Shown here: positions 1 to 64,000 of the stretch, piece after piece
How the letters are laid out: each line of letters starts with the position of its first letter
Numbering within the stretch: position 1 is the stretch's first letter
NCBI GenBank assembly: GCA_944387375.1
Contig: CALXEQ010000006.1
Location: 9,066 to 73,065 of the forward strand
Reading direction: 5' to 3'
DNA length: 64,000 nt
From: an uncultured Clostridia bacterium
GTDB taxonomy: Bacteria; Bacillota; Clostridia; TANB77; CAG-465
Notes under the pieces: model-generated
The model's database searches: none
Told to the model about the DNA's origin: nothing
Seen by the model: only the letters and a program-made list of their open reading frames with translations
Program-made: the position numbers and the translations under genes

Positions 1-6
1 AATCTA

Positions 7-594
7 GTGAGGTGTAATATGTCTTTTATATGGTCTACTTTTTTAATAATATGCATAGTTTTTTCATGTATTTTCTTAAGTCCACAAGTTGTTGTGGAAT
101 CTATTTCTAATAGCTCAAAAGGAGCGATAGAAAACATATTTGTTATTGCAAGTATGTTAATATTTTGGAGTGGAATGTTTAATATATTATCTAATTGTGA
201 TTTTTTAAGTAAATTTTCAAAAAAAATATATGGCTTTTTCTCCTTTTTATTTAAAAAAGATGAGGTAAGTGAAAAGGCAAAAGAATATATTAGCTTGAAT
301 ATTATTTCAAATTTAATGGGAGTAGGAAATGCAGCGACAGTAAACAGTTTAAAAGGTATAGAAGAGCTTCAAAAAAATAATAGAGATAAGAAAAAATTAA
401 ATAGATCTATGGCAACTTTTATAGTTTTAAATACAGCTTCAATGCAAATAATACCAACTAGTATGATATCACTTAGGACTTTATATAATTCACAAAATCC
501 AAGTCAAATTATTTTACCGGTTATAAGTGTATCAGTTATTTCACTTATAGTAGCACTTATATCTTTGAGAATAATGTGGAGATATTATGAGTAA
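7..594 (+). CDS. spmA: Spore maturation protein A (true start may be ATG at 19)
   Basis: Hydrophobic protein with NLMGVGNAAT and LNTASMQIIPTS motifs typical of SpmA; overlaps the spmB start. Confidence 0.85.
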   Translation: MRCNMSFIWSTFLIICIVFSCIFLSPQVVVESISNSSKGAIENIFVIASMLIFWSGMFNILSNCDFLSKFSKKIYGFFSFLFKKDEVSEKAKEYISLNIISNLMGVGNAATVNSLKGIEELQKNNRDKKKLNRSMATFIVLNTASMQIIPTSMISLRTLYNSQNPSQIILPVISVSVISLIVALISLRIMWRYYE

Positions 595-1072
595 TTATAT
601 TGTACCATTATTTATTTTAATTATAATATTAGTTGGAATTTTTGAAAGAAGAAACGTATACTCATTATTTATAGAGGGAGCAAAAGAAGGATTAAAAACA
701 GTATATAACATATTTCCTTATATATTTGCGATAACTATAATTTCAGGTCTTCTAAATGATACTAAAATACTTGAAAATATTTCTATTTTTGGAATAACAG
801 GTAATTTACTTCCTTTAATATTAATGAAGCCTTTGTCTGGTGGGGCATCAACATCTATAGTGGTAGATATTTTTAAAAATATTGGACCTGATACTTTTAT
901 TGGACTTGTAGCATCAATACTTATGGCGTCTACTGAAACAACATTATATGTGATATCTATTTTATCTAGTAAAGTAAAAATAAAAGATTTAAAGATAGTA
1001 ATTATAGCGGGACTTATTGGTGATTTGGTAGCGGTTATATCTACAATAATAATAGTAAATTTTATATTTTAA
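587..1072 (+). CDS. spmB: Spore maturation protein B
   Basis: VYSLFIEGAKEG, KPLSGGAS and STETTLYV motifs; paired with spmA. Confidence 0.88.
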   Translation: MSNYIVPLFILIIILVGIFERRNVYSLFIEGAKEGLKTVYNIFPYIFAITIISGLLNDTKILENISIFGITGNLLPLILMKPLSGGASTSIVVDIFKNIGPDTFIGLVASILMASTETTLYVISILSSKVKIKDLKIVIIAGLIGDLVAVISTIIIVNFIF

Positions 1073-1112
1073 AAAAGAAAAACTCTAGATTTATTTCTAG
1101 AGCTTTTCTTTT
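1073..1112. terminator. Bidirectional intrinsic terminator
   Basis: AGAAAAACTCTAGA...TCTAGAGCTTTTCT hairpin with A/T tails between convergent genes. Confidence 0.7.
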
Positions 1113-1118
1113 GTATAG

Positions 1119-1778
1119 TTAAAGATTATGGAAGTTGCCAGTTAATAATATATTATCTTTTGATGATGTATGAATTACAATTTCTGTATTTTCAAATGTA
1201 CTTGGTATATCCAATATTTCAAGTGTTGCTATATCTGAATCTAAATTATCTATGTCAATGTAATTATATAGTGAGTCAGCATTTTCAAATAGTGCTAGTA
1301 CATTATCTGTAGTTTTCGGTATTAAAGTATATTTCATTACAACTTTAGTTTCTGTACATTGTTCATCTTCTATTATTTTTATATTAATAGTTGAATCATC
1401 CATATTAGTTATTTTTAATTTAGAATCAAATGAATAATCTATATAATCTTCATTAGGTGTTTGAAGATATTGTATTACATCATCATTATATAGTATTTTA
1501 TTTACACCATAATTAAACAAGCTAAATATTATTCCAAAGAATACTACTATACCTGTTAAAATAATTCCCCAAAAATCATATTTTACTTCAATATCATTTT
1601 TATTAGAATAGTATATAATTTCAATACCTAGCGAAATTATTATTAGTGGCCATAGCATTAAGACATATTTTAAAATGTCTAAAGTAAATAGCGTTTGAAT
1701 AACTAAAGAGATACCAAATAGTATTAATGCAATACCAAAAGTTGTTCTACCAATTATTTTTCTTTTTTTATTTTCCAT
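1119..1778 (-). CDS. Membrane protein with a LiaF/DUF5668-like N-terminus and an extracytoplasmic C-terminal domain
   Basis: GRTTFGIALILFG...LWPLIIISLGIE transmembrane pattern; last gene of the ECF operon. Confidence 0.55.
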   Translation of the reverse strand: MENKKRKIIGRTTFGIALILFGISLVIQTLFTLDILKYVLMLWPLIIISLGIEIIYYSNKNDIEVKYDFWGIILTGIVVFFGIIFSLFNYGVNKILYNDDVIQYLQTPNEDYIDYSFDSKLKITNMDDSTINIKIIEDEQCTETKVVMKYTLIPKTTDNVLALFENADSLYNYIDIDNLDSDIATLEILDIPSTFENTEIVIHTSSKDNILLTGNFHNL

Positions 1779-1793
1779 ATATTTATCCTCCTA

Positions 1794-2291
1794 CTATTTT
1801 CTACCTATTAATTTAATTCCAATAACTATAGATAAAGCTGCAATTGCAATAGGAGTTATATATGAGCTTAATGTATATAGCATATTACTTACTATTCTTA
1901 AATCTAAATCATAGAATAATTGTGGTAGTATATTGGAAATTATAATATATAGTCCTATAAACACAAGAATAATACCTATTAATTTTTTGTTATTAGAAAT
2001 ATTAAGAGAATTTTTTACAGAGTCTAAATTAAAATCATTCCATATAAAATTATCTTCGATTTTTTCCTCTTTTGAAAAAGAATTTCTAATATAAAATGTA
2101 TCAAAGAAGCTATATATATATATTACTGGTAATGGTATTATAAAAAGAGGAATTGAAACAGTTCCAAATATTGCAGCAAAAGCAGAAAATAATATCAATA
2201 TAGATAATCCTCTTTTCATATATCCTTGGTACATTTGTCCTGCACCTGGTACAAAGCTAAAGCAAAATGTTAAAAATATATTTTTCTTCAT
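1794..2291 (-). CDS. Multi-pass membrane protein of the ECF sigma operon
   Basis: FSFVPGAGQMYQG TM2-like motif and several TM helices. Confidence 0.55.
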   Translation of the reverse strand: MKKNIFLTFCFSFVPGAGQMYQGYMKRGLSILILFSAFAAIFGTVSIPLFIIPLPVIYIYSFFDTFYIRNSFSKEEKIEDNFIWNDFNLDSVKNSLNISNNKKLIGIILVFIGLYIIISNILPQLFYDLDLRIVSNMLYTLSSYITPIAIAALSIVIGIKLIGRK

Positions 2292-2695
2292 TATTCTTCT
2301 CCCCTTTCTATATTTATTTGTTTAAACATAAATTGATTAATTTTTCTGTAAAAATCGTTTGTGTTAATGGTAAAGTATGTTTTTGGCTCTTCATTTTGAG
2401 CCATGACACTTTCTGGTGGCAGTGACATAACTTGCCATAATAGTACAGAAAGTATAGTACACGCAGCGATTTTTAATATATCAATTGGTTTAAACTTTTT
2501 GACTTTAGAATTTTGTTTATCTACATTTTTTGATTTACTATTTTTAATATAATTTAAAATGTTATTTTCTAGATTATCTGGTGTTTTTATATCAATGTCT
2601 TTTTCTATGCTATTTATATAAGTATCAAAAGCATTCTTGTTATTTAGAATTGTATTTATTATATCTAATTGTTCATTTTTTTCTACTTCTTTCAT
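2291..2695 (-). CDS. Putative anti-sigma factor (single TM)
   Basis: Overlaps the ECF sigma stop (ATGA); P-x-x-L-x-x-x-I linker followed by one TM helix. Confidence 0.6.
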   Translation of the reverse strand: MKEVEKNEQLDIINTILNNKNAFDTYINSIEKDIDIKTPDNLENNILNYIKNSKSKNVDKQNSKVKKFKPIDILKIAACTILSVLLWQVMSLPPESVMAQNEEPKTYFTINTNDFYRKINQFMFKQINIERGEE

Positions 2696-3216
2696 GATAT
2701 ATAACCACCTCCATTATCAATTTCTATTGTATTTTTAAGTATTTTTTTACCTCTGTAAAGTTGTACCTTTAAAGTAGGTTTTGCTATATTTAGCTTATCA
2801 CTAATTTCATCTAATGTAAAACTTTTTAAATAATATAAGTATAAAATATTGTTATATGGTTCCTTTAGACCATTTATTATTTTTTGTATATAATTTTCTT
2901 CTTCTTTTTTTATTATTTCTTCAAGTATATTATTATCTTCTTCATATTTTTCAAGGTCTGTACTATCATCATTTGTAAGTAATTTTAACTTATATGATTT
3001 GCTTTTTAAAAAGTCTTTGCATTTGTTAAGTGCTATTTTACAAAGAATATTTTTTATATCTTTTTCTGGTAAATTTATATATTCTTCTAGATGTAAATAA
3101 AAGCTTAAAAACACTTCTTGAGATAAATCTTGTGCATCAGGAGAAGAATTGAGCATATCATAACATATTTTATATATTAAATTTGTGTATTTTTCTACTA
3201 AATATTCAATACTCAT
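2692..3216 (-). CDS. ECF RNA polymerase sigma factor
   Basis: Region 2 (DAQDLSQEVF, IALNKCKD) and region 4 HTH (TLDEIS...TLKVQLYRG); start moved to ATG 3216 behind a GGAGG RBS. Confidence 0.9.
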   Translation of the reverse strand: MSIEYLVEKYTNLIYKICYDMLNSSPDAQDLSQEVFLSFYLHLEEYINLPEKDIKNILCKIALNKCKDFLKSKSYKLKLLTNDDSTDLEKYEEDNNILEEIIKKEEENYIQKIINGLKEPYNNILYLYYLKSFTLDEISDKLNIAKPTLKVQLYRGKKILKNTIEIDNGGGYIS

Positions 3217-3413
3217 AACTCCTCCTTCCATAAATAAACTTTACATTTAATATAACGATAAAAAATAAAAAAGATAACAAAAAAATAATAAAATTTTAAA
3301 TTTTTATAAATTTATTATCTAATTTATTTAATTATATAATAATAGTCAAGAAAAAATAGGAATATTTATATTAAATTTTCTTTTAGACTTCTTTTTTGCA
3401 AAAATATATTTTA

Positions 3414-3442
3414 TTGATTTTTTCAACATTTTTTGATATAAT
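3414..3442 (+). promoter_or_regulatory. Sigma-A promoter of mutS
   Basis: TTGATT-N17-TATAAT with extended -10 TG. Confidence 0.6.
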
Positions 3443-3468
3443 TATCTTTGTTTTAAGGGGGCAAAATA

Positions 3469-6072
3469 ATGGCTACAGTTACACCAATGATGCAAAATTA
3501 TTTAGACACAAAAGAAAAATATAAAGATTGTATTTTATTTTATAGACTTGGTGATTTTTATGAAATGTTTTTTGATGATGCTATAACTGTTAGTAAAGAG
3601 TTAGAGCTTACTTTGACTGGCAAAGATTGTGGACTTGAAGAAAGAGCTCCAATGTGTGGCATTCCACATCATGCAATAAACACCTATATTCCTAAGCTTA
3701 TAGAGAAGGGATATAAAGTAGCTATTTGTGAACAATTAGAAGATCCAAGATATGCTAAGGGAATAGTTAAAAGAGATGTTGTAAAGATTGTAACTCCTGG
3801 AACTATTACAGACTTAACAATGCTTGATGAAAAAAAGAATAATTATATTGCATGCATTTACATGGAAAGGAAAGAGTGTGCAATTTCTTTTTGTGATATA
3901 TCTACAGGAGAGTTTTTTATTTCTAGTGTTAAAGGTGTAGATGTAAATACAAAAATATTAAATGAAATTTCAAGAATTGCTCCATCTGAGATTATACTTT
4001 CAGATTCTACAAAGGAAAATGCTATATTTTTAAAGCAATTTAATAAGATTTTTAATATATATGTAAGTACATATAATAATGAAAGTAATAATGAATTTTT
4101 AAATAAAATTGTAATAAACAAAAATATAGAGTTAAGCAAACTAGAAAACGTTGCGGCAACATTGTTATTAAATTATGTAGAAGATACACAAAAGGGTTCT
4201 ATAGAGCAAATTAATAATATAGAAAAGTATGAAATAGAAAAATATATGCAACTAGATACAACAACTCGTAAAAATCTTGAAATATTAGAAGCAAACAGAG
4301 AAAAAACAAAAAAAGGTAGTCTGTTATGGGTGCTAGATGAAACAGTTACTGCAATGGGAGGAAGAGCACTAAGACATTGGCTTGAATCTCCTCTTTTAAA
4401 TATTGATGAGATAAAAAAACGTCAAAACGCAGTAGATGTATTATATAAGAGTAATATATATAGAGATGAGCTTAAGGAAATACTAAAATCTGTATATGAT
4501 ATTGAAAGATTAATTTCTAAAGTTGTAGGTGGAAGTGTAAATGCAAGAGAATTAACTTCTCTTAAAAATTCATTAATGAAATTACCACAACTAAAAAAAT
4601 TATTAGAAAAAATTTCAAATGAAACTAAAGACGAATATTTTACAGAATTCTTAGAAACTATTGATACTTTAGAAGATGTATATACATTAATAGATAAAGC
4701 TATAGTAGAAGATGCTGGTGTTACTATAAAAGAAGGCGGAATAATAAGGGATGGCTTTAGTAAGCAAGTAGATGAGTATAGAATGGCATCTTCTAAAGGA
4801 CAAGAATGGCTTATGGAACTTGAAGCAAAAGAAAAAGAACGTACGGGTATAAAAGGAAAATGGCTAAGAATAGGATATAATAGAGTATTTGGTTATTATA
4901 TAGAGGTAACAAATGCATATAAAAACCAAGTGCCAGAAGATAGATATATACGTAAGCAAACACTTGCTGGTGCAGAAAGATATGTTACAGAAGAATTAAA
5001 GGAAATAGAAGAAAAAATACTTGGTGCAAAAGAAAAACTTGTGGATGTTGAGTACGATTTATTTTGTAGAATAAGGGAAGAAGTAGCACAACAAGTAATT
5101 AGAATACAAAAAACTGCATCTATAGTATCAATTCTTGATGTACTATGTTCTTTTGCAACTGTTGCAGTAAATAATAAATATGTAAAACCTGAAATAACAC
5201 AAGATGGTGTTATAGATATAAAAAACGGAAGACATGCAGTTGTTGAAAAAGCTTTAAAAAATGAGCAATTTATACCAAATGATTCATATTTAAATAACGA
5301 ATCTGATAGATTTTTAATAATTACAGGCCCTAATATGGCTGGTAAATCTACATATATGAGACAGGTTGCATTAATTACATATATGGCTCAACTTGGATGC
5401 TTTGTACCAGCAGACAGTGCTAAAATATCAATTGTTGATAGAATATTTACTAGAATTGGTGCATCAGATGATTTAGCTATGGGGCAATCTACGTTTATGG
5501 TTGAAATGCAAGAGCTATCTAATATATTAGAAAATGCAACTAAAAATAGTCTTATAATATTAGATGAGATAGGAAGAGGAACATCTACATATGATGGACT
5601 TGCTATTGCATGGGCTACAGTTGAATACATTGCAGATAAAGAAAAAATTGGCGCAAAAACATTATTTGCAACACATTATCATGAACTTATCGAACTTGAA
5701 AGTAAAATTGAAGGAGTAAAAAATTATTCAGTTGAGGTAAAAGAAAAAGGCGATGATGTTATTTTCTTAAGAAAAATAACACCAGGTGGCGCTGATGAAT
5801 CATATGGAATATATGTAGCAAAACTTGCAGGGATAAAAAGAAGTGTAATATCACGTGCAAAAGAAATATTAAAATACCTTGAAAATGTAGATTTAGCTAA
5901 AAAAACAATAGATGAAAAAAGAAAGAAAATAACAACTGAAGAAGTACAAGTGGATATGTTTAATTATAAGATGGCAGAAGTTACAAGTATGCTTGAGAAA
6001 ATAAATTTAGATGAATTAACACCAAAAGATGCTTTGGAAGTGTTATATAAATTAAAAGAAAAATTAGATTAA
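3469..6072 (+). CDS. mutS: DNA mismatch repair protein MutS
   Basis: TPMM..Y, GDFYEMF, Walker A GPNMAGKST, DEIGRGTS, FATHYHEL. Confidence 0.98.
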   Translation: MATVTPMMQNYLDTKEKYKDCILFYRLGDFYEMFFDDAITVSKELELTLTGKDCGLEERAPMCGIPHHAINTYIPKLIEKGYKVAICEQLEDPRYAKGIVKRDVVKIVTPGTITDLTMLDEKKNNYIACIYMERKECAISFCDISTGEFFISSVKGVDVNTKILNEISRIAPSEIILSDSTKENAIFLKQFNKIFNIYVSTYNNESNNEFLNKIVINKNIELSKLENVAATLLLNYVEDTQKGSIEQINNIEKYEIEKYMQLDTTTRKNLEILEANREKTKKGSLLWVLDETVTAMGGRALRHWLESPLLNIDEIKKRQNAVDVLYKSNIYRDELKEILKSVYDIERLISKVVGGSVNARELTSLKNSLMKLPQLKKLLEKISNETKDEYFTEFLETIDTLEDVYTLIDKAIVEDAGVTIKEGGIIRDGFSKQVDEYRMASSKGQEWLMELEAKEKERTGIKGKWLRIGYNRVFGYYIEVTNAYKNQVPEDRYIRKQTLAGAERYVTEELKEIEEKILGAKEKLVDVEYDLFCRIREEVAQQVIRIQKTASIVSILDVLCSFATVAVNNKYVKPEITQDGVIDIKNGRHAVVEKALKNEQFIPNDSYLNNESDRFLIITGPNMAGKSTYMRQVALITYMAQLGCFVPADSAKISIVDRIFTRIGASDDLAMGQSTFMVEMQELSNILENATKNSLIILDEIGRGTSTYDGLAIAWATVEYIADKEKIGAKTLFATHYHELIELESKIEGVKNYSVEVKEKGDDVIFLRKITPGGADESYGIYVAKLAGIKRSVISRAKEILKYLENVDLAKKTIDEKRKKITTEEVQVDMFNYKMAEVTSMLEKINLDELTPKDALEVLYKLKEKLD

Positions 6073-6153
6073 GCACAATATTTTTGTGCTTTTTTCTATA
6101 GTTGTAAAAGTTACAAAAAAATAGTATAATTAATGTGAAAAAAGGAGAATGGT

Positions 6154-8088
6154 ATGGGAGATATAGTATTATTAGATGAACAAACAATTAATAAAATTGC
6201 AGCAGGTGAAGTTGTTGATAGACCTGCATCTATAGTAAAAGAGTTAGTAGAAAATTCAATAGATGCAAAAGCTACATCTATTAGTATAGAAATACGTAAA
6301 GGTGGAGTAAGTTATATAAAAATAATAGATAATGGTACAGGCTTTAAGTCAGATGATATAGATTTAGCTTTTGAGCGTCATGCAACAAGTAAAATAAGAA
6401 AAGAAGAAGATCTGTCAAGAATAACTTCTATGGGATTTAGAGGTGAGGCTTTAGCATCAGTTGCTGCTATTTCTAAAATAACTCTTACAACTAAAAATAT
6501 TAATGAAAGTATTGGTACAAGAGTAAGAGTAGAAGCTGGAAATATAATAGAAAAGCAGGAAATACCAGCAATAGATGGCACACAAATTGAAATACGTGAT
6601 GTCTTTTATAACGTACCAGCACGTTTTAAATTTTTAAAGAAAGATTATACAGAAGCTGGATATATAGAAGATGTTGTAACAAGAATAGCGTTATCTAATC
6701 CATATATTAGCTTTAGATATATAAATAATGGAAAAACTATAATACAAACATCTGGAACAGGAAATTTACGTGATACAATTTATGATATTTTTGGTAAAGA
6801 AATATATAATGCTGTGGTACCAATAGAATATGAGATGGCAGATATGACTGTTACTGGTATGATAGGACTTCCGTCAATTTCGAGATCTACAAGAATGCAT
6901 CAATATACATTTATAAATAATAGATATATAAAAGATAAAACAATTGCAACTGCAATAGATAAGGCTTGTGAACAAAAATTTGCAATAAATAAACATCCAT
7001 TTATTGTATGTAATTTAAAAATGAATCCCGCTTTTATAGATGTGAATGTACATCCAGCAAAACTTGAGGTAAAATTTTCAGATGAAGCTAAGGTTTTTGA
7101 TGTAATATATCATGCTGTAAGAAGTGCATTAGAAAAGAATAATAAAGAGACAAGTCCGTTTTCTATTGTAAAAAAGGAACAAAAAATTGAGCAAATATCA
7201 AAAGATTTAGTAAATAATGGTGTTATTCAAAGGGAAGAGAAAAAATTCGATTTTGAAAGTGCTACCAAAAAACTATATAATAAGCCTAGTGTACAAGTTA
7301 ATACAAATAGCTTAATAGAAAGTTTAAATGGGAAAATAGGAGATATTAATACAGAAGTCCTAGAAGAAAAAGTGGTAGATAATAATGTTGTTGAAAGTGT
7401 GGAAAACAATCACAAAATTTTAAATAAAAATGAACAAGTAGAGCAAATTGAAACTCCACAATTTAATGTGGAATCTTATGAAGAATCATCAATGCTTCAA
7501 AATGAAAAAGAGCCAATATTATATAAATATATAGGTAATGTATTTGATACATATATAATTATTCAAATAGAAGATAAGATGTATATAATTGATCAACATG
7601 CAGCTCATGAAAGATTATTATATGAGCAAATAAAAGAGGCATATTATTCTAAAGATAGACAATCGCAACTTTTACTTATTCCAATACTTGTTAAACTATC
7701 TGAAAAAGAAATGGATACTGTACTAAATAATAAAGAAATGTTTGAAAAAAGTGGATTTATGCTTGAAGAATTTGGTGATGATACAATAAAGATATCTGGA
7801 GTACCTAATATAGGATATGATATAGATTATAAGTCAATGTTTATAGATACTATTGAAGAATTACTTGGCGCAAACAAGACAGAAAAATCAGAAAAAGAGT
7901 TTAGATTTTTAGCAACTCTTGCTTGTAAAGCAGCAGTTAAAGGAAAAATGAAACTAGATACAAAAGAGCAAATAAGTCTTATTGATCAAATGGTAAAATT
8001 AGATAATCCTTTTACATGTCCTCATGGAAGACCAACAGCATATCCAATATCTAAATATGAAATAGAAAGAAAGTTTTTAAGAAAATAG
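6154..8088 (+). CDS. mutL: DNA mismatch repair protein MutL
   Basis: IAAGEVV, GFRGEAL, endonuclease motif DQHAAHER, CPHGRP. Confidence 0.98.
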   Translation: MGDIVLLDEQTINKIAAGEVVDRPASIVKELVENSIDAKATSISIEIRKGGVSYIKIIDNGTGFKSDDIDLAFERHATSKIRKEEDLSRITSMGFRGEALASVAAISKITLTTKNINESIGTRVRVEAGNIIEKQEIPAIDGTQIEIRDVFYNVPARFKFLKKDYTEAGYIEDVVTRIALSNPYISFRYINNGKTIIQTSGTGNLRDTIYDIFGKEIYNAVVPIEYEMADMTVTGMIGLPSISRSTRMHQYTFINNRYIKDKTIATAIDKACEQKFAINKHPFIVCNLKMNPAFIDVNVHPAKLEVKFSDEAKVFDVIYHAVRSALEKNNKETSPFSIVKKEQKIEQISKDLVNNGVIQREEKKFDFESATKKLYNKPSVQVNTNSLIESLNGKIGDINTEVLEEKVVDNNVVESVENNHKILNKNEQVEQIETPQFNVESYEESSMLQNEKEPILYKYIGNVFDTYIIIQIEDKMYIIDQHAAHERLLYEQIKEAYYSKDRQSQLLLIPILVKLSEKEMDTVLNNKEMFEKSGFMLEEFGDDTIKISGVPNIGYDIDYKSMFIDTIEELLGANKTEKSEKEFRFLATLACKAAVKGKMKLDTKEQISLIDQMVKLDNPFTCPHGRPTAYPISKYEIERKFLRK

Positions 8089-9030
8089 GTGAATAATGTG
8101 GAAAAAGTAATATGCATTGTAGGACCAACAGCATCAGGTAAGACAGGCCTTGCAATAGAGCTTGCAAAAAAAATAGATGCTGAGATAATTTCTGCAGATT
8201 CTATGCAAATATATAAAGGATTAGATGTTGGAACAGCTAAAGTTACAAAAGAGGAAGCTCAGGGAATTCCACATCATATGATAGATATATGTAATCCAGA
8301 TGAGAGTTTTAGCGTTGCAGATTTTAAAAGTATGTGTTATGATAAAATTAATGAAATTATAAAAAGAGGAAAAAAAGTAATTATTGCTGGTGGTACAGGA
8401 CTATATGTTAATTCCGTTGTATATGATATGAATTTTGAGGATGAAACTGAAGATTTGTCATATAGAAAAGAACTTGAAGATATAGCAAATAAAAAAGGAA
8501 AAGAATATTTATATGATATGTTAGTTAAAGTAGATAAAGAGTCTGCAAGCAAAATACATATGAATAATGTAAAAAGAGTAATTAGAGCATTAGAAATTGC
8601 TAAAAAGACTAATATGTTAAAATCTGAACATATGAAAAAAGAAAAAGAAAGAATAGAAAAAAATAGTCTTAAGTACGAATTTATTGTATTTTGTATTGAA
8701 CAAGATAGAGAATATTTATATAATAGAATAAATCTTAGAGTAGACTTAATGGTAAAGGATGGAATAGTTGATGAGGCAAAAAAAGTCTATGATATGAATT
8801 TGCCATCAAACAGTACTTGTATGCAAGCAATTGGGTACAAAGAATTTTTTCCGTATTTTGAAGGTAATATTACATTACAAGAAGCAGTAGACGAGCTAAA
8901 AAAGCAAACAAGACATTATGCTAAAAGGCAAATGACATGGTTTAATAATAAATTAAATGTTATAAAATTAGATGGAAGAAAAGATAAAAAAGAATTAGTT
9001 GATGAGATTATAAATTATATTAAAAATTAG
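8089..9030 (+). CDS. miaA: tRNA dimethylallyltransferase
   Basis: GPTASGKT, DSMQIY, GGTGLY, YAKRQMTW; conserved mutL-miaA order. Confidence 0.97.
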   Translation: MNNVEKVICIVGPTASGKTGLAIELAKKIDAEIISADSMQIYKGLDVGTAKVTKEEAQGIPHHMIDICNPDESFSVADFKSMCYDKINEIIKRGKKVIIAGGTGLYVNSVVYDMNFEDETEDLSYRKELEDIANKKGKEYLYDMLVKVDKESASKIHMNNVKRVIRALEIAKKTNMLKSEHMKKEKERIEKNSLKYEFIVFCIEQDREYLYNRINLRVDLMVKDGIVDEAKKVYDMNLPSNSTCMQAIGYKEFFPYFEGNITLQEAVDELKKQTRHYAKRQMTWFNNKLNVIKLDGRKDKKELVDEIINYIKN

Positions 9031-9039
9031 GAGAGATAT

Positions 9040-10251
9040 ATGAGTAAAGTAATTGACTTTTTAAAGTCTAATATAAAAGTAATTATTGTATTTATACTTA
9101 TTCTATGTTTTGTAATTTTCTTTTTTAGTAAAAATAGTTTAAAAAAGAAAACAACATATACTGTAATAGATGGTACGATTGAACAATCTGATGAAACAAA
9201 TTTATATGTTTTAAAAAATGAAACTTTAGTAGATTATGATTCAACTCAGCCTGTTACAGCAATTGTAGATCAAGGTAAAAGAACGTCTAAAGGTGAGGCA
9301 ATAGCTACATATAAAAGTGACAACTATGATGACAATCAAAGCCAAATAGAGAATATAGATAAGCAAATACAGACTTTGGTCAAGGATTTACCACCAACTT
9401 ATTCGGCAGATATTTCTAATATCGATAATGAAATATTGAATTATTCAACACAGATACAAAACGAAACTTCATATACTAAAATGCAAGAATATAAAGCAAA
9501 GTTAGATGAACTTGCATATAGGAAAATAACAGTGATTGCAAATTCTACACCAGATAGCTCTGCTATACGAGATTTAGTAAATCAAAGAGAGGAGCTTGTT
9601 AATATAAGTAAGCAATCTTCAAATAATATATGGTCACCAGTTTCTGGACTTGTAACATATAAAATAGATAGACTAGAGAATACATATGAATATAATAATA
9701 TTCCAAATTATGACACTCAGGAATTTGAAAATATTATATCTAAATATGATGGTACAATAAATAGTGAATTTGGAATAAAAATCGTTGATAATTATAATAT
9801 ATATTTTTTAGTTAAAACTAAAAGAGGAGATAACGATCAATATATAAAGCAGGGAACTAATTACACAATCAGAATATCTGATTTAGAAAATAAAAATATA
9901 CGTGCTACTTTAATAAAAAATATACAAAATGAAGAGTATAATTATTCATTATTTGAAATAGACAATGAAATAGATGATATAATTGACTATAGAAAATTAT
10001 CATGTGAGATTGTGTGGAATACTTTTTCTGGTATGGCAATACCTATTAATGCCATTTACACTAGTGAAGAAAAAGGATATTCTTATGTATTAATGGTATA
10101 TGGAGCAGATTATGTAGAAGTTCCAATTAAGATATTACAAAGTAGTGATAGTATAGCTATAGTAGATAATTTGACACAAGAAGAGTTAGACAATATTGGA
10201 TATACTAGAGGATTTATTTTAGAATTATATGATGAACTTGTTATACAATAA
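9040..10251 (+). CDS. Membrane-anchored HlyD/periplasmic-adaptor-like protein
   Basis: N-terminal TM and split lipoyl-like motifs (VDQGKRTSKG; IWSPVSGLV) flanking a coiled coil. Confidence 0.6.
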   Translation: MSKVIDFLKSNIKVIIVFILILCFVIFFFSKNSLKKKTTYTVIDGTIEQSDETNLYVLKNETLVDYDSTQPVTAIVDQGKRTSKGEAIATYKSDNYDDNQSQIENIDKQIQTLVKDLPPTYSADISNIDNEILNYSTQIQNETSYTKMQEYKAKLDELAYRKITVIANSTPDSSAIRDLVNQREELVNISKQSSNNIWSPVSGLVTYKIDRLENTYEYNNIPNYDTQEFENIISKYDGTINSEFGIKIVDNYNIYFLVKTKRGDNDQYIKQGTNYTIRISDLENKNIRATLIKNIQNEEYNYSLFEIDNEIDDIIDYRKLSCEIVWNTFSGMAIPINAIYTSEEKGYSYVLMVYGADYVEVPIKILQSSDSIAIVDNLTQEELDNIGYTRGFILELYDELVIQ

Positions 10252-10280
10252 AGGAGTAATTATTATTAATTACTCCTTTT
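10250..10280. terminator. Bidirectional intrinsic terminator
   Basis: AAGGAGTAATTA-ttat-TAATTACTCCTT hairpin between convergent genes. Confidence 0.75.
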
Positions 10281-10853
10281 TGTATATATTTTACCATTTA
10301 TTGGATCTTTATATAATTTTAAGTTTTCTTTTTTTTCTACTTTAAATACTTTTTTTTGATCACCTAATATTAAAAGCATTTGATATAATTCGTATTTACT
10401 AAATTTATCTGAATCTAAAATGTCATTTATACTTTTTTCATAATAAAATTCACGAGAATTTTGCACTAGTAATGGTTTATCTAGAATTTTATTATATATA
10501 GATAAATTCTCAGGTAAAATTGATGAACAAATTATTGCTTCTGGAAGTTCATAATCTCCAATAGTATATTCAGTTATATCACAACAAAACTCATTTATAA
10601 GAGATGTGTTTTCACATAATTTGTTATATATTATAATAATTAAATCTTTTGTATTTACACGGATGCATTGATAATTTTCATCTATATATAAATCGGAATC
10701 CTTTGGAGAAAGAAAAGCATGAATTCCTCTTTTTTCTATATTTTGTAACTTAAGAATTTTATTACTATATTCAGATAATTTGATACCATATTTTAGACAA
10801 GTGTCAACATCGTTTTTATTGATATAAATATATAAGTCTTGCACTTTTATCAC
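10266..10853 (-). CDS. Hypothetical protein (GTG start, possibly at 10844)
   Basis: 195-aa ORF filling the gap between dut and the terminator; AGGAG RBS. Confidence 0.7.
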   Translation of the reverse strand: MIKVQDLYIYINKNDVDTCLKYGIKLSEYSNKILKLQNIEKRGIHAFLSPKDSDLYIDENYQCIRVNTKDLIIIIYNKLCENTSLINEFCCDITEYTIGDYELPEAIICSSILPENLSIYNKILDKPLLVQNSREFYYEKSINDILDSDKFSKYELYQMLLILGDQKKVFKVEKKENLKLYKDPINGKIYTKRSN

Positions 10854-10936
10854 TCCTAAGTTATTTTATTATAACATAGATAATTCAAAAAGTTAATATA
10901 AATACACAAATCGAGAAAAAAAGAAGCTCTCGCTTC

Positions 10937-11395
10937 TTATTTAGATGTACTTCCAAAACCTCCAACTCTAATACCATTTGCATTGTCATCATCTGATACT
11001 AAATATTTTTGGAAAATTGCTTGTCCAATGCATTCACCCTTTTTAATTAATATATCTTCGTCTTTTATATTGAAAAAAGAAAACATAAAATGACCATCAT
11101 TATCTGGATTTCCATAATAATCCTTATCTATTACACCAACACTATTTGCCATAACAAGTCCTTTTTTCTTTGGATTAGAACTTCTGTTATATAAAAGAAG
11201 TACCTCATCATCTTGCATATATGCTTTAAGTCCTGTTTTAATTAATGTGGGTGTGTTTTGTTTTTTTATACTTGGAACTATTGTATCCTCTGCAGCTTCA
11301 ATGTCATATCCTGCAGAATATTTAGTTTTTCTTTCCGGAAGATTAATATTTTTATCTTCAAATCCTTTTGCAATTTCAAATCCTCTTGTATGCAT
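10937..11395 (-). CDS. dut: dUTP diphosphatase (trimeric)
   Basis: Motifs AGYD, RSS, GVIDKDY, IGQ, RVGGFGST. Confidence 0.95.
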   Translation of the reverse strand: MHTRGFEIAKGFEDKNINLPERKTKYSAGYDIEAAEDTIVPSIKKQNTPTLIKTGLKAYMQDDEVLLLYNRSSNPKKKGLVMANSVGVIDKDYYGNPDNDGHFMFSFFNIKDEDILIKKGECIGQAIFQKYLVSDDDNANGIRVGGFGSTSK

Positions 11396-11494
11396 AATTA
11401 CCTCCTTAATTTATATCATGGTAAGTATATCATAAATCTATATTTTTTTAAATAGAAAAGCACTTCAAAATTTTTAATTTTAAAGTGCTTTAAA

Positions 11495-12385
11495 TTAGTT
11501 AATATTTTCAAGTCTTGCAATACGTTCAGATAATGGCGGATGTGTTGAAAATATATCTGTCTTTTCTCTTTGCTTTTTATTAGGCTCATTTATATACATG
11601 TGTGCTGTAGCATTACTTACATAGCGCATTTGTGACTCATCTGCTTGTAATTTTTTTAGTGCAGATATAAGCCCATTTGGGTTTCTTGTAAATTCAACAG
11701 CTGTAGCATCTGCAAGATATTCTCTTTTTCTTGATACAGCAAGTTGAATTAATTTTGTAATTATTGGTGAAAGTATCAAAAAGATAAGACCAATTATAAA
11801 TATAATAATATCTAATTTATTAGATTCCCTATCATCATCTGAATCTCTTCCCAAAAATCCAAATCTTAATACAAAATCAGCAACCATAACAATAAATCCT
11901 GCAAAAACAGATATTACAGTTGATAATAAAATATCATAATTTTTTATATGAGATAATTCATGTGCCATAACACCTTCAAGCTCATATTTATCCATTTTTT
12001 CTATTATACCTGTTGTAAAACAAATAACTGCATTTTGAGGATTTCTTCCAGTAGCAAAAGCATTAGGTGAAGGATCATCTATTATATATAATTTAGGTTT
12101 TGGTAAACCAGCTGCAATACATAATCCATCTAATATTGAACTAAGTAGTCTATCTTGTTCCTCATTTGCAGGTCTTGCTCCATTCATAGCAAGTACCATT
12201 TTATCACAGTTATAATATGATATTATACAACTTATTGATGAAAATGCTAATGCTATGATTATAGAATAAATGCCTAAATTCATAAAGTAACATACAAAAT
12301 AGACTACCAATGTTACTATAAATAAAAATCCAAGTATTATAGCATATGATTCAATTTTGTTGTTTCTAACGGCTTTTAAAATCAT
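11495..12385 (-). CDS. htpX: M48 zinc metalloprotease HtpX
   Basis: PNAFATG, HELSH, SRKREYLAD, STHPP. Confidence 0.93.
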   Translation of the reverse strand: MILKAVRNNKIESYAIILGFLFIVTLVVYFVCYFMNLGIYSIIIALAFSSISCIISYYNCDKMVLAMNGARPANEEQDRLLSSILDGLCIAAGLPKPKLYIIDDPSPNAFATGRNPQNAVICFTTGIIEKMDKYELEGVMAHELSHIKNYDILLSTVISVFAGFIVMVADFVLRFGFLGRDSDDDRESNKLDIIIFIIGLIFLILSPIITKLIQLAVSRKREYLADATAVEFTRNPNGLISALKKLQADESQMRYVSNATAHMYINEPNKKQREKTDIFSTHPPLSERIARLENIN

Positions 12386-12397
12386 AAATTTTCCTTA

Positions 12398-12955
12398 TTA
12401 AAATTTTACTTGTACAGGATTTTTTTCTGTATCATCGATTTGGAAGAAAGCTTCTTCTTTAAAACCAAGAATACCAGCTACTAAATTAGATGGAAATTTC
12501 ATTATTGCTGTGTTGTACATTTGAACAGTATCATTATAAAATTGTCTAGAATAAGCAATTTTATCTTCTGTTCCAGAAAGCTCAGTTTGTAATGCCATAA
12601 AGTTTTCATTTGCTTTTAGATCTGGATATGATTCAGCTAAAGCAAAAAGATTTTTTAAAGTTGCATTTAGTTCAGTGTTGGCAGAAGCTTTATCTTCAAC
12701 GCTGTTTGCAGAAACATAATTATTTCTTGCTTTTATTACGTCATCAAGTGTTGATTGTTCGTGTTGAGCATATCCTTTAACTGTTTCAACTAAGTTTGGT
12801 ATTAAATCAAATCTTCTTTTAAGTTGTGTGTCGATTTGTGCCCAAGCGTTTTTTACTCTCATTTTTAAAGATACTAAGTTGTTGTACATTCCTATAATTG
12901 CAAGTATAATTATAAATATAACTGCACCAATTGCAATTGCTATCCACATAAACAT
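12398..12955 (-). CDS. lemA: LemA family protein
   Basis: LKRRFDLIPNLV, AESYPDLKA, RQFYN; canonical lemA-htpX pair. Confidence 0.95.
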   Translation of the reverse strand: MFMWIAIAIGAVIFIIILAIIGMYNNLVSLKMRVKNAWAQIDTQLKRRFDLIPNLVETVKGYAQHEQSTLDDVIKARNNYVSANSVEDKASANTELNATLKNLFALAESYPDLKANENFMALQTELSGTEDKIAYSRQFYNDTVQMYNTAIMKFPSNLVAGILGFKEEAFFQIDDTEKNPVQVKF

Positions 12956-13098
12956 ACCTCCTTATATAAATTAGCTAAAGATATTTTATCATTATTTTAA
13001 ACTATTTGCAATAAAAGTTATAGTATATTGTACTAATATATTATGCATAAAAATAGTATTTAATTATATAATTAAACAAGATATGATTAATAAAGAAT

Positions 13099-13127
13099 TT
13101 GACAAAGAATTTATTATATAGTATAAT
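13099..13127 (+). promoter_or_regulatory. Sigma-A promoter
   Basis: TTGACA-N17-TATAAT, perfect consensus. Confidence 0.75.
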
Positions 13128-13159
13128 AAACTTGTTAAATAATCTTAGGAGGAATTTTT

Positions 13160-14227
13160 GTGGAAGAAGATAAGGCATATATAGTTAGAAAAGTACTTAC
13201 AGTAGTAAGTCTTATTCTTATATTTGCTACAGCAGGATTACTTGCAATAACAACTCAACTTAAGACAGTAACGTTTAATTATTATGGTAATGTTAAAAGT
13301 ATAAAGACATTAGCTAGTTCTGTAGATGCATTTTTATTTCAAAATAATATATTTTTAGATGAAGATGCTTTAGTAGAACCTTCAAAAGATGCAAGACTTA
13401 CAAATGGAATGACAATAGCAATTTCAGATACAAGTGATGGAGCTTTTGATGTGGAAAGTGTAAGAGAGTCTTATGCACCTATAGTTGCTAGTGTAAAAGA
13501 AGAAATTGAAGCAATACCATTTGAAGAAGAAACAGTAAATAATGAAGAGGTAGATTCTGGAAAGACACAAGTATTACAAGAAGGTGTTGAAGGATCTAAA
13601 TCAATTAGTTATATAGTTAAATCAACAAAAGATAAAGTAATACAAAAAAATGAAATAGGATCAGAAATATTAGCTCAAGCACAAAATAGAGTAGTAGAGG
13701 TAGGAACAAAAGTAACAGTTTCAAGAAGTGAAGTGGTTACTTCTATAAGTTCTCAGGTTGTAGATGGTGGATTTGTAGCATATAATATATCTTTACCAAT
13801 AGAATATCAGCAATATGCATATAATCTATGTAAAAGATATGGTATAGATTATCCGTTATTTATTGCGCTTATGTATAGAGAGAGTGGATTTAATGCAAGT
13901 GCAATAGGAGCAGGTGGATATGCATATGGACTTTGTCAAATTGGTATATCAAATTATTCAAATTTAAATGCTAAACTTGGAATAACTGATTTATTGGATC
14001 CATATGATAATATGACAGCAGGTGCATATATGCTTAGTGTTTATATGGGAATTGCTGCAACTAAGGTATCAGATGAACAGACAAAAATTGTTTATGCGTT
14101 AAACTCATATAATATGGGTGAAGGTGGATATTACAATAATTGTTTTAGTCAAGGAATTATAGATAGAGCATATAGTAATAATATACTTGCAACAAGAGAA
14201 AGATTAATTAATACAGGTGGATTATAA
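13160..14227 (+). CDS. Membrane-anchored DUF348/G5 protein with a C-terminal SLT lytic transglycosylase domain (YabE/RpfB-like position)
   Basis: N-terminal TM, DUF348-like segment, G5 (IPFEE...QEGVEG...VVEVGTK), SLT motifs RESGF, GLCQI, DPYDN, SYNMG. Confidence 0.8.
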   Translation: MEEDKAYIVRKVLTVVSLILIFATAGLLAITTQLKTVTFNYYGNVKSIKTLASSVDAFLFQNNIFLDEDALVEPSKDARLTNGMTIAISDTSDGAFDVESVRESYAPIVASVKEEIEAIPFEEETVNNEEVDSGKTQVLQEGVEGSKSISYIVKSTKDKVIQKNEIGSEILAQAQNRVVEVGTKVTVSRSEVVTSISSQVVDGGFVAYNISLPIEYQQYAYNLCKRYGIDYPLFIALMYRESGFNASAIGAGGYAYGLCQIGISNYSNLNAKLGITDLLDPYDNMTAGAYMLSVYMGIAATKVSDEQTKIVYALNSYNMGEGGYYNNCFSQGIIDRAYSNNILATRERLINTGGL

Positions 14228-14232
14228 TAGAT

Positions 14233-14261
14233 AAAAAGAATAGCATTTAGCTATTCTTTTT
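14233..14261 (+). terminator. Intrinsic terminator
   Basis: AAAAAGAATAGC-attta-GCTATTCTTTTT. Confidence 0.7.
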
Positions 14262-14280
14262 GTTATTTGAAAGGATAAGA

Positions 14281-15135
14281 ATGAATACATTAAATATAAC
14301 TAAACAAATAATAAAAAAATATAATATAAAAGCAAATAAAAGATATGGTCAAAACTTTTTGATAGATGATAACATTTTGCAAAATATAACAGAGGTAGCA
14401 GAAATTACATCTAAGGACTTAGTTATAGAAATAGGACCAGGACTTGGAAATCTCACAGAATATATTTTAAATAAAGCAGCTTATGCTTTACTTATTGAAA
14501 TTGATAGTAAAATGATTGATGTTTTAACAGATAGACTTAAAGAATATAGTAATTATACATTATTAAATGAAGATATATTGAAAGTAAATATAAATCAAGT
14601 GGTAAATAAAATAGAACAACAGCAAAATATTAAATTTGAAAAAGTTAAAGTTGTTGCAAATCTACCATATTATATTACAACACCAATTATATTTAAAATA
14701 TTAGAAGATGAAAATATTATATCAGATATAACTGTTATGGTACAAAAAGAAGTAGCTTTAAGGATGGTTGCTAAAAATAATTCAAAAGATTATGGAATTT
14801 TAACTTTAATGGTAGAGTATTTTTGTGATGCAAATATAAAATTAGAAGTTTCACCTAATTGTTTTATACCACCGCCTAATGTTACGTCATCTGTAATTTT
14901 GTTAAAGAAAAATAAAAAGTACAAAGTAAATAATGAAAAACTGCTATTTGAGCTTATACATAAAGCATTTGCACAAAGACGTAAAAAGATGATAAATTCA
15001 TTAGAAGCTAACAAATTTAATAATATGAATAAAAAGCAAGTAGAGGACTTATTTTTAAAGTGTAATATAGATTTTAATACAAGAGCAGAACAATTAGATA
15101 TAAAACAATATATTGACATTGTTAATAATATTTAG
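14281..15135 (+). CDS. rsmA: 16S rRNA dimethyladenosine transferase
   Basis: GQNFL, EIGPGLG, ANLPYYIT, QKEVA, QRRK; start at ATG 14281 after AAGGA. Confidence 0.96.
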   Translation: MNTLNITKQIIKKYNIKANKRYGQNFLIDDNILQNITEVAEITSKDLVIEIGPGLGNLTEYILNKAAYALLIEIDSKMIDVLTDRLKEYSNYTLLNEDILKVNINQVVNKIEQQQNIKFEKVKVVANLPYYITTPIIFKILEDENIISDITVMVQKEVALRMVAKNNSKDYGILTLMVEYFCDANIKLEVSPNCFIPPPNVTSSVILLKKNKKYKVNNEKLLFELIHKAFAQRRKKMINSLEANKFNNMNKKQVEDLFLKCNIDFNTRAEQLDIKQYIDIVNNI

Positions 15136-15155
15136 ATTTTGAAAAGAGGTAGTAT

Positions 15156-15878
15156 ATGAATATAGATAAATTTAAATTTATAGCACATAGAGGGCTTTTT
15201 GATAGGGAAAAAATACCAGAAAATTCTATGCTTGCTTTTGATAAAGCTTTAGAAAAAGGATATTCTATAGAAATAGATGTAAATATGACACAAGATGGAT
15301 ATATAGTTGTATTTCATGATAATAGTTTAAAAAGAATGACAGGGATTAAAAATGATATAACAACTATGACTTTAAGTGAAATAAAAAAACTAAAACTTTT
15401 GGGAACAGAAAATAAAATACCTACTTTTGAGGATGTGCTTTTACAAGTGGCAGGAAAAGTTCCAATATTAATTGAAGTAAAGCCAAATAGTAAATACAAA
15501 GAATTAATGAAAAAATTAATTAATTTACTAGAAAAGTATAATGGTAAGTATAGTATACAATCTTTTGATCCAAGAATAGTATATTGGTTAAAAAAAAACA
15601 CACCACATATTTCAAGAGGACAAATATCTAGTAAAAATATCAGAGAGGTAAAAAGTAGAATTCTAAAAATTCTTTTAGGTAAAATGGTGTTTAATATTAT
15701 TACTAAACCAAATTTTATATCTTATCAATATTTAAGTATAAATGAGAAATTTTATAAGAAGCAAAAGAATAAAGGTAGAGAAGTTATTGCATGGACACTA
15801 AAAAATAAAGAAGACTATGAGAAAATAAGAGATTATTGCGATATGGTAGTATTTGAAAATGAAAGTACAATAGATTAA
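15156..15878 (+). CDS. Glycerophosphodiester phosphodiesterase family protein
   Basis: IAHRG, PENS, EIDV, VVFHD, IEVK, QSFD, AWT. Confidence 0.92.
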   Translation: MNIDKFKFIAHRGLFDREKIPENSMLAFDKALEKGYSIEIDVNMTQDGYIVVFHDNSLKRMTGIKNDITTMTLSEIKKLKLLGTENKIPTFEDVLLQVAGKVPILIEVKPNSKYKELMKKLINLLEKYNGKYSIQSFDPRIVYWLKKNTPHISRGQISSKNIREVKSRILKILLGKMVFNIITKPNFISYQYLSINEKFYKKQKNKGREVIAWTLKNKEDYEKIRDYCDMVVFENESTID

Positions 15879-15918
15879 AAAAGTACACATAGAGTATAAG
15901 ACTTTATGTGTACTTTTT
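15877..15918 (+). terminator. Intrinsic terminator
   Basis: AAGTACACATAGAGT...ACTTTATGTGTACTTTTT hairpin. Confidence 0.75.
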
Positions 15919-15965
15919 AGTATTGTTAATATAATATTACAAAAAAATTAATAAGTAAAAATTAA

Positions 15966-15994
15966 TTGACACGTAAAATTTTATGCTATATAAT
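15966..15994 (+). promoter_or_regulatory. Sigma-A promoter of the metallophosphoesterase pair
   Basis: TTGACA-N17-TATAAT. Confidence 0.75.
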
Positions 15995-16070
15995 GAAGTC
16001 AGTTGTTAACGAATATGAGCTAAATAAATATTTGCTAGGGTTCCTGTATTAAATTTAAGGAGGGAGTGTT

Positions 16071-17030
16071 ATGAAAAAATATAACAAAAAACTTATTGCA
16101 AATTTAAAAAGTAAACAGCTCACGTTAAAGCAACTTGGAATTTCAATGGAAGATATTATCTACCTAAAAGACATTGGATATAATGTAAAAGAACAATATG
16201 ATCCTAGAGTTAAAGACTATGTATATTATATAGTTTCAGAAGGAGATATGGCATATATTAAGATTTCAGAGTTACCAGCAAAAGGAGAGGAAGTTAAATT
16301 AAAGCTTTTAGAGATTTCAGACTTACATGTTGGGTGCAAGAATTTTGATAAAAAAGGATTAGATAAGACTCTTCATGAAGCAAAAAAAAGAGGCGTTGAG
16401 TTTGTTCACATCTCAGGTGATTTACTTGACGGCTTTGGAGTATATAGAGGTCAGGAAAATAATTTAAAAAATAATAGAGCTATAGATCAAGTATCGGAAT
16501 TAATGTCTGTTCTTGAAAAATATGATTTATGGTATATTACGTCAATTGGAAATCATGATCAATCATTTTGTATGAAAGGAGGACTTGACCCAATAAAATA
16601 CTTGGAAGCTAAAATGGCAAAGAACGGTAAAAAATTTACTTATTTAAATGCTTACGAAGGTAATATTATACATGCAGGCATTGTTTTTAGATTAATTCAT
16701 CTTCAAGGTGGTGCAGCAAGAGCAGCTTCATATAAAGTACAGGTATATTTATCTAGAGTTTTTGAAAGTAATTTAAATGATGTTTATATTGGTGGAAAAT
16801 GCTACAATTTAAGAAGTATACAAGCTGGGCATTTTCATACAACATATTCATTATCTATAAGTGGTGTAACTATTGTTATGCCAGGAAATTTTCAGCATGA
16901 TGGTGATTTAGAAAAAAGAATGGGAATTACAGGAAAAACTGGTGGAGTATTTAGAGAGCTCACAATAGTTGGCGACAAAATAGTAAGAGAAAAAATAGAA
17001 TTTTATCGCCCTTGGCAAAAGGAGGTGTAA
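16071..17030 (+). CDS. Calcineurin-like metallophosphoesterase with intact motifs
   Basis: All five motifs present: SDLH, GDLLD, GNHD, H (LIH), GHFH. Confidence 0.85.
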   Translation: MKKYNKKLIANLKSKQLTLKQLGISMEDIIYLKDIGYNVKEQYDPRVKDYVYYIVSEGDMAYIKISELPAKGEEVKLKLLEISDLHVGCKNFDKKGLDKTLHEAKKRGVEFVHISGDLLDGFGVYRGQENNLKNNRAIDQVSELMSVLEKYDLWYITSIGNHDQSFCMKGGLDPIKYLEAKMAKNGKKFTYLNAYEGNIIHAGIVFRLIHLQGGAARAASYKVQVYLSRVFESNLNDVYIGGKCYNLRSIQAGHFHTTYSLSISGVTIVMPGNFQHDGDLEKRMGITGKTGGVFRELTIVGDKIVREKIEFYRPWQKEV

Positions 17031-17996
17031 ATGATGAAAGAAGATTTTTTAACCTCACAAAAAGCAACTAATGCACTTTCTAAAATGAGAACTAAAGAAT
17101 GTACACTAGAAGAATTGGAATTAACAAAGGACGAAATTAATGAATTAATAGAGGCAACGGGAAATATAAAATATAATAGTTCTAATAAAACATATTATAT
17201 AACTAAGTTTAATGAGAAAAATTATGAGATTATATCTTTTGCAAGCAAAGAGAAAGTTGAAGAAAAGTGGCTTGAGCTAAGCGATATATATTTTGGGAGT
17301 ACATTTTGTGAATATGATACATTAAAATATATGTTAGACTTAGCAAAAGAAAGAGGATATCAAAATGTGCATATATCTGGAGATTTATGTGCAGGTCATC
17401 CAAGCTATAAAAAGCAAGATTTATATTTAACTGCAAAAACAGCTCAAGAGCAGGCAAATATAGCTATAGATCTATTTTCAAAATATCCTGAATTTAAATA
17501 TTATTGTATAAATGGAGAACGAGATATATCTTTTGAGAAAAATGGCTCAATAAACCCTATTATATTAGTTCAAAGAGATTTAAATGAAAAAGGAATAGAA
17601 TTTCATCATATAAATGAAATTGTAGCAAATTTAGTAATAAGAGGTGTTGTAAAAAGACTTCAACATGGAACAGGTAAACTTGCATATACAAAGTCATATA
17701 AAATTGAAAAAGAGATGTGGCAACAGTTTGAAAATATGTCAGATAATGTAATAATAAAAAATAGAAATTATAATATTCGATTTGTACAATTTGGACATTA
17801 TCATGTTAATTGCTTACAAGAGCTTGGTGGTATTATGATAACTTCTACTTCTGGCATGGTTTTTGATAGCAAAGGTCTTTTAAATGAAAACACAAGTTAC
17901 CCTTCTGCTAAGTTTTCGGAGGCTGTTATTTGTAAAGGTAAAGTGCTTAAATTTGTTACAGAAAATGTTACTAGTGCTAAAAATGTTATAATGTAA
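17031..17996 (+). CDS. Metallophosphoesterase paralog with degenerate metal ligands
   Basis: Collinear with the upstream gene but reads SDIY, GDLCA, GERD; GHYH retained. Confidence 0.78.
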   Translation: MMKEDFLTSQKATNALSKMRTKECTLEELELTKDEINELIEATGNIKYNSSNKTYYITKFNEKNYEIISFASKEKVEEKWLELSDIYFGSTFCEYDTLKYMLDLAKERGYQNVHISGDLCAGHPSYKKQDLYLTAKTAQEQANIAIDLFSKYPEFKYYCINGERDISFEKNGSINPIILVQRDLNEKGIEFHHINEIVANLVIRGVVKRLQHGTGKLAYTKSYKIEKEMWQQFENMSDNVIIKNRNYNIRFVQFGHYHVNCLQELGGIMITSTSGMVFDSKGLLNENTSYPSAKFSEAVICKGKVLKFVTENVTSAKNVIM

Positions 17997-18027
17997 AACT
18001 CGAAAATTAAATATTTTCGGGTTTTTT
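17995..18027 (+). terminator. Intrinsic terminator
   Basis: AACTCGAAAAT...ATTTTCGGGTTTTTT. Confidence 0.7.
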
Positions 18028-18054
18028 CATAATTAAATTTAAGTAACATATTAT
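18027..18054 (+). promoter_or_regulatory. Probable SigE-type (mother-cell sporulation) promoter
   Basis: TCATAAT...CATATTAT matches the SigE pattern ATA-N16-cATAnnnT, upstream of a CotJC/Mn-catalase-like gene. Confidence 0.5.
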
Positions 18055-18070
18055 TAAATAAGGAGGGTAT

Positions 18071-18589
18071 ATGGAATATAATTATTTATTTAATAAATTG
18101 GAAGAGGTAAATAAAATACCATATCCTAAGGTAAATGTAGAAAGAAAAAACATTATGTTAGCAAATATCATTTTAGATAATTATTCGGGAAATGTAAGCG
18201 AACTTAGTGCAGTACTTAAGTATGTTTATCAAAAAATAAATTTAAAAGATACTGATTTAGCAAAAATAATTGGTAAGATATCAATAGTTGAAATGCATCA
18301 CTTAGAAATTTTAGGGAAAATAATAAATCAACTTGGCATAAAATCATGCTATATATCTAGTAATAATCATATATTTTGGAGTGCTAGTAATGTATGCTAT
18401 GAAGTAGATAATATTTGCTATATGCTTAAAAATAATATAGCTCAAGAACAAGATGCAATTACAGGGTATAGAGGATTAATTTGTAAAACTTATGATAATA
18501 ATATAATAGATATAATTAAAAGAATAATTATGGATGAAAAAGTTCATAAAGAAATTTTTGAGTATATACTTAACAACTACAGTAAATAA
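18071..18589 (+). CDS. Ferritin-like / manganese catalase family protein (CotJC-like)
   Basis: SELSAVLKY, EMHHLE, EQDAI, DEKVH di-metal four-helix motifs. Confidence 0.8.
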   Translation: MEYNYLFNKLEEVNKIPYPKVNVERKNIMLANIILDNYSGNVSELSAVLKYVYQKINLKDTDLAKIIGKISIVEMHHLEILGKIINQLGIKSCYISSNNHIFWSASNVCYEVDNICYMLKNNIAQEQDAITGYRGLICKTYDNNIIDIIKRIIMDEKVHKEIFEYILNNYSK

Positions 18590-18659
18590 AATTTGTGAAA
18601 ATTTTTTCATAATAAAAAAATAAATTGAATTTACAAAATAAAAATAATATAATTTATGT

Positions 18660-19784
18660 ATGAAAAAGAAATATATTGTTAGTAGTATAATTTTAATTTT
18701 TATAATATTAGTTATAGTTATAATGTTTGTTATTTACCAAAAGAATATAAACATAAGTGTAGCAGATGTTGAGTTAGATATAGAAAATAATAACGAGTCA
18801 CAAGAAGTTAACTATGGTTGGGAATGGAAATATGATACGCCAGAAAATTATGGGATTAATAGTAATGATATAAATTCATTATATAATAGATATGACTTTT
18901 CACAAGTATATTCCACAGTAATTATAAAAAATGATCATATTATAAATGAATATTATAAAGATGGATATGATAAAAATAGTATATTTACTTTGCAATCTTG
19001 CTCTAAGAGTATAACTAGTGCTTTAATTGGAATTGCAATAGATAAAGGATATATTAAAGATGTAAATGTTAATATTTCTGAATATTTTCCACAAATTGAA
19101 AATTATAATAATGAATATTTAAAAGATATTACAATATGGCATTTATTAACTCATACATCTGGACTTAATATAAGTGATGATGCAATTTGGTATGAGTGGA
19201 GAGCCTCAGATAATTGGGTAGATTTTGCACTTAGTCAACCAAGTATTGCTCCTCCTGGACAAGTTTTTGATTATTCAACAGCAGGCACACATTTACTTGC
19301 AGCAATACTTGAAAAAGCTACAGGCAAGTCATTATATGAGTTTGGAAAAGAAAATTTATTTGATTTAATTGGAATGAGTAGTGTGCAGTGTGAAACTGAT
19401 CCTCAAGGAGTAGGGGATGGTGGAAACGGATTTTCAATGACTCCTTATGATATGGCAAAATTTGGTAGATTATATTTAAATGGTGGAAATTGGGAAGGAA
19501 AACAAATTATATCTAAAGAATATATAGAGGAGTCAATAAAAATTCAGTACGACAGATCCTCAGGGTATGCAGATTATGACTATCAGTGGTGGATAGATGA
19601 ATATGGGCAAAATGGATATACTGCTTTTTGGGCACAAGGATTTGGTGGACAGTATATTTATGTAGTACCACAACTAGATTTAATAGTAATATTTACAAGT
19701 AATAGAGATAATGCTATTAATTATCAAGGAAGAAATAGTGTATATTGGCAATTTATGGATGATTTGGTAGATATATTCGATTAG
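18660..19784 (+). CDS. Serine hydrolase, beta-lactamase class C/AmpC-like family, with N-terminal anchor
   Basis: SCSK (SxxK), LLTHTSG, YST, MAKFGRLYL, GFGGQ. Confidence 0.88.
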   Translation: MKKKYIVSSIILIFIILVIVIMFVIYQKNINISVADVELDIENNNESQEVNYGWEWKYDTPENYGINSNDINSLYNRYDFSQVYSTVIIKNDHIINEYYKDGYDKNSIFTLQSCSKSITSALIGIAIDKGYIKDVNVNISEYFPQIENYNNEYLKDITIWHLLTHTSGLNISDDAIWYEWRASDNWVDFALSQPSIAPPGQVFDYSTAGTHLLAAILEKATGKSLYEFGKENLFDLIGMSSVQCETDPQGVGDGGNGFSMTPYDMAKFGRLYLNGGNWEGKQIISKEYIEESIKIQYDRSSGYADYDYQWWIDEYGQNGYTAFWAQGFGGQYIYVVPQLDLIVIFTSNRDNAINYQGRNSVYWQFMDDLVDIFD

Positions 19785-19791
19785 TAAAAAA

Positions 19792-19936
19792 TATATCAGT
19801 ACATTTTGTACTGATATTTTTTGCATAAAAAAACAAGTAACTTTAATAAGCTACTTGTTTTACCATTTTACTGGAGCTGAAACTCAGATTCGAACTGAGG
19901 ATCTACGGTTTACAAGAACGTTGCTCTACCAGCTGA
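19792..19936. repeat. Direct repeat copy 1 (145 bp): two terminators plus tRNA-Thr nt 12-76
   Basis: Matches 21390-21534 apart from 2 substitutions (19902, 19918). Confidence 0.95.
19872..19936 (-). pseudogene. 5'-truncated tRNA-Thr(UGU) fragment (att-like scar)
   Basis: Lacks the first 11 nt of the intact tRNA-Thr at 21470-21545; retains the anticodon arm, T arm and CCA. Confidence 0.9.
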
Positions 19937-20107
19937 TATATTTTTAAAATTCATTTAATATATTTTGTGTTTTTAAGTTTTTTTGTCATTATATATTTCT
20001 TCATTCTTTTATTCTGTCATAATTTATAGTGACATTTCTGAAAAATAAAATTTACTATTTATATAGTGACATTATCACAAGTTAATCACAAAAAATTAAA
20101 AAGAAAG

Positions 20108-20136
20108 TTGACATATTTATGAAATAGTTGTATAAT
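20108..20136 (+). promoter_or_regulatory. Sigma-A promoter inside the cassette
   Basis: TTGACA-N17-TATAAT. Confidence 0.7.
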
Positions 20137-20258
20137 AAACTTATTTAAAAGCAACCACTTTATATTTAATAATAAAAAGGAAGGAGGATATTAAAAAAAT
20201 TAATTTATATCAAAGTAACTTGCATAAACAAAATTTTAATAAATAGGAGGTAAAAATT

Positions 20259-20856
20259 ATGAAATCTTCAAAATTTATAATTATTGTTTTTTTATTAGTT
20301 ACATTTATTTTATTTTTTAACTTTAATTTGTGTTTTGCTATTACAACAGATAATATAAAGTATGTTACAGGATATAATGATTTTCATCTTTATGCTACAT
20401 CTGATTTTAGTCAATTTCAATATGGAAATAATTGTGCACCTACTGCTATTGCTAATATTATTGAATATTATTGTAAAGTGAGAGGAGTTAATATGTATTC
20501 AGGATATATAACTCAGTCAATGTACGATCAGATTTGTGCTGATTGTAATTATTCAATAGATACAGGTACAGTAATGATAAATGCAGTCAATCGGATTAAA
20601 AAAATATGTTTCTAGATATGGAAAAACTTGTGTAACTAATAGATATTGGTTAAATTTGTGGTCAGATGTAACTAGAGATATTAATGATAATAAATTAATA
20701 TTATTTTCTGTAAAAAATGAAGATCATGTTTATGTTGGTGTTGGATATAGTGAAGAGAGAAGAGCTATCTATAGTCTTACTAACTGGGACGGTATATTAA
20801 TGAAATGGGTTCCTTTAGAAGATGCATATTATATGTGTAGTGTGGATATATATTAA
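20259..20856 (+). pseudogene. Secreted C39-like (papain-fold) cysteine peptidase split by a +1 frameshift near 20592-20604
   Basis: ORF1 has a signal peptide and NNCAPTAIANI (Cys motif); ORF2 has DHVYVGVGY (His motif); removing one base gives a single 198-aa protein. Confidence 0.7.
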
Positions 20857-20863
20857 AAACGTC

Positions 20864-20909
20864 AAGTATTTAGTATTATAATAAAATATTATAATACTAA
20901 ATACTTTTT
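20864..20909 (+). terminator. Perfect 20-bp inverted repeat, probable terminator
   Basis: AAGTATTTAGTATTATAATA-aaa-TATTATAATACTAAATACTT followed by T residues. Confidence 0.65.
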
Positions 20910-20947
20910 GTTGCTTTTTTAATAAATTTATGTTATTTTATTTTTAG

Positions 20948-21385
20948 GTGATATATGTGAAAAAGAAAATATTTATAGTTGTTTTTATATTATTTTTAAT
21001 AGTATTATTATTTTTTGCTATATATAATTTATATTTTAATATAGATTTTTTGAATATGAGATTATATAGAGATTATTTAGATGTATATAGAATTGTTGAT
21101 AATGAAAATAATATACAAATTATACCAATTAAATTAAGTGAAGAGGAAGAAGATAATTTTTTTAATATATTATCTAGAGATAATTATAGTCAAATTCTTT
21201 TTCATTCTGGATTTTTAACAAAATCAATGAAATTTACTATAGTAAATAATAGAAGTGGAAAAGAACTTAATTTGTTTTTTCAACCATATTATTTAGAAAT
21301 TAAGGATGGTATTTCAGATAAAGTTTTTGAAATTAAAAATTATAATGTATTAGATAAAATAAATCAGATATATTATAATAATTAA
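20948..21385 (+). CDS. Hypothetical membrane-anchored/secreted protein (start probably GTG 20957)
   Basis: Basic N-terminus plus one hydrophobic helix; AGGTGA RBS. Confidence 0.65.
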   Translation: MIYVKKKIFIVVFILFLIVLLFFAIYNLYFNIDFLNMRLYRDYLDVYRIVDNENNIQIIPIKLSEEEEDNFFNILSRDNYSQILFHSGFLTKSMKFTIVNNRSGKELNLFFQPYYLEIKDGISDKVFEIKNYNVLDKINQIYYNN

Positions 21386-21389
21386 AGAG

Positions 21390-21534
21390 TATATCAGTAC
21401 ATTTTGTACTGATATTTTTTGCATAAAAAAACAAGTAACTTTAATAAGCTACTTGTTTTACCATTTTACTGGAGCTGAAACTCAGATTCGAACTGAGGAC
21501 CTACGGTTTACAAGACCGTTGCTCTACCAGCTGA
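21390..21534. repeat. Direct repeat copy 2 (145 bp)
   Basis: Matches 19792-19936; includes the hairpins ATATCAGTAC/GTACTGATAT and AAACAAGTA/TACTTGTTT. Confidence 0.95.
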
Positions 21535-21545
21535 GCTATTCCAGC
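21470..21545 (-). tRNA. tRNA-Thr(UGU)
   Basis: GCTGGAATAGCTCAGCTGGTAGAGC...CT-TGT-AA...GTTCGAATC...CCA, 76 nt. Confidence 0.97.
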
Positions 21546-21559
21546 AATATACTTTTAAA

Positions 21560-21634
21560 TGGTGACCCGTAGGAGAGTCGAACTCCTCACTCCGCCGTGA
21601 AAGGGCGATGTCTTAACCGATTGACCAACGGGCC
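21560..21634 (-). tRNA. tRNA-Glu(UUC)
   Basis: GGCCCGTTGGTCAATCGGTTAAGAC...CT-TTC-AC...GTTCGACTC...CCA, 75 nt. Confidence 0.97.
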
Positions 21635-21641
21635 CCATTTG

Positions 21642-21717
21642 TGGTGAGCCATCGCAGATTCGAACTGCGGACAACTTGATTAAAAGTCAAGTGCTCTGCC
21701 AACTGAGCTAATGGCCC
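21642..21717 (-). tRNA. tRNA-Lys(UUU)
   Basis: GGGCCATTAGCTCAGTTGGCAGAGC...CT-TTT-AA...GTTCGAATC...CCA, 76 nt. Confidence 0.97.
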
Positions 21718-21760
21718 ATCAAAGTATATTACAATCAGTTTCACAACTGACTGCGCATAT

Positions 21761-21789
21761 ATAATACTACAAATTGAAACCGTTGTCAA
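21761..21789 (-). promoter_or_regulatory. Sigma-A promoter of the tRNA Lys-Glu-Thr operon
   Basis: Minus strand TTGACA-N17-TATTAT with an A-rich UP element. Confidence 0.75.
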
Positions 21790-22147
21790 TACTTTTTTAA
21801 GAAAAAAGTAAAAAAATGCAAAAAATGTAAATAATAATATTCTACATATATTATATATCAAAAAATCTAGTTTTAGAATATTATTTAAAAAATATTGTAT
21901 GTTATATTCTATGATGTTAATATTATTTACGTGATTCAAATAATTAATGTATTTATTCTAAAAATTTTATTCTAAATTATTTATTCTATAATTTTTTTAT
22001 TTTTAATATATTTTTTCTTTAAATGTATTTTCTTGTGATATGTAAAATGGGAGGATAAGCATATATGCTAAATACATTTGCAACTTTGTTTTTTGCACAA
22101 TAAATTATTTGAATCACATGTTATTTTTTAGAAAGGTGTGTGATAAT

Positions 22148-22471
22148 ATGAAATTAAAATTTTTACTGTGTATTATGTGTATAAGTATGTCTATTATTTT
22201 CTCATATAGTGTATATGCAGCATCGTCTACACCTACTTTAGTTACTAAAATTAATTCTGCTTTTACTAAGATACAAGGTTATTTAGAAAAAATAGCTACG
22301 CCTATTGCTGGAGTATGTATTGCTAGTGGATTTTTGATAAGAAAACTTAGTTTGGGAGATGAGCAGAAAATGATAATGGGAAAAAGGATAATAATTAATA
22401 GTATTGTTGGGTATGCTGGTATTAGATTGTTAGATATAATTATAAAATTTGTAGAAACTGTAGTTAAATAA
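22148..22471 (+). CDS. TrbC/VirB2-like (T4SS pilin-like) protein
   Basis: Signal peptide ending VYA, amphipathic helix, two hydrophobic helices split by a GDEQK...GK loop; GAAAGGTG RBS. Confidence 0.6.
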   Translation: MKLKFLLCIMCISMSIIFSYSVYAASSTPTLVTKINSAFTKIQGYLEKIATPIAGVCIASGFLIRKLSLGDEQKMIMGKRIIINSIVGYAGIRLLDIIIKFVETVVK

Positions 22472-23268
22472 TGGAAGAACTGATTGAAAATATAAGCTCT
22501 ATAATTAGCAAACTATATTTATCTGTAGAAAATAAAGGATATGACATTTTAATGAAAATATCCGATATATCAGAAAATTTGTTCTCACAAAATCCTTTAA
22601 ATATTATATATAATGATACATATAGGATTTATATAGATTTGTTTATAAAAGTTGTTATATTTAGTTTTTTTATATTTTATTTTTTAAAATTATTATTATA
22701 TTTATATAGTGAAAACGGTATTGAGAATTTATATTACTTTATAATTAAAGTTATAATAGTATTGATTTTAAGTAGCAACTCATATTATATTTGTCAAAAA
22801 GCTGTATATTTTAATTTTTTGCTTACAGATACTATATCTAAATCTTTAGAAAATATAGCAAATATAGATATTAGTTATAATTATATAAAAGAAGAGAAAT
22901 ATTCTTTGCAAGAAATAATAGAATTTGATGATAAAACAAATATTGAAGGAGTTATAGATATTATAATATCTTTTTTTGTTATTAATATGATAATATTTCT
23001 TTGTGTAAGGTATGTAGTTGTAATACTAAGTATATTAATTTCCCCTTTTTCATTCTTAATGATTTTATCTAAAGAAACAAGAAAATTATTTTTCATTTGG
23101 CTTAAGTGTTTGGTATTTAGTCTTTTAATTCAAGTTGTTAATAAGATACTTCTTTTTATTATAATTATTTCTAAAGATAATAAAGAAATGTTTAGTGCTA
23201 TTTTAATTGGAACTCTTTTTATAATGTATAGATTAAATAGGAGCTTTTTATATGCAAAGGATAAATAA
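22471..23268 (+). CDS. TrbL/VirB6-like polytopic membrane protein
   Basis: 5-6 TMs with R-YVVVILSILISP-FSF...W-LK...LLIQV pattern typical of Gram-positive TrbL/VirB6; translationally coupled to the pilin-like gene. Confidence 0.55.
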   Translation: MEELIENISSIISKLYLSVENKGYDILMKISDISENLFSQNPLNIIYNDTYRIYIDLFIKVVIFSFFIFYFLKLLLYLYSENGIENLYYFIIKVIIVLILSSNSYYICQKAVYFNFLLTDTISKSLENIANIDISYNYIKEEKYSLQEIIEFDDKTNIEGVIDIIISFFVINMIIFLCVRYVVVILSILISPFSFLMILSKETRKLFFIWLKCLVFSLLIQVVNKILLFIIIISKDNKEMFSAILIGTLFIMYRLNRSFLYAKDK

Positions 23269-23590
23269 ACAAAAAACTTTTAATTTCTTCAAAAGAAAGA
23301 GTAAATGGCTGGGACTAATAGATTATAAGACCTTAACTTTTTTTATAATATATATTTTGATTGTAGTAAAAATTTTAAGTATAATTAATATTTCAAATAT
23401 ATTAAAATTATATATTTTTATTTATTTAGTTATTCCATTTATTATATTTATTCTGTTGAATATAAAAGAGGAAAGTATAATAGATAAATTATTTGTTATA
23501 TTAATATTTTTTATAAAAAGAAAAAAATTTATAAAGTTAAAAAATTATGCTAAACTTAACAAAAAGTATTTAAAAAATGTAGAAAAATAG
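23252..23590 (+). CDS. PrgI/VirB3-like small membrane protein
   Basis: K-W-LGLI-DYKTL, two TM helices and a basic F-IKRKK tail, the PrgI-like layout. Confidence 0.5.
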   Translation: MQRINKQKTFNFFKRKSKWLGLIDYKTLTFFIIYILIVVKILSIINISNILKLYIFIYLVIPFIIFILLNIKEESIIDKLFVILIFFIKRKKFIKLKNYAKLNKKYLKNVEK

Positions 23591-23662
23591 TATATTGTAA
23601 AATAGAAAATAAAGTGGTATAATAATCACCTAGATGTAATAAGAATTATAGGAGATTTTTTT

Positions 23663-24628
23663 ATGAAATTTATAATGAAAAATAAACTGGAACTAGGAGA
23701 TACATTAGTGCCAGATTTGTTTATTATTAACAATATGAAAAATTTGCAGGGAAATGATATTAAGGTTTATATTTATATTCTATACTTATTAAAAAAAGGT
23801 GATGAAATAGATTTAAATGATTTAGCAAAGGACTTGGATTTAACAGATAAAGAATTAAAATCTAGTTTGGAAGTATTGCAAGCAGAAGAATTAATAATTA
23901 AAAATTCGCAAGGATATAATGTTATAGATCTTAAAGAAATAGAAATAAATAAATCCTATACTCCAAAATTTGAAACTAAGGTAAATAGGCAATCTGTTAC
24001 AGAGCAACGAAGAAAAGCAGCGGCAGAAGCTATAAGTGAAAGCTTCTTTAATGGTGTTATGACTCTGGGATGGTATACAGATATAGGAAATTTATTTAAA
24101 TCGTATGCTTTTTCTGAAGATGTAATGATTGCATTATTTCAGTATTGTAAAGAAAGAAGAGCTTTAAATAAAAAGTATGTTTATGCGGTTGCAGAAACAT
24201 GGCATAATGGAGGAGTAAAAACTTTTGAACAACTTGAGAATTTTTTAGAAATGTATGATAAATTTACTAAAATTAAACAAAAAATTGTAAAAGCTTTAGG
24301 ACTTAGAAGAAATCTTTCAAAATATGAGGAAGTATATATAAAAAAATGGATTGAAGATTATAAATATGAGTTTGATATTATAGAAGAGGGATTAAAACGA
24401 AGCACGTCTACAACCAATCCATCAATAAAATATGTTGATGCTATAATAACTAGTTGGCATAATAAAGGATATACTAAAGTAGAAGAGATACAAAATGAGG
24501 AAAATATTCAAAAAGTTAATGATGAGAAAAAAGAAGTAAAAAAAGTTTCTGAATCTAAGAAAAAAAGTTATCAGAGTTATTCTCAAAGAGAGTATGATGC
24601 TTCAGATGATTTTTATGACGAGATATAA
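23663..24628 (+). CDS. DnaD domain replication protein
   Basis: N-terminal wHTH (IKVYIYILY) and two DnaD motifs (YVYAVAETW; YVDAIITSW). Confidence 0.85.
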   Translation: MKFIMKNKLELGDTLVPDLFIINNMKNLQGNDIKVYIYILYLLKKGDEIDLNDLAKDLDLTDKELKSSLEVLQAEELIIKNSQGYNVIDLKEIEINKSYTPKFETKVNRQSVTEQRRKAAAEAISESFFNGVMTLGWYTDIGNLFKSYAFSEDVMIALFQYCKERRALNKKYVYAVAETWHNGGVKTFEQLENFLEMYDKFTKIKQKIVKALGLRRNLSKYEEVYIKKWIEDYKYEFDIIEEGLKRSTSTTNPSIKYVDAIITSWHNKGYTKVEEIQNEENIQKVNDEKKEVKKVSESKKKSYQSYSQREYDASDDFYDEI

Positions 24629-24646
24629 GAGGGAGGGTAGAGTCAT

Positions 24647-25651
24647 ATGCAAAATACTGTTTTTAGAAAGGTTGAAAGAGATTATAATTTAAAAAGGCAA
24701 CGTGCTCAAAATGATGCTAAGTTGTATAAGAAAAATGTATATGACGAAAATCCAATATTGCAAGAAATAGAAGATGAAATTAATATGATTTCTTTAAAAT
24801 CAGCTAAAGCAAGGATTTTTTCAGATGATTTAAACAGAAGAAAAGAACAAGAAAAATTAGAATATAAGTTAAATAAATTAAATTGTAAATATGATGATGA
24901 ACTAAGAAAAATAGGGCTTACTAGAGAGGATTTTAAACCTAAATATGAATGCACTAAATGTAATGATACTGGTTTTTGTGACAATAAAATGTGTAGTTGC
25001 TTTAATCAAGAGTTAATAAATGAATCCTTTAAACAATCAAATTTAGCTAAGATAAAAGAAGAAAATTTTGAAACTTTTGATTTTGGATATTATTCTACTT
25101 GTAATAATAAGGAAAAGTATGGAATAGAAAAATCTCCACTTGAAAATATAGATGGTATTAGAAGACTTGCGTATAAATTTTCACATAGTTTAAATGATCC
25201 TGAACAAAAAAACTTGTTATTTACCGGTAGTACAGGACTTGGAAAAACATTTTTAGCTAATTGTGTGGCGTCAGAAGTTATAAAACACGGAAAATCTGTA
25301 ATATATCAAACAGCACCGATTTTATTGGATAAAATGGTAGAATATAAATTTAAATTTAATAAAACAGAATCAGATATTGAAGATTATGATAAGATTTTTG
25401 ATGTAGATTTATTAATAATAGATGATTTAGGAACTGAAGCTATGAATAGTGCTAAGTTTAGTGAATTATTTAATATATTAAATACCAGAATACTAAGAAA
25501 TAAGAAAATACTTATATCTACTAATTTGACACCTCAAGAGATAAAAAGAGAATATGAAGAAAGAATATTTTCTAGATTTGTAGGTGACTTTATAATTTGT
25601 AGATTTGTAGGAGAAGATATAAGGATTTTAAAGAAAAAAATGATGAAATAA
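24647..25651 (+). CDS. DnaC/DnaI-like helicase-loader AAA+ ATPase
   Basis: CTKCNDTG...CSC Zn site, GSTGLGKT, LLIIDDLG, STN, RIFSR. Confidence 0.88.
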   Translation: MQNTVFRKVERDYNLKRQRAQNDAKLYKKNVYDENPILQEIEDEINMISLKSAKARIFSDDLNRRKEQEKLEYKLNKLNCKYDDELRKIGLTREDFKPKYECTKCNDTGFCDNKMCSCFNQELINESFKQSNLAKIKEENFETFDFGYYSTCNNKEKYGIEKSPLENIDGIRRLAYKFSHSLNDPEQKNLLFTGSTGLGKTFLANCVASEVIKHGKSVIYQTAPILLDKMVEYKFKFNKTESDIEDYDKIFDVDLLIIDDLGTEAMNSAKFSELFNILNTRILRNKKILISTNLTPQEIKREYEERIFSRFVGDFIICRFVGEDIRILKKKMMK

Positions 25652-25777
25652 AAAATAATTAAAGCAGAAATATTTTTAAAATTTAAGAATATTTTTGCTT
25701 TTTTTGACTTTTGTGATATAATACTATGCGTATTTTAAACATCATGGACGAATAATAATTTATGAGGAAGTGATAAA

Positions 25778-26545
25778 ATGAATAATTTTAATTTTTATGT
25801 TTTAGGAAATCATTCTCCCAATATCAGAATGTTTGGAAAGTATAAATGTACTTGCTATATGCTTAATGGATTTAGTAAAAATATATTTTTAGATTTTGGT
25901 GCTGGAATATTTTTAAAATTTTTAAGACTTATTAAAAGAGAAAAAATAGATATAAATAATATTATGATTATTATATCTCATAATCATTTAGATCATAATT
26001 TATCACTTATGTTATTTGCAATATATTTGTGGGTATATAATTTATTTCATAGAAAAAATAAAAAGGTAAATGTTATTTTACCTAATAATAATTTTATGTA
26101 TAAGTTTGTTAAGTTATTTAAAAATGAATATGAAGTGAACATACTTACAAAAGATATTAAATTTGATATGGATGGTTGTAAGTTTAGTTTTTGTGAGACT
26201 ATTCATAAAGGCGGCTCTTATGCAACTAAAATAGAAAATGAAAATGGTATTTTTATTTATGTTTCAGATTTAGCTAAAGTATCTAAACCGTTATCAAGCT
26301 TTGTAAAAAATGCAAATGTTGTTATGGTAGATTCAGGATATCCTTTTAAAAAGTTAGATTCTTTTTTAGATTATCATGGTATGACACAGGATATAATGTA
26401 TGATTTATATGAATGTAATATAAAAAAGATTTTAGCAACACATCTTAGAATATGTTATAAAAAGGAAAATTATATTCAGAAATTCCCAGAAAAAGCAAAT
26501 GTTAAGTTGGTAAGGGAGAATAGTACATATAATTTATTTAAATAA
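25778..26545 (+). CDS. Metallo-beta-lactamase-fold hydrolase (RNase Z-like, divergent)
   Basis: LDFGAG, SHNHLDH, TIH, YVSD, YHG, ATH motifs. Confidence 0.75.
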   Translation: MNNFNFYVLGNHSPNIRMFGKYKCTCYMLNGFSKNIFLDFGAGIFLKFLRLIKREKIDINNIMIIISHNHLDHNLSLMLFAIYLWVYNLFHRKNKKVNVILPNNNFMYKFVKLFKNEYEVNILTKDIKFDMDGCKFSFCETIHKGGSYATKIENENGIFIYVSDLAKVSKPLSSFVKNANVVMVDSGYPFKKLDSFLDYHGMTQDIMYDLYECNIKKILATHLRICYKKENYIQKFPEKANVKLVRENSTYNLFK

Positions 26546-26575
26546 AGCACCTCAGTACATATGAGGCGCTTTTTT
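26545..26575. terminator. Bidirectional terminator
   Basis: AAAGCACCTCA...TGAGGCGCTTTTT. Confidence 0.7.
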
Positions 26576-27500
26576 AATAATTATATTCTTCACGTTTTCT
26601 TTCTATTTTTAGTAGTTGTTCGTAAAGTTTTTCTTCTCTCTCAGAGATGTCGTCAGGTAAGTCTATATGAACTTTTAAATTTAAGTCTCCTCTTTGACCG
26701 TCTTCTTTAATATAGCCTTTGTTTGGAACAGTTACTATTTCTCCATCTCTTAGATGTTTAGGTAGTGACACAAATAATTTTTCATCCATTACTTGTAATT
26801 TATATTTACCTCCAAGAGCTGCTACTGCTGGAGTTATATCTATTTCTTTTATTAGATCCGATCCTGCTAATTTAAATTCATCATTTTCAAGGAGATTTAC
26901 ATGTATTATTAAGTCTCCATTTTTTCCACCATTTTTTCCAGGGTTACCTAAAGCGGCAAGTCTTATTTTATCACCACTTTTTATTCCGATAGGCACTTTT
27001 ACAGAAAAAGTTTTCATTCCTGTTCTATATGCTTTAATTGCAATCTTTTTTTCGGCACCAAAAAATCCTTCTTCTAATGTAACATCAAGATGAGTTACAA
27101 TGTCAGTACCTTTTATAGGTTTTTGTTTTCTTTCAACACTATCTATATCATTATTATTTTGTGCAGATGAATCTTTTCTAAGTCCAAGTATTTGATTTAA
27201 TAAGTCATTGAAAACATTTGCACCAGATTTAAATTCATATTTTACATCTTGTAGTCCTGATTCTAAGTTAGCAAACCCATATCCATATTTAGCAACTTGT
27301 CTATCATATTTTCTTCTTTTTTCAGGATCCATTAAAACTGCATAAGCTTCATTTATGTCTTTAAATTTGTCTTCAGCTTCAGCACTTTTGTTTTTATCTG
27401 GATGATACTCTTTAGCAAGTCTTCTAAAGTTAAGTTTTATGTCTTGAACAGAACTTTTTCTGTTTACTTCCAATATTTCATAATAGTTTTTGTATTTCAT
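26574..27500 (-). CDS. DnaJ class B co-chaperone (CbpA-like, no zinc finger)
   Basis: J-domain with HPD and DnaJ C-terminal domains (GDLIIHV, GDLNLKV). Confidence 0.88.
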   Translation of the reverse strand: MKYKNYYEILEVNRKSSVQDIKLNFRRLAKEYHPDKNKSAEAEDKFKDINEAYAVLMDPEKRRKYDRQVAKYGYGFANLESGLQDVKYEFKSGANVFNDLLNQILGLRKDSSAQNNNDIDSVERKQKPIKGTDIVTHLDVTLEEGFFGAEKKIAIKAYRTGMKTFSVKVPIGIKSGDKIRLAALGNPGKNGGKNGDLIIHVNLLENDEFKLAGSDLIKEIDITPAVAALGGKYKLQVMDEKLFVSLPKHLRDGEIVTVPNKGYIKEDGQRGDLNLKVHIDLPDDISEREEKLYEQLLKIERKREEYNY

Positions 27501-27632
27501 ATAGTACCCCTTTAAAAACTAATAGTTTAACTGTTTTTTATTATATCATATTTAATGTAAAATTCAAGATTATTAACTTGCTTTTTTATTTTTTTTTTAG
27601 TATAATATGGGAGTGAAAACACAAACGGAGGT

Positions 27633-30098
27633 ATGAATATAATGGACATTAATGATGAAAATTTTTTATCGGCACAAAAAATTGTACCTGTAAAAATAGA
27701 AGATGAAATGAAAAGATCATATATTGATTATGCAATGAGCGTTATAGTTTCTCGTGCTTTACCGGATGTAAGAGATGGTTTAAAACCTGTTCATAGAAGA
27801 ATATTATATGCTATGAATGATTTAGCTTTATGGCCAGATAAACCATATAGAAAATCTGCAAGTATAGTTGGAGAAACTATGGGTAATTACCATCCACATG
27901 GTGATGCTGCTATATATGATGCTTTGGTTCGTCTATCACAAGATTTTTCACTAAGATATCCTCTAGTTGATGGACACGGTAACTTTGGTTCAATAGATAA
28001 TGATCCACCAGCTGCAATGAGATATACAGAAGCTAAATTGCATAAAATAGCATTAGAAATGTTAGCAGATTTAGATAAAGACACAGTAGATTTTGTACCA
28101 AATTATGATGATAGACTAAAAGAGCCATCTGTATTGCCAGCAAAACTACCATATTTATTAATAAATGGTGCTTATGGTATTGCTGTTGGTATGGCATCTA
28201 ATATACCACCTCATAATTTAACAGAAGTTGTAAATGGAATTGTTGCTCAACTAGACAATCCTGATATAACAAATGAGGAATTAATGCAATATATAAAGGG
28301 ACCAGATTTTCCGACTGCTGGTGTAATAGTTGGAAAAGAAGGGATTAAAGAGGCATATACAACAGGAAGAGGAAAAGTATGTCTAAGAGCTAAAGCAGAA
28401 ATTGAAGAAGATAGTAGAGGAAGATACAAAATAATAGTTACAGAAATTCCTTACCAAGTAAATAAAGCTGCTTTAATTCAAAACATAGCAAAACTTGTAC
28501 AAGTTAAAACTATAGAAGGAATCTCAGATTTACGAGATGAATCAGATAGAGAAGGCGTACGAATAGTTATAGAATTAAAAAGAGATGCAAATCCAAATGT
28601 TGTATTAAATATGCTATACAAACATACACAACTTCAAAATACGCAAAGTATGTTAATGCTTGCTATTGTAAATGGTGTTCCTAAAGTATTAACTTTGAGA
28701 GAAATACTTGCAGAATATATAAAACATAGAGAGCAAGTTGTAGTAAGAAGAACAAAATTTGATTTAAATAAAGCTGAAGCAAGACTTCATATCTTAGAAG
28801 GATTAAGAATTGCTATTGATCATATAGATGAAATAATCAAAATTATTAGAAATTCATATGATAATGCCGCTCAAAATTTAATGGAAAGATTTGGACTTAG
28901 TGAGATTCAAGCTCAAGCTATTCTTGAAATGAAACTTAGAACATTACAAGGATTGCAAAGAGAAAAAATTGAGCAGGAGTATAATGAACTTGTAGCTTTA
29001 ATAAAACACTTAAAAGATATTTTGGCATCAGAGCAGTTGGTTAAAGATATAATAAAAGAAGAAGTTATAGAATTAAAAAACAAATATGGTGATGAACGAA
29101 GAACATCTATTACTCATGGTGTTGGAGATATAGATGTAGAATCTTTAATAAAAGAAGAGACAAATGTAGTTACTCTTACTCATTTTGGATATATAAAAAG
29201 AATAGCTGCAGATGTTTATAGAAGTCAAAGACGTGGTGGAAAAGGTTTAACTGCTATGAACACGCGTGAAGAAGATTTTGTTGAGCATCTATTTATCACA
29301 TCAACACATAATAGTTTAATGTTTTTTACAAATACTGGTAAAGTATTTAGATTAAAAACATATGAACTTCCAGAAGCAAGCAGAACTGCAAAAGGAACAG
29401 CAATTGTAAATTTATTACAACTTTCACAAGGTGAAAAAATTGCTGCCGTTATGCCTGTTGAAAAATTTGATAATGATTCATTATATGTTCTTATGGCTAC
29501 AAGTAATGGCTTAATAAAAAAGACAAAATTATCTGAATATGCAAATATAAGAAAAACTGGTATACAGGCTATTACTTTAAAGGAAAATGATGAGTTAATT
29601 GATGTAAGACTTACAGATGGTAATAATGAGATTATAATGGTTACAAGACATGGACTTTCAATTAGATTTAAAGAGGAAGAAGTAAGAGCTGTTGGTAGAA
29701 CATCTATGGGTGTAAAAGGAATAGAACTTGCCAAAGATGATAAAGTTGTTGGTATGGAACCAATAAAAGAAGATAATGGATATGTATTAACAATTACAGA
29801 AAATGGATTTGGTAAAAGAACAGAACTTGAAGAATATAGATGTCAAGGAAGAGCTGGAAAGGGTGTTCTTACATATAAAATCACAGCCAAAACAGGTAAC
29901 ATTGTTGGAGTAGAAATTGTAGATGATGACGATGATGTTATGATGATAACAGATAATGGAATTATTATAAGAATAAATGTAAATGATATAAGTATCTTAG
30001 GAAGAAATACACAAGGTGTAACACTTATGAGAACTTCTGATGGAGGAAAATTGATAAATATAGCTAAACTTCCAAATGAAGAGCAGGAAGAAAACTAA
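27633..30098 (+). CDS. gyrA: DNA gyrase subunit A
   Basis: [22 protein letters not shown] and GyrA-box QRRGGKG. Confidence 0.97.
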
Positions 30099-30288
30099 TA
30101 TAGATAATTAGTAAAAGAGCAATATTTTTACATATTGCTCTTTATATTTGCAAAAAATAGATATTATGGTATAATATATGAGTAATGTAAATTATTAATT
30201 TATTGGCTAAATAGTTATGAAAATTTACATAAATGTATAAAAATACAGTAATTTATGTTATAATATATTTATTAAAGGAGGAATCTGT

Positions 30289-31473
30289 ATGTTTGAGTTT
30301 AGTCCAAAAAACATGAAAAAGATTCTACTTATAGTAACTTATGCAATTGTTTTATGCTTGGCACTATTAAATTTAGATGTTGTTTTTAAAGTGTTTGGAT
30401 ATCTTTTTAATTTGTTAAAACCATTTATATTTGGTTTTTGTTTAGCATTTATTTTAAATATACCTTTAAGCAAATTTGAAAGTATAGTTAATAAAATGAA
30501 AAGCAAAAAAGGTAAAAAATCTAAAGATATTAGAAAAAATCATCCTGAAAAGAAAAATACTAAGTTAAGGCTTTTAGGAATATTAATTTCATTATTGATT
30601 TTTATAGGGATAATTTGTTTAACTATGTTTTTAGTTATTCCAGAAATTATTAATACATTTAATATTTTTAAAGAAAATATTCCTACAGCTTTTGCTAAAT
30701 GTCAAGAATGGTTTGCAGATATGATGTCAAACTATCCAGATATTTTTGAAAAAATAAAATCTTATACTCCAGATTGGCAGGCAATAGATGCTGACGTGAC
30801 TAATATAATTAAAAATGCTGCCACAGGTATAATTGGTGGTTCAATTAGATTTATTATAGGAATATTTAGTGGTGTATTTAATTTCTTTATGGGACTTGTA
30901 TTTGCTATTTATATGTTAATGCAAAAAGAAACATTAGTAAGACAATTAAAAAAATTAGTTAATGCATGTATGCCTGAAAATAAGGCTAATAAACTACTTT
31001 ATATAGGTAAAATAACAAATAATACTTTTAAGAAATTTTTTGGTGGACAATTTATTGAAGCAATACTACTTGGAGTTTTATGTTTTATAGGAATGCAAAT
31101 ATTTGGTATGCCATATGCATTAACAATATCAGTATTAATTGGTGTAACTGCACTTATTCCAGTATTTGGTGCTTTTTTTGGAACAGCTATTGGTGCAATA
31201 TTAATACTTGCAGTAAATCCAATGCAAGCATTATGGTTTGTTTTATTTATTATAATATTACAACAAATAGATGGAAATTTAATATATCCAAAAATAGTTG
31301 GAGATTCTGTAGGTTTACCTGGAATTTGGGTAATGCTTGCAGTGCTACTTGGAGGAAACAGTCTAGGAATTTTGGGAATGCTTGTTGCAGTACCAATTGC
31401 ATCAGTAATATATAAGTTAATACAAGAAAAAGTTAATAAAAATAAATCGATGGAACAAGTAAAGGTGGAATAA
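30289..31473 (+). CDS. AI-2E family transporter
   Basis: LIPVFGA, QQIDGNLIYPKIVG, GILGMLVAVP. Confidence 0.9.
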   Translation: MFEFSPKNMKKILLIVTYAIVLCLALLNLDVVFKVFGYLFNLLKPFIFGFCLAFILNIPLSKFESIVNKMKSKKGKKSKDIRKNHPEKKNTKLRLLGILISLLIFIGIICLTMFLVIPEIINTFNIFKENIPTAFAKCQEWFADMMSNYPDIFEKIKSYTPDWQAIDADVTNIIKNAATGIIGGSIRFIIGIFSGVFNFFMGLVFAIYMLMQKETLVRQLKKLVNACMPENKANKLLYIGKITNNTFKKFFGGQFIEAILLGVLCFIGMQIFGMPYALTISVLIGVTALIPVFGAFFGTAIGAILILAVNPMQALWFVLFIIILQQIDGNLIYPKIVGDSVGLPGIWVMLAVLLGGNSLGILGMLVAVPIASVIYKLIQEKVNKNKSMEQVKVE

Positions 31474-31514
31474 TCCACCTTTATTTTTTAATTAAAGTAT
31501 GATATAATATAATT

Positions 31515-31844
31515 ACTTTAGTATCTCAGATGATCGCTTGTTTATACAAGAGGAAAGTCCGGACACTATAGAGCAGGGTGCTAGATAACGTCTAGTGGGA
31601 GTGATCCTAAGGAAAGTGCAACAGAAAATAACCGCTATATAATAGCAAGGGTGAAAACGCGAGGTAAGAGCTCACGAACAGCTATGGAGACATAGATGTG
31701 GTGTAAACCCCACCTAGTGCAACACCAGAATAAAAGGCTAAGATTGCTCGTCATCTTTTGAGTTGGTGGCTTGAAGTATATAGTGATATATACTCTAGAT
31801 AAATGATCATCAAATACAGAATCCGGCTTATGAGATGCTAAAGT
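31515..31844 (+). ncRNA. rnpB: RNase P RNA, bacterial type A
   Basis: GAGGAAAGTCC, GGAAAGTGCAACAGA, GGGTGAAA, ACAGAATCCGGCTTA; P1 helix ACTTTAGTATCTCA/TGAGATGCTAAAGT; TATAAT at 31503 and a downstream terminator. Confidence 0.97.
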
Positions 31845-31883
31845 TAAAAGAGGTCCTAATTTTAGGACTTTTTTTATTTTTTG

Positions 31884-31912
31884 TTGACATATAAAAATAA
31901 AAGTGATATTAT
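31884..31912 (+). promoter_or_regulatory. Sigma-A promoter of the ClpX-like gene
   Basis: TTGACA-N17-TATTAT with TG extension. Confidence 0.65.
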
Positions 31913-31963
31913 AAGCCTACGTAAAATAAAAAATACCTAAATTTTAGTAAAGGAGGGGTTTTT

Positions 31964-33310
31964 ATGAGTAATAAATCCAAAGTTATAAGATGTACTCTTT
32001 GCAAAAATGTAATTTCTCCAGTTGAAAAAATACATGATATAGTTTATGGAGATGAAAAAAGAGGATTTCTTTGCGATAACTGCTATAAAGATTTACAGCA
32101 ATATTTTATTGAAAAATTTGAAAACATGATGGATGCATTATATCAAGCAGGCTTTTATTCTGAAGACTACGATGAAAAATATGATAGTTTTCAAGAAGAT
32201 ATTAATGAGCAAAAATTATTTAATAATAATTTCTCTAATAAAGCTACACATTCTATTACATCAAAAAATAATAAAAAGAAAAGTGACAAAATTAATCCAA
32301 AACAAATATTTAACAACGTGACAAAGGCAATTGTTGGTCAAGATGAAGCTATAAAAGAAATTATTACAACAATAATAAGAAATAATACTACTTCTAATCC
32401 ACAATTTAAAAGTAATATATTTTTAATTGGAGAAAGTGGAAATGGTAAAACGGAAAGTATAAAGCAAATAGCTAATCAATTGGATATCCCTTTTGTGATA
32501 GAAGATGCTTCAAAATATACACAGGAAGGATATGTTGGAGTAAGTGTTGAACAAGCTGTAGTTAATTTAATAAATGCTTCAGGTGCAGATTTAGTAAAAG
32601 CATCTAGAGGAATTATTGTTTTTGATGAAATGGATAAAAAGACTGATAGTGGAAATAGAGAAAGTGGGGTTGCAACAACAAGTGTTCAAGAAAGCTTATT
32701 AAAACTTGTTGAAGGATCTACGGTTATGACTACTGTTGGGCTTTTTGATACAAGTCTTGTTACTTTTATATTTATTGGAGCTTGTGAAAATGTATATTTA
32801 GCAAGAGAAAAAAGACTTGGAAAAAAAGAAATAGGTTTTAAAACTAGTTATGAAAATAAAAATCATAATGAGGTATTGCTTAATAAGAGTAAAAATCCAC
32901 ATTTTTTACCAGATGATTTAATAAAAGCAGGATTTAAAACCGAGCTTGTTGGAAGAATAGATAAAATTATAGAATTTAGAAGTATGACTGAAGAGATTGC
33001 AGTAAGAATATTATTAGAGTCTACAAATTCTATTTTTAAATTTTATATTAAGGAATTAGCTAATTTGGGAGTAAACGTAAAGATAGAAAATGAAATAAAA
33101 GTTATAAATCATATTGCAAAACGAGCAGTAAAACTAAAAATGGGTGCAAGAGGGCTGCGTCAAATTGTAGTAGATATGTTTTCTAATATATACTCAGAAA
33201 TTTTGCTAAAAGATATAAAATTAAATGAAAAATATGATTGTATTATAACAGAAGATACGGTATATAATAATAAAAAATTCAAATTATGTAAAAAAGAAGT
33301 TAAAATTTAG
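31964..33310 (+). CDS. Divergent ClpX-like AAA+ ATPase
   Basis: N-terminal CxxC..CxxC, VGQDEA, GESGNGKT, pore loop GYVG, DEMDK, VQESLLK, IGF loop, GARGL. Confidence 0.85.
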   Translation: MSNKSKVIRCTLCKNVISPVEKIHDIVYGDEKRGFLCDNCYKDLQQYFIEKFENMMDALYQAGFYSEDYDEKYDSFQEDINEQKLFNNNFSNKATHSITSKNNKKKSDKINPKQIFNNVTKAIVGQDEAIKEIITTIIRNNTTSNPQFKSNIFLIGESGNGKTESIKQIANQLDIPFVIEDASKYTQEGYVGVSVEQAVVNLINASGADLVKASRGIIVFDEMDKKTDSGNRESGVATTSVQESLLKLVEGSTVMTTVGLFDTSLVTFIFIGACENVYLAREKRLGKKEIGFKTSYENKNHNEVLLNKSKNPHFLPDDLIKAGFKTELVGRIDKIIEFRSMTEEIAVRILLESTNSIFKFYIKELANLGVNVKIENEIKVINHIAKRAVKLKMGARGLRQIVVDMFSNIYSEILLKDIKLNEKYDCIITEDTVYNNKKFKLCKKEVKI

Positions 33311-33410
33311 TTGTAAACAAAATATAAATAAATGTCAATATTATTGACATTTATTTTTTTTTATAATAAAATTAGAATAGTATTATTTTAACAAGATGGG
33401 AGGTCTTTTT

Positions 33411-34106
33411 ATGGAATTTAAAGCTTTAGAAGGAAAAAATGTAGAAATACAAGTAGGAGAAAACAAATATATTAGACATGCAATTCAAACACACTATGTA
33501 CAATTGGGAGAAAGCTATGTAGATTTAATAAAAAAATATGTTGTTCCTATTTATGAGGAAGGAGATATAGTATCTATAAGTGAGAAGATAATAAGTCTTT
33601 GCCAAAGAAGAATTGTATATAAAAAAGATGTAAAAGTAACAGGACTTGCAAAATTTCTATCTAAATTTGCAATGAGAAGTGATGCAGGTGTTGGTGTTGA
33701 TAATCCATATAAAATGCAATTTGCAATCAATTTATGTGGACGATTAAAAGTAATTTGGGCAGCTATTGCAGGTGGAGTATGTAAATTATTTGGAAAAAGA
33801 GGCGTATTTTACGAGATAGTAGGCCAAGAAGTTAGTGGACTTGATGGATTTTATGGAAATGTATTTTCAGATTATGCTGAATTTGGTATCAGAATACCTG
33901 AAAATTCAACAGGAGTATGTAATGAAATATATGAGGCAACTGGTGTTAAATGTATGATTGTAGATGCAAATGACTTTAATGTTGAAATTTTAGGTAAAGC
34001 AGACAGTATAGAGTATGATGATGCTGAGCTTAAAGGAATGGTTAAAGATAATCCTGCAGGTCAAGCTAAGACACTTACACCAATGGTATTAGTTAGAAAA
34101 GTTTAA
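33411..34106 (+). CDS. CofE/F420-0:gamma-glutamyl ligase-like protein
   Basis: GDIVSISEKIIS, IVDAND, DNPAGQ...TP motifs. Confidence 0.7.
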   Translation: MEFKALEGKNVEIQVGENKYIRHAIQTHYVQLGESYVDLIKKYVVPIYEEGDIVSISEKIISLCQRRIVYKKDVKVTGLAKFLSKFAMRSDAGVGVDNPYKMQFAINLCGRLKVIWAAIAGGVCKLFGKRGVFYEIVGQEVSGLDGFYGNVFSDYAEFGIRIPENSTGVCNEIYEATGVKCMIVDANDFNVEILGKADSIEYDDAELKGMVKDNPAGQAKTLTPMVLVRKV

Positions 34107-34128
34107 TATATAAAAGAGAGGTTGGAAT

Positions 34129-34656
34129 ATGGAAAGTTTATTACAAATGAATAAATTTGAAGTAATTGATATGCCAGGAATGAACACTTTAGCATTTTTA
34201 ATTGAAAAGGATTACGATGCTTATGCACAAGGATATTCTTTATTATCTTTGGAAAAAATTAGAAGTGTTGAGGTAGAAGAAGAAGGAAAAATAAAAAAGA
34301 TATTTAATGTGTTAGTAGAAGAAGAAAATGAAATTAACGATATAATTTTATTAACACTTACAGATAGGAAGGCTTTTTTAAGTACTGGTGTTTTGGATAG
34401 TCAAGGCTTTAGAACAGAAGAGACTAACATTCCATTAAGTTATGGTTCGATATATAACATAGAAGGTGTAGAATATAAAGAGGTAAATTATACACCAGAT
34501 ATGAAAAGAAATTTTTCAATTATTGATTCACAAACAGGTGAAGAAGTAAAACCTTCTTTATATAAAGATGAGACAACAGGTCAAATAAAAGGTAGATGTA
34601 AAATCATGCCTAATAGACCATATATTGTTTTAGAAGTTAGATTTGAAGAAGATTAA
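34129..34656 (+). CDS. Hypothetical acidic cytoplasmic protein
   Basis: 175-aa ORF with GAGG RBS, between the cofE-like gene and virD4. Confidence 0.75.
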   Translation: MESLLQMNKFEVIDMPGMNTLAFLIEKDYDAYAQGYSLLSLEKIRSVEVEEEGKIKKIFNVLVEEENEINDIILLTLTDRKAFLSTGVLDSQGFRTEETNIPLSYGSIYNIEGVEYKEVNYTPDMKRNFSIIDSQTGEEVKPSLYKDETTGQIKGRCKIMPNRPYIVLEVRFEED

Positions 34657-34676
34657 TTTATGAAGGGAGTATAAAA

Positions 34677-34892
34677 ATGAGTGAAGAAAAAGAAAGCAAA
34701 TATGTAGAGTCAAAAATGACAATACGTGGAGTTGCAGGAACAGTAAATGGTAAAAGTTTTGATGAAATAAATAAGGTAGAAGTAAGAGGAAAGTTTCACG
34801 CACCTAAAGGAACATTAGAAAAAGCAAAAGCTGCTGCAAAATTAAAATACAATAAAAATATAGATGAAGAAGAAAAAAATATATGTAGATAA
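34677..34892 (+). CDS. Small hypothetical protein
   Basis: 71-aa ORF with AAGGGAG RBS, immediately upstream of virD4. Confidence 0.7.
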   Translation: MSEEKESKYVESKMTIRGVAGTVNGKSFDEINKVEVRGKFHAPKGTLEKAKAAAKLKYNKNIDEEEKNICR

Positions 34893-34931
34893 AGAAATGG
34901 AATTATAGAGTAATATAGAGGGGTATATGGA

Positions 34932-37040
34932 ATGAGAGGATTTTTTGAGGATTTAAAAAGCAAAGCAGCAATACTTGTTATTATTGCTTTAGTAGCTTCT
35001 GTAGTTTTGGGAGGTTCTTTAACTAAGTCAATAGTAGACGCAAATGCTTCGGGAGCAGAATCTATAATTTATGAAGTGTTTAAAACATGGATGGGAAATA
35101 TTACAGATTTTTCTTTTTTGGCTGGTATGTTTAGTGATTTTGGATTGTTTTTACAAATTACATTTTGGATTTTTGTTATAGTGTTTGGAATATATGTAGT
35201 TGTAAAAATTCAAAATGCTGGAAAGAGTGAATATGAAGGCAGAGAAAATGGTTCAAGTCATTGGAGTACTGGAGGAGAAGAATATAGAAAAAGATCTGAT
35301 GGAAAAGAGATCTTAAATAGAAAAGAAGGTTTTATATTAAGTAGAAATCATTATTTAGGAACAGATTTAAAGAAAGTTATTATAAATAAGAATGTATTAG
35401 TTGTTGGTGGATCTGGTTCTGGTAAAACTGCTTGTTATATAAAGCCTAATATATTACAGTGTTTAGGTTCATATGTTATAACAGACCCAAAAGGAGAGTT
35501 ATATAAAGAAACATCTAAATTTTTACAAAGTGAAGGATATGACATAAAAGTATTTAATTTGGTAAATCCAAAATTTAGTGATTTTTACAATCCATTATTT
35601 AATATTTGTTCAGAGCAAGATGTTGATACTTTAGCTCATATTTTGGTAACTGGTGTAAAAAAAGAAGGTGGCGGAGATGATCCGTTCTGGGAAGACACTG
35701 CTAAAATGTTAATAAAAGCAGCAATTTATTATTCACTTTCTGTACTTCCAATGGAAGAACAAAATATAGGAAGTTGTATAAACCTTATTCGTCAAGGTGG
35801 AGCTGACGCATCTATTTTTGATAAATTATTTATAGATGAACTTAAACCAGAACATCCAGGAAGAAAAGAATATGAAAGCTTTAGAACTTCTGCAGATAAA
35901 ACAAAACAGAGTATAGTAATATCTGCTATTTCTAAAATGACTATTTTTGACTCAGGTCCTATTCAAAGAATTACATCATCAAATAATATAGATTTTAGAC
36001 AAATTGCAATGAAAAAGACAGCAATATATGTAATTACATCTGCTGCAGAAAGTACATATGATTTTGTATCAACTATGTTCTTTAGTCAGATGTTTTCTAT
36101 ATTGTATAAACAAGCAGATGATTATGGTTCAAGACTTCCAAATCAAGTGTATTTCTTACTTGATGAATTTGCAAATATTGGTCAAATACCAGATTTCCAA
36201 AAGAAATTAAGTACTACAAGAAGTTTGGGAATAAGTGTATCAATTATTGTTCAGTCACTAGATCAATTAGAAGGATTATATAAAGAGTCATATGAAAATA
36301 TTTTAGGTAACTGTGATACTCAAATTTTACTTGGTACAAATTCACAAAAAACAGCTGAATATTTTTCAAAGAGTTTAGGACAGACAACAATAAAGATACA
36401 ATCAAAATCTATAAATAAAGATAAGACAGAAAGTCAAAAGCAAGGTGTTTCTATTAGTACTCAAAAACAAGCAAGAGATTTAATGACTGTAGATGAAATT
36501 AGAAGAATGGATAATAACAAAGAGATACTTATGGTAAGAGGATTAAAGCCTATCCTTGCAGAAAAAGCTTGGTATTTTAAATATCATCCAAAACGTAAAA
36601 TTGCTGACGGATTTACTATTGCAGATATTACTGAAATGCCTATACCAGAAGAAATACCATATAGATTTTTTGATGTTCAACAGCATTTAATAGAAAGAAA
36701 AAGAAAAGCACAAGAAATATTAAAAGCAAGATCAAAAGAAGTAGATATTGACACATCATCTTTTAACGGTTCTAGTGCTAATGACAACACGACATCACCT
36801 AAAAAGAAATATGCTAATAGTAATGAGTTAGATATAGATACAAACGAGGATAAACCTGTTGCAGAGGGACTTGGAAAGCCATCTTATAATGATTTATATG
36901 AAAACAGTGATATTGATCCAATATCTCATGTAGATGAGAAAAAAGGTAAAAAAGAAGATGATGATTTTGATTTACAATCAGAATTAGAATCTAAATTTGA
37001 TAAACTTTTTGGAAAAGCTAATAAAAATAGTAATGTTTAA
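34932..37040 (+). CDS. virD4: VirD4/TraG-type type IV coupling protein
   Basis: N-terminal TMs, GSSHW, Walker A GGSGSGKT, DPKGEL, Walker B LLDEFAN, QSLDQL, acidic C-terminal tail. Confidence 0.92.
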   Translation: MRGFFEDLKSKAAILVIIALVASVVLGGSLTKSIVDANASGAESIIYEVFKTWMGNITDFSFLAGMFSDFGLFLQITFWIFVIVFGIYVVVKIQNAGKSEYEGRENGSSHWSTGGEEYRKRSDGKEILNRKEGFILSRNHYLGTDLKKVIINKNVLVVGGSGSGKTACYIKPNILQCLGSYVITDPKGELYKETSKFLQSEGYDIKVFNLVNPKFSDFYNPLFNICSEQDVDTLAHILVTGVKKEGGGDDPFWEDTAKMLIKAAIYYSLSVLPMEEQNIGSCINLIRQGGADASIFDKLFIDELKPEHPGRKEYESFRTSADKTKQSIVISAISKMTIFDSGPIQRITSSNNIDFRQIAMKKTAIYVITSAAESTYDFVSTMFFSQMFSILYKQADDYGSRLPNQVYFLLDEFANIGQIPDFQKKLSTTRSLGISVSIIVQSLDQLEGLYKESYENILGNCDTQILLGTNSQKTAEYFSKSLGQTTIKIQSKSINKDKTESQKQGVSISTQKQARDLMTVDEIRRMDNNKEILMVRGLKPILAEKAWYFKYHPKRKIADGFTIADITEMPIPEEIPYRFFDVQQHLIERKRKAQEILKARSKEVDIDTSSFNGSSANDNTTSPKKKYANSNELDIDTNEDKPVAEGLGKPSYNDLYENSDIDPISHVDEKKGKKEDDDFDLQSELESKFDKLFGKANKNSNV

Positions 37041-37046
37041 AAAAAT

Positions 37047-37092
37047 GACTTATAAGTATATGTAGTATATACATAACTTATAAGTCTTTTTA
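37047..37092 (+). terminator. Intrinsic terminator after virD4
   Basis: GACTTATAAGT...ACTTATAAGTCTTTTT. Confidence 0.7.
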
Positions 37093-37156
37093 TTTTTATT
37101 TATTGTAATTTATGTATTTATATAGTATAATTTATTTGTAAATTGGAGGATAATAT

Positions 37157-37846
37157 ATGGATAAAGTAAAAGGAATAGCTATAATTATTGTTGCTATTGT
37201 TTCTGTAATAGTGACTGTATTAGTAGCTAATATTTTGCTAGATACAACGGGAAAAGTAAATCAAGGAAATTTTAGAATAAGTGATTTAGTAGTCAGATCA
37301 AGTGCTGATGTAAAGGAAGTTCAAGATGAGAATATAGAATTAAAAAAACTTTCTGATATGATTTTTGATATAACTCAAACAAACCAAATATCTATTTTAA
37401 TAGATCCAAATGTTAAAGCAAGTAGTATAAGAATTGAAAATTTAAATATTTCTGATCCAGCATTAAAAGGAAATATGCAAATATATCAGACTAAAGATAA
37501 AAAATATGATGTAACACCTGAGTTAAAAAGTATAGATTTAGATTTACAGCAAGAAGAAGAAAAATATGTAGTAAATTTATATATAAATAATAATAATGTT
37601 TTAACTAATCAAAAAGTAGATGAAACTGTAGAAACTATACAATATGATGCAACTATGTTTAAGACGTTAGGATATGATATTTCTTCTTTAAAGTTTAATG
37701 TTTCTTTTGACTTATTAATTACAGATGAATCAGGAAATACTGTAAAAACATCTATATCATTAAATATGCCTACAGATGAAACTGTAGAAGCTGGTATGTC
37801 AATATTAAAACAAGATACATCGAATTATATTTTTACTATTATTTAA
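37157..37846 (+). CDS. Hypothetical single-TM membrane protein with a beta-rich extracellular domain
   Basis: GGAGG RBS, N-terminal hydrophobic helix. Confidence 0.75.
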   Translation: MDKVKGIAIIIVAIVSVIVTVLVANILLDTTGKVNQGNFRISDLVVRSSADVKEVQDENIELKKLSDMIFDITQTNQISILIDPNVKASSIRIENLNISDPALKGNMQIYQTKDKKYDVTPELKSIDLDLQQEEEKYVVNLYINNNNVLTNQKVDETVETIQYDATMFKTLGYDISSLKFNVSFDLLITDESGNTVKTSISLNMPTDETVEAGMSILKQDTSNYIFTII

Positions 37847-37855
37847 GAATAGCTA

Positions 37856-37884
37856 TTGAATTTAAATAGAATATATTGTATAAT
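37856..37884 (+). promoter_or_regulatory. Sigma-A promoter of ffs/dnaX
   Basis: TTGAAT-N17-TATAAT. Confidence 0.65.
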
Positions 37885-37892
37885 AATCCTAT

Positions 37893-37969
37893 ACCAAGCG
37901 ATAGAGTACTGTGAACCTTGTCAGATCCGGAAGGAAGCAGCAATAAGCAATATACTCTATGTGCTTGGT
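37893..37969 (+). ncRNA. ffs: Signal recognition particle RNA (small, 4.5S-type)
   Basis: Helix 8 core TCAGATCCGGAAGGAAGCAGC; closing helix ACCAAGC..ATAGAGTA/TACTCTAT..GCTTGGT; conserved position upstream of dnaX. Confidence 0.92.
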
Positions 37970-37988
37970 TTTTTGTGAGGTGAAAGAG

Positions 37989-39521
37989 TTGGGATATATA
38001 GCATTATATAGAAAATATAGACCTAATACTTTTGATAGTATAATAGGTCAAGAGAATGTTACAAAAATACTAAAAAATCAAATAAAAAATGGCAAAATAT
38101 CTCATGCTTATTTATTTAGTGGAACAAGAGGAACCGGAAAAACTAGTGCAGCTAAAGTATTTGCAAGAGCTATAAATTGTCTTAATCCACAAGATGGAGA
38201 GCCTTGTAACGAGTGTTCAGTTTGCAAAGGAATACTTGATGGTAGTATAACAGATGTTATAGAAATGGATGCAGCATCAAATAATAGTGTTGAAAATATT
38301 AGACAAATAAGACAAGAAGTTGTTTATGCTACAGTTGATGTAAAGTATAGGGTATATATAATTGACGAGGTTCATATGCTTACAACTAGTGCGTTTAATG
38401 CTTTACTTAAGACACTTGAAGAGCCACCAGAAAATGTTGTGTTCATACTTGCTACTACTGAACAACACAAGATACCTATAACAATTTTATCTAGATGTTT
38501 AAAATTTGAGTTTAATAGGATTTCTGAAGAGAATTTATATAAAAGAATAAAATATGTTTTAGAATGTGAAAATGTTAAATATGAAGATGAAGCTTGCAAA
38601 TATATTGCTTCATTAGCAGATGGAGCTGCAAGAGATGCATTAAGTATATTAGATAGATGTATATCTGAAACGGAAGATGTATTAAAGTATAAAGATGTTG
38701 AAAATATTGTAGGAGCAATAGATAGAGATATAATTAAAAATGTTGCAGATAGTATATTAGATTATAACTATTTAAAAGCTTTAGAATTTATTGATGAGAT
38801 AATAAAAAAAGGAAAAGATTTAAGACAATTTACTTTTGAACTTACTAGTGAGTTTTTAGATAGAATGGTTAATGAAAAAGAAAATTTAAATAGATTGTGT
38901 TATATAATAGACGAATTATCTTCATTAGATAACGAGCTTAAATCTACTACTAGAAAGGAAATAGTATTAAAAGCATGTATTGTTAAGCTATGCAATCAAG
39001 TAAGTACTAGTGTACAAGGTAATGAAAGCTCACTAGATAATATTTACATACAAAAAATAGAAAAATTAGAAAAGCAAGTTGCCAATTTACAAGATTATAT
39101 TAAAAATAATAAGATAAAAGTGGAACAGGCAAATGCTATTTCAAATAACACAGAAAAAGAACCAGTAATAGAAAAGCCAATAGTAAATAATAAAACTAAA
39201 GAAGAAAATCTTGTAGAGTTTCCTAATACAGAAGAATTAAAAAAAGCTATAATTGAAAAAGGAAAAATAAAAGTATACTCTGCTCTTGCAGGAGCAAAGG
39301 TGTATATTGATGATGCAATAAAAATCATAACAAAAAATAATTTCGCGTATAATATTTTGAAGTCAGATGATAGTATTGATACTATTGCGCAAGTATTATA
39401 TGAAAAATATAAGATAAATAAAAATATAATATTAGAGTTAAAAGGAGAAAATGAAGAATCTATTTCTAAAATAGAAAAGATTTTAAAGGATAATAATATA
39501 GAATATACAAATTTAGATTAA
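37989..39521 (+). CDS. dnaX: DNA polymerase III subunit gamma/tau
   Basis: [16 protein letters not shown], Zn cluster, IIDEVH, SRC; TTG start after GAGGTG. Confidence 0.96.
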
Positions 39522-39577
39522 ACTTGAAATATAGGAAAAATTATATTATAATAAACGTTGTGAAAGGATGGATAAAT

Positions 39578-39913
39578 ATGGGAAGTAAATATGGTGGATT
39601 TCCTGGCGGTGGAATGGGAAATATGCAAAATTTATTAAAGCAAGCACAAAAAATGCAAGCAGATATGCAAAAAAAACAAAGTGAGGTAGCTTCAAAAGAA
39701 ATAGAGACATCTGCAGGTGGTGGAGCTGTTATTGTAAAAGCTACTGGTGATAAAGTTATAAAGGAAATAATAATAAAAAAAGATGTTGTGGATCCAGATG
39801 ATGTTGAAATGCTACAAGATTTAGTTTTAACTGCAGTAAATGAAGCATTAAAACAAGCAGATTCAATGATGGAAAAAGAATTAGGTGGATTTAATATACC
39901 AGGACTTTTCTAG
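39578..39913 (+). CDS. ybaB: YbaB/EbfC nucleoid-associated protein
   Basis: [22 protein letters not shown]; dnaX-ybaB-recR synteny. Confidence 0.93.
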
Positions 39914-40516
39914 GTGGTTAATATGTATTCAGATACAGTTAATAAGTTAATTAATCAATTTGAAAAGTTACCTGGAATAGGACATAAAACAGCAGTAAGA
40001 CTTGCTTTTTATATTCTTGAAGCTCCTGAAGATGTAGCAAAAGAAATGTCAAAGGCTTTAATAGAAGCAAAAGAAAATGTAAAATTTTGTTCAATATGTT
40101 ATAATTTAACGGAAAAAGATCCATGTGACATTTGCTCAGATAAAAAAAGAGATGATTCAACAATTTGTGTTGTAGAAAATGTAAAAGATGTAATTGCTAT
40201 GGAGAAAACGCATGAATATAAAGGATTATATCATGTACTACATGGTGCAATTTCACCAATGAATAATATATCTGCAGGAGATATAAAAATAAAAGAATTA
40301 TTAAGTAGACTTAGCGATGATAAAATAAAAGAAGTAATACTTGCTACTAATCCTACAGTTGAAGGAGAAGCAACAGCTATGTATATTTCTAGACTTATAA
40401 AACCATTAGGAATAAATGTTACTAGAATTGCTCATGGAATACCTGTAGGGGGAGATTTAGAATATACTGATGAGATTACACTTATAAAGGCTTTAGAAGG
40501 AAGAAGAGAAATGTAA
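39914..40516 (+). CDS. recR: Recombination mediator RecR
   Basis: LPGIG, C4 Zn finger, TOPRIM VVE, EGEAT, GIPVGG. Confidence 0.97.
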
Positions 40517-40551
40517 AAAATAGGTGATATAATTAGTATATCACCTATTTT
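40517..40551 (+). terminator. Intrinsic terminator
   Basis: AAATAGGTGATATA...TATATCACCTATTTT. Confidence 0.75.
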
Positions 40552-40621
40552 CTATTAAAAAACTACAATGTAGTTGCAAATATTATTTGCATTTTTAAAA
40601 TTAATATTCAAGGAGTATAAA

Positions 40622-41434
40622 ATGAAAATTGGTTTTTTTGATTCTGGACTTGGTGGACTTACTGTTTTAAAAGAGGCAATTGAAAATGAAAAATTAAAAG
40701 GAGAAATATATTATTTAGGAGATAATAAAAATACGCCGTATGGATTAAAAGATGAAAATTTTGTTAAAAAAATAGTGGAAGAAAATATTAATATTTTAAT
40801 AAATTATGGTTGTAATCCTATAGTTATAGCATGTAATACTGCCACCAGTTTGTCTATTAAAGAGTTAAGAGAAAAATATAAAGATATTATATTTATAGGA
40901 ACAGAACCTGCAATAAAAGTTGCATCTGATGCATATATGCATAAAAAAATACTTGTACTTGCTACAAGCATTACAATTAAACAAGAAAAGTTATTAAATT
41001 TAATAGATAAATTAAATATAAAAAAATGTGTACAACTTTGTGCTGCGGATAAATTAGTTCAATTTGCAGAAGACATTAATTGCAATAATTTGAAAAAAGA
41101 AGTAAATGATTATATAAAAGAATTATTATCTAAATATGATTTAAATGAGTTTAGTCATATTGTACTTGGATGTACACATTTTCCTTTGTTTTATGAAAAT
41201 TTTAAAATGGTAATAAAAGAATTATATCCTAATTGTAACATTAATATTATAGATGGTGCTAAAGGAATATCTATAAATTTGATAAAACATATTAAAAATA
41301 TTAATAAAGATTATGATAATGAAACTAATACAAAAGTATGTATTTTTCTTACAAAGGAAAGTGAAACATTTAAAATTAGATCAAGACAAATTTTAAATAA
41401 TTCTAAAGCAGATATAGAATATAAATTACAATAA
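40622..41434 (+). CDS. murI: Glutamate racemase
   Basis: FDSGLGG, PYG, ACNTA, LGCTHF. Confidence 0.95.
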   Translation: MKIGFFDSGLGGLTVLKEAIENEKLKGEIYYLGDNKNTPYGLKDENFVKKIVEENINILINYGCNPIVIACNTATSLSIKELREKYKDIIFIGTEPAIKVASDAYMHKKILVLATSITIKQEKLLNLIDKLNIKKCVQLCAADKLVQFAEDINCNNLKKEVNDYIKELLSKYDLNEFSHIVLGCTHFPLFYENFKMVIKELYPNCNINIIDGAKGISINLIKHIKNINKDYDNETNTKVCIFLTKESETFKIRSRQILNNSKADIEYKLQ

Positions 41435-41441
41435 AATTACA
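41425..41441 (-). promoter_or_regulatory. WalR-type/OmpR-family direct-repeat box
   Basis: Minus strand TGTAAT-N5-TGTAAT, just upstream of the response regulator promoter. Confidence 0.55.
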
Positions 41442-41525
41442 ATAAAATTTCATAAAAATGTAGCAAATTTTTTTTTTACGTGATATAATTAGGATAGCTT
41501 TGAGTAAAGTATGAGGTGTATATAT

Positions 41526-42227
41526 ATGAATGATAAGAAAATCTTAATAGTTGACGACGAAAAGGCAATAGCAGATGTATTAAAATTTAATTTAGAAAAA
41601 GAAGGTTTTACTACTACTGTGGCTTATGATGGTGAAGAAGCTATAAAGCTTGCATTATCTATTAATCCAGATTTAATTTTACTAGATTTAATGTTACCTA
41701 AGATTGATGGATTTAATGTATGTAAAAAGTTAAGAAAAAGCTTAGTTTGTCCTATTATAATGCTTACTGCTAAAGATGAAGTTGTGGACAAGATTATAGG
41801 GTTAGAACTAGGTGCAGATGATTATATGACAAAACCTTTTAGTATTAGAGAAGTTATTGCCAGAGTAAAGGCAAATTTAAGAAAACATGTTTTGCCTGAT
41901 AGTGATGAAGATAAAAATTCATCAAAAAATAAAATAAAAATAAAGGATATGATTATAGATCCTGAAAGATATATAGCAATAGTAGGAGGAAAGACAATTG
42001 ATCTTACTATAAAAGAATTTGAACTTTTAAAAATGTTATCTACAAATCCAAACCAAGTATTTACAAGAGAGCAAATACTAAGAGGAGTATGGGGATATGA
42101 TTTTTATGGTGATGCTAGAACTGTAGATGTTACTGTAAGAAGATTAAGAGAGAAAATTGAAAAGAATTCAGCAGAACCACAGTATGTTCAAACTAAAAGA
42201 GGAATGGGATATTATGTTTCAGCCTAA
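41526..42227 (+). CDS. OmpR-family response regulator (WalR/YycF-like)
   Basis: VDDE, LLDLMLP, PIIMLTAK, GADDY, RTVDVTVRRLREKIE. Confidence 0.92.
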   Translation: MNDKKILIVDDEKAIADVLKFNLEKEGFTTTVAYDGEEAIKLALSINPDLILLDLMLPKIDGFNVCKKLRKSLVCPIIMLTAKDEVVDKIIGLELGADDYMTKPFSIREVIARVKANLRKHVLPDSDEDKNSSKNKIKIKDMIIDPERYIAIVGGKTIDLTIKEFELLKMLSTNPNQVFTREQILRGVWGYDFYGDARTVDVTVRRLREKIEKNSAEPQYVQTKRGMGYYVSA

Positions 42228-42248
42228 ATTTAAGAAAGTGAGCTAAAT

Positions 42249-43631
42249 ATGAAGATTTCTATGAAAAAAATTATTAGAGCTATGTGTATAATTATGGTAG
42301 TTATAGTTTATATAACTACCTTAATTTTATCCGGCTCTGTTATTGATACAGATAATATATTTTCTAAAAATAATATAATCGTTTTTATAATATTTGTAAT
42401 ATTAGCTTATATTATTTCTGCTATTATTTCTAATAAAATGACTTTACCATTAAAAAAAATAGAAAAAGGTATGAAGCTTATAAGTGAAGGGAAATTTCCA
42501 GATAACTTGAGAATGAAAGAAGAAAATGAGTTTGAGGAATATAAAGAACTGATTGATGTATATACTTCTATGCTTAAAGTTATTAAGAAAAATACTTTTG
42601 ATTTGAATAGTCAAGAAAGTAAAACTGAAATAATTCTTGAACATATGGCAGATGGTGTTATAGCATTTTCTACTAGTAGGCAAGTTGTTCATATGAATAA
42701 GGCTGCAATGAGAATGTTAAATATAACTGAAAACGAAGATACTTTTGAAAAATTATGTCAAAAATTAAATATTAATATAGATTTTGACAAAATTATGTAT
42801 TTGCCTAATTATCAAAGTATGGAATTTAAAACTCAGATGGGAGAGCTTGCTTTAAGTATAGTTTTTGCACCATTTTTTAGTGATGAGTTAAATCCAATGG
42901 GAATTATAATGATAGTAAGAAATATTACTGATAGTGTAAAAACAGATAATGTAAGAAAAGAATTTGTTGCAAATGTTTCACATGAGTTAAAAACACCTTT
43001 AACATCTATTAGAGGATATTCTGAGACAATAATGAATGGTGATCTTACATATCAAGAGATAATAAAATTTTCTAAAGTAATAAATCAAGAAGCTAATAGA
43101 ATGAGTAGATTAGTTTCAGATCTATTACAATTATCTAGGATAGACTATAATAGAGTAAACTGGAATAAATCTACTTTAAATACTGTAGATATATTAAAGA
43201 AAGTATGTGAAAAAGTAAGATATGAAGCAGAACAAAAATCTCATAAATTGGAGTTGATATGTACAGATAAAGTACCATCTATTTATGCAGATAAAGATTC
43301 AATTGAGCAAATAGTTATTAATATTTTAACTAACAGTATAAAATATACACCTGATGGAGGACTTATTAGAGTATATGCAGGGCCTATTGACGATAGAGTA
43401 TATATAAAAGTAATAGATAATGGTATAGGAATACCTCAAAAAGATTTAAAGAGAATATTTGAAAGATTTTATAGAGTAGATAAGGCTAGATCTAGAAAGA
43501 TGGGTGGAACAGGTCTTGGACTTTCTATAGTAAAAGAGATGGTAGATGGAAATAATGGAACAATAAATATAAACAGCAAATTAAATGAAGGTACAGAAGT
43601 TACAATGACTTTTCCAACTAAAAAAGAATAG
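42249..43631 (+). CDS. Sensor histidine kinase (WalK-like: TM-HAMP-PAS-HisKA-HATPase)
   Basis: VSHELKTPL, N box, DNGIG, RFYRVDKARSR, GTGLGL. Confidence 0.92.
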   Translation: MKISMKKIIRAMCIIMVVIVYITTLILSGSVIDTDNIFSKNNIIVFIIFVILAYIISAIISNKMTLPLKKIEKGMKLISEGKFPDNLRMKEENEFEEYKELIDVYTSMLKVIKKNTFDLNSQESKTEIILEHMADGVIAFSTSRQVVHMNKAAMRMLNITENEDTFEKLCQKLNINIDFDKIMYLPNYQSMEFKTQMGELALSIVFAPFFSDELNPMGIIMIVRNITDSVKTDNVRKEFVANVSHELKTPLTSIRGYSETIMNGDLTYQEIIKFSKVINQEANRMSRLVSDLLQLSRIDYNRVNWNKSTLNTVDILKKVCEKVRYEAEQKSHKLELICTDKVPSIYADKDSIEQIVINILTNSIKYTPDGGLIRVYAGPIDDRVYIKVIDNGIGIPQKDLKRIFERFYRVDKARSRKMGGTGLGLSIVKEMVDGNNGTININSKLNEGTEVTMTFPTKKE

Positions 43632-43640
43632 GAGATTGTT

Positions 43641-44414
43641 ATGGAATATTTTGATACACATGCACATTATAATGATGAAAAGTTTGATGGAATTGTAGAT
43701 GATGTATTAAATAGATGCAAAAATATTGGTGTTAAATATGTTATAAATATTGGATATAACATAGAAAGTTCTATTAAGGCAATAGAGCTTTCTAATAAGT
43801 ACAAAAACATGTATGTGGCTATTGGTATTCATCCAAGTGATGTGGGAAAATGTAGTGTAGAAGAACTTGAAAAAATATATAATGAATATAATAATGGTAA
43901 AGTAGTTGCAATAGGTGAAATTGGACTAGATTATTCTTATACAAAAGAAAATAAAAAAGAGCAAATAGATTTATTTAAAACTCAAATAGAGCTTGCAAAC
44001 AGATTAAAATTACCTATTTGTGTACATTCAAGAGATGCTTCTTTAGATACATATCTTACGTTAAAAGAATGCCCTGCTAAATATGGTACTTTAATGCATT
44101 GCTTCTCACCAACTGAAGATTTAGTAAGACTTGTACTTGAAAATGGATATATGGTAGCTTTTGGTGGAAATATAACGTATAAAAGAGCAAAATCTTTTAG
44201 TAGATATATGGATATGATACCAGTTGAACAAATTGTTATAGAAACAGATTCACCATATTTACCACCAGTTCCATTAAGAGGTACTATAAATACATCAGAA
44301 AATCTTCCTATAATATTGGAGAAATTATCTGAGTATAAAAATATTTCTAAAGAAGAACTATCTAAAATTGTATACCGAAATTCGCTTGAATTTTTCAATA
44401 TAAAAGAGGAGTAA
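43641..44414 (+). CDS. tatD: TatD family hydrolase/DNase
   Basis: DTHAH, GIHP, GEIGLD, HSR, HC, ETDSP. Confidence 0.93.
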   Translation: MEYFDTHAHYNDEKFDGIVDDVLNRCKNIGVKYVINIGYNIESSIKAIELSNKYKNMYVAIGIHPSDVGKCSVEELEKIYNEYNNGKVVAIGEIGLDYSYTKENKKEQIDLFKTQIELANRLKLPICVHSRDASLDTYLTLKECPAKYGTLMHCFSPTEDLVRLVLENGYMVAFGGNITYKRAKSFSRYMDMIPVEQIVIETDSPYLPPVPLRGTINTSENLPIILEKLSEYKNISKEELSKIVYRNSLEFFNIKEE

Positions 44415-44429
44415 GATTTGTCTTACTCC

Positions 44430-44906
44430 TTAAATATTTTGAGAATATAACCAAAAAGTTACAATGCTCAAATAAGAATACAAAACTACATGTATTCCGC
44501 TAAAATATAAAAATTTAGGTGATGTAATGTATAAAAGATATGATAAAATACTATCTAAAATGCCACAAAACAATATACACCAAAAACTATAAATAAATTT
44601 AGCATATCTTAATGATAATATTGAAGATAATACAGTAAGTGATATAGTAACTAAGTATATCAAAAAAATTAAAGATAAATTTTTAGAATTTTCAAAAGTT
44701 ATACTATATCTATAAACACTAATACCAAGTAAAATATACAATATAGGGTATAAATATTTAAATAAATTATAGTTTGTTGTTATGTGACTTACAGAGACTT
44801 TGAAATTCCTTATATCTATGCAAGTTACTGTATGTATTAAAATAGCAATTACAGTAATGATAAATATAAAAGAAAACATCTTTTTATAATAATCAAAGAC
44901 TTTCAT
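44430..44906 (-). CDS. TspO/MBR-like membrane protein (divergent)
   Basis: Five hydrophobic segments; ILYILLGIS resembles the TspO LY-x-LMG motif; start moved to ATG 44906. Confidence 0.5.
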   Translation of the reverse strand: MKVFDYYKKMFSFIFIITVIAILIHTVTCIDIRNFKVSVSHITTNYNLFKYLYPILYILLGISVYRYSITFENSKNLSLIFLIYLVTISLTVLSSILSLRYAKFIYSFWCILFCGILDSILSYLLYITSPKFLYFSGIHVVLYSYLSIVTFWLYSQNI

Positions 44907-44952
44907 TACATCACCATTAATATTATGAGATAAAAAAAGAGTAATATACAAA

Positions 44953-45462
44953 TTACTCTAAATAACCAATAAATGGTAAATTTCTATATTTTTCATCATA
45001 ATCTAAACCAAATCCTACAACAAATTTATCTGGAATATTGAAGCCAGTATAATCAGGTTCAATATCAAATTCTCTTCTTTCTTTTTTATCTAATAGAGTA
45101 CAAATTTTAAGTACTTTTGGTTTTTTTTCTTTAAAATAATTTTTTAAATAATAAAGTGTTCTACCAGTATCTATAATATCTTCAATTATTACTACATTTT
45201 TATCTATAATGTTTTCACTAATATCTAAACTAAAATTAAGCTTACCTGTACTATGTGTTCCGCTATAACTAGATACTCTCATGAAATCTAAAATTACAGA
45301 TGAAGTTATATTTTTAGCTAGTTCTGTAGTAAAAAAAACAGATCCTTTTAATATACAAATAAATATTATTTCTTCATTATCAAAATCTTTTTGTATTTGT
45401 TGTGCTAGTTCTTTTATTCTATTTTTTAAATCAATTTCGTTAATTAGTGTATGTAAAACCAT
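44953..45462 (-). CDS. hpt: Hypoxanthine phosphoribosyltransferase
   Basis: ILKGS, VSSY, IEDIIDTG, FVVGFGLD. Confidence 0.96.
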   Translation of the reverse strand: MVLHTLINEIDLKNRIKELAQQIQKDFDNEEIIFICILKGSVFFTTELAKNITSSVILDFMRVSSYSGTHSTGKLNFSLDISENIIDKNVVIIEDIIDTGRTLYYLKNYFKEKKPKVLKICTLLDKKERREFDIEPDYTGFNIPDKFVVGFGLDYDEKYRNLPFIGYLE

Positions 45463-45540
45463 AATAAGTATCCTCCTGTTTTTACAATTATATCATAGTA
45501 AAGAATTATATACAAGAATAATATTAGAATGGTGTGTAGG

Positions 45541-45569
45541 TTGACATAAATTTAAAAAGATGATATAAT
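45541..45569 (+). promoter_or_regulatory. Sigma-A promoter
   Basis: TTGACA-N17-TATAAT. Confidence 0.7.
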
Positions 45570-45629
45570 ACTTATAGTCGTTTAAAGGGGAACATGAGAT
45601 TAAATAATCAAATGAAAGGTGGTAAGGCT

Positions 45630-46514
45630 ATGGAGAAATCCAAATTGTTTAAAACGTTTATTATTTTGGTACTTACTTTTGTATTTTTGTATCTTTTTTT
45701 AGAAAATAATCAAGCAACAGAAGTAACACAAGTAAGTGCTCTTACGGATGTGACAGGATATGCAGTCTATGATGGAAGAAATGTATATGAGCATTATAAG
45801 TCTATTTTGAGTGAAAAAGAGAAGATAGTTTATGATGAACTTAAAGAAGCATATTTGCAATTTAAACCAAGTTTTTCTACAACAGTAGAAGAAATAAAAA
45901 GTGAAGAGTTAAAAAGGGTATTTAGTGCAGTAATTCTTGATCATCCAGAGATATTTTGGATAGATTCATACTCTTCAATGGGAGATATTTTTACTGGAAA
46001 TGTTTATACTAGTATGGTTATACATTTAAGATATACATTTTCTAAAGAAGAAGCTTTACAAATAAAGCAACAAATAGAATCGAAATATAGTGAGATTATT
46101 CAAGGAGCAAAAAGATATAAATCAGATAAAAAAAGAGTAAAGTATGTACATGATAAATTAATTGAAATAAGTGAATATACTGGATATACAAATGAACAGA
46201 GAGATAAATTTCAGTCTATTATTTCAATTTTTGAGACAGGTGATACAGTATGTGCAGGTTATTCATATGGATTTAAATTTATAATGGATAATTTAGGCAT
46301 AGAAAGTATTGCAGTTGAAAATATTAATAATAAAGATTCATCAAAATCTCACATATGGAATAAAGTAAAGTTAGATGGAGTTTGGTATAATTTGGATGTA
46401 ACGTGGGACTCACAATTATCAAAAGATAGTAACATATCATATAAATATTATTTATTAGATAATAATGAATTTTATTCAATACATCAAAAACCGAATATAA
46501 TAATAAGTGAATAG
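45630..46514 (+). CDS. Secreted transglutaminase-like domain protein
   Basis: Signal/TM segment, DHPEIFW, catalytic VCAGYS, HIWN, LDVTWD. Confidence 0.85.
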   Translation: MEKSKLFKTFIILVLTFVFLYLFLENNQATEVTQVSALTDVTGYAVYDGRNVYEHYKSILSEKEKIVYDELKEAYLQFKPSFSTTVEEIKSEELKRVFSAVILDHPEIFWIDSYSSMGDIFTGNVYTSMVIHLRYTFSKEEALQIKQQIESKYSEIIQGAKRYKSDKKRVKYVHDKLIEISEYTGYTNEQRDKFQSIISIFETGDTVCAGYSYGFKFIMDNLGIESIAVENINNKDSSKSHIWNKVKLDGVWYNLDVTWDSQLSKDSNISYKYYLLDNNEFYSIHQKPNIIISE

Positions 46515-46612
46515 AGCAGAAATGCTCTATTTTCTTTTACATAAAGATTACATAACTTTACTTTACAATGATTTTATGGTATAATATTAATGTACTTTTA
46601 GGAGGCATAAAA

Positions 46613-46903
46613 ATGAATATACAAATAAATACATTATTAGATGAAGAAAAATATGAAGATGCAATAGAATTAATAAAGAAAGAATATATAAGTCTTTATG
46701 ATAAAATGTTGGATAAGAAAGAAGCGCAAAAACCACAAAATGATGATTTTTATTGTTATACTACAAGAGTAATTAATGAGTATCCAGATTTTAAAAATAG
46801 ATTAGATTATTTAAGAAATACAATATTACAAGATGATATAAATTATTTAAATGAAATTAGTGTACTAAAGAATACATATAATTATTTAATTAATAATTGT
46901 TAA
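46613..46903 (+). CDS. Small hypothetical protein
   Basis: GGAGG RBS, own TATAAT promoter and terminator. Confidence 0.65.
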   Translation: MNIQINTLLDEEKYEDAIELIKKEYISLYDKMLDKKEAQKPQNDDFYCYTTRVINEYPDFKNRLDYLRNTILQDDINYLNEISVLKNTYNYLINNC

Positions 46904-47019
46904 CAAATAACATTATAGATTTTCTATAATGTTATTTTTTTTGAAAAAAATATATAATTTTAGTGAAAATAAAGAAAATTATATAGCTTTATGATATAAT
47001 TTTTTTGGAGGTTGGTTTT

Positions 47020-49653
47020 ATGAAATATTATGATGAGGAAGTAGATAAAGTTTTAGCTTCACTTGAAACTAATGAAAATGGTTTATCTACACAAGAAGCA
47101 GAAGCTCGTCTTAATAGATATGGACTAAATAAACTAAAAGAAACTAATAAAAAAAGTAAATTATCTAAGTTTTTAGATCAATTTAAAGATATGATGATTG
47201 TAGTACTTTTAATAGCTGCTGTTTTTTCGGGTATAAGCTCATATTTAAATGGAGAAGCGTATACAGATACCATAGTAATAATTGCAGTTGTATTATTAAA
47301 TGCTATTATGGGATTTGCTCAAGAGCTTAAAGCTGATTCTGCAGTTGAAAGTCTTAGAAAAATGACTACACCTAACGCAAAAGTAATTAGAAATGGTCAA
47401 GTTACAATATGCTCTTCAGAAAAGATTGTTCCTGGAGATATTTTAAGCTTAGAAGCAGGTGATACAGTTCCTGCAGATGCAAGAGTCATATGGGAGGTAT
47501 CATCTAGTGTAGATGAGTCAATGCTTACAGGAGAGAGTGAGCCGATAGAAAAAAATGTAGATGTAGTAAGCTCAGATGCTCAAATTAATGAAAGAATAAA
47601 TATGGTTTATTCTGGATGTAATGTTGTGTATGGAAAATTAAAAGCGGTTGTTGTAAAGACTGGTATGGATACAGAACTTGGAAAAATAGCTTCATCTGTA
47701 CAAAAAGATAAAGAAGTATTATCTCCATTACAAATAAAGATTAATAATATAAGTAAAGTGTTATCAATAATAATAGCATTAATTATTGGATTTGTATTAA
47801 TTTATGGAATTGCAAAAGGTAATGATACGTTAGAGATTATAATGCTTTGTATATCACTTGCTGTTGCAGCAATACCAGAAAATTTACCAACAGTTATAAC
47901 CGTTACGCTATCACTTGGTACAACAGCTATGGCAAAGAAAAATACAATAGTAAGAAAAATATCTTCTGTTGAAACACTAGGGTCTATAGATATAATTTGT
48001 TCAGATAAGACTGGAACAATCACTCAAAATAAAATGACAGTTAAAGAGGTAATTTTTAATAATAAAAATTATAAAGTTGAAAAAGAGCCTATAGAAAACA
48101 GTGAGCTTTTAATAGACTTAATGGTGTTATGTAACGATAGTAAATTTGATCCACAAGATAAAGAAAATTTGATTGGTGATCCTACAGAAACAGCATTATT
48201 TAAATATGCTATGGATATGGGGTATAATCCGCAAAATATAGTTAATGAAAATAAAAGAGTTGCTGAAGTTCCTTTTGATTCAGATAGAAAGATGATGACA
48301 ACTATAAATACTGTTCAAAATAAAATTATAGTTGCAACAAAGGGAAGTCTAGATTCTTTACTTAAAAAATGTACTTCATACTATGAAAATGGAAATGTAT
48401 ATGAAATAAATGAAAAGCAAATACAAAAGATTTTAAATTTTGAAAAAGAAATGGCTCAAAAATCTTTAAGAGTATTATCTTTTGCATATAAGGTTATAAA
48501 AGAGGTACCATCAGAAGATGAATTAGTAGCTGTAGAGAGTAATTTAACTTTTGTGGGTCTTGTTGGTATGATGGATCCTCCAAGAGAGACAGTAAAAGAA
48601 TCTATTAAAACTTGTCGTGAAGCTGGAATTCGCCCTATTATGATAACTGGTGATAGTTTAAGTACTGCTACAGCAATAGCAAAAGAGATTGGAATTATAC
48701 AAGAAGGTACAGGAGTTATCGAGGGAAAAGAATTAGATAAGTTAAGTGATGAACAATTAATAAAAGAGGTCAGTAAATATAGTGTTTATGCAAGAGTGCA
48801 ACCAGAACATAAAGTAAGAATTGTTAAAGCATGGCAAGCAAATAATAAGGTTGTTGCTATGACAGGAGATGGAGTAAATGACGCTCCTGCTATAAAACTT
48901 GCACATGTTGGAATTGGAATGGGAAAAACAGGTACAGAAGTTACAAAAAGTGTTGCGGATGTAATTTTAGTAGATGATAGTTTTAGTACAATTGTGGATG
49001 CTGTAGGAGAAGGTAGAAAAATTTATGATAATATAAGAAATGGTATAATATATTCACTAGCAAGTAATTTTGCAGAAATACTTGTTGTTATAGTAGGATT
49101 ATTTAATAATATAGAAATCTTTTTACCATTACACATATTATATATTAATTTAGCTACTGATTCTATTCCTTCAATATGCTTAGCTTTTGAAAAAGCTGCA
49201 AAAGGAATAATGAAAAGAAAGCCTAAACCTGTAAATGCACCATTTTTTACACCATTTGTTATAGCAAGTTTAGCAGTATCTGCATTATTTAAAGCAGTAT
49301 CTGTACTTGAAACATATTATTTTGCAAATATGTATTATGGTCAAGATGTAGCAAGAACAATGGCATTTTTATGTATGGTTGTACAGGAAATGGTATATGC
49401 TCTAAATTGTAGAAACCTTAAAGAGCCTATAGTAAAACAAGGAATTTTCTCAAATAAAGCTATGAATATAGGAATGTTAATATTAATAGTAATGCAACTT
49501 CTAGTATTTTTAACTCCAATAGGAAGTATATTTGAAATAGTTCCATTAACACTTACTCATTTATTAATAATAATCTTAATTAATATTGTGGGCTTCGGAG
49601 TTATTGAACTATCTAAATTTGGAGTTAGAAAATTATTTAAAGATATGGAATAA
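47020..49653 (+). CDS. P-type IIA cation (Ca2+-type) transporting ATPase
   Basis: TGES, DKTGT, KGS, TGD, GDGVND; ten TMs. Confidence 0.92.
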   Translation: MKYYDEEVDKVLASLETNENGLSTQEAEARLNRYGLNKLKETNKKSKLSKFLDQFKDMMIVVLLIAAVFSGISSYLNGEAYTDTIVIIAVVLLNAIMGFAQELKADSAVESLRKMTTPNAKVIRNGQVTICSSEKIVPGDILSLEAGDTVPADARVIWEVSSSVDESMLTGESEPIEKNVDVVSSDAQINERINMVYSGCNVVYGKLKAVVVKTGMDTELGKIASSVQKDKEVLSPLQIKINNISKVLSIIIALIIGFVLIYGIAKGNDTLEIIMLCISLAVAAIPENLPTVITVTLSLGTTAMAKKNTIVRKISSVETLGSIDIICSDKTGTITQNKMTVKEVIFNNKNYKVEKEPIENSELLIDLMVLCNDSKFDPQDKENLIGDPTETALFKYAMDMGYNPQNIVNENKRVAEVPFDSDRKMMTTINTVQNKIIVATKGSLDSLLKKCTSYYENGNVYEINEKQIQKILNFEKEMAQKSLRVLSFAYKVIKEVPSEDELVAVESNLTFVGLVGMMDPPRETVKESIKTCREAGIRPIMITGDSLSTATAIAKEIGIIQEGTGVIEGKELDKLSDEQLIKEVSKYSVYARVQPEHKVRIVKAWQANNKVVAMTGDGVNDAPAIKLAHVGIGMGKTGTEVTKSVADVILVDDSFSTIVDAVGEGRKIYDNIRNGIIYSLASNFAEILVVIVGLFNNIEIFLPLHILYINLATDSIPSICLAFEKAAKGIMKRKPKPVNAPFFTPFVIASLAVSALFKAVSVLETYYFANMYYGQDVARTMAFLCMVVQEMVYALNCRNLKEPIVKQGIFSNKAMNIGMLILIVMQLLVFLTPIGSIFEIVPLTLTHLLIIILINIVGFGVIELSKFGVRKLFKDME

Positions 49654-49771
49654 ATAAAAGAACTTGAGAGTAAATCTCAAGTTCTTTTCTATTATATTAC
49701 AATGATTAAATTGTATTGAATAAAGAAATAATATATAATATAATTTTAATATAAGTATATTAGGTGATATT

Positions 49772-52036
49772 ATGAAAAGCAATGATAAGTTAAGTGAACT
49801 GTTAAAAAACAATATAAATAATGTTATTTTTAATAATTTTGAACAAGCAGATTACAATAATTATGATGAAATTATTAAAACTATAATATCTCAAAATAAT
49901 TCTAACGATAAGAAAATAGAGTATCAGCAACCAGAAGATGTAAATAATGGGGAATGTATAGAGTTTAGAGCTTTAGATGATATAGATGACTCTAGATATA
50001 TAGTATATGTAAATGAGCATAGAATAAGAGATAGAATTAGTGATATTTCTTCTACACAAAATATAGACGAAAAAAGACAATTAACATTAGAACTTTTATA
50101 TGATATAGTTTCAGGCTCATATGTTGTTTCTAATCAATATAAAAATAGAACAAGTAAAGACATAGAGCAAAATGTTATTGGAATTAATAATTTGGTAAGC
50201 GATAAGGTAAAGAATAAGGTAACATATTTACAAAGAAAAGACTCTTTGGATAAGCTGAGATTTAATATAGAAGAAACTTTAACTGATTTAAATGATAATA
50301 ATAGAAAATATATAGAGGATTCTTTAAAAAATTATGAACAAAAGGAAATTTTACAGGCAAGTGTAAATGAAATGAAAGATTATATATCAAAAGTTGATGA
50401 ACTTTCAAAATCATATAAGATGTATCCAAATGAAGATAAAAGCAGTATTTTAAAAAGAATAACAAATGATTATAGAAAAAGAATAGAAAATATTAGTAAG
50501 TATATGGAATCAGATAAAGAGGAATATGAATTTTCTCAAGACGGAGATAAAATAACAAATATTACTAGAAATTTGGCTGGTAATATGGAAATAAATTATA
50601 AAAAAGTAGATGAATTAGAAAAAAATCATATTGGAAGTATAGAAAAATATGAGTTATTAAATAGTGATGTTCTGTTAGCTAATGAAATCTTAAATAGCAA
50701 TGTTACATATTTAGATATAGAAGATGAAAGTGTTCCAGATAAAATTAGAAAGTTATATGAAGATATCCAAAAAGATAATGAAAAATTTGAATCAATAGAT
50801 CCAGATGAAGCGGTTAAACAATATATATTAGATACATATCCCGAAATGGCAATTAGTCTTGGTAAATATCTTCAAAAAGATGATTTGGAAAAAGTTATAG
50901 AAACATTACCAGAAAATATAAAACTAGAAATAGAAGATATATTAAAAGAAAATGGAAAAAATTATGATGAATTTATAGCAGAAATATCTAAGAAAAATAA
51001 AAATGAAAGTAAAAAGTTGGAAAAAGAAACTATTGCTTTTGATAAAAAATATGGCGAAGATTTATATAAAGAATTTAAAGAATTTACAAAAGAAGAAAAG
51101 GAGGCGTTTTTTAAATATTCTGCTATTGATGATTCTGTAGCTCAGGGAGTATTAAAAAGATTAGAAGAGGAAATAAAATCTATTAAACCTGACGTAAGAA
51201 AAGAAGAAGCTTCTAATATTGCTAATAGAGAGTATGGAGATTATTATAATAATGAAATGTTATCAGATTATTATAAATTTAAAGAGCTTAGAGAAAATAA
51301 TATATTAAGTTCAAATGATAAAATTTCAAATATAATAAAAAATAAAATTGGTGATAATAAAAATTTAAATAATAGATTTGAAAAATATTTTAATTCAAGT
51401 GATATTGCTAAAGAATTAAATAATATGGATTATCAAGATTTTAAATATTTTTATGATAATATTGATGATATGAGACAGATGTTAGAAGAGATAGATAAGG
51501 AAGTAAAAATACCATATCAAAATCATATAGAGAATTTGGGAGATACGTTACTCAAAGTAGTAAAATATAAAAATGATGAAGAATTTGAGGATATATTAAA
51601 TTCGTTAAAAAGTGATAAAGAAAAAGAAGAAGTAGTTTCAATAATAAATTACCAAGTATTAAAAGAGAATAATAATGAAATGAAGAAGATTAATCTTATA
51701 GAAAGAAATTCTAATAAATCTTTTAATGAAAATGATTTTATATTAGCAAAGCAATATTGTAATTTAAAATATAAATCTATGGAGTTTAATCTTGCTGAAA
51801 AAGCAGCATTAAATAATGTTAGTGTACTAGAAAATGACGATATAGGAGTACAGGAACTAATAAATAAAATGAATTTTTACGAATCTAGAAATTTAGAAAT
51901 AGATAAAGCTAAAACTAAAAATTATAAGGATGCGCAGATAAATAAAAGTGATATACTTCAAAAAATAAAAAATAAATTTGAAAAGTTAACTTTAAATGAA
52001 CATAATAAAAATCAGCCAGATGCATATATTGGATAG
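49772..52036 (+). CDS. Large acidic helical hypothetical protein (754 aa)
   Basis: Long open frame, E/K/N/D-rich, no signal peptide or recognisable motif. Confidence 0.75.
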   Translation: MKSNDKLSELLKNNINNVIFNNFEQADYNNYDEIIKTIISQNNSNDKKIEYQQPEDVNNGECIEFRALDDIDDSRYIVYVNEHRIRDRISDISSTQNIDEKRQLTLELLYDIVSGSYVVSNQYKNRTSKDIEQNVIGINNLVSDKVKNKVTYLQRKDSLDKLRFNIEETLTDLNDNNRKYIEDSLKNYEQKEILQASVNEMKDYISKVDELSKSYKMYPNEDKSSILKRITNDYRKRIENISKYMESDKEEYEFSQDGDKITNITRNLAGNMEINYKKVDELEKNHIGSIEKYELLNSDVLLANEILNSNVTYLDIEDESVPDKIRKLYEDIQKDNEKFESIDPDEAVKQYILDTYPEMAISLGKYLQKDDLEKVIETLPENIKLEIEDILKENGKNYDEFIAEISKKNKNESKKLEKETIAFDKKYGEDLYKEFKEFTKEEKEAFFKYSAIDDSVAQGVLKRLEEEIKSIKPDVRKEEASNIANREYGDYYNNEMLSDYYKFKELRENNILSSNDKISNIIKNKIGDNKNLNNRFEKYFNSSDIAKELNNMDYQDFKYFYDNIDDMRQMLEEIDKEVKIPYQNHIENLGDTLLKVVKYKNDEEFEDILNSLKSDKEKEEVVSIINYQVLKENNNEMKKINLIERNSNKSFNENDFILAKQYCNLKYKSMEFNLAEKAALNNVSVLENDDIGVQELINKMNFYESRNLEIDKAKTKNYKDAQINKSDILQKIKNKFEKLTLNEHNKNQPDAYIG

Positions 52037-52045
52037 GAGAGTGCT

Positions 52046-52276
52046 ATGAATATAGATACTAATGAATTAAAAAGAATTTTAAAAATAAAAAGAGAGTATG
52101 ATAAAGGATTAATAGATATAGATATGATTATACCAGAAGATTATAAAGTTATAAAAGTGTTATATGATTATGAAATTAATGATAAAAAGGACGAAATAAA
52201 TAAATTAAAAAATGAAATAAGTGAGTTATATAATAATATAGAAAAAATGTTGGATCAAATGAATAGTAAAAAATAA
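52046..52276 (+). CDS. Small coiled-coil hypothetical protein
   Basis: AGGAG RBS, 9 bp after the large ORF, followed by a terminator. Confidence 0.7.
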   Translation: MNIDTNELKRILKIKREYDKGLIDIDMIIPEDYKVIKVLYDYEINDKKDEINKLKNEISELYNNIEKMLDQMNSKK

Positions 52277-52278
52277 AT

Positions 52279-52320
52279 AAAAAATACACCTTTAAATATT
52301 ATATTTAAGGTGTATTTTTA
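52279..52320. terminator. Bidirectional terminator
   Basis: AAAAATACACCTT...AAGGTGTATTTTT. Confidence 0.7.
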
Positions 52321-52328
52321 TTGTAATT

Positions 52329-53258
52329 TTACTTTTGATCATTCTTAAAATCTATATACCATTTAGAAATAGGCTCTTTAAAATAATTATATTCTTTAAA
52401 TATATCTATGCATCTATTCTGCATTTTTTTTACATGTTCTTTACCGAATTTTATTGACCATCTTATTGTATTCATAGATGAAAAAGCTACATATATTGAA
52501 TTTATTTTTCAAAAATAATTTGGTATTGAATAATTAAAGTAGCCATCAATAAATCCACAACTAAATGGTATACTTTTTGGCACATTGAATAAATCATTTT
52601 TATAAAAATCTTCAAATCTATCGCTAATTTTTGCTCTATTAAAATCTATAACTCCAATTTTATTATTTTTTGTATATATCAAATTTCCTAAATGAAAATC
52701 ACCATGTATATATGTTGGTGGCAAGTTTAAAATGTTAAACATATTGTTATTTATAAAATTTATGACTTCTATATCATCTTTAACTCTAATATCGTTATTT
52801 TCTATATAAATATTTAATTTGTTTATTATATTTTTTATAATCTCATCTTTAATTTTTTCATTTTCATTAATGTTATATTTTTGATTATGTATAGAGAATA
52901 AAATTTTCCCAGCTTCTATTCCTAATTTATACTGAGTGTTTTTATCAAAAGATGTGATAACATTATCTAAGCTTTCTCCTTCAATCCATGTAAGTAGCAT
53001 ATACACATTTTTTCCATTATTGCATTTTCCTATTTCTATAGCTTTTGACATTTCAAAGTTAAGATTGTTAAGCTGTTTTATAAATTTAAATTCTTTTATT
53101 TTTTGTTCGTAAAGTTTAATATCAGATATTCTTAAAAGTAAATTTTCATTAGTATTAGTTATAATGTGATATTTCTCATCTTTTGAATATCCACTATTTA
53201 ATTTTTTTATAGTTTTAAAGTTTTTAAAATTTTTAATATCCGAAAAAATATAATTCAT
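52329..53258 (-). pseudogene. Aminoglycoside phosphotransferase/choline kinase family protein interrupted by one in-frame TGA (52509-52511)
   Basis: GYSKDEKY, HGDFHLGN, IDFNR motifs; the frame stays open about 59 codons beyond the TGA (…RWSIKFG…EYNYFKEPISKWY…) to TAA at 52329. Confidence 0.75.
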
Positions 53259-53380
53259 AGGATCTCCTCGCATATAATATTATATAAAATTTAATTAAAA
53301 AAATCAAAAAAATATAACATTATTATAATATTTTTTGAAATATGTTATATTATATGGTATAACATTTATGAGGAATGCGT

Positions 53381-54079
53381 ATGAATTATTATGAAATATT
53401 AGAGGTAAGTACTAATGCTTCAAAGGAAGTAATAAAAAATGCATATAGAGCATTAATAAAAAAATATCATCCTGATTCTTATATGGGTAATAAGCTATAT
53501 GCAGAGAATAAATTAAAGAAAATAAATGAAGCATATGAAGTATTAAGTGATGATAATAAAAGGCTTTTATATGATTATGATAATGGATTTAAAATAGATC
53601 CTAATGCTCCACCAAAAACTGAAACAGAGCAGATATATGACAAGCCTATTGAGCACACAAAAAATGATAATAAAACAGATGAAAAAGTACTCAATAAAAA
53701 AGATGAATTAAAAAATAAAATAATTGAAATATTTAAAAATAGACGAAATGTTGTAATTTGTGTTGTTTCATTATTCTTAGTTGCTTTTGTATTTGGGTTT
53801 ATTATATCTTCACCAAGTGAGGATAATGATAAAGAAAAACAAGAAGAAAAAGTTACAGTAAATGAAGAAAAAGATAATGATAAAAAGGATACAACAGTAG
53901 ATAAAAATTATAATTATAATAACTATAACAATTACAGTGATAGTAATAATTATAATCAAAATGATAATACATATGAAAATCAAAATGATAATATAGAAAA
54001 TGAAACAGATTCAAATGATGAAAATAATAGTGTAAATGAAGATATTCCACAAGAAGACGAAAATATGGGTATCTCTTAA
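53381..54079 (+). CDS. J-domain protein with a TM helix and an Asn/Asp-rich tail
   Basis: [21 protein letters not shown]; one TM; low-complexity C-terminus. Confidence 0.8.
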
Positions 54080-54108
54080 CATCTTCTTTTTAAGTAAATT
54101 TATACTTT

Positions 54109-54135
54109 TTAGCACTCATTACTTGACAGTGCTAA
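54109..54135 (+). promoter_or_regulatory. CIRCE element (HrcA operator) overlapping the htpG -35 box
   Basis: TTAGCACTC-N9-CAGTGCTAA (one mismatch to consensus); TTGACA at 54123 and TATAAT at 54146, 17 bp apart. Confidence 0.88.
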
Positions 54136-54181
54136 AATATAGGTATATAATTACTTATTGAAAAAAGGAGATGTTTTTTTT

Positions 54182-56068
54182 ATGAAAGAAAAGCAATTTA
54201 AAGCAGAGTCAAAAAGATTGTTAGATTTGATGATTAATTCTATATATACAAATAAGGAGATATTTTTAAGAGAGTTAATTTCTAATGCAAGTGATGCACT
54301 AGATAAACGTTATTATAATTCTATGACTCAAAAGAAAGAAACTGTAGATAAGGATAAATTAAATATTAAAATATTAGTAGATAAAGAGAATAAATTACTT
54401 ACAATAGAAGATAATGGTTGTGGAATGAATAAAGAAGAACTTGAAAATAACCTTGGAACTATTGCAAAAAGCGGGTCTTTAGCGTTTAAAGAGGCACAAG
54501 ATAAACAAGATGACGTTGAAATAATAGGACAATTTGGTGTTGGATTTTATTCTTGTTTTATGGTTAGCAGCGACGTGACTGTAATATCTAAATCTTTAGA
54601 TGATGAGCAAGCATATAAATGGCATTCAAAAGGTGTAGAAGGATATACAATAGAACCTACTGAAAAAAATGAGATTGGAACAAAAATTATATTAAAGATA
54701 AAAGATGATACAGAAGATGAAAAATATAGTAGATATTTAGAAGAATTTGTTATTAAAAATTTAGTAAAAAAATATTCAGATTATATTCGTTATCCTATAT
54801 TAATGGATGTTGAACATGAAAAATTAAAAGAAGGTTCAAAGGATGAATATGAAAAAGTAAAAGAGACAGAGACTTTAAATAGTATGGTTCCTTTATGGAA
54901 AAAGAAAAAATCTGAAATAAAACAAGAAGAATATGATTCTTTTTATACATCTAAATTTTCAGATTTTAGTAAACCACAAAAAGTTATACATACTCAAGCA
55001 GAGGGAACTTTCAGTTACAATGCATTGTTATTTATACCATCACATTTACCATATGATTTTTATACAAAAGAATATGAAAAAGGATTACAATTATACTCTA
55101 ATGGCGTTTTAATAATGGAAAAATGTGATGAACTTTTACCAGATTATTTTGGATTTGTAAAAGGACTTGTTGATAGCCCAGATTTATCTTTAAATATATC
55201 AAGAGAGATGTTACAACATGACAGACAACTTAAAACACTTGCTAAAAATATAGAAAAGAAAATTAATGCAGAACTTACTAAAATGTTAAATAGCGATAGA
55301 GATGAATATATTAGATTCTTCAATAATTTTGGATCTCAACTAAAATATGGTGCTTATGATAATTATGGAATGGATAAAGATAAATTAAAAGATTTATTAA
55401 TGTTTTATTCATCAACAGATAAAAAATTAACTACATTAAAAGAATATGTATCAAGAATGAAAGAAGAACAAAAGGACATATATTATGCGTGTGGTGAAAC
55501 ATTAGATAAAATAGATATGTTACCACAAGTTGAAAAAGTAAAAGAAAAAGGATACGAAATATTATATCTAACAGAAAATATAGATGAATTTGTTGTACAC
55601 TCTTTAATGAATTATGATGAAAAGAAATTTACTAATATTTGTACTAATGAATTAGATTTAGATACAGAAGAAGAAAAGGAAAAATTAAAAAAGGAAAATG
55701 AAGAGAATAAAGATATGTTTGATGCTATGAAAGAGGCAATAAAGGATGAGGTACAACTTGTAAGATTTACTCATAGACTTAAAAATCATCCAGTATGTTT
55801 AACAAGTGAAGGAGCTATATCACTTGAAATGGAAAAGGTAATAAATGCAATGCCTACTGACCAAAATGTAAAAGCACAAAAGGTATTAGAAATAAATGAA
55901 GAGCATCCTATAGCAAATAAATTAAAAGAATTATATAAAGAAGATAAAGATAAATTAAAAGATTATACTAAGATATTATATTCACAAGCAAGATTAATTG
56001 AAGGAATGAGCGTAGAAAATCCTACAGAAATTTCTAATTTAATATGTGATATAATGGCAAAACAATAA
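54182..56068 (+). CDS. htpG: Chaperone HtpG (Hsp90)
   Basis: [41 protein letters not shown]. Confidence 0.97.
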
Positions 56069-56104
56069 AGATGAATAAAAAATAGGTCTTACTATATGTA
56101 AGGC

Positions 56105-56626
56105 CTATTTGTATTTTACTGGTTCAGGAAACTTTACTCCATGTGTATCTACAGTCATTTTCTTTATTTTTTGATCTTCTAAAGGTTTATCAGATGAATC
56201 TGTAGGTGTATTAGCAATTTTATCGACAACATCCATTCCCTCAATTACTTTACCAAAAGCTGCATAAGATCCATCTAAATGAGGTGCGTTTTTATGCATA
56301 ATAAAAAACTGAGAACCAGCAGAATTTGGAAGCATAGATCTTGCCATAGAAAGTACACCTGCTTCATGTTTTAGTTCATTTTTAAAGCCATTTCTTGAAA
56401 ATTCTCCCTTTATTGTATATCCAGGGCCACCTGTTCCGATTCCTTGAGGATCTCCACCTTGTATCATAAAGCCAGATATTACTCTATGAAATATTGTATC
56501 ATCATAAAATCCCATATTAGCTAAAAATATAAAATTATTTACTGTGTTTGGTGCAACAGAAGGATATAATTCTGCCTTAATAATATCACCATTTTCCATT
56601 TCTATTGTTACTATTGGGTTTGCCAT
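56105..56626 (-). CDS. Cyclophilin-type peptidyl-prolyl isomerase
   Basis: FHRVISGFMIQGGD, LSMAR, GSQFFI, HLDG. Confidence 0.95.
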   Translation of the reverse strand: MANPIVTIEMENGDIIKAELYPSVAPNTVNNFIFLANMGFYDDTIFHRVISGFMIQGGDPQGIGTGGPGYTIKGEFSRNGFKNELKHEAGVLSMARSMLPNSAGSQFFIMHKNAPHLDGSYAAFGKVIEGMDVVDKIANTPTDSSDKPLEDQKIKKMTVDTHGVKFPEPVKYK

Positions 56627-56676
56627 ATATAAAAACTCCTTTCAATGTAGATATTATATCATATTTTTAAATAATT

Positions 56677-57213
56677 TTAAGAGGTATAGCTATATTTTAT
56701 TATTTTTGCATATTCTGGTTTTTCAACATTAGTTAGTGTATTAATTACCATACCATGAGTAACAACAATAACTTTTGAATAGTTTGAATATTTTTTTAAT
56801 ACGTTTTTTACTCTTTTTTGTATAGATTCTTTTTCTTCCCAATTATCTGATGCATTTATATGTTTTCCATTGTTTATATCGTATTGTTTTCTCCATTTTA
56901 CAACTTTTGAGTAATCATCATAACTATAAGATAAATCTGGTATCCATTCCATTAAATCTAATTCTACTAACATATTTATATTTAGCTCTTTAGATAGAAT
57001 TGATGCAGTTTGCATTGTTCTTGTATATGGTGATGTAATTATTATATTACAGTCTTTTAATTCTTTAGATAGAGCTAAATTTTTTACTTGTTCTATACCA
57101 TTTTTTGTGAGTGGTGCTAGATCATTTCCAAATCCCTTATATTTTCTTTTATCAATTTCTGTATAGTCTGGTTCACCGTGTCTTATAAATAAAAACTCAG
57201 TCATAGTTTTCAC
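56677..57213 (-). CDS. Histidine phosphatase family protein
   Basis: RHG, SPYTRTMQTA, VTHG. Confidence 0.9.
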   Translation of the reverse strand: MKTMTEFLFIRHGEPDYTEIDKRKYKGFGNDLAPLTKNGIEQVKNLALSKELKDCNIIITSPYTRTMQTASILSKELNINMLVELDLMEWIPDLSYSYDDYSKVVKWRKQYDINNGKHINASDNWEEKESIQKRVKNVLKKYSNYSKVIVVTHGMVINTLTNVEKPEYAKIIKYSYTS

Positions 57214-57355
57214 ATCCTTTATATTATTTTTAATATAACATATATAAATGATTCTATCAATAAAATAATACTAGATAAATATACATATTTTAAAAATTGT
57301 ATATTAAATTTGTTTTTGTTTATGGTATAATTAATATATATAAATGGAGGAGCAT

Positions 57356-58057
57356 ATGTCATACATTGAATTTCAAAGTGTTGTAAAAAAATATAAGATG
57401 GGAGAAATTGAAATTACTGCATTGGATAAAACATCTTTTGGTATTGAAAAAGGTGAACTTGTAGTAATAGTTGGTGCAAGTGGTGCGGGAAAAACAACTG
57501 CTTTAAATATTTTAGGTGGAATGGATGATGCAACAAGTGGTAGTGTAATTGTAGATGGTAAAGATATTACAAAACTTAAAGGAAGAGATCTAATTAGATA
57601 TAGAAGAGAAGATATCGGCTTCGTTTTTCAGTTTTATAATTTGGTTCAAAATTTAACAGCTGTGGAAAATGTGGAACTTGCAACTCAAATTTGTAAGCAT
57701 GCACTAGATCCAAAAGTTGTTATGCGAAAAGTAGGACTTGGAAAAAGATTAAATAATTTTCCATCACAACTTTCAGGAGGAGAGCAACAACGTGTAGCTA
57801 TTGCAAGAGCAATAGCAAAAAATCCCAAATTATTATTGTGTGATGAGCCAACAGGTGCACTAGATTATAATACAGGTAAACAGATACTGAAATTATTGCA
57901 GGACATGTCAAGAAAAGAGAATATGACAGTTATAATAATTACACATAATCAAGCAATAGCTCCTATGGCAGATAAAATAATTCATTTTAAAAATGGTGTA
58001 GCAGTTGATATAAGAAAAAATGACAATGTAATTCCAGTAGAGAATATAGAATGGTAG
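57356..58057 (+). CDS. ABC transporter ATP-binding protein (LolD/MacB-like)
   Basis: [29 protein letters not shown]. Confidence 0.95.
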
Positions 58058-58064
58058 GTTTTTT

Positions 58065-61000
58065 ATGAAAAAAGCTTTATTAAAAGATAGTGTAAAAGAA
58101 ATTAGAAAAACATATAAAAGATTTTTATCTATATTGCTAATGTCACTATTAGGAGTAGGCTTTTTTGCGGGTATAAGAGCTACCAGTCCAGATATGAGAA
58201 AGACAATAGATAATTACTATAATGAACAAAATTTTTATGATATACAAATGATTTCTACATTAGGACTAACAGATGAAGATGTTGACTTAATAAAAAACAA
58301 TGAATATGTATCTGAGGTATATGGTTCATTCAGTAAGGAAGCTTTAGTAGAGATAAGTAATAATTCAGAGCCTGTTGTAAAAGTTCACTCTTTACTTGAT
58401 ATAAATAAAGTAATATTAAAAGAGGGAAGATTACCAGAAAAAGATAATGAGTGTGTTGTAGAGCAAGGATTTTTAGCACAAACGGCAAAAAAAATAGGCG
58501 ATACTATAACGCTTGAAGATAGTGATGATAGCTTTAATAATGATACATTAACTATAGTTGGTACAGTTGAAAGTCCATTATATATAACAAGAGATAGAGG
58601 TAGTGGAACGCTTGGCACAGGTAAGATAGATTATTATATTTATACAAATAGTGAAAATTTTAATTTAGATGTATACACAGAATTATATATAAAAATCAAA
58701 AATGAAAACTCTTATGCTACTACATCAGATGAGTATAGTGAGCTAGTAGATAACGCATTAAATAGTATAAAAGTCTATGAAGAACAAATTAATACTAGAC
58801 GTTATGATGAATTAATTAAAGAGGCAAATGATAAAGTAGATGAGGCTCAACAAGAATTAGATAAAAATAAACAAGAAAATGAGCAAAAACTTAATGACGC
58901 ACAAAAAGAAATAGATGATTACAGATTACAAATAGAAGATTCTAAAGTATCAATTAATTCTCAAAAAAATAATTTGGATACTATGTTTGCAGATTATGAC
59001 AAGCAAATTCAGGATGGAAAAGTGCAACTTGAGAATGCACAAAAAACATTAGATGAGCAAAGAGTTACTGCACAAGAGCAAATAAATAATGCTTTAAATA
59101 CTAAAACTACACTTGAAGAAAATCTATCTAAGGTTGAAATGGGAATAACTATTGCAACAGATAAAAACAATCAAATATTCAATATATTGGAAAATCCAGG
59201 TAATTTAAGTGAAGAGGAAATTAATTATCTTAAAGGTTTAAAAGTTGAACTTGAGGCAGAGATAGAAAGTTTAAATCAAAATAAAGGAGAACTTGAAGAA
59301 TCAATATACTTAATAGACAATACTGTAAATCAAATAAATCAAGAATTAGAGGATGCTCAGACAACTATTGATGATCAAAAAATAGCTCTTACTCAAAGAG
59401 AAAATGAGATTAATTCATATAAAGAAGAAGCATATGGATTAATAGATGATTATTTGGTGCAAATAGATAATTCAGAAAGAGAGCTTAATGAAAATCAAAT
59501 AGAGTTAGATAAAAATAGAGAAGAATTTAATAATCAAATTAAAGAGGCAGAAGATGAAATTATAGATGCAAGAGAAGAAGTAGAAAATATAGAGCATCCA
59601 AAGTTATATACACTTTCTAGAGAAGATAACACGGGATTTAATGGATTTAAACAGGATACACAAAGTATAGAGAATATAGGAAGAGTGTTTCCAATACTAT
59701 TTTTTGTAATTGCTACATTAATAAGTTTAAATTCTATGACTCGTATGGTAGAAGAACAAAGACAACAAATAGGTACTTTAAAAGCACTTGGATATACAAA
59801 ACTTCAAATATCATTTAAATATATTTTATATGCAGCACTTGCAACAGTAATTGGTGGTATACTTGGAATGAGTATTGGATTTTATCTAATTCCAAAAATA
59901 ATATGGATGATGTATCAGATGATGTACACTATTCCAAACTTTGTATTAGAATTTAACTTTGAATTTGGAGCACTAGGATTATGGTTTGCTATAATTTGTA
60001 TAGTTGGTGCAACTATATATACATGTTATAAAGAATTAAGAGAAAAACCTGCAATACTTATGAGACCAAAAGCACCTAAACTAGGAAAGAGAGTACTATT
60101 AGAAAAAATTCCTTTTATTTGGAATAGATTTAATTTTACAACAAAAGTAACAATAAGAAATATGTTTAGGTATAAAAAGAGATTTTTAATGACAATAATA
60201 GGAATACTTGGATGTACTGCTTTAATACTTGCTGGATTTGGTCTTAAAGATTCTATAACAAGTGTTATTGGAAATCAATATGGAGAAGTATTTAGATATA
60301 ATTATATGATAGGTGTAAAATCAAGTTTATCAGATGACGAAATAACAGAATTTAATAACGAAATATTAAAAAGAGATGATGTAGATTTATCTGTAAAAAC
60401 ATATTTATCTACTACTACCATTACATCAGGAGAATTATCTGAAGATGTACAAATAATGATAACAGATAAAAAAGAAGATTTATATAGTATAGTAAATTTA
60501 ACAGACTTAGATGGAAATAAGGTAGAATTAAATGATAATACAATTTATATTACAGATAAACTTGCACAGCTTTTAGATGTAAACGAGGGTGATACAGTTA
60601 CATTAGAAAATAGTGATGGAGAACCAGTTGAAATAAAGGTTGGAAAAATTGTAAGAAATTATGTTTATCACTATGCATATATGTCAAAAGAATTATATAA
60701 TAATTTAATTGGAGAATATTCTACCAATATGTTAATAGTAAAAAATAATGAATATGGTTTAAATAATTTAGATGATTTTTCAAGAGATATTATGTCAGAT
60801 AATAGAGTATCATCATTAACAGATATAGAAACAATGAAGAGTATGATATCTGATATGATGGAATCATTAAATTATGTTGTTTGGGTACTAATTGTATCAT
60901 CTGGATTACTTGCATTTGTTGTATTATATAATTTGGCAAATGTTAATATTAGTGAAAGAATTCGTGAACTTGCAACAATTAAGGTATTGGGATTTTATGA

Positions 61001-61268
61001 TAACGAAGTATATAATTACATTTCAAAAGAAACAACAATACTAACTTTTATGGGAATTGTAATTGGATTGTTTGGTGGTGTGGCGCTTACTTCATTTATC
61101 TTAAAAACATGTGAAATAAATGTATTAAGATTTGTTACTTTAATTCATCCAATAAGTTATGTATATGCAGCATTAATAACAATACTATTTACACTTATTG
61201 TAAATTTTGTAACTTACTTTGCGTTGAAGAAAATAAATATGATAGAATCATTGAAAAGCGTAGAATAA
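58065..61268 (+). CDS. FtsX/MacB-like ABC transporter permease with a long coiled-coil insert
   Basis: Two FtsX-like TM blocks (EEQRQQIGTLKALG; ERIRELATIKVLG). Confidence 0.9.
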   Translation: MKKALLKDSVKEIRKTYKRFLSILLMSLLGVGFFAGIRATSPDMRKTIDNYYNEQNFYDIQMISTLGLTDEDVDLIKNNEYVSEVYGSFSKEALVEISNNSEPVVKVHSLLDINKVILKEGRLPEKDNECVVEQGFLAQTAKKIGDTITLEDSDDSFNNDTLTIVGTVESPLYITRDRGSGTLGTGKIDYYIYTNSENFNLDVYTELYIKIKNENSYATTSDEYSELVDNALNSIKVYEEQINTRRYDELIKEANDKVDEAQQELDKNKQENEQKLNDAQKEIDDYRLQIEDSKVSINSQKNNLDTMFADYDKQIQDGKVQLENAQKTLDEQRVTAQEQINNALNTKTTLEENLSKVEMGITIATDKNNQIFNILENPGNLSEEEINYLKGLKVELEAEIESLNQNKGELEESIYLIDNTVNQINQELEDAQTTIDDQKIALTQRENEINSYKEEAYGLIDDYLVQIDNSERELNENQIELDKNREEFNNQIKEAEDEIIDAREEVENIEHPKLYTLSREDNTGFNGFKQDTQSIENIGRVFPILFFVIATLISLNSMTRMVEEQRQQIGTLKALGYTKLQISFKYILYAALATVIGGILGMSIGFYLIPKIIWMMYQMMYTIPNFVLEFNFEFGALGLWFAIICIVGATIYTCYKELREKPAILMRPKAPKLGKRVLLEKIPFIWNRFNFTTKVTIRNMFRYKKRFLMTIIGILGCTALILAGFGLKDSITSVIGNQYGEVFRYNYMIGVKSSLSDDEITEFNNEILKRDDVDLSVKTYLSTTTITSGELSEDVQIMITDKKEDLYSIVNLTDLDGNKVELNDNTIYITDKLAQLLDVNEGDTVTLENSDGEPVEIKVGKIVRNYVYHYAYMSKELYNNLIGEYSTNMLIVKNNEYGLNNLDDFSRDIMSDNRVSSLTDIETMKSMISDMMESLNYVVWVLIVSSGLLAFVVLYNLANVNISERIRELATIKVLGFYDNEVYNYISKETTILTFMGIVIGLFGGVALTSFILKTCEINVLRFVTLIHPISYVYAALITILFTLIVNFVTYFALKKINMIESLKSVE

Positions 61269-61290
61269 AGGACGAAAGTCCTTTATTTTT
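61265..61290 (+). terminator. Intrinsic terminator
   Basis: AATAAAGGAC-GAAA-GTCCTTTATTTT. Confidence 0.8.
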
Positions 61291-61353
61291 GTGTCAAAAT
61301 TGTTTGTATAATTATTTATTATATATTATAATTAATATAATGGAGTGTTGGTT

Positions 61354-62382
61354 ATGATAAGATTTGATTGTGATTATTTAGAGGGAGCACACCCTAAAAT
61401 ATTAAGAAAAATTGTGGACACAAATTATGAGCAAACACCAGGCTATGGTAATGACATTTATACCAAAAGTGCAATATCTAAGATAAAAAAGTTGTGTAAT
61501 AAAGAAAATATAGATGTTCACATTGTTTCTTGTGGAACACAAGTAAATTTAGTTGCAATTTCAAGTGCATTGAAACCATATCAAGGTGTTATTTGTGTGG
61601 ACACTGGTCATATAAATGTACATGAGGCAGGTGCAATTGAAGCAACTGGTCATAAAGTAATTATAACAAAAAATAGTAATGGAAAAATAACATCTAAAGA
61701 TATAGATAAGATAATGAAAGATTATCTAAATGATGGAGCATGTGAACATATGGTAATGCCTAAGATGGTATTTATTTCTTTTCCTACTGAATGTGGAACC
61801 ACTTATACAAAAGATGAATTAAAAACTATTTATGATATGTGTAAAAAATATGGTTTATATTTATATATAGATGGCGCAAGACTTGGATATGGATTAATGT
61901 CTAAAGATACAGATATAAATACATTAGAAGATATATCAGATTTTTGTGATATGTTTTGTATTGGAGGAACAAAATGTGGTGCTTTATTTGGTGAGGCATT
62001 AATAATTATAAATGATGAGTTAAAAATTGATTTTAGACACAATATGAAGCAAAGGGGAGCGCTTCTTGCAAAAGGAAGAATGCTTGGAATACAGTTTGAT
62101 GTATTAATGGATAATAATTTATATTTTAAAATATGTAAGCAAGCTGTAGATTTAGCTATGCAATTAAAAGAAGCTTTACTAAAAAAGGGATATAAACTAT
62201 TATATGATTCATATAGTAATCAGCAATTTGTAATAATAAATAATGATAAATTAAAAGAGCTTGAAAAAGATTTTTCCTTTTTTAAATGGAAAATAATTAA
62301 TGAGAATAATACAGCAATAAGAATTTGTACTTCTTGGGCTACAGTGGAGGAAAATGTGGATAAATTAATAGAAAAATTATAA
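61354..62382 (+). CDS. Low-specificity L-threonine aldolase (PLP enzyme)
   Basis: FDCDY, HINVHEAGA, DGARL, GGTKCG. Confidence 0.9.
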   Translation: MIRFDCDYLEGAHPKILRKIVDTNYEQTPGYGNDIYTKSAISKIKKLCNKENIDVHIVSCGTQVNLVAISSALKPYQGVICVDTGHINVHEAGAIEATGHKVIITKNSNGKITSKDIDKIMKDYLNDGACEHMVMPKMVFISFPTECGTTYTKDELKTIYDMCKKYGLYLYIDGARLGYGLMSKDTDINTLEDISDFCDMFCIGGTKCGALFGEALIIINDELKIDFRHNMKQRGALLAKGRMLGIQFDVLMDNNLYFKICKQAVDLAMQLKEALLKKGYKLLYDSYSNQQFVIINNDKLKELEKDFSFFKWKIINENNTAIRICTSWATVEENVDKLIEKL

Positions 62383-62400
62383 TAAAAAGGAGTAGGAGTT

Positions 62401-64000
62401 ATGAAACAAGAAGAAATACTTGAACTTTTAAATAAAATGACTTTAGATGAGAAAATTGGGCAGATGATTCAAATTAAGGTAAATGAAGCTAGAAATGAAA
62501 ATAAAGATTTAATATATAATGTAGGAAGCATTTTAAATTCTGTTGGGGCTAAAAATGTAAAAAAAATTCAAAGTGAATATTTATCAAAAAATAGATTGAA
62601 AATTCCATTACTTTTTATGGCAGATATTATAAATGGATATAAAACAATTTTCCCATCTCCATTAGCTCAAGGCTGCAGTTGGAATATAGAAGTTATAAGG
62701 AGAATAGCTGAAATATCAAGAAATGAATCTGCTTTTGCTGGTGTGAATGTAAACTTTTCTCCTATGGTTGATTTGGTAAGAGATGCAAGGTGGGGAAGAT
62801 GTTTTGAATCAGTAGGTGGAGAAGATCCTTTCTTAGCTAAGATTTATGCTAAAATAATAGTAGATGAATATCAAAAGAAAATGAATGATAATAAATTAAT
62901 GCAAGCATCTTGTGTAAAACATTTTGCAGCATATGGTGCTGTAGAGGCTGGAAGAGAATATAACACTGTAGATATGTCCAAAAGGGAACTTATGGAATAT
63001 TATATGCCTGGATATAAATCTGCTATAGACAGTGGAGCTCAAATGGTGATGACTTCGTTTAATATAATAAATGGAATACCGGCAACTGTTAATAATTGGT
63101 TATTAAAAGATACTTTAAGAAAAAAATGGAAATTTGATGGAGTAATAATAACAGATTATACTTCTATGCTAGAATGTATAAATCATGGCATTGCAAAGGA
63201 TGAAGAAGATGTAGCTAAAAAAGCGATAGATGCAGGTGTAGATATTGAAATGATAAGCACATGCTATATTGATAGTTTGAAAAAACTTGTTAAAGAAAAT
63301 AAAATTAGTATGGCACAAATTGATGAGGCTGTTTTAAGAATACTAAATTTAAAAAATAAATTGGGACTATTTGAAAATCCATATGGGTTTGCAGATGAAA
63401 ATATGGAGAAAAAATATGTTTTCTCATTAAAAAATTTAGAACAAGCAACCAAATTAACGGAAGAGACAATAGTTTTATTAAAAAATAAAAACAATATTTT
63501 ACCTTTGAATTCAAATAAAAGAGTAGCTTTAATAGGTCCATATGCAAATAATCGTGCAATTAGTAGTTCATGGTCTATATTTGTAGAAAATGAAAATACT
63601 AAAACATTAAAGGAAATTTTTGAAAAAAAGCTTGGAAAGAAAAATTTTGAGTACTCAGAAGGATGTAAACTACTAAAAAAACAAGAGTTAGAACAGCTAT
63701 TAAAAGTTCAGCCGGAAGAAATAAGGAATAATATGGAGCAATATGAAGATGGAGATATTCAAGGTGTAATAGAAGTCGCAAATAAAGCTGATATAATAAT
63801 ACTTGCAATAGGAGAACATTATCTGCAAACAGGTGAAGGTTGTTCACGTTCAAACATAGAAATTCCTAAAATACAACAAAATCTTTTAGATGAGCTATAT
63901 AAATTAAATAAACCAATAGTTGCAGTATTATTTAATGGTAGACCATTACAATTGAATAATATAGAAAACAAACTAGACGCAATAATTGAAGCATGGCTAC
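62401..64000 (+). CDS. Glycoside hydrolase family 3 beta-glucosidase (BglX-like), runs off the window end
   Basis: ATG 62401 after AGGAG; MTLDEKIGQM, RDARWGR, GEDP, KHF, ITDY nucleophile motif; no stop before 64000. Confidence 0.9.
   Translation, partial: MKQEEILELLNKMTLDEKIGQMIQIKVNEARNENKDLIYNVGSILNSVGAKNVKKIQSEYLSKNRLKIPLLFMADIINGYKTIFPSPLAQGCSWNIEVIRRIAEISRNESAFAGVNVNFSPMVDLVRDARWGRCFESVGGEDPFLAKIYAKIIVDEYQKKMNDNKLMQASCVKHFAAYGAVEAGREYNTVDMSKRELMEYYMPGYKSAIDSGAQMVMTSFNIINGIPATVNNWLLKDTLRKKWKFDGVIITDYTSMLECINHGIAKDEEDVAKKAIDAGVDIEMISTCYIDSLKKLVKENKISMAQIDEAVLRILNLKNKLGLFENPYGFADENMEKKYVFSLKNLEQATKLTEETIVLLKNKNNILPLNSNKRVALIGPYANNRAISSSWSIFVENENTKTLKEIFEKKLGKKNFEYSEGCKLLKKQELEQLLKVQPEEIRNNMEQYEDGDIQGVIEVANKADIIILAIGEHYLQTGEGCSRSNIEIPKIQQNLLDELYKLNKPIVAVLFNGRPLQLNNIENKLDAIIEAWL

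What the first reader, a model, noticed from the sequence alone, without database searches (positions are those of the whole stretch)
22148..37040. Candidate domesticated, dispersed type IV secretion system in the core chromosome
Seen: T4SS-like parts occur in two separate intact operons about 11 kb apart (pilin/VirB6/VirB3-like at 22148-23590 and virD4 at 34932-37040). They are interleaved with essential genes (dnaD, dnaC-like, gyrA, rnpB), show no obvious compositional break, and have no mobility genes nearby. Known: conjugative T4SS genes normally cluster on ICEs or plasmids together with VirB4 and a relaxase. Inferred: a vertically inherited T4SS repurposed for protein secretion, DNA exchange or cell-cell contact, with virB4 and other parts elsewhere in the genome. 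This is my best candidate for an undescribed system here.
Basis: inference. Interest (0 to 1): 0.78.

Follow-up and report, generated by a model that had tools for sequence, protein, structure and literature searches.

The report
Chromosome-fixed conjugation-type secretion machine in gut Clostridia
An uncultured, small-genome chicken-gut bacterium keeps the parts of a plasmid-style DNA-transfer (type IV secretion) machine as permanent, scattered chromosomal genes, one set wired into the same operon as essential replication genes, which points to a cellular job for this machine that has not been described in this bacterial group.

Summary
Window 22148-23590 encodes a VirB2-like pilin, a VirB6-like membrane protein and a VirB3/PrgI-like protein. 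Window 34932-37040 encodes a VirD4 coupling ATPase. Both sit among core genes (dnaD, dnaC-like, gyrA, rnpB, ffs, dnaX, recR), with no mobility gene among the 61 window ORFs scanned.

Elsewhere the genome holds a full Gram-positive-type T4SS cluster: three pilins, PrgI, a VirB4, VirB6-like proteins and a lysozyme/CHAP hydrolase. It also holds a second VirB4 and a second VirD4-like gene.

- The pilin-VirB6-VirB3-dnaD-dnaC order is kept in 19 of 19 loci from five families of the order.
- The VirB6-like gene occurs in 189 of 201 genomes of the order.
- The p175-VirD4 pair is specific to the order (10/10 inside, 0/289 outside).
- VirB4 is 63-95% identical across the order.
- dN/dS is 0.09-0.18.

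No relaxase lies near any of these loci. The only one found, a MOBV type, sits in a defence island.

What the machine does is unknown, and it is not shown that all the parts form one machine. The closest described analogue is the relaxase-less chromosomal T4SS of Patescibacteria. I found nothing in print for Clostridia. This scan has already noted the same kind of system on other DNA, in at least seven earlier notes.

The parts
22148..22471 (+). VirB2/TrbC-like T4SS pilin (107 aa; signal peptide, two hydrophobic helices, conserved RKxSFGDEEK loop)
   Evidence: Pfam T4SS_pilin 25.6 bits and TrbC 25 bits, both just under cut-off. 18/18 orthologues hit T4SS_pilin. Alignment A3. RBS before the ATG at 22148.
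22471..23268 (+). VirB6/TrbL-like polytopic membrane protein (265 aa); its start overlaps the pilin stop codon
   Evidence: 9/19 orthologues hit PF04610 TrbL, best 7.8e-7. The model's best match is TrwI/VirB6, Z 9.1 with 230 aligned. Found in 189/201 genomes of the order.
23252..23590 (+). VirB3/PrgI-like two-helix membrane protein (112 aa); overlaps the previous gene by 17 nt
   Evidence: hhalign against the PrgI family of the C3 cluster: probability 92.4%, E 5e-7. 4/19 orthologues hit PrgI and 2/19 hit VirB3, weakly. Alignment A1.
23663..24628 (+). dnaD-like replication initiation protein. Single copy in the genome and always directly downstream of the trio.
   Evidence: PF07261 at 6.9e-27. 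Only one tblastn hit in the genome. Same order in 19/19 loci. No terminator-like site between 22148 and 26550.
24647..25651 (+). dnaC/dnaI-like helicase loader, next gene of the same conserved array
   Evidence: NF005304 at 325 bits (cut-off 215); IstB and Bac_DnaA ATPase domains. Synteny.
33396..34106 (+). CofE/gamma-glutamyl-ligase-like protein (236 aa). First gene of the VirD4 operon in this genus only; probably a passenger.
   Evidence: Weak PF01996 and TIGR04132 hits. Promoter-like site at 33344-33372. Adjacent only in genus-level loci. dN/dS 0.015.
34129..34656 (+). p175: order-specific soluble all-beta protein, always just upstream of VirD4
   Evidence: Adjacent to VirD4 in all loci inspected. 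Found in 10/10 genomes of the order and 0/289 elsewhere in the class. Lost together with VirD4 in G036. Model pLDDT 87.8, Ig-like sandwich, no specific match.
34677..34892 (+). small charged protein (71 aa); a variable 51-202-aa ORF occupies this position in relatives
   Evidence: ORF lists of 23 loci. No family hit. No tblastn match even in the closest relative.
34932..37040 (+). VirD4-type coupling ATPase (702 aa) with an N-terminal membrane anchor, invariant Walker A/B motifs and a conserved acidic C-terminal tail
   Evidence: PF02534 at 2.1e-84. NF045973 at 430 bits. Invariant G159-K165, D411/E412 and a D680-G694 motif in 19 sequences. Found in 40/41 relatives.
37157..37846 (+). membrane-anchored 229-aa protein downstream of VirD4, conserved only in the genus; whether it belongs to the system is uncertain
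   Evidence: Synteny in genus-level loci at 28-84% identity. No family hit.

Best explanation
The window holds two of at least five chromosomal loci of a conjugation-derived (monoderm, MPF-FATA-like) type IV secretion apparatus. A whole order of uncultured, small-genome (0.9-2.1 Mb) gut Clostridia inherits this apparatus vertically.

Locus 1 (22148-23590) encodes a pilin, a VirB6-like platform and a VirB3/PrgI-like protein. It runs without a terminator into the essential dnaD-dnaC genes. Ancestrally it also carried its own coupling-type ATPase directly upstream; the subclade containing this genome has lost that gene.

Locus 2 (34129-37040) is a three-gene module: an order-specific beta-sandwich protein (p175), a small variable protein and a catalytically intact VirD4.

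The remaining parts lie elsewhere in the genome: two VirB4 motors, three more pilins, PrgI, further VirB6-like proteins, a lysozyme/CHAP cell-wall hydrolase and a second VirD4-like protein.

Shown here: homology of the parts, order-wide conservation, fixed synteny with core genes, purifying selection, and no relaxase or integrase at any of these loci.

Inferred: the parts build one or two envelope-spanning channels with a VirB2-type pilus. VirB4 energises assembly and VirD4 feeds in substrate. The machine serves the cell, not a mobile element. My best guess for the substrate is DNA moved without a dedicated relaxase, either import or export of chromosomal DNA between cells (about 0.35). Contact-dependent protein delivery or host attachment in the manner of Patescibacteria comes next (about 0.3). 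The confidence given (0.8) is for the domesticated, vertically inherited T4SS reading, not for a particular substrate.
For: Homology of the parts.

Other parts elsewhere in the genome: the C3 cluster has three T4SS_pilin genes, PrgI (34.1 bits, cut-off 27), a VirB4-like ATPase (P-loop_TraG 7e-17; CD1110 family 218 bits) and a 1031-aa lysozyme + CHAP protein. A second VirB4 lies on C11. A second VirD4-like gene lies at C3:129518-132019.

Vertical inheritance:
- VirD4 is in 40/41 relatives, at 58-90% identity in the genus and 42-51% in four other families.
- The VirB6-like gene is in 39/41 relatives and in 189/201 genomes, 31/32 genera, of the order.
- VirB4-A is in 40/41 relatives at 63-95% identity. 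In the class draw it is in 10/10 genomes of the order; only 4/289 outside match, and those at <=39% identity.
- p175 is in 10/10 genomes inside the order and 0/289 outside.

Synteny:
- pilin-VirB6-VirB3-dnaD-dnaC is kept in 19/19 loci.
- gyrA...p236-p175-VirD4-p229-dnaX-ybaB-recR is kept in genus-level loci, and p175-small ORF-VirD4 is kept across the order.
- The cluster A core, pilins-PrgI-c478-VirB4-c501, is kept in 16/16 loci.
- A third coupling-type ATPase lies directly upstream of the pilin in 14/19 trio loci.

Co-divergence: Mantel r 0.93 between VirD4 and dnaX/recR/ybaB distances, with 0/2000 permutations reaching it.

Selection, from the comparison with the closest relative: dN/dS is 0.13 for the pilin, 0.18 for VirB6-like, 0.125 for VirB3-like, 0.088 for VirD4 and 0.025 for p175, against 0.039 for gyrA and 0.07 for dnaD.

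dnaD is single copy.

No relaxase of PF03432, PF02486, PF03389 or PF08751 was found. One PF01076 gene lies in a defence island on C4.

The nearest plasmid homologues reach only 40.7% identity for VirD4 (over 64% of its length) and 41.6% for VirB4-A.

The genome has ComEC but no T2SSE-family pilus ATPase over the cut-off, so the T4SS pilins are the only pilus candidates found.
Against: Nothing shows that the dispersed parts assemble into one machine. Because they all co-occur in nearly every genome, their phyletic pattern cannot link them.

G036 (99% complete) lacks VirD4 and p175 but keeps the trio and both VirB4 genes. The VirD4 module is therefore separable.

In this genome's subclade the trio has lost its adjacent coupling-type ATPase.

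The second VirB4 is split here into overlapping 181-aa and 539-aa ORFs. The set that includes the window trio may therefore be eroding.

The VirB6-like gene evolves fast, at 30-41% identity within the genus.

The window's own 265-aa and 112-aa proteins have no Pfam hit, and the pilin is just under threshold.

A MOBV relaxase exists in the genome. MOBH, MOBC, MOBM and MOBB relaxases were not searched, so mobilisation of DNA in trans is not excluded.

DprA was not found, which argues against classical transformation.

I obtained no expression data (see Tried and rejected).

Operon structure rests on consensus scans only.
Confidence: 0.8

Rival explanations
1. The VirD4 module (p175, small protein, VirD4) works alone, as a membrane-anchored DNA or protein translocase. 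It would be unrelated to the pilin/VirB6/VirB3 trio and the VirB4 clusters, for example pumping DNA or handling DNA ends at the membrane. The 'dispersed single system' would then be several independent domesticated pieces.
For: The module is never next to channel genes in the 37 loci inspected. G036 lost VirD4 and p175 together while keeping the trio and VirB4. In other families the module sits beside SbcD/SbcC-like genes, and here beside dnaX-ybaB-recR. According to PMC12102498 (passages read), the Patescibacteria coupling protein is encoded away from virB4 and was not essential although the T4SS was. Other families carry a separate coupling-type ATPase right at the trio.
Against: All characterised VirD4-family proteins act with a T4SS channel (established knowledge). 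The genome keeps complete channel sets. This genome's subclade lost the trio-linked ATPase, so VirD4 is a natural candidate to serve the trio. No positive evidence exists for a stand-alone role.
Confidence: 0.25
2. The genes are decaying remnants of an old integrative conjugative element and have no present function.
For: There is no relaxase, integrase or VirB4 at either window locus. The second VirB4 is split in this genome. The trio-linked ATPase has been lost. The VirB6-like sequence diverges fast.
Against: All frames are intact. dN/dS is 0.09-0.18. The genes are conserved in 189/201 genomes of an order, at one site. VirB4-A is 63-69% identical between families. The Walker motifs of VirD4 are invariant.
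Confidence: 0.03
3. The system is still a conjugation apparatus. It transfers chromosomal or mobilisable DNA, for example the MOBV island on contig C4, using relaxases encoded in trans.
For: One Mob_Pre relaxase (153.6 bits) lies in a mobile/defence island with excisionase-like and Rep-like genes. VirD4 belongs to the CD1115 conjugal family. The nearest homologues are on Firmicutes plasmids.
Against: The relaxase is on another contig and in accessory DNA, whereas the T4SS is order-wide. A core machine kept at 63-95% identity for the benefit of sporadic islands is unlikely. No oriT or accessory relaxosome genes were seen at the loci.
Confidence: 0.12

Closest known systems
Chromosomal, relaxase-less T4SS of Patescibacteria/CPR (Quinonero-Coronel et al. 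2025, PMC12102498, abstract and passages read; reviewed in PMC12857230, passages read)
   Same: A monoderm MPF-FATA-type gene set (VirB3, VirB4, VirB6, VirB1-like hydrolase, VirD4) with arrays of VirB2-like pilins matched by PF18895/PF04956. Located in the chromosome, broadly conserved in a lineage of small-genome bacteria, and with no relaxase at the clusters. The coupling protein is encoded away from virB4. The loci lie on the origin-proximal side: in the closest relative the trio is 134 kb and VirD4 148 kb from dnaA in a 1.6-Mb genome.
   Different: The host is a spore-forming Clostridia lineage, not a CPR bacterium. The system is spread over at least five loci, with two VirB4 paralogues and up to three coupling-type ATPase paralogues. 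The pilin-VirB6-VirB3 set is joined to dnaD-dnaC. VirD4 has an order-specific partner, p175. Whether these VirB4 genes fall in or beside the Patescibacteria clade was not tested. Essentiality is unknown. The 2025 review states that VirB2-type pilins in Gram-positive T4SSs are known only from Patescibacteria.
Conjugative T4SSs of Firmicutes plasmids and ICEs (CTn2 CD1110/CD1115 families, pCF10 Prg, pCW3 Tcp, ICEBs1 Con)
   Same: VirD4 passes the CD1115 equivalog. VirB4-A's best family is CD1110 (218 bits). PrgI, VirB6-like and CHAP/lysozyme hydrolase proteins are present. The gene order resembles a cluster on a Clostridium beijerinckii plasmid whose VirB4 is 41.6% identical.
   Different: No relaxase, oriT-processing or integration genes lie at the loci. 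The position is fixed among core genes across an order. VirB4-A is below the family cut-off (218 against 325). Pilins are present, which classical Gram-positive systems lack according to PMC12857230. Identity to any plasmid copy is at most 41.6%.
Archaeal Ced/Ted DNA-import systems and the ComB system of Helicobacter (T4SS-derived DNA uptake; recalled, apart from the mention of Ced in PMC12102498 read)
   Same: A minimal set of pilin-like, VirB6-like and VirB4-like proteins, without a relaxase, serving the cell itself. ComEC is present here without a type IV pilus ATPase.
   Different: Only a weak CedD hit (31.8 bits against a cut-off of 600). DprA was not found. No functional evidence exists.
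Dispersed rvh T4SS of Rickettsia (cited as an exception in PMC12102498, passage read)
   Same: T4SS genes are scattered in several chromosomal islands, components are duplicated, and inheritance is vertical.
   Different: That system is a diderm P-type T4SS with effector secretion into eukaryotic cells. There is no sequence kinship beyond the superfamily.

Membership tests
VirD4/TraG type IV coupling protein (NCBIfam NF045973, CD1115 family; Pfam PF02534) | Score above the curated family cut-off | tested here: met
   NF045973 at 430.4 bits against 250; PF02534 at 284.5 bits against 20.1.
VirD4/TraG type IV coupling protein | Intact Walker A and Walker B motifs | tested here: met
   G159, G160, G162, K165 and D411, E412 are invariant in 19 sequences.
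VirD4/TraG type IV coupling protein | Encoded with a relaxase or a T4SS channel that it serves | tested here: not met
   No relaxase or channel gene lies next to it in any locus. Channel genes lie 11 kb away and on other contigs.
VirB2/TrbC/T4SS_pilin (PF04956, PF18895) | Score above the Pfam gathering cut-off | tested here: inconclusive
   The window protein scores 25.6 against 26.6 and 25.0 against 27.9. The six-frame genome search gave 26.6, flagged as over the cut-off. 18/18 orthologues reach E<=0.01, best 2.3e-7.
VirB2/TrbC/T4SS_pilin | Signal peptide followed by two hydrophobic helices joined by a short charged loop | tested here: met
   Read directly from alignment A3. No topology predictor was run.
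VirB6/TrbL (PF04610) | Sequence match to the family profile | tested here: inconclusive
   The window protein has 0 hits. 9 of 19 orthologues hit TrbL, best 7.8e-7. No PDB sequence match with the profile.
VirB6/TrbL | Fold like solved VirB6 (TrwI of R388) | tested here: inconclusive
   TrwI chains take the top three ranks at Z 8.9-9.1, with 229-230 residues aligned and rmsd 5.8-5.9. The next, unrelated, rows reach Z 7.3 with 134 aligned. Foldseek gives E 0.024 and TM 0.28. For helical proteins, Z below 13 can reflect a common arrangement.
VirB3/PrgI (PF05101, PF12666) | Sequence or profile match to the family | tested here: inconclusive
   The window protein has 0 hits. 4/19 orthologues hit PrgI (best 0.01) and 2/19 hit VirB3 (best 0.0024). 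hhalign against the genome's PrgI family: 92.4%, E 5e-7, 100 columns. That family's own member passes PrgI at 34.1 against 27.
Integrative conjugative element / conjugative T4SS | Relaxase and integration/excision genes together with the T4SS genes | tested here: not met
   None among the 61 window ORFs or the 16 C3 proteins scanned. Genome-wide, only one PF01076 gene was found, on C4. MOBH, MOBC, MOBM and MOBB were not searched.
Integrative conjugative element / conjugative T4SS | Patchy presence among close relatives and variable insertion site | tested here: not met
   Present in 189/201 genomes of the order, at a fixed site beside dnaD-dnaC in 19/19 loci.
Patescibacteria-type chromosomal T4SS | Chromosomal, lineage-wide, pilin-bearing, with no relaxase at the clusters | tested here: met
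Patescibacteria-type chromosomal T4SS | VirB4 belongs to the monophyletic Patescibacteria clade | not tested
Patescibacteria-type chromosomal T4SS | Required for growth of the bacterium | not testable with these tools
   The organism is uncultured.
Ced/Ted DNA import system | Match to Ced family models | tested here: not met
   CedD scores 31.8 bits against a cut-off of 600 for VirB4-A. No other Ced family was listed.

The most novel reading that the evidence does not exclude
Small-genome gut Clostridia of this order depend on a chromosomally fixed, pilus-forming T4SS in the same way as Patescibacteria. On this reading it is a core organelle for contact with other cells, taking up or exchanging DNA or other material. 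The Clostridia system would be the sister or donor lineage of the Patescibacteria T4SS. Joining the pilin-VirB6-VirB3 genes to dnaD-dnaC, and the repeated placement of the other parts beside SSB, gyrase, dnaX-recR and SbcCD genes, would then reflect functional coupling between DNA entering through the machine and the replication-restart and repair apparatus.
Probability: 0.15. Interest if true: 0.9.

Novelty: new variant of a known kind. Interest (0 to 1): 0.7.

Why it matters
T4SSs of Gram-positive bacteria are known almost only as conjugation machines of plasmids and ICEs. A review from December 2025 (PMC12857230) names Patescibacteria as the sole monoderm group with a cell-serving T4SS that may form pili.

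An entire order of ordinary Firmicutes, common in animal guts, keeps such a machine as core genes. One set is wired to essential replication genes, and the coupling ATPase has a lineage-specific partner. This has three consequences:
- The phenomenon extends beyond CPR bacteria.
- It offers a possible evolutionary source for the CPR system.
- It gives a concrete gene set for asking what reduced-genome gut anaerobes exchange with their neighbours.

It also warns annotators that these genes are not markers of mobile elements in this lineage.

Tried and rejected
1. PF03135 (CagE_TrbE_VirB) found no VirB4 in the genome. The model misses Gram-positive VirB4. PF12846, P-loop_TraG and NCBIfam found them.

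2. The first Pfam call on locus L002 failed because I gave a whole locus instead of an ORF. I repeated it with exact coordinates.

3. p175:
- Its profile gave no meaningful PDB sequence match, best E 0.21.
- Foldseek gave nothing at E<=0.001.
- VIA wide gave only generic Ig-like sandwiches, at Z<=6.9, for residues 3-93.
- The ESM Atlas gave no usable hit.
Its function remains unknown.

4. Complex prediction of VirD4 with p175 gave no verdict (scores 0.22 and 0.13 against a mark of 0.32). This is neither support for binding nor evidence against it.

5. Expression. Six metatranscriptome runs, mostly from chicken gut, hold part of window 28000-37900 (best shares 0.69 and 0.53). Which genes are transcribed is therefore unknown, and the shares alone are not evidence.

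6. A Spo0A box (TGNCGAA) upstream of the pilin had been suggested by earlier notes on other genomes. I saw none when reading 21700-22180.

7. The small ORFs of the Clostridium beijerinckii plasmid cluster gave no pilin or PrgI Pfam hit. Whether plasmid relatives carry pilins remains open.

8. ICE remnant: rejected on conservation and selection.

9. Wrong genetic code or CPR origin: considered because RNase P is class A and GC is 26%. All genes read through under table 11, and spore cortex-lytic genes lie on the same contig. Record titles of relatives say Clostridia.

11. Literature searches, none of which found a paper on this system in Clostridia:
- 'type IV secretion', Clostridia, reduced genome, VirB4, uncultured.
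- TANB77 + 'type IV secretion': 1 irrelevant paper.
- CAG-508 + T4SS: 0 papers.
- PF18895 / T4SS_pilin: only the Patescibacteria paper and a structure-clustering preprint.
- Firmicutes, chromosomal, relaxase, domesticated, VirD4.
- VirB2-like, Bacillota, Clostridia.
Supplements of PMC12102498 were not opened.

Full report
**What the window is.** The window is G000:C6:9066-73065 of a 1.54-Mb, 25-contig assembly with 26% GC and 96.8% completeness. Nearly all its genes are housekeeping genes on the + strand: mutS, mutL, miaA, ksgA, gyrA, dnaX, ybaB, recR, murI, htpG and others. The RNA genes are class A RNase P RNA (31518-31845), SRP RNA (37890-37975) and tRNA-Thr/Glu/Lys (21470-21717, minus strand). 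Record titles of close relatives read 'uncultured Clostridia bacterium' from animal guts. Runs holding this DNA are mostly chicken-gut metagenomes. Earlier notes of this scan call look-alike lineages TANB77/CAG-508; I could not verify that name.

**Check of the observation.** The four genes exist as described.
- VirD4 (34932-37040) is unambiguous: PF02534 at 2.1e-84, and it passes NCBIfam NF045973 at 430 bits against 250. Walker A/B and a C-terminal D680-G694 motif are invariant in 19 orthologues.
- The pilin (22148-22471) falls just under the Pfam cut-offs. All 18 of 18 orthologues match T4SS_pilin, and the alignment shows a signal peptide and two hydrophobic helices.
- The 265-aa protein has no Pfam hit of its own. 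However, 9 of 19 orthologues hit TrbL/VirB6, and its model (pLDDT 82.5) aligns over 230 residues to TrwI/VirB6 at Z 9.1. That is the top match but below the level that is decisive for helical proteins.
- The 112-aa protein matches the genome's own PrgI family at hhalign 92.4%, E 5e-7, with weak direct Pfam hits in 6 of 19 orthologues.
- No mobility family appeared among the 61 window ORFs scanned.
- GC dips to 0.205 over the trio, against about 0.26 elsewhere. These are hydrophobic proteins, and the dip is not a break.

**The rest of the machine.**
- Contig C3 carries a 15-kb minus-strand cluster (97255-112044). It holds three pilins, PrgI, a 478-aa protein, a 664-aa VirB4-like ATPase (VirB4-A), a 501-aa protein with a pilin-like segment, further membrane proteins and a 1031-aa lysozyme + CHAP hydrolase. 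It is flanked by a two-OB SSB-like gene and pgi.
- A second VirB4 (VirB4-B) lies at C11:31970-33589. It is preceded by a 181-aa ORF that matches the N-terminal part of VirB4 models, and followed by a MinD/tyrosine-kinase-like P-loop protein.
- A second VirD4-like protein (833 aa) lies at C3:129518-132019, beside pth, rplU and rpmA.

**Relaxases.** PF03432, PF02486, PF03389 and PF08751 gave nothing. PF01076 gave one gene at C4:112203-113291, among restriction-modification, CBASS-like, OLD/UvrD-like and excisionase-like genes, which is an accessory island. MOBH, MOBC, MOBM and MOBB were not searched.

**Inheritance.**
- VirD4 was found in 40 of 41 relatives. Identity is 58-90% in the genus and 42-51% in four other families.
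- The VirB6-like gene was found in 39 of 41 relatives. Searched with its family profile, it was found in 189 of 201 genomes of the order (166 of 175 high-quality genomes; 31 of 32 genera).
- VirB4-A was found in 40 of 41 relatives at 63-95% identity.
- In an even draw of the class, VirB4-A orthologues occurred in all 10 other genomes of the order. Only 4 of 289 outside genomes matched at E<=1e-40, at 30-39% identity.
- The p175 family occurred in 10 of 10 genomes of the order and in 0 of 289 outside.

**Synteny.**
- The order pilin-VirB6-VirB3-dnaD-dnaC, in one orientation, holds in 19 of 19 loci from five families. One locus has an extra ORF before dnaD.
- The string gyrA-AI2E-clpX-like-p236-p175-small ORF-VirD4-p229-dnaX-ybaB-recR holds in genus-level loci. 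p175-small ORF-VirD4 holds in all 14 loci of other families, often with dnaJ upstream and SbcD/SbcC-like genes downstream.
- The cluster A core (pilins-PrgI-c478-VirB4-c501) holds in 16 of 16 loci, while the downstream, probably surface-exposed, parts diverge fast.

**Co-divergence and selection.**
- Pairwise VirD4 distances track dnaX/recR/ybaB distances in 17 genus-level loci (r 0.93, with 0 of 2000 permutations reaching it). VirD4 evolves about as fast as dnaX.
- Against the closest relative, dN/dS is 0.13 for the pilin, 0.18 for VirB6-like, 0.125 for VirB3-like, 0.088 for VirD4 and 0.025 for p175, compared with 0.039 for gyrA and 0.07 for dnaD. More distant pairs are saturated.
- dnaD is single copy, so the array includes the cell's own initiation genes.

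**Anatomy in the window.**
- The pilin stop overlaps the VirB6-like start, and the VirB6-like gene overlaps the VirB3-like gene by 17 nt.
- dnaD starts 73 nt further on. No terminator-like site occurs until 26550-26566, after the metallo-beta-lactamase-fold gene, although a promoter-like site at 23595-23623 could also drive dnaD separately.
- A promoter-like site at 33344-33372 precedes p236. No terminator-like site follows before the end of VirD4. These are consensus matches only.

**A lost motor.** In 14 of 19 trio loci a 561-574-aa coupling-type ATPase (TrwB_AAD_bind + TraG-D_C) sits directly upstream of the pilin. This covers all ten loci from other families and the four deeper members of the genus. 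The gene is missing from the five closest relatives and from this genome, where the tRNA cluster lies upstream instead. The ancestral operon therefore joined a coupling-type ATPase to the trio. This ties the trio to T4SS function, and it shows that the version in this window is reduced.

**Limits on 'one system'.** G036 (99% complete) has neither VirD4 nor p175 but keeps the trio and both VirB4 genes. VirD4 and p175 were therefore lost together, and the module is dispensable for the rest. VirD4 is naturally split into a membrane part and an ATPase part in four loci. p175 is a confident all-beta model whose N-terminal half is a generic Ig-like sandwich; no function can be read from it.

**Function.** No direct evidence exists. 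Several facts are consistent with DNA handling:
- VirD4 is retained and catalytically intact.
- The parts repeatedly sit beside DNA replication and repair genes (dnaD-dnaC, gyrA, dnaX-ybaB-recR, SSB, SbcCD).
- The genome has ComEC but no T2SSE-family pilus ATPase.

DprA was not found, which does not fit classical transformation. The origin-proximal position may by itself explain the neighbours: in the closest relative the trio is 134 kb and VirD4 148 kb from dnaA, and in G029 the trio is 29 kb away. The fast-evolving pilins and VirB6-like proteins beside a highly conserved motor fit a surface structure that meets other cells.

**Comparison with what is known.**
- The nearest mobile relatives are VirD4 genes of Firmicutes plasmids, at most 40.7% identical over 64% of the length, and VirB4 genes of Clostridium plasmids at about 40-42%. 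One of these sits in a similarly ordered cluster.
- The closest described system is the chromosomal, relaxase-less, pilin-bearing T4SS of Patescibacteria (PMC12102498, abstract and passages read). That paper does not mention Clostridia.
- The December 2025 review PMC12857230 (passages read) presents Patescibacteria as unique among monoderms in these respects.
- Six literature searches found nothing on such a system in Clostridia.
- This scan has noted the same kind of system on other DNA several times. Those notes gave me the Patescibacteria reference and the lead on the VirD4 module, and I re-tested the claims I use.

**Verdict.** This is a new variant of a known kind: a domesticated monoderm T4SS, here in Bacillota, dispersed, paralogue-rich and wired to dnaD-dnaC. 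Function and the unity of the parts remain open.

Noticed in passing
window 21200-22500: A 1.3-kb block covering the tRNA-Thr/Glu/Lys cluster, the AT-rich intergenic region and the whole pilin gene is 98-100% identical to the closest relative (G024), whereas the flanks are 73-96% identical. The pilin's dS is 0.03, against 0.3-0.7 for its neighbours. This looks like a recent recombination tract between the two species.
   Followed up: partly
window 18660-20856: A beta-lactamase-family gene, a weak tRNA-like fragment (19875-19933, 30.8 bits) and a C39-like peptidase gene split into two overlapping ORFs (20259-20615 and 20581-20856) gave no tblastn match in the corresponding locus of G024, which has matches to the genes on either side. 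This looks like a small indel with a broken gene.
   Followed up: partly
G000:C11:31344-33589: The second VirB4 is in two overlapping ORFs in different frames in this genome: 181 aa matching the N-terminal part of VirB4 models, and 539 aa. Relatives have frames of 566-620 aa. It is either a frameshift or a natural split.
   Followed up: partly
L071-L084 (trio loci of relatives): A third coupling-type ATPase (561-574 aa) sits directly upstream of the pilin in 14 of 19 loci. It has been lost from this genome and its five closest relatives.
   Followed up: yes
L043, L055, L059, L060: VirD4 is encoded as two overlapping ORFs, a membrane part of about 160 aa and an ATPase part of 464-520 aa. In three of the four loci the ATPase ORF starts just before Walker A; in L060 it is shorter and starts further downstream. 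The split recurs in different families.
   Followed up: no
G000:C4:100000-126000: A defence/mobile island with a MOBV (Mob_Pre) relaxase, restriction-modification genes, E1/JAB-like (CBASS-type) genes, an OLD-like ATPase with a UvrD-like helicase, an excisionase-like HTH protein and Rep-like proteins (functions other than Mob_Pre are judged from N-terminal sequences only).
   Followed up: partly
window 16071-17996: Tandem paralogues of 319 and 321 aa, 30% identical to each other, with no Pfam family. They are conserved in the genus upstream of the trio region.
   Followed up: no
window 31964-33310: A ClpX-like ATPase scores well below the ClpX equivalog cut-offs (189 against 359 bits) and evolves fast (71% identity to the closest relative, dN/dS 0.24). 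It is probably a divergent ClpX paralogue, lying between rnpB and the VirD4 operon.
   Followed up: no
whole genome G000: ComEC is present (C2:83930-84700). No T2SSE-family ATPase (ComGA/PilB/TadA type) is over the cut-off, and DprA was not found, at 96.8% completeness.
   Followed up: partly
window 49772-52276 and G000:C6:84849-86739: A large protein of unknown family (754 aa) followed by a 76-aa coiled-coil-like ORF. A similar pair (555 + 79 aa) lies 26 kb downstream on the same contig; the small ORFs look alike at their N-termini.
   Followed up: no
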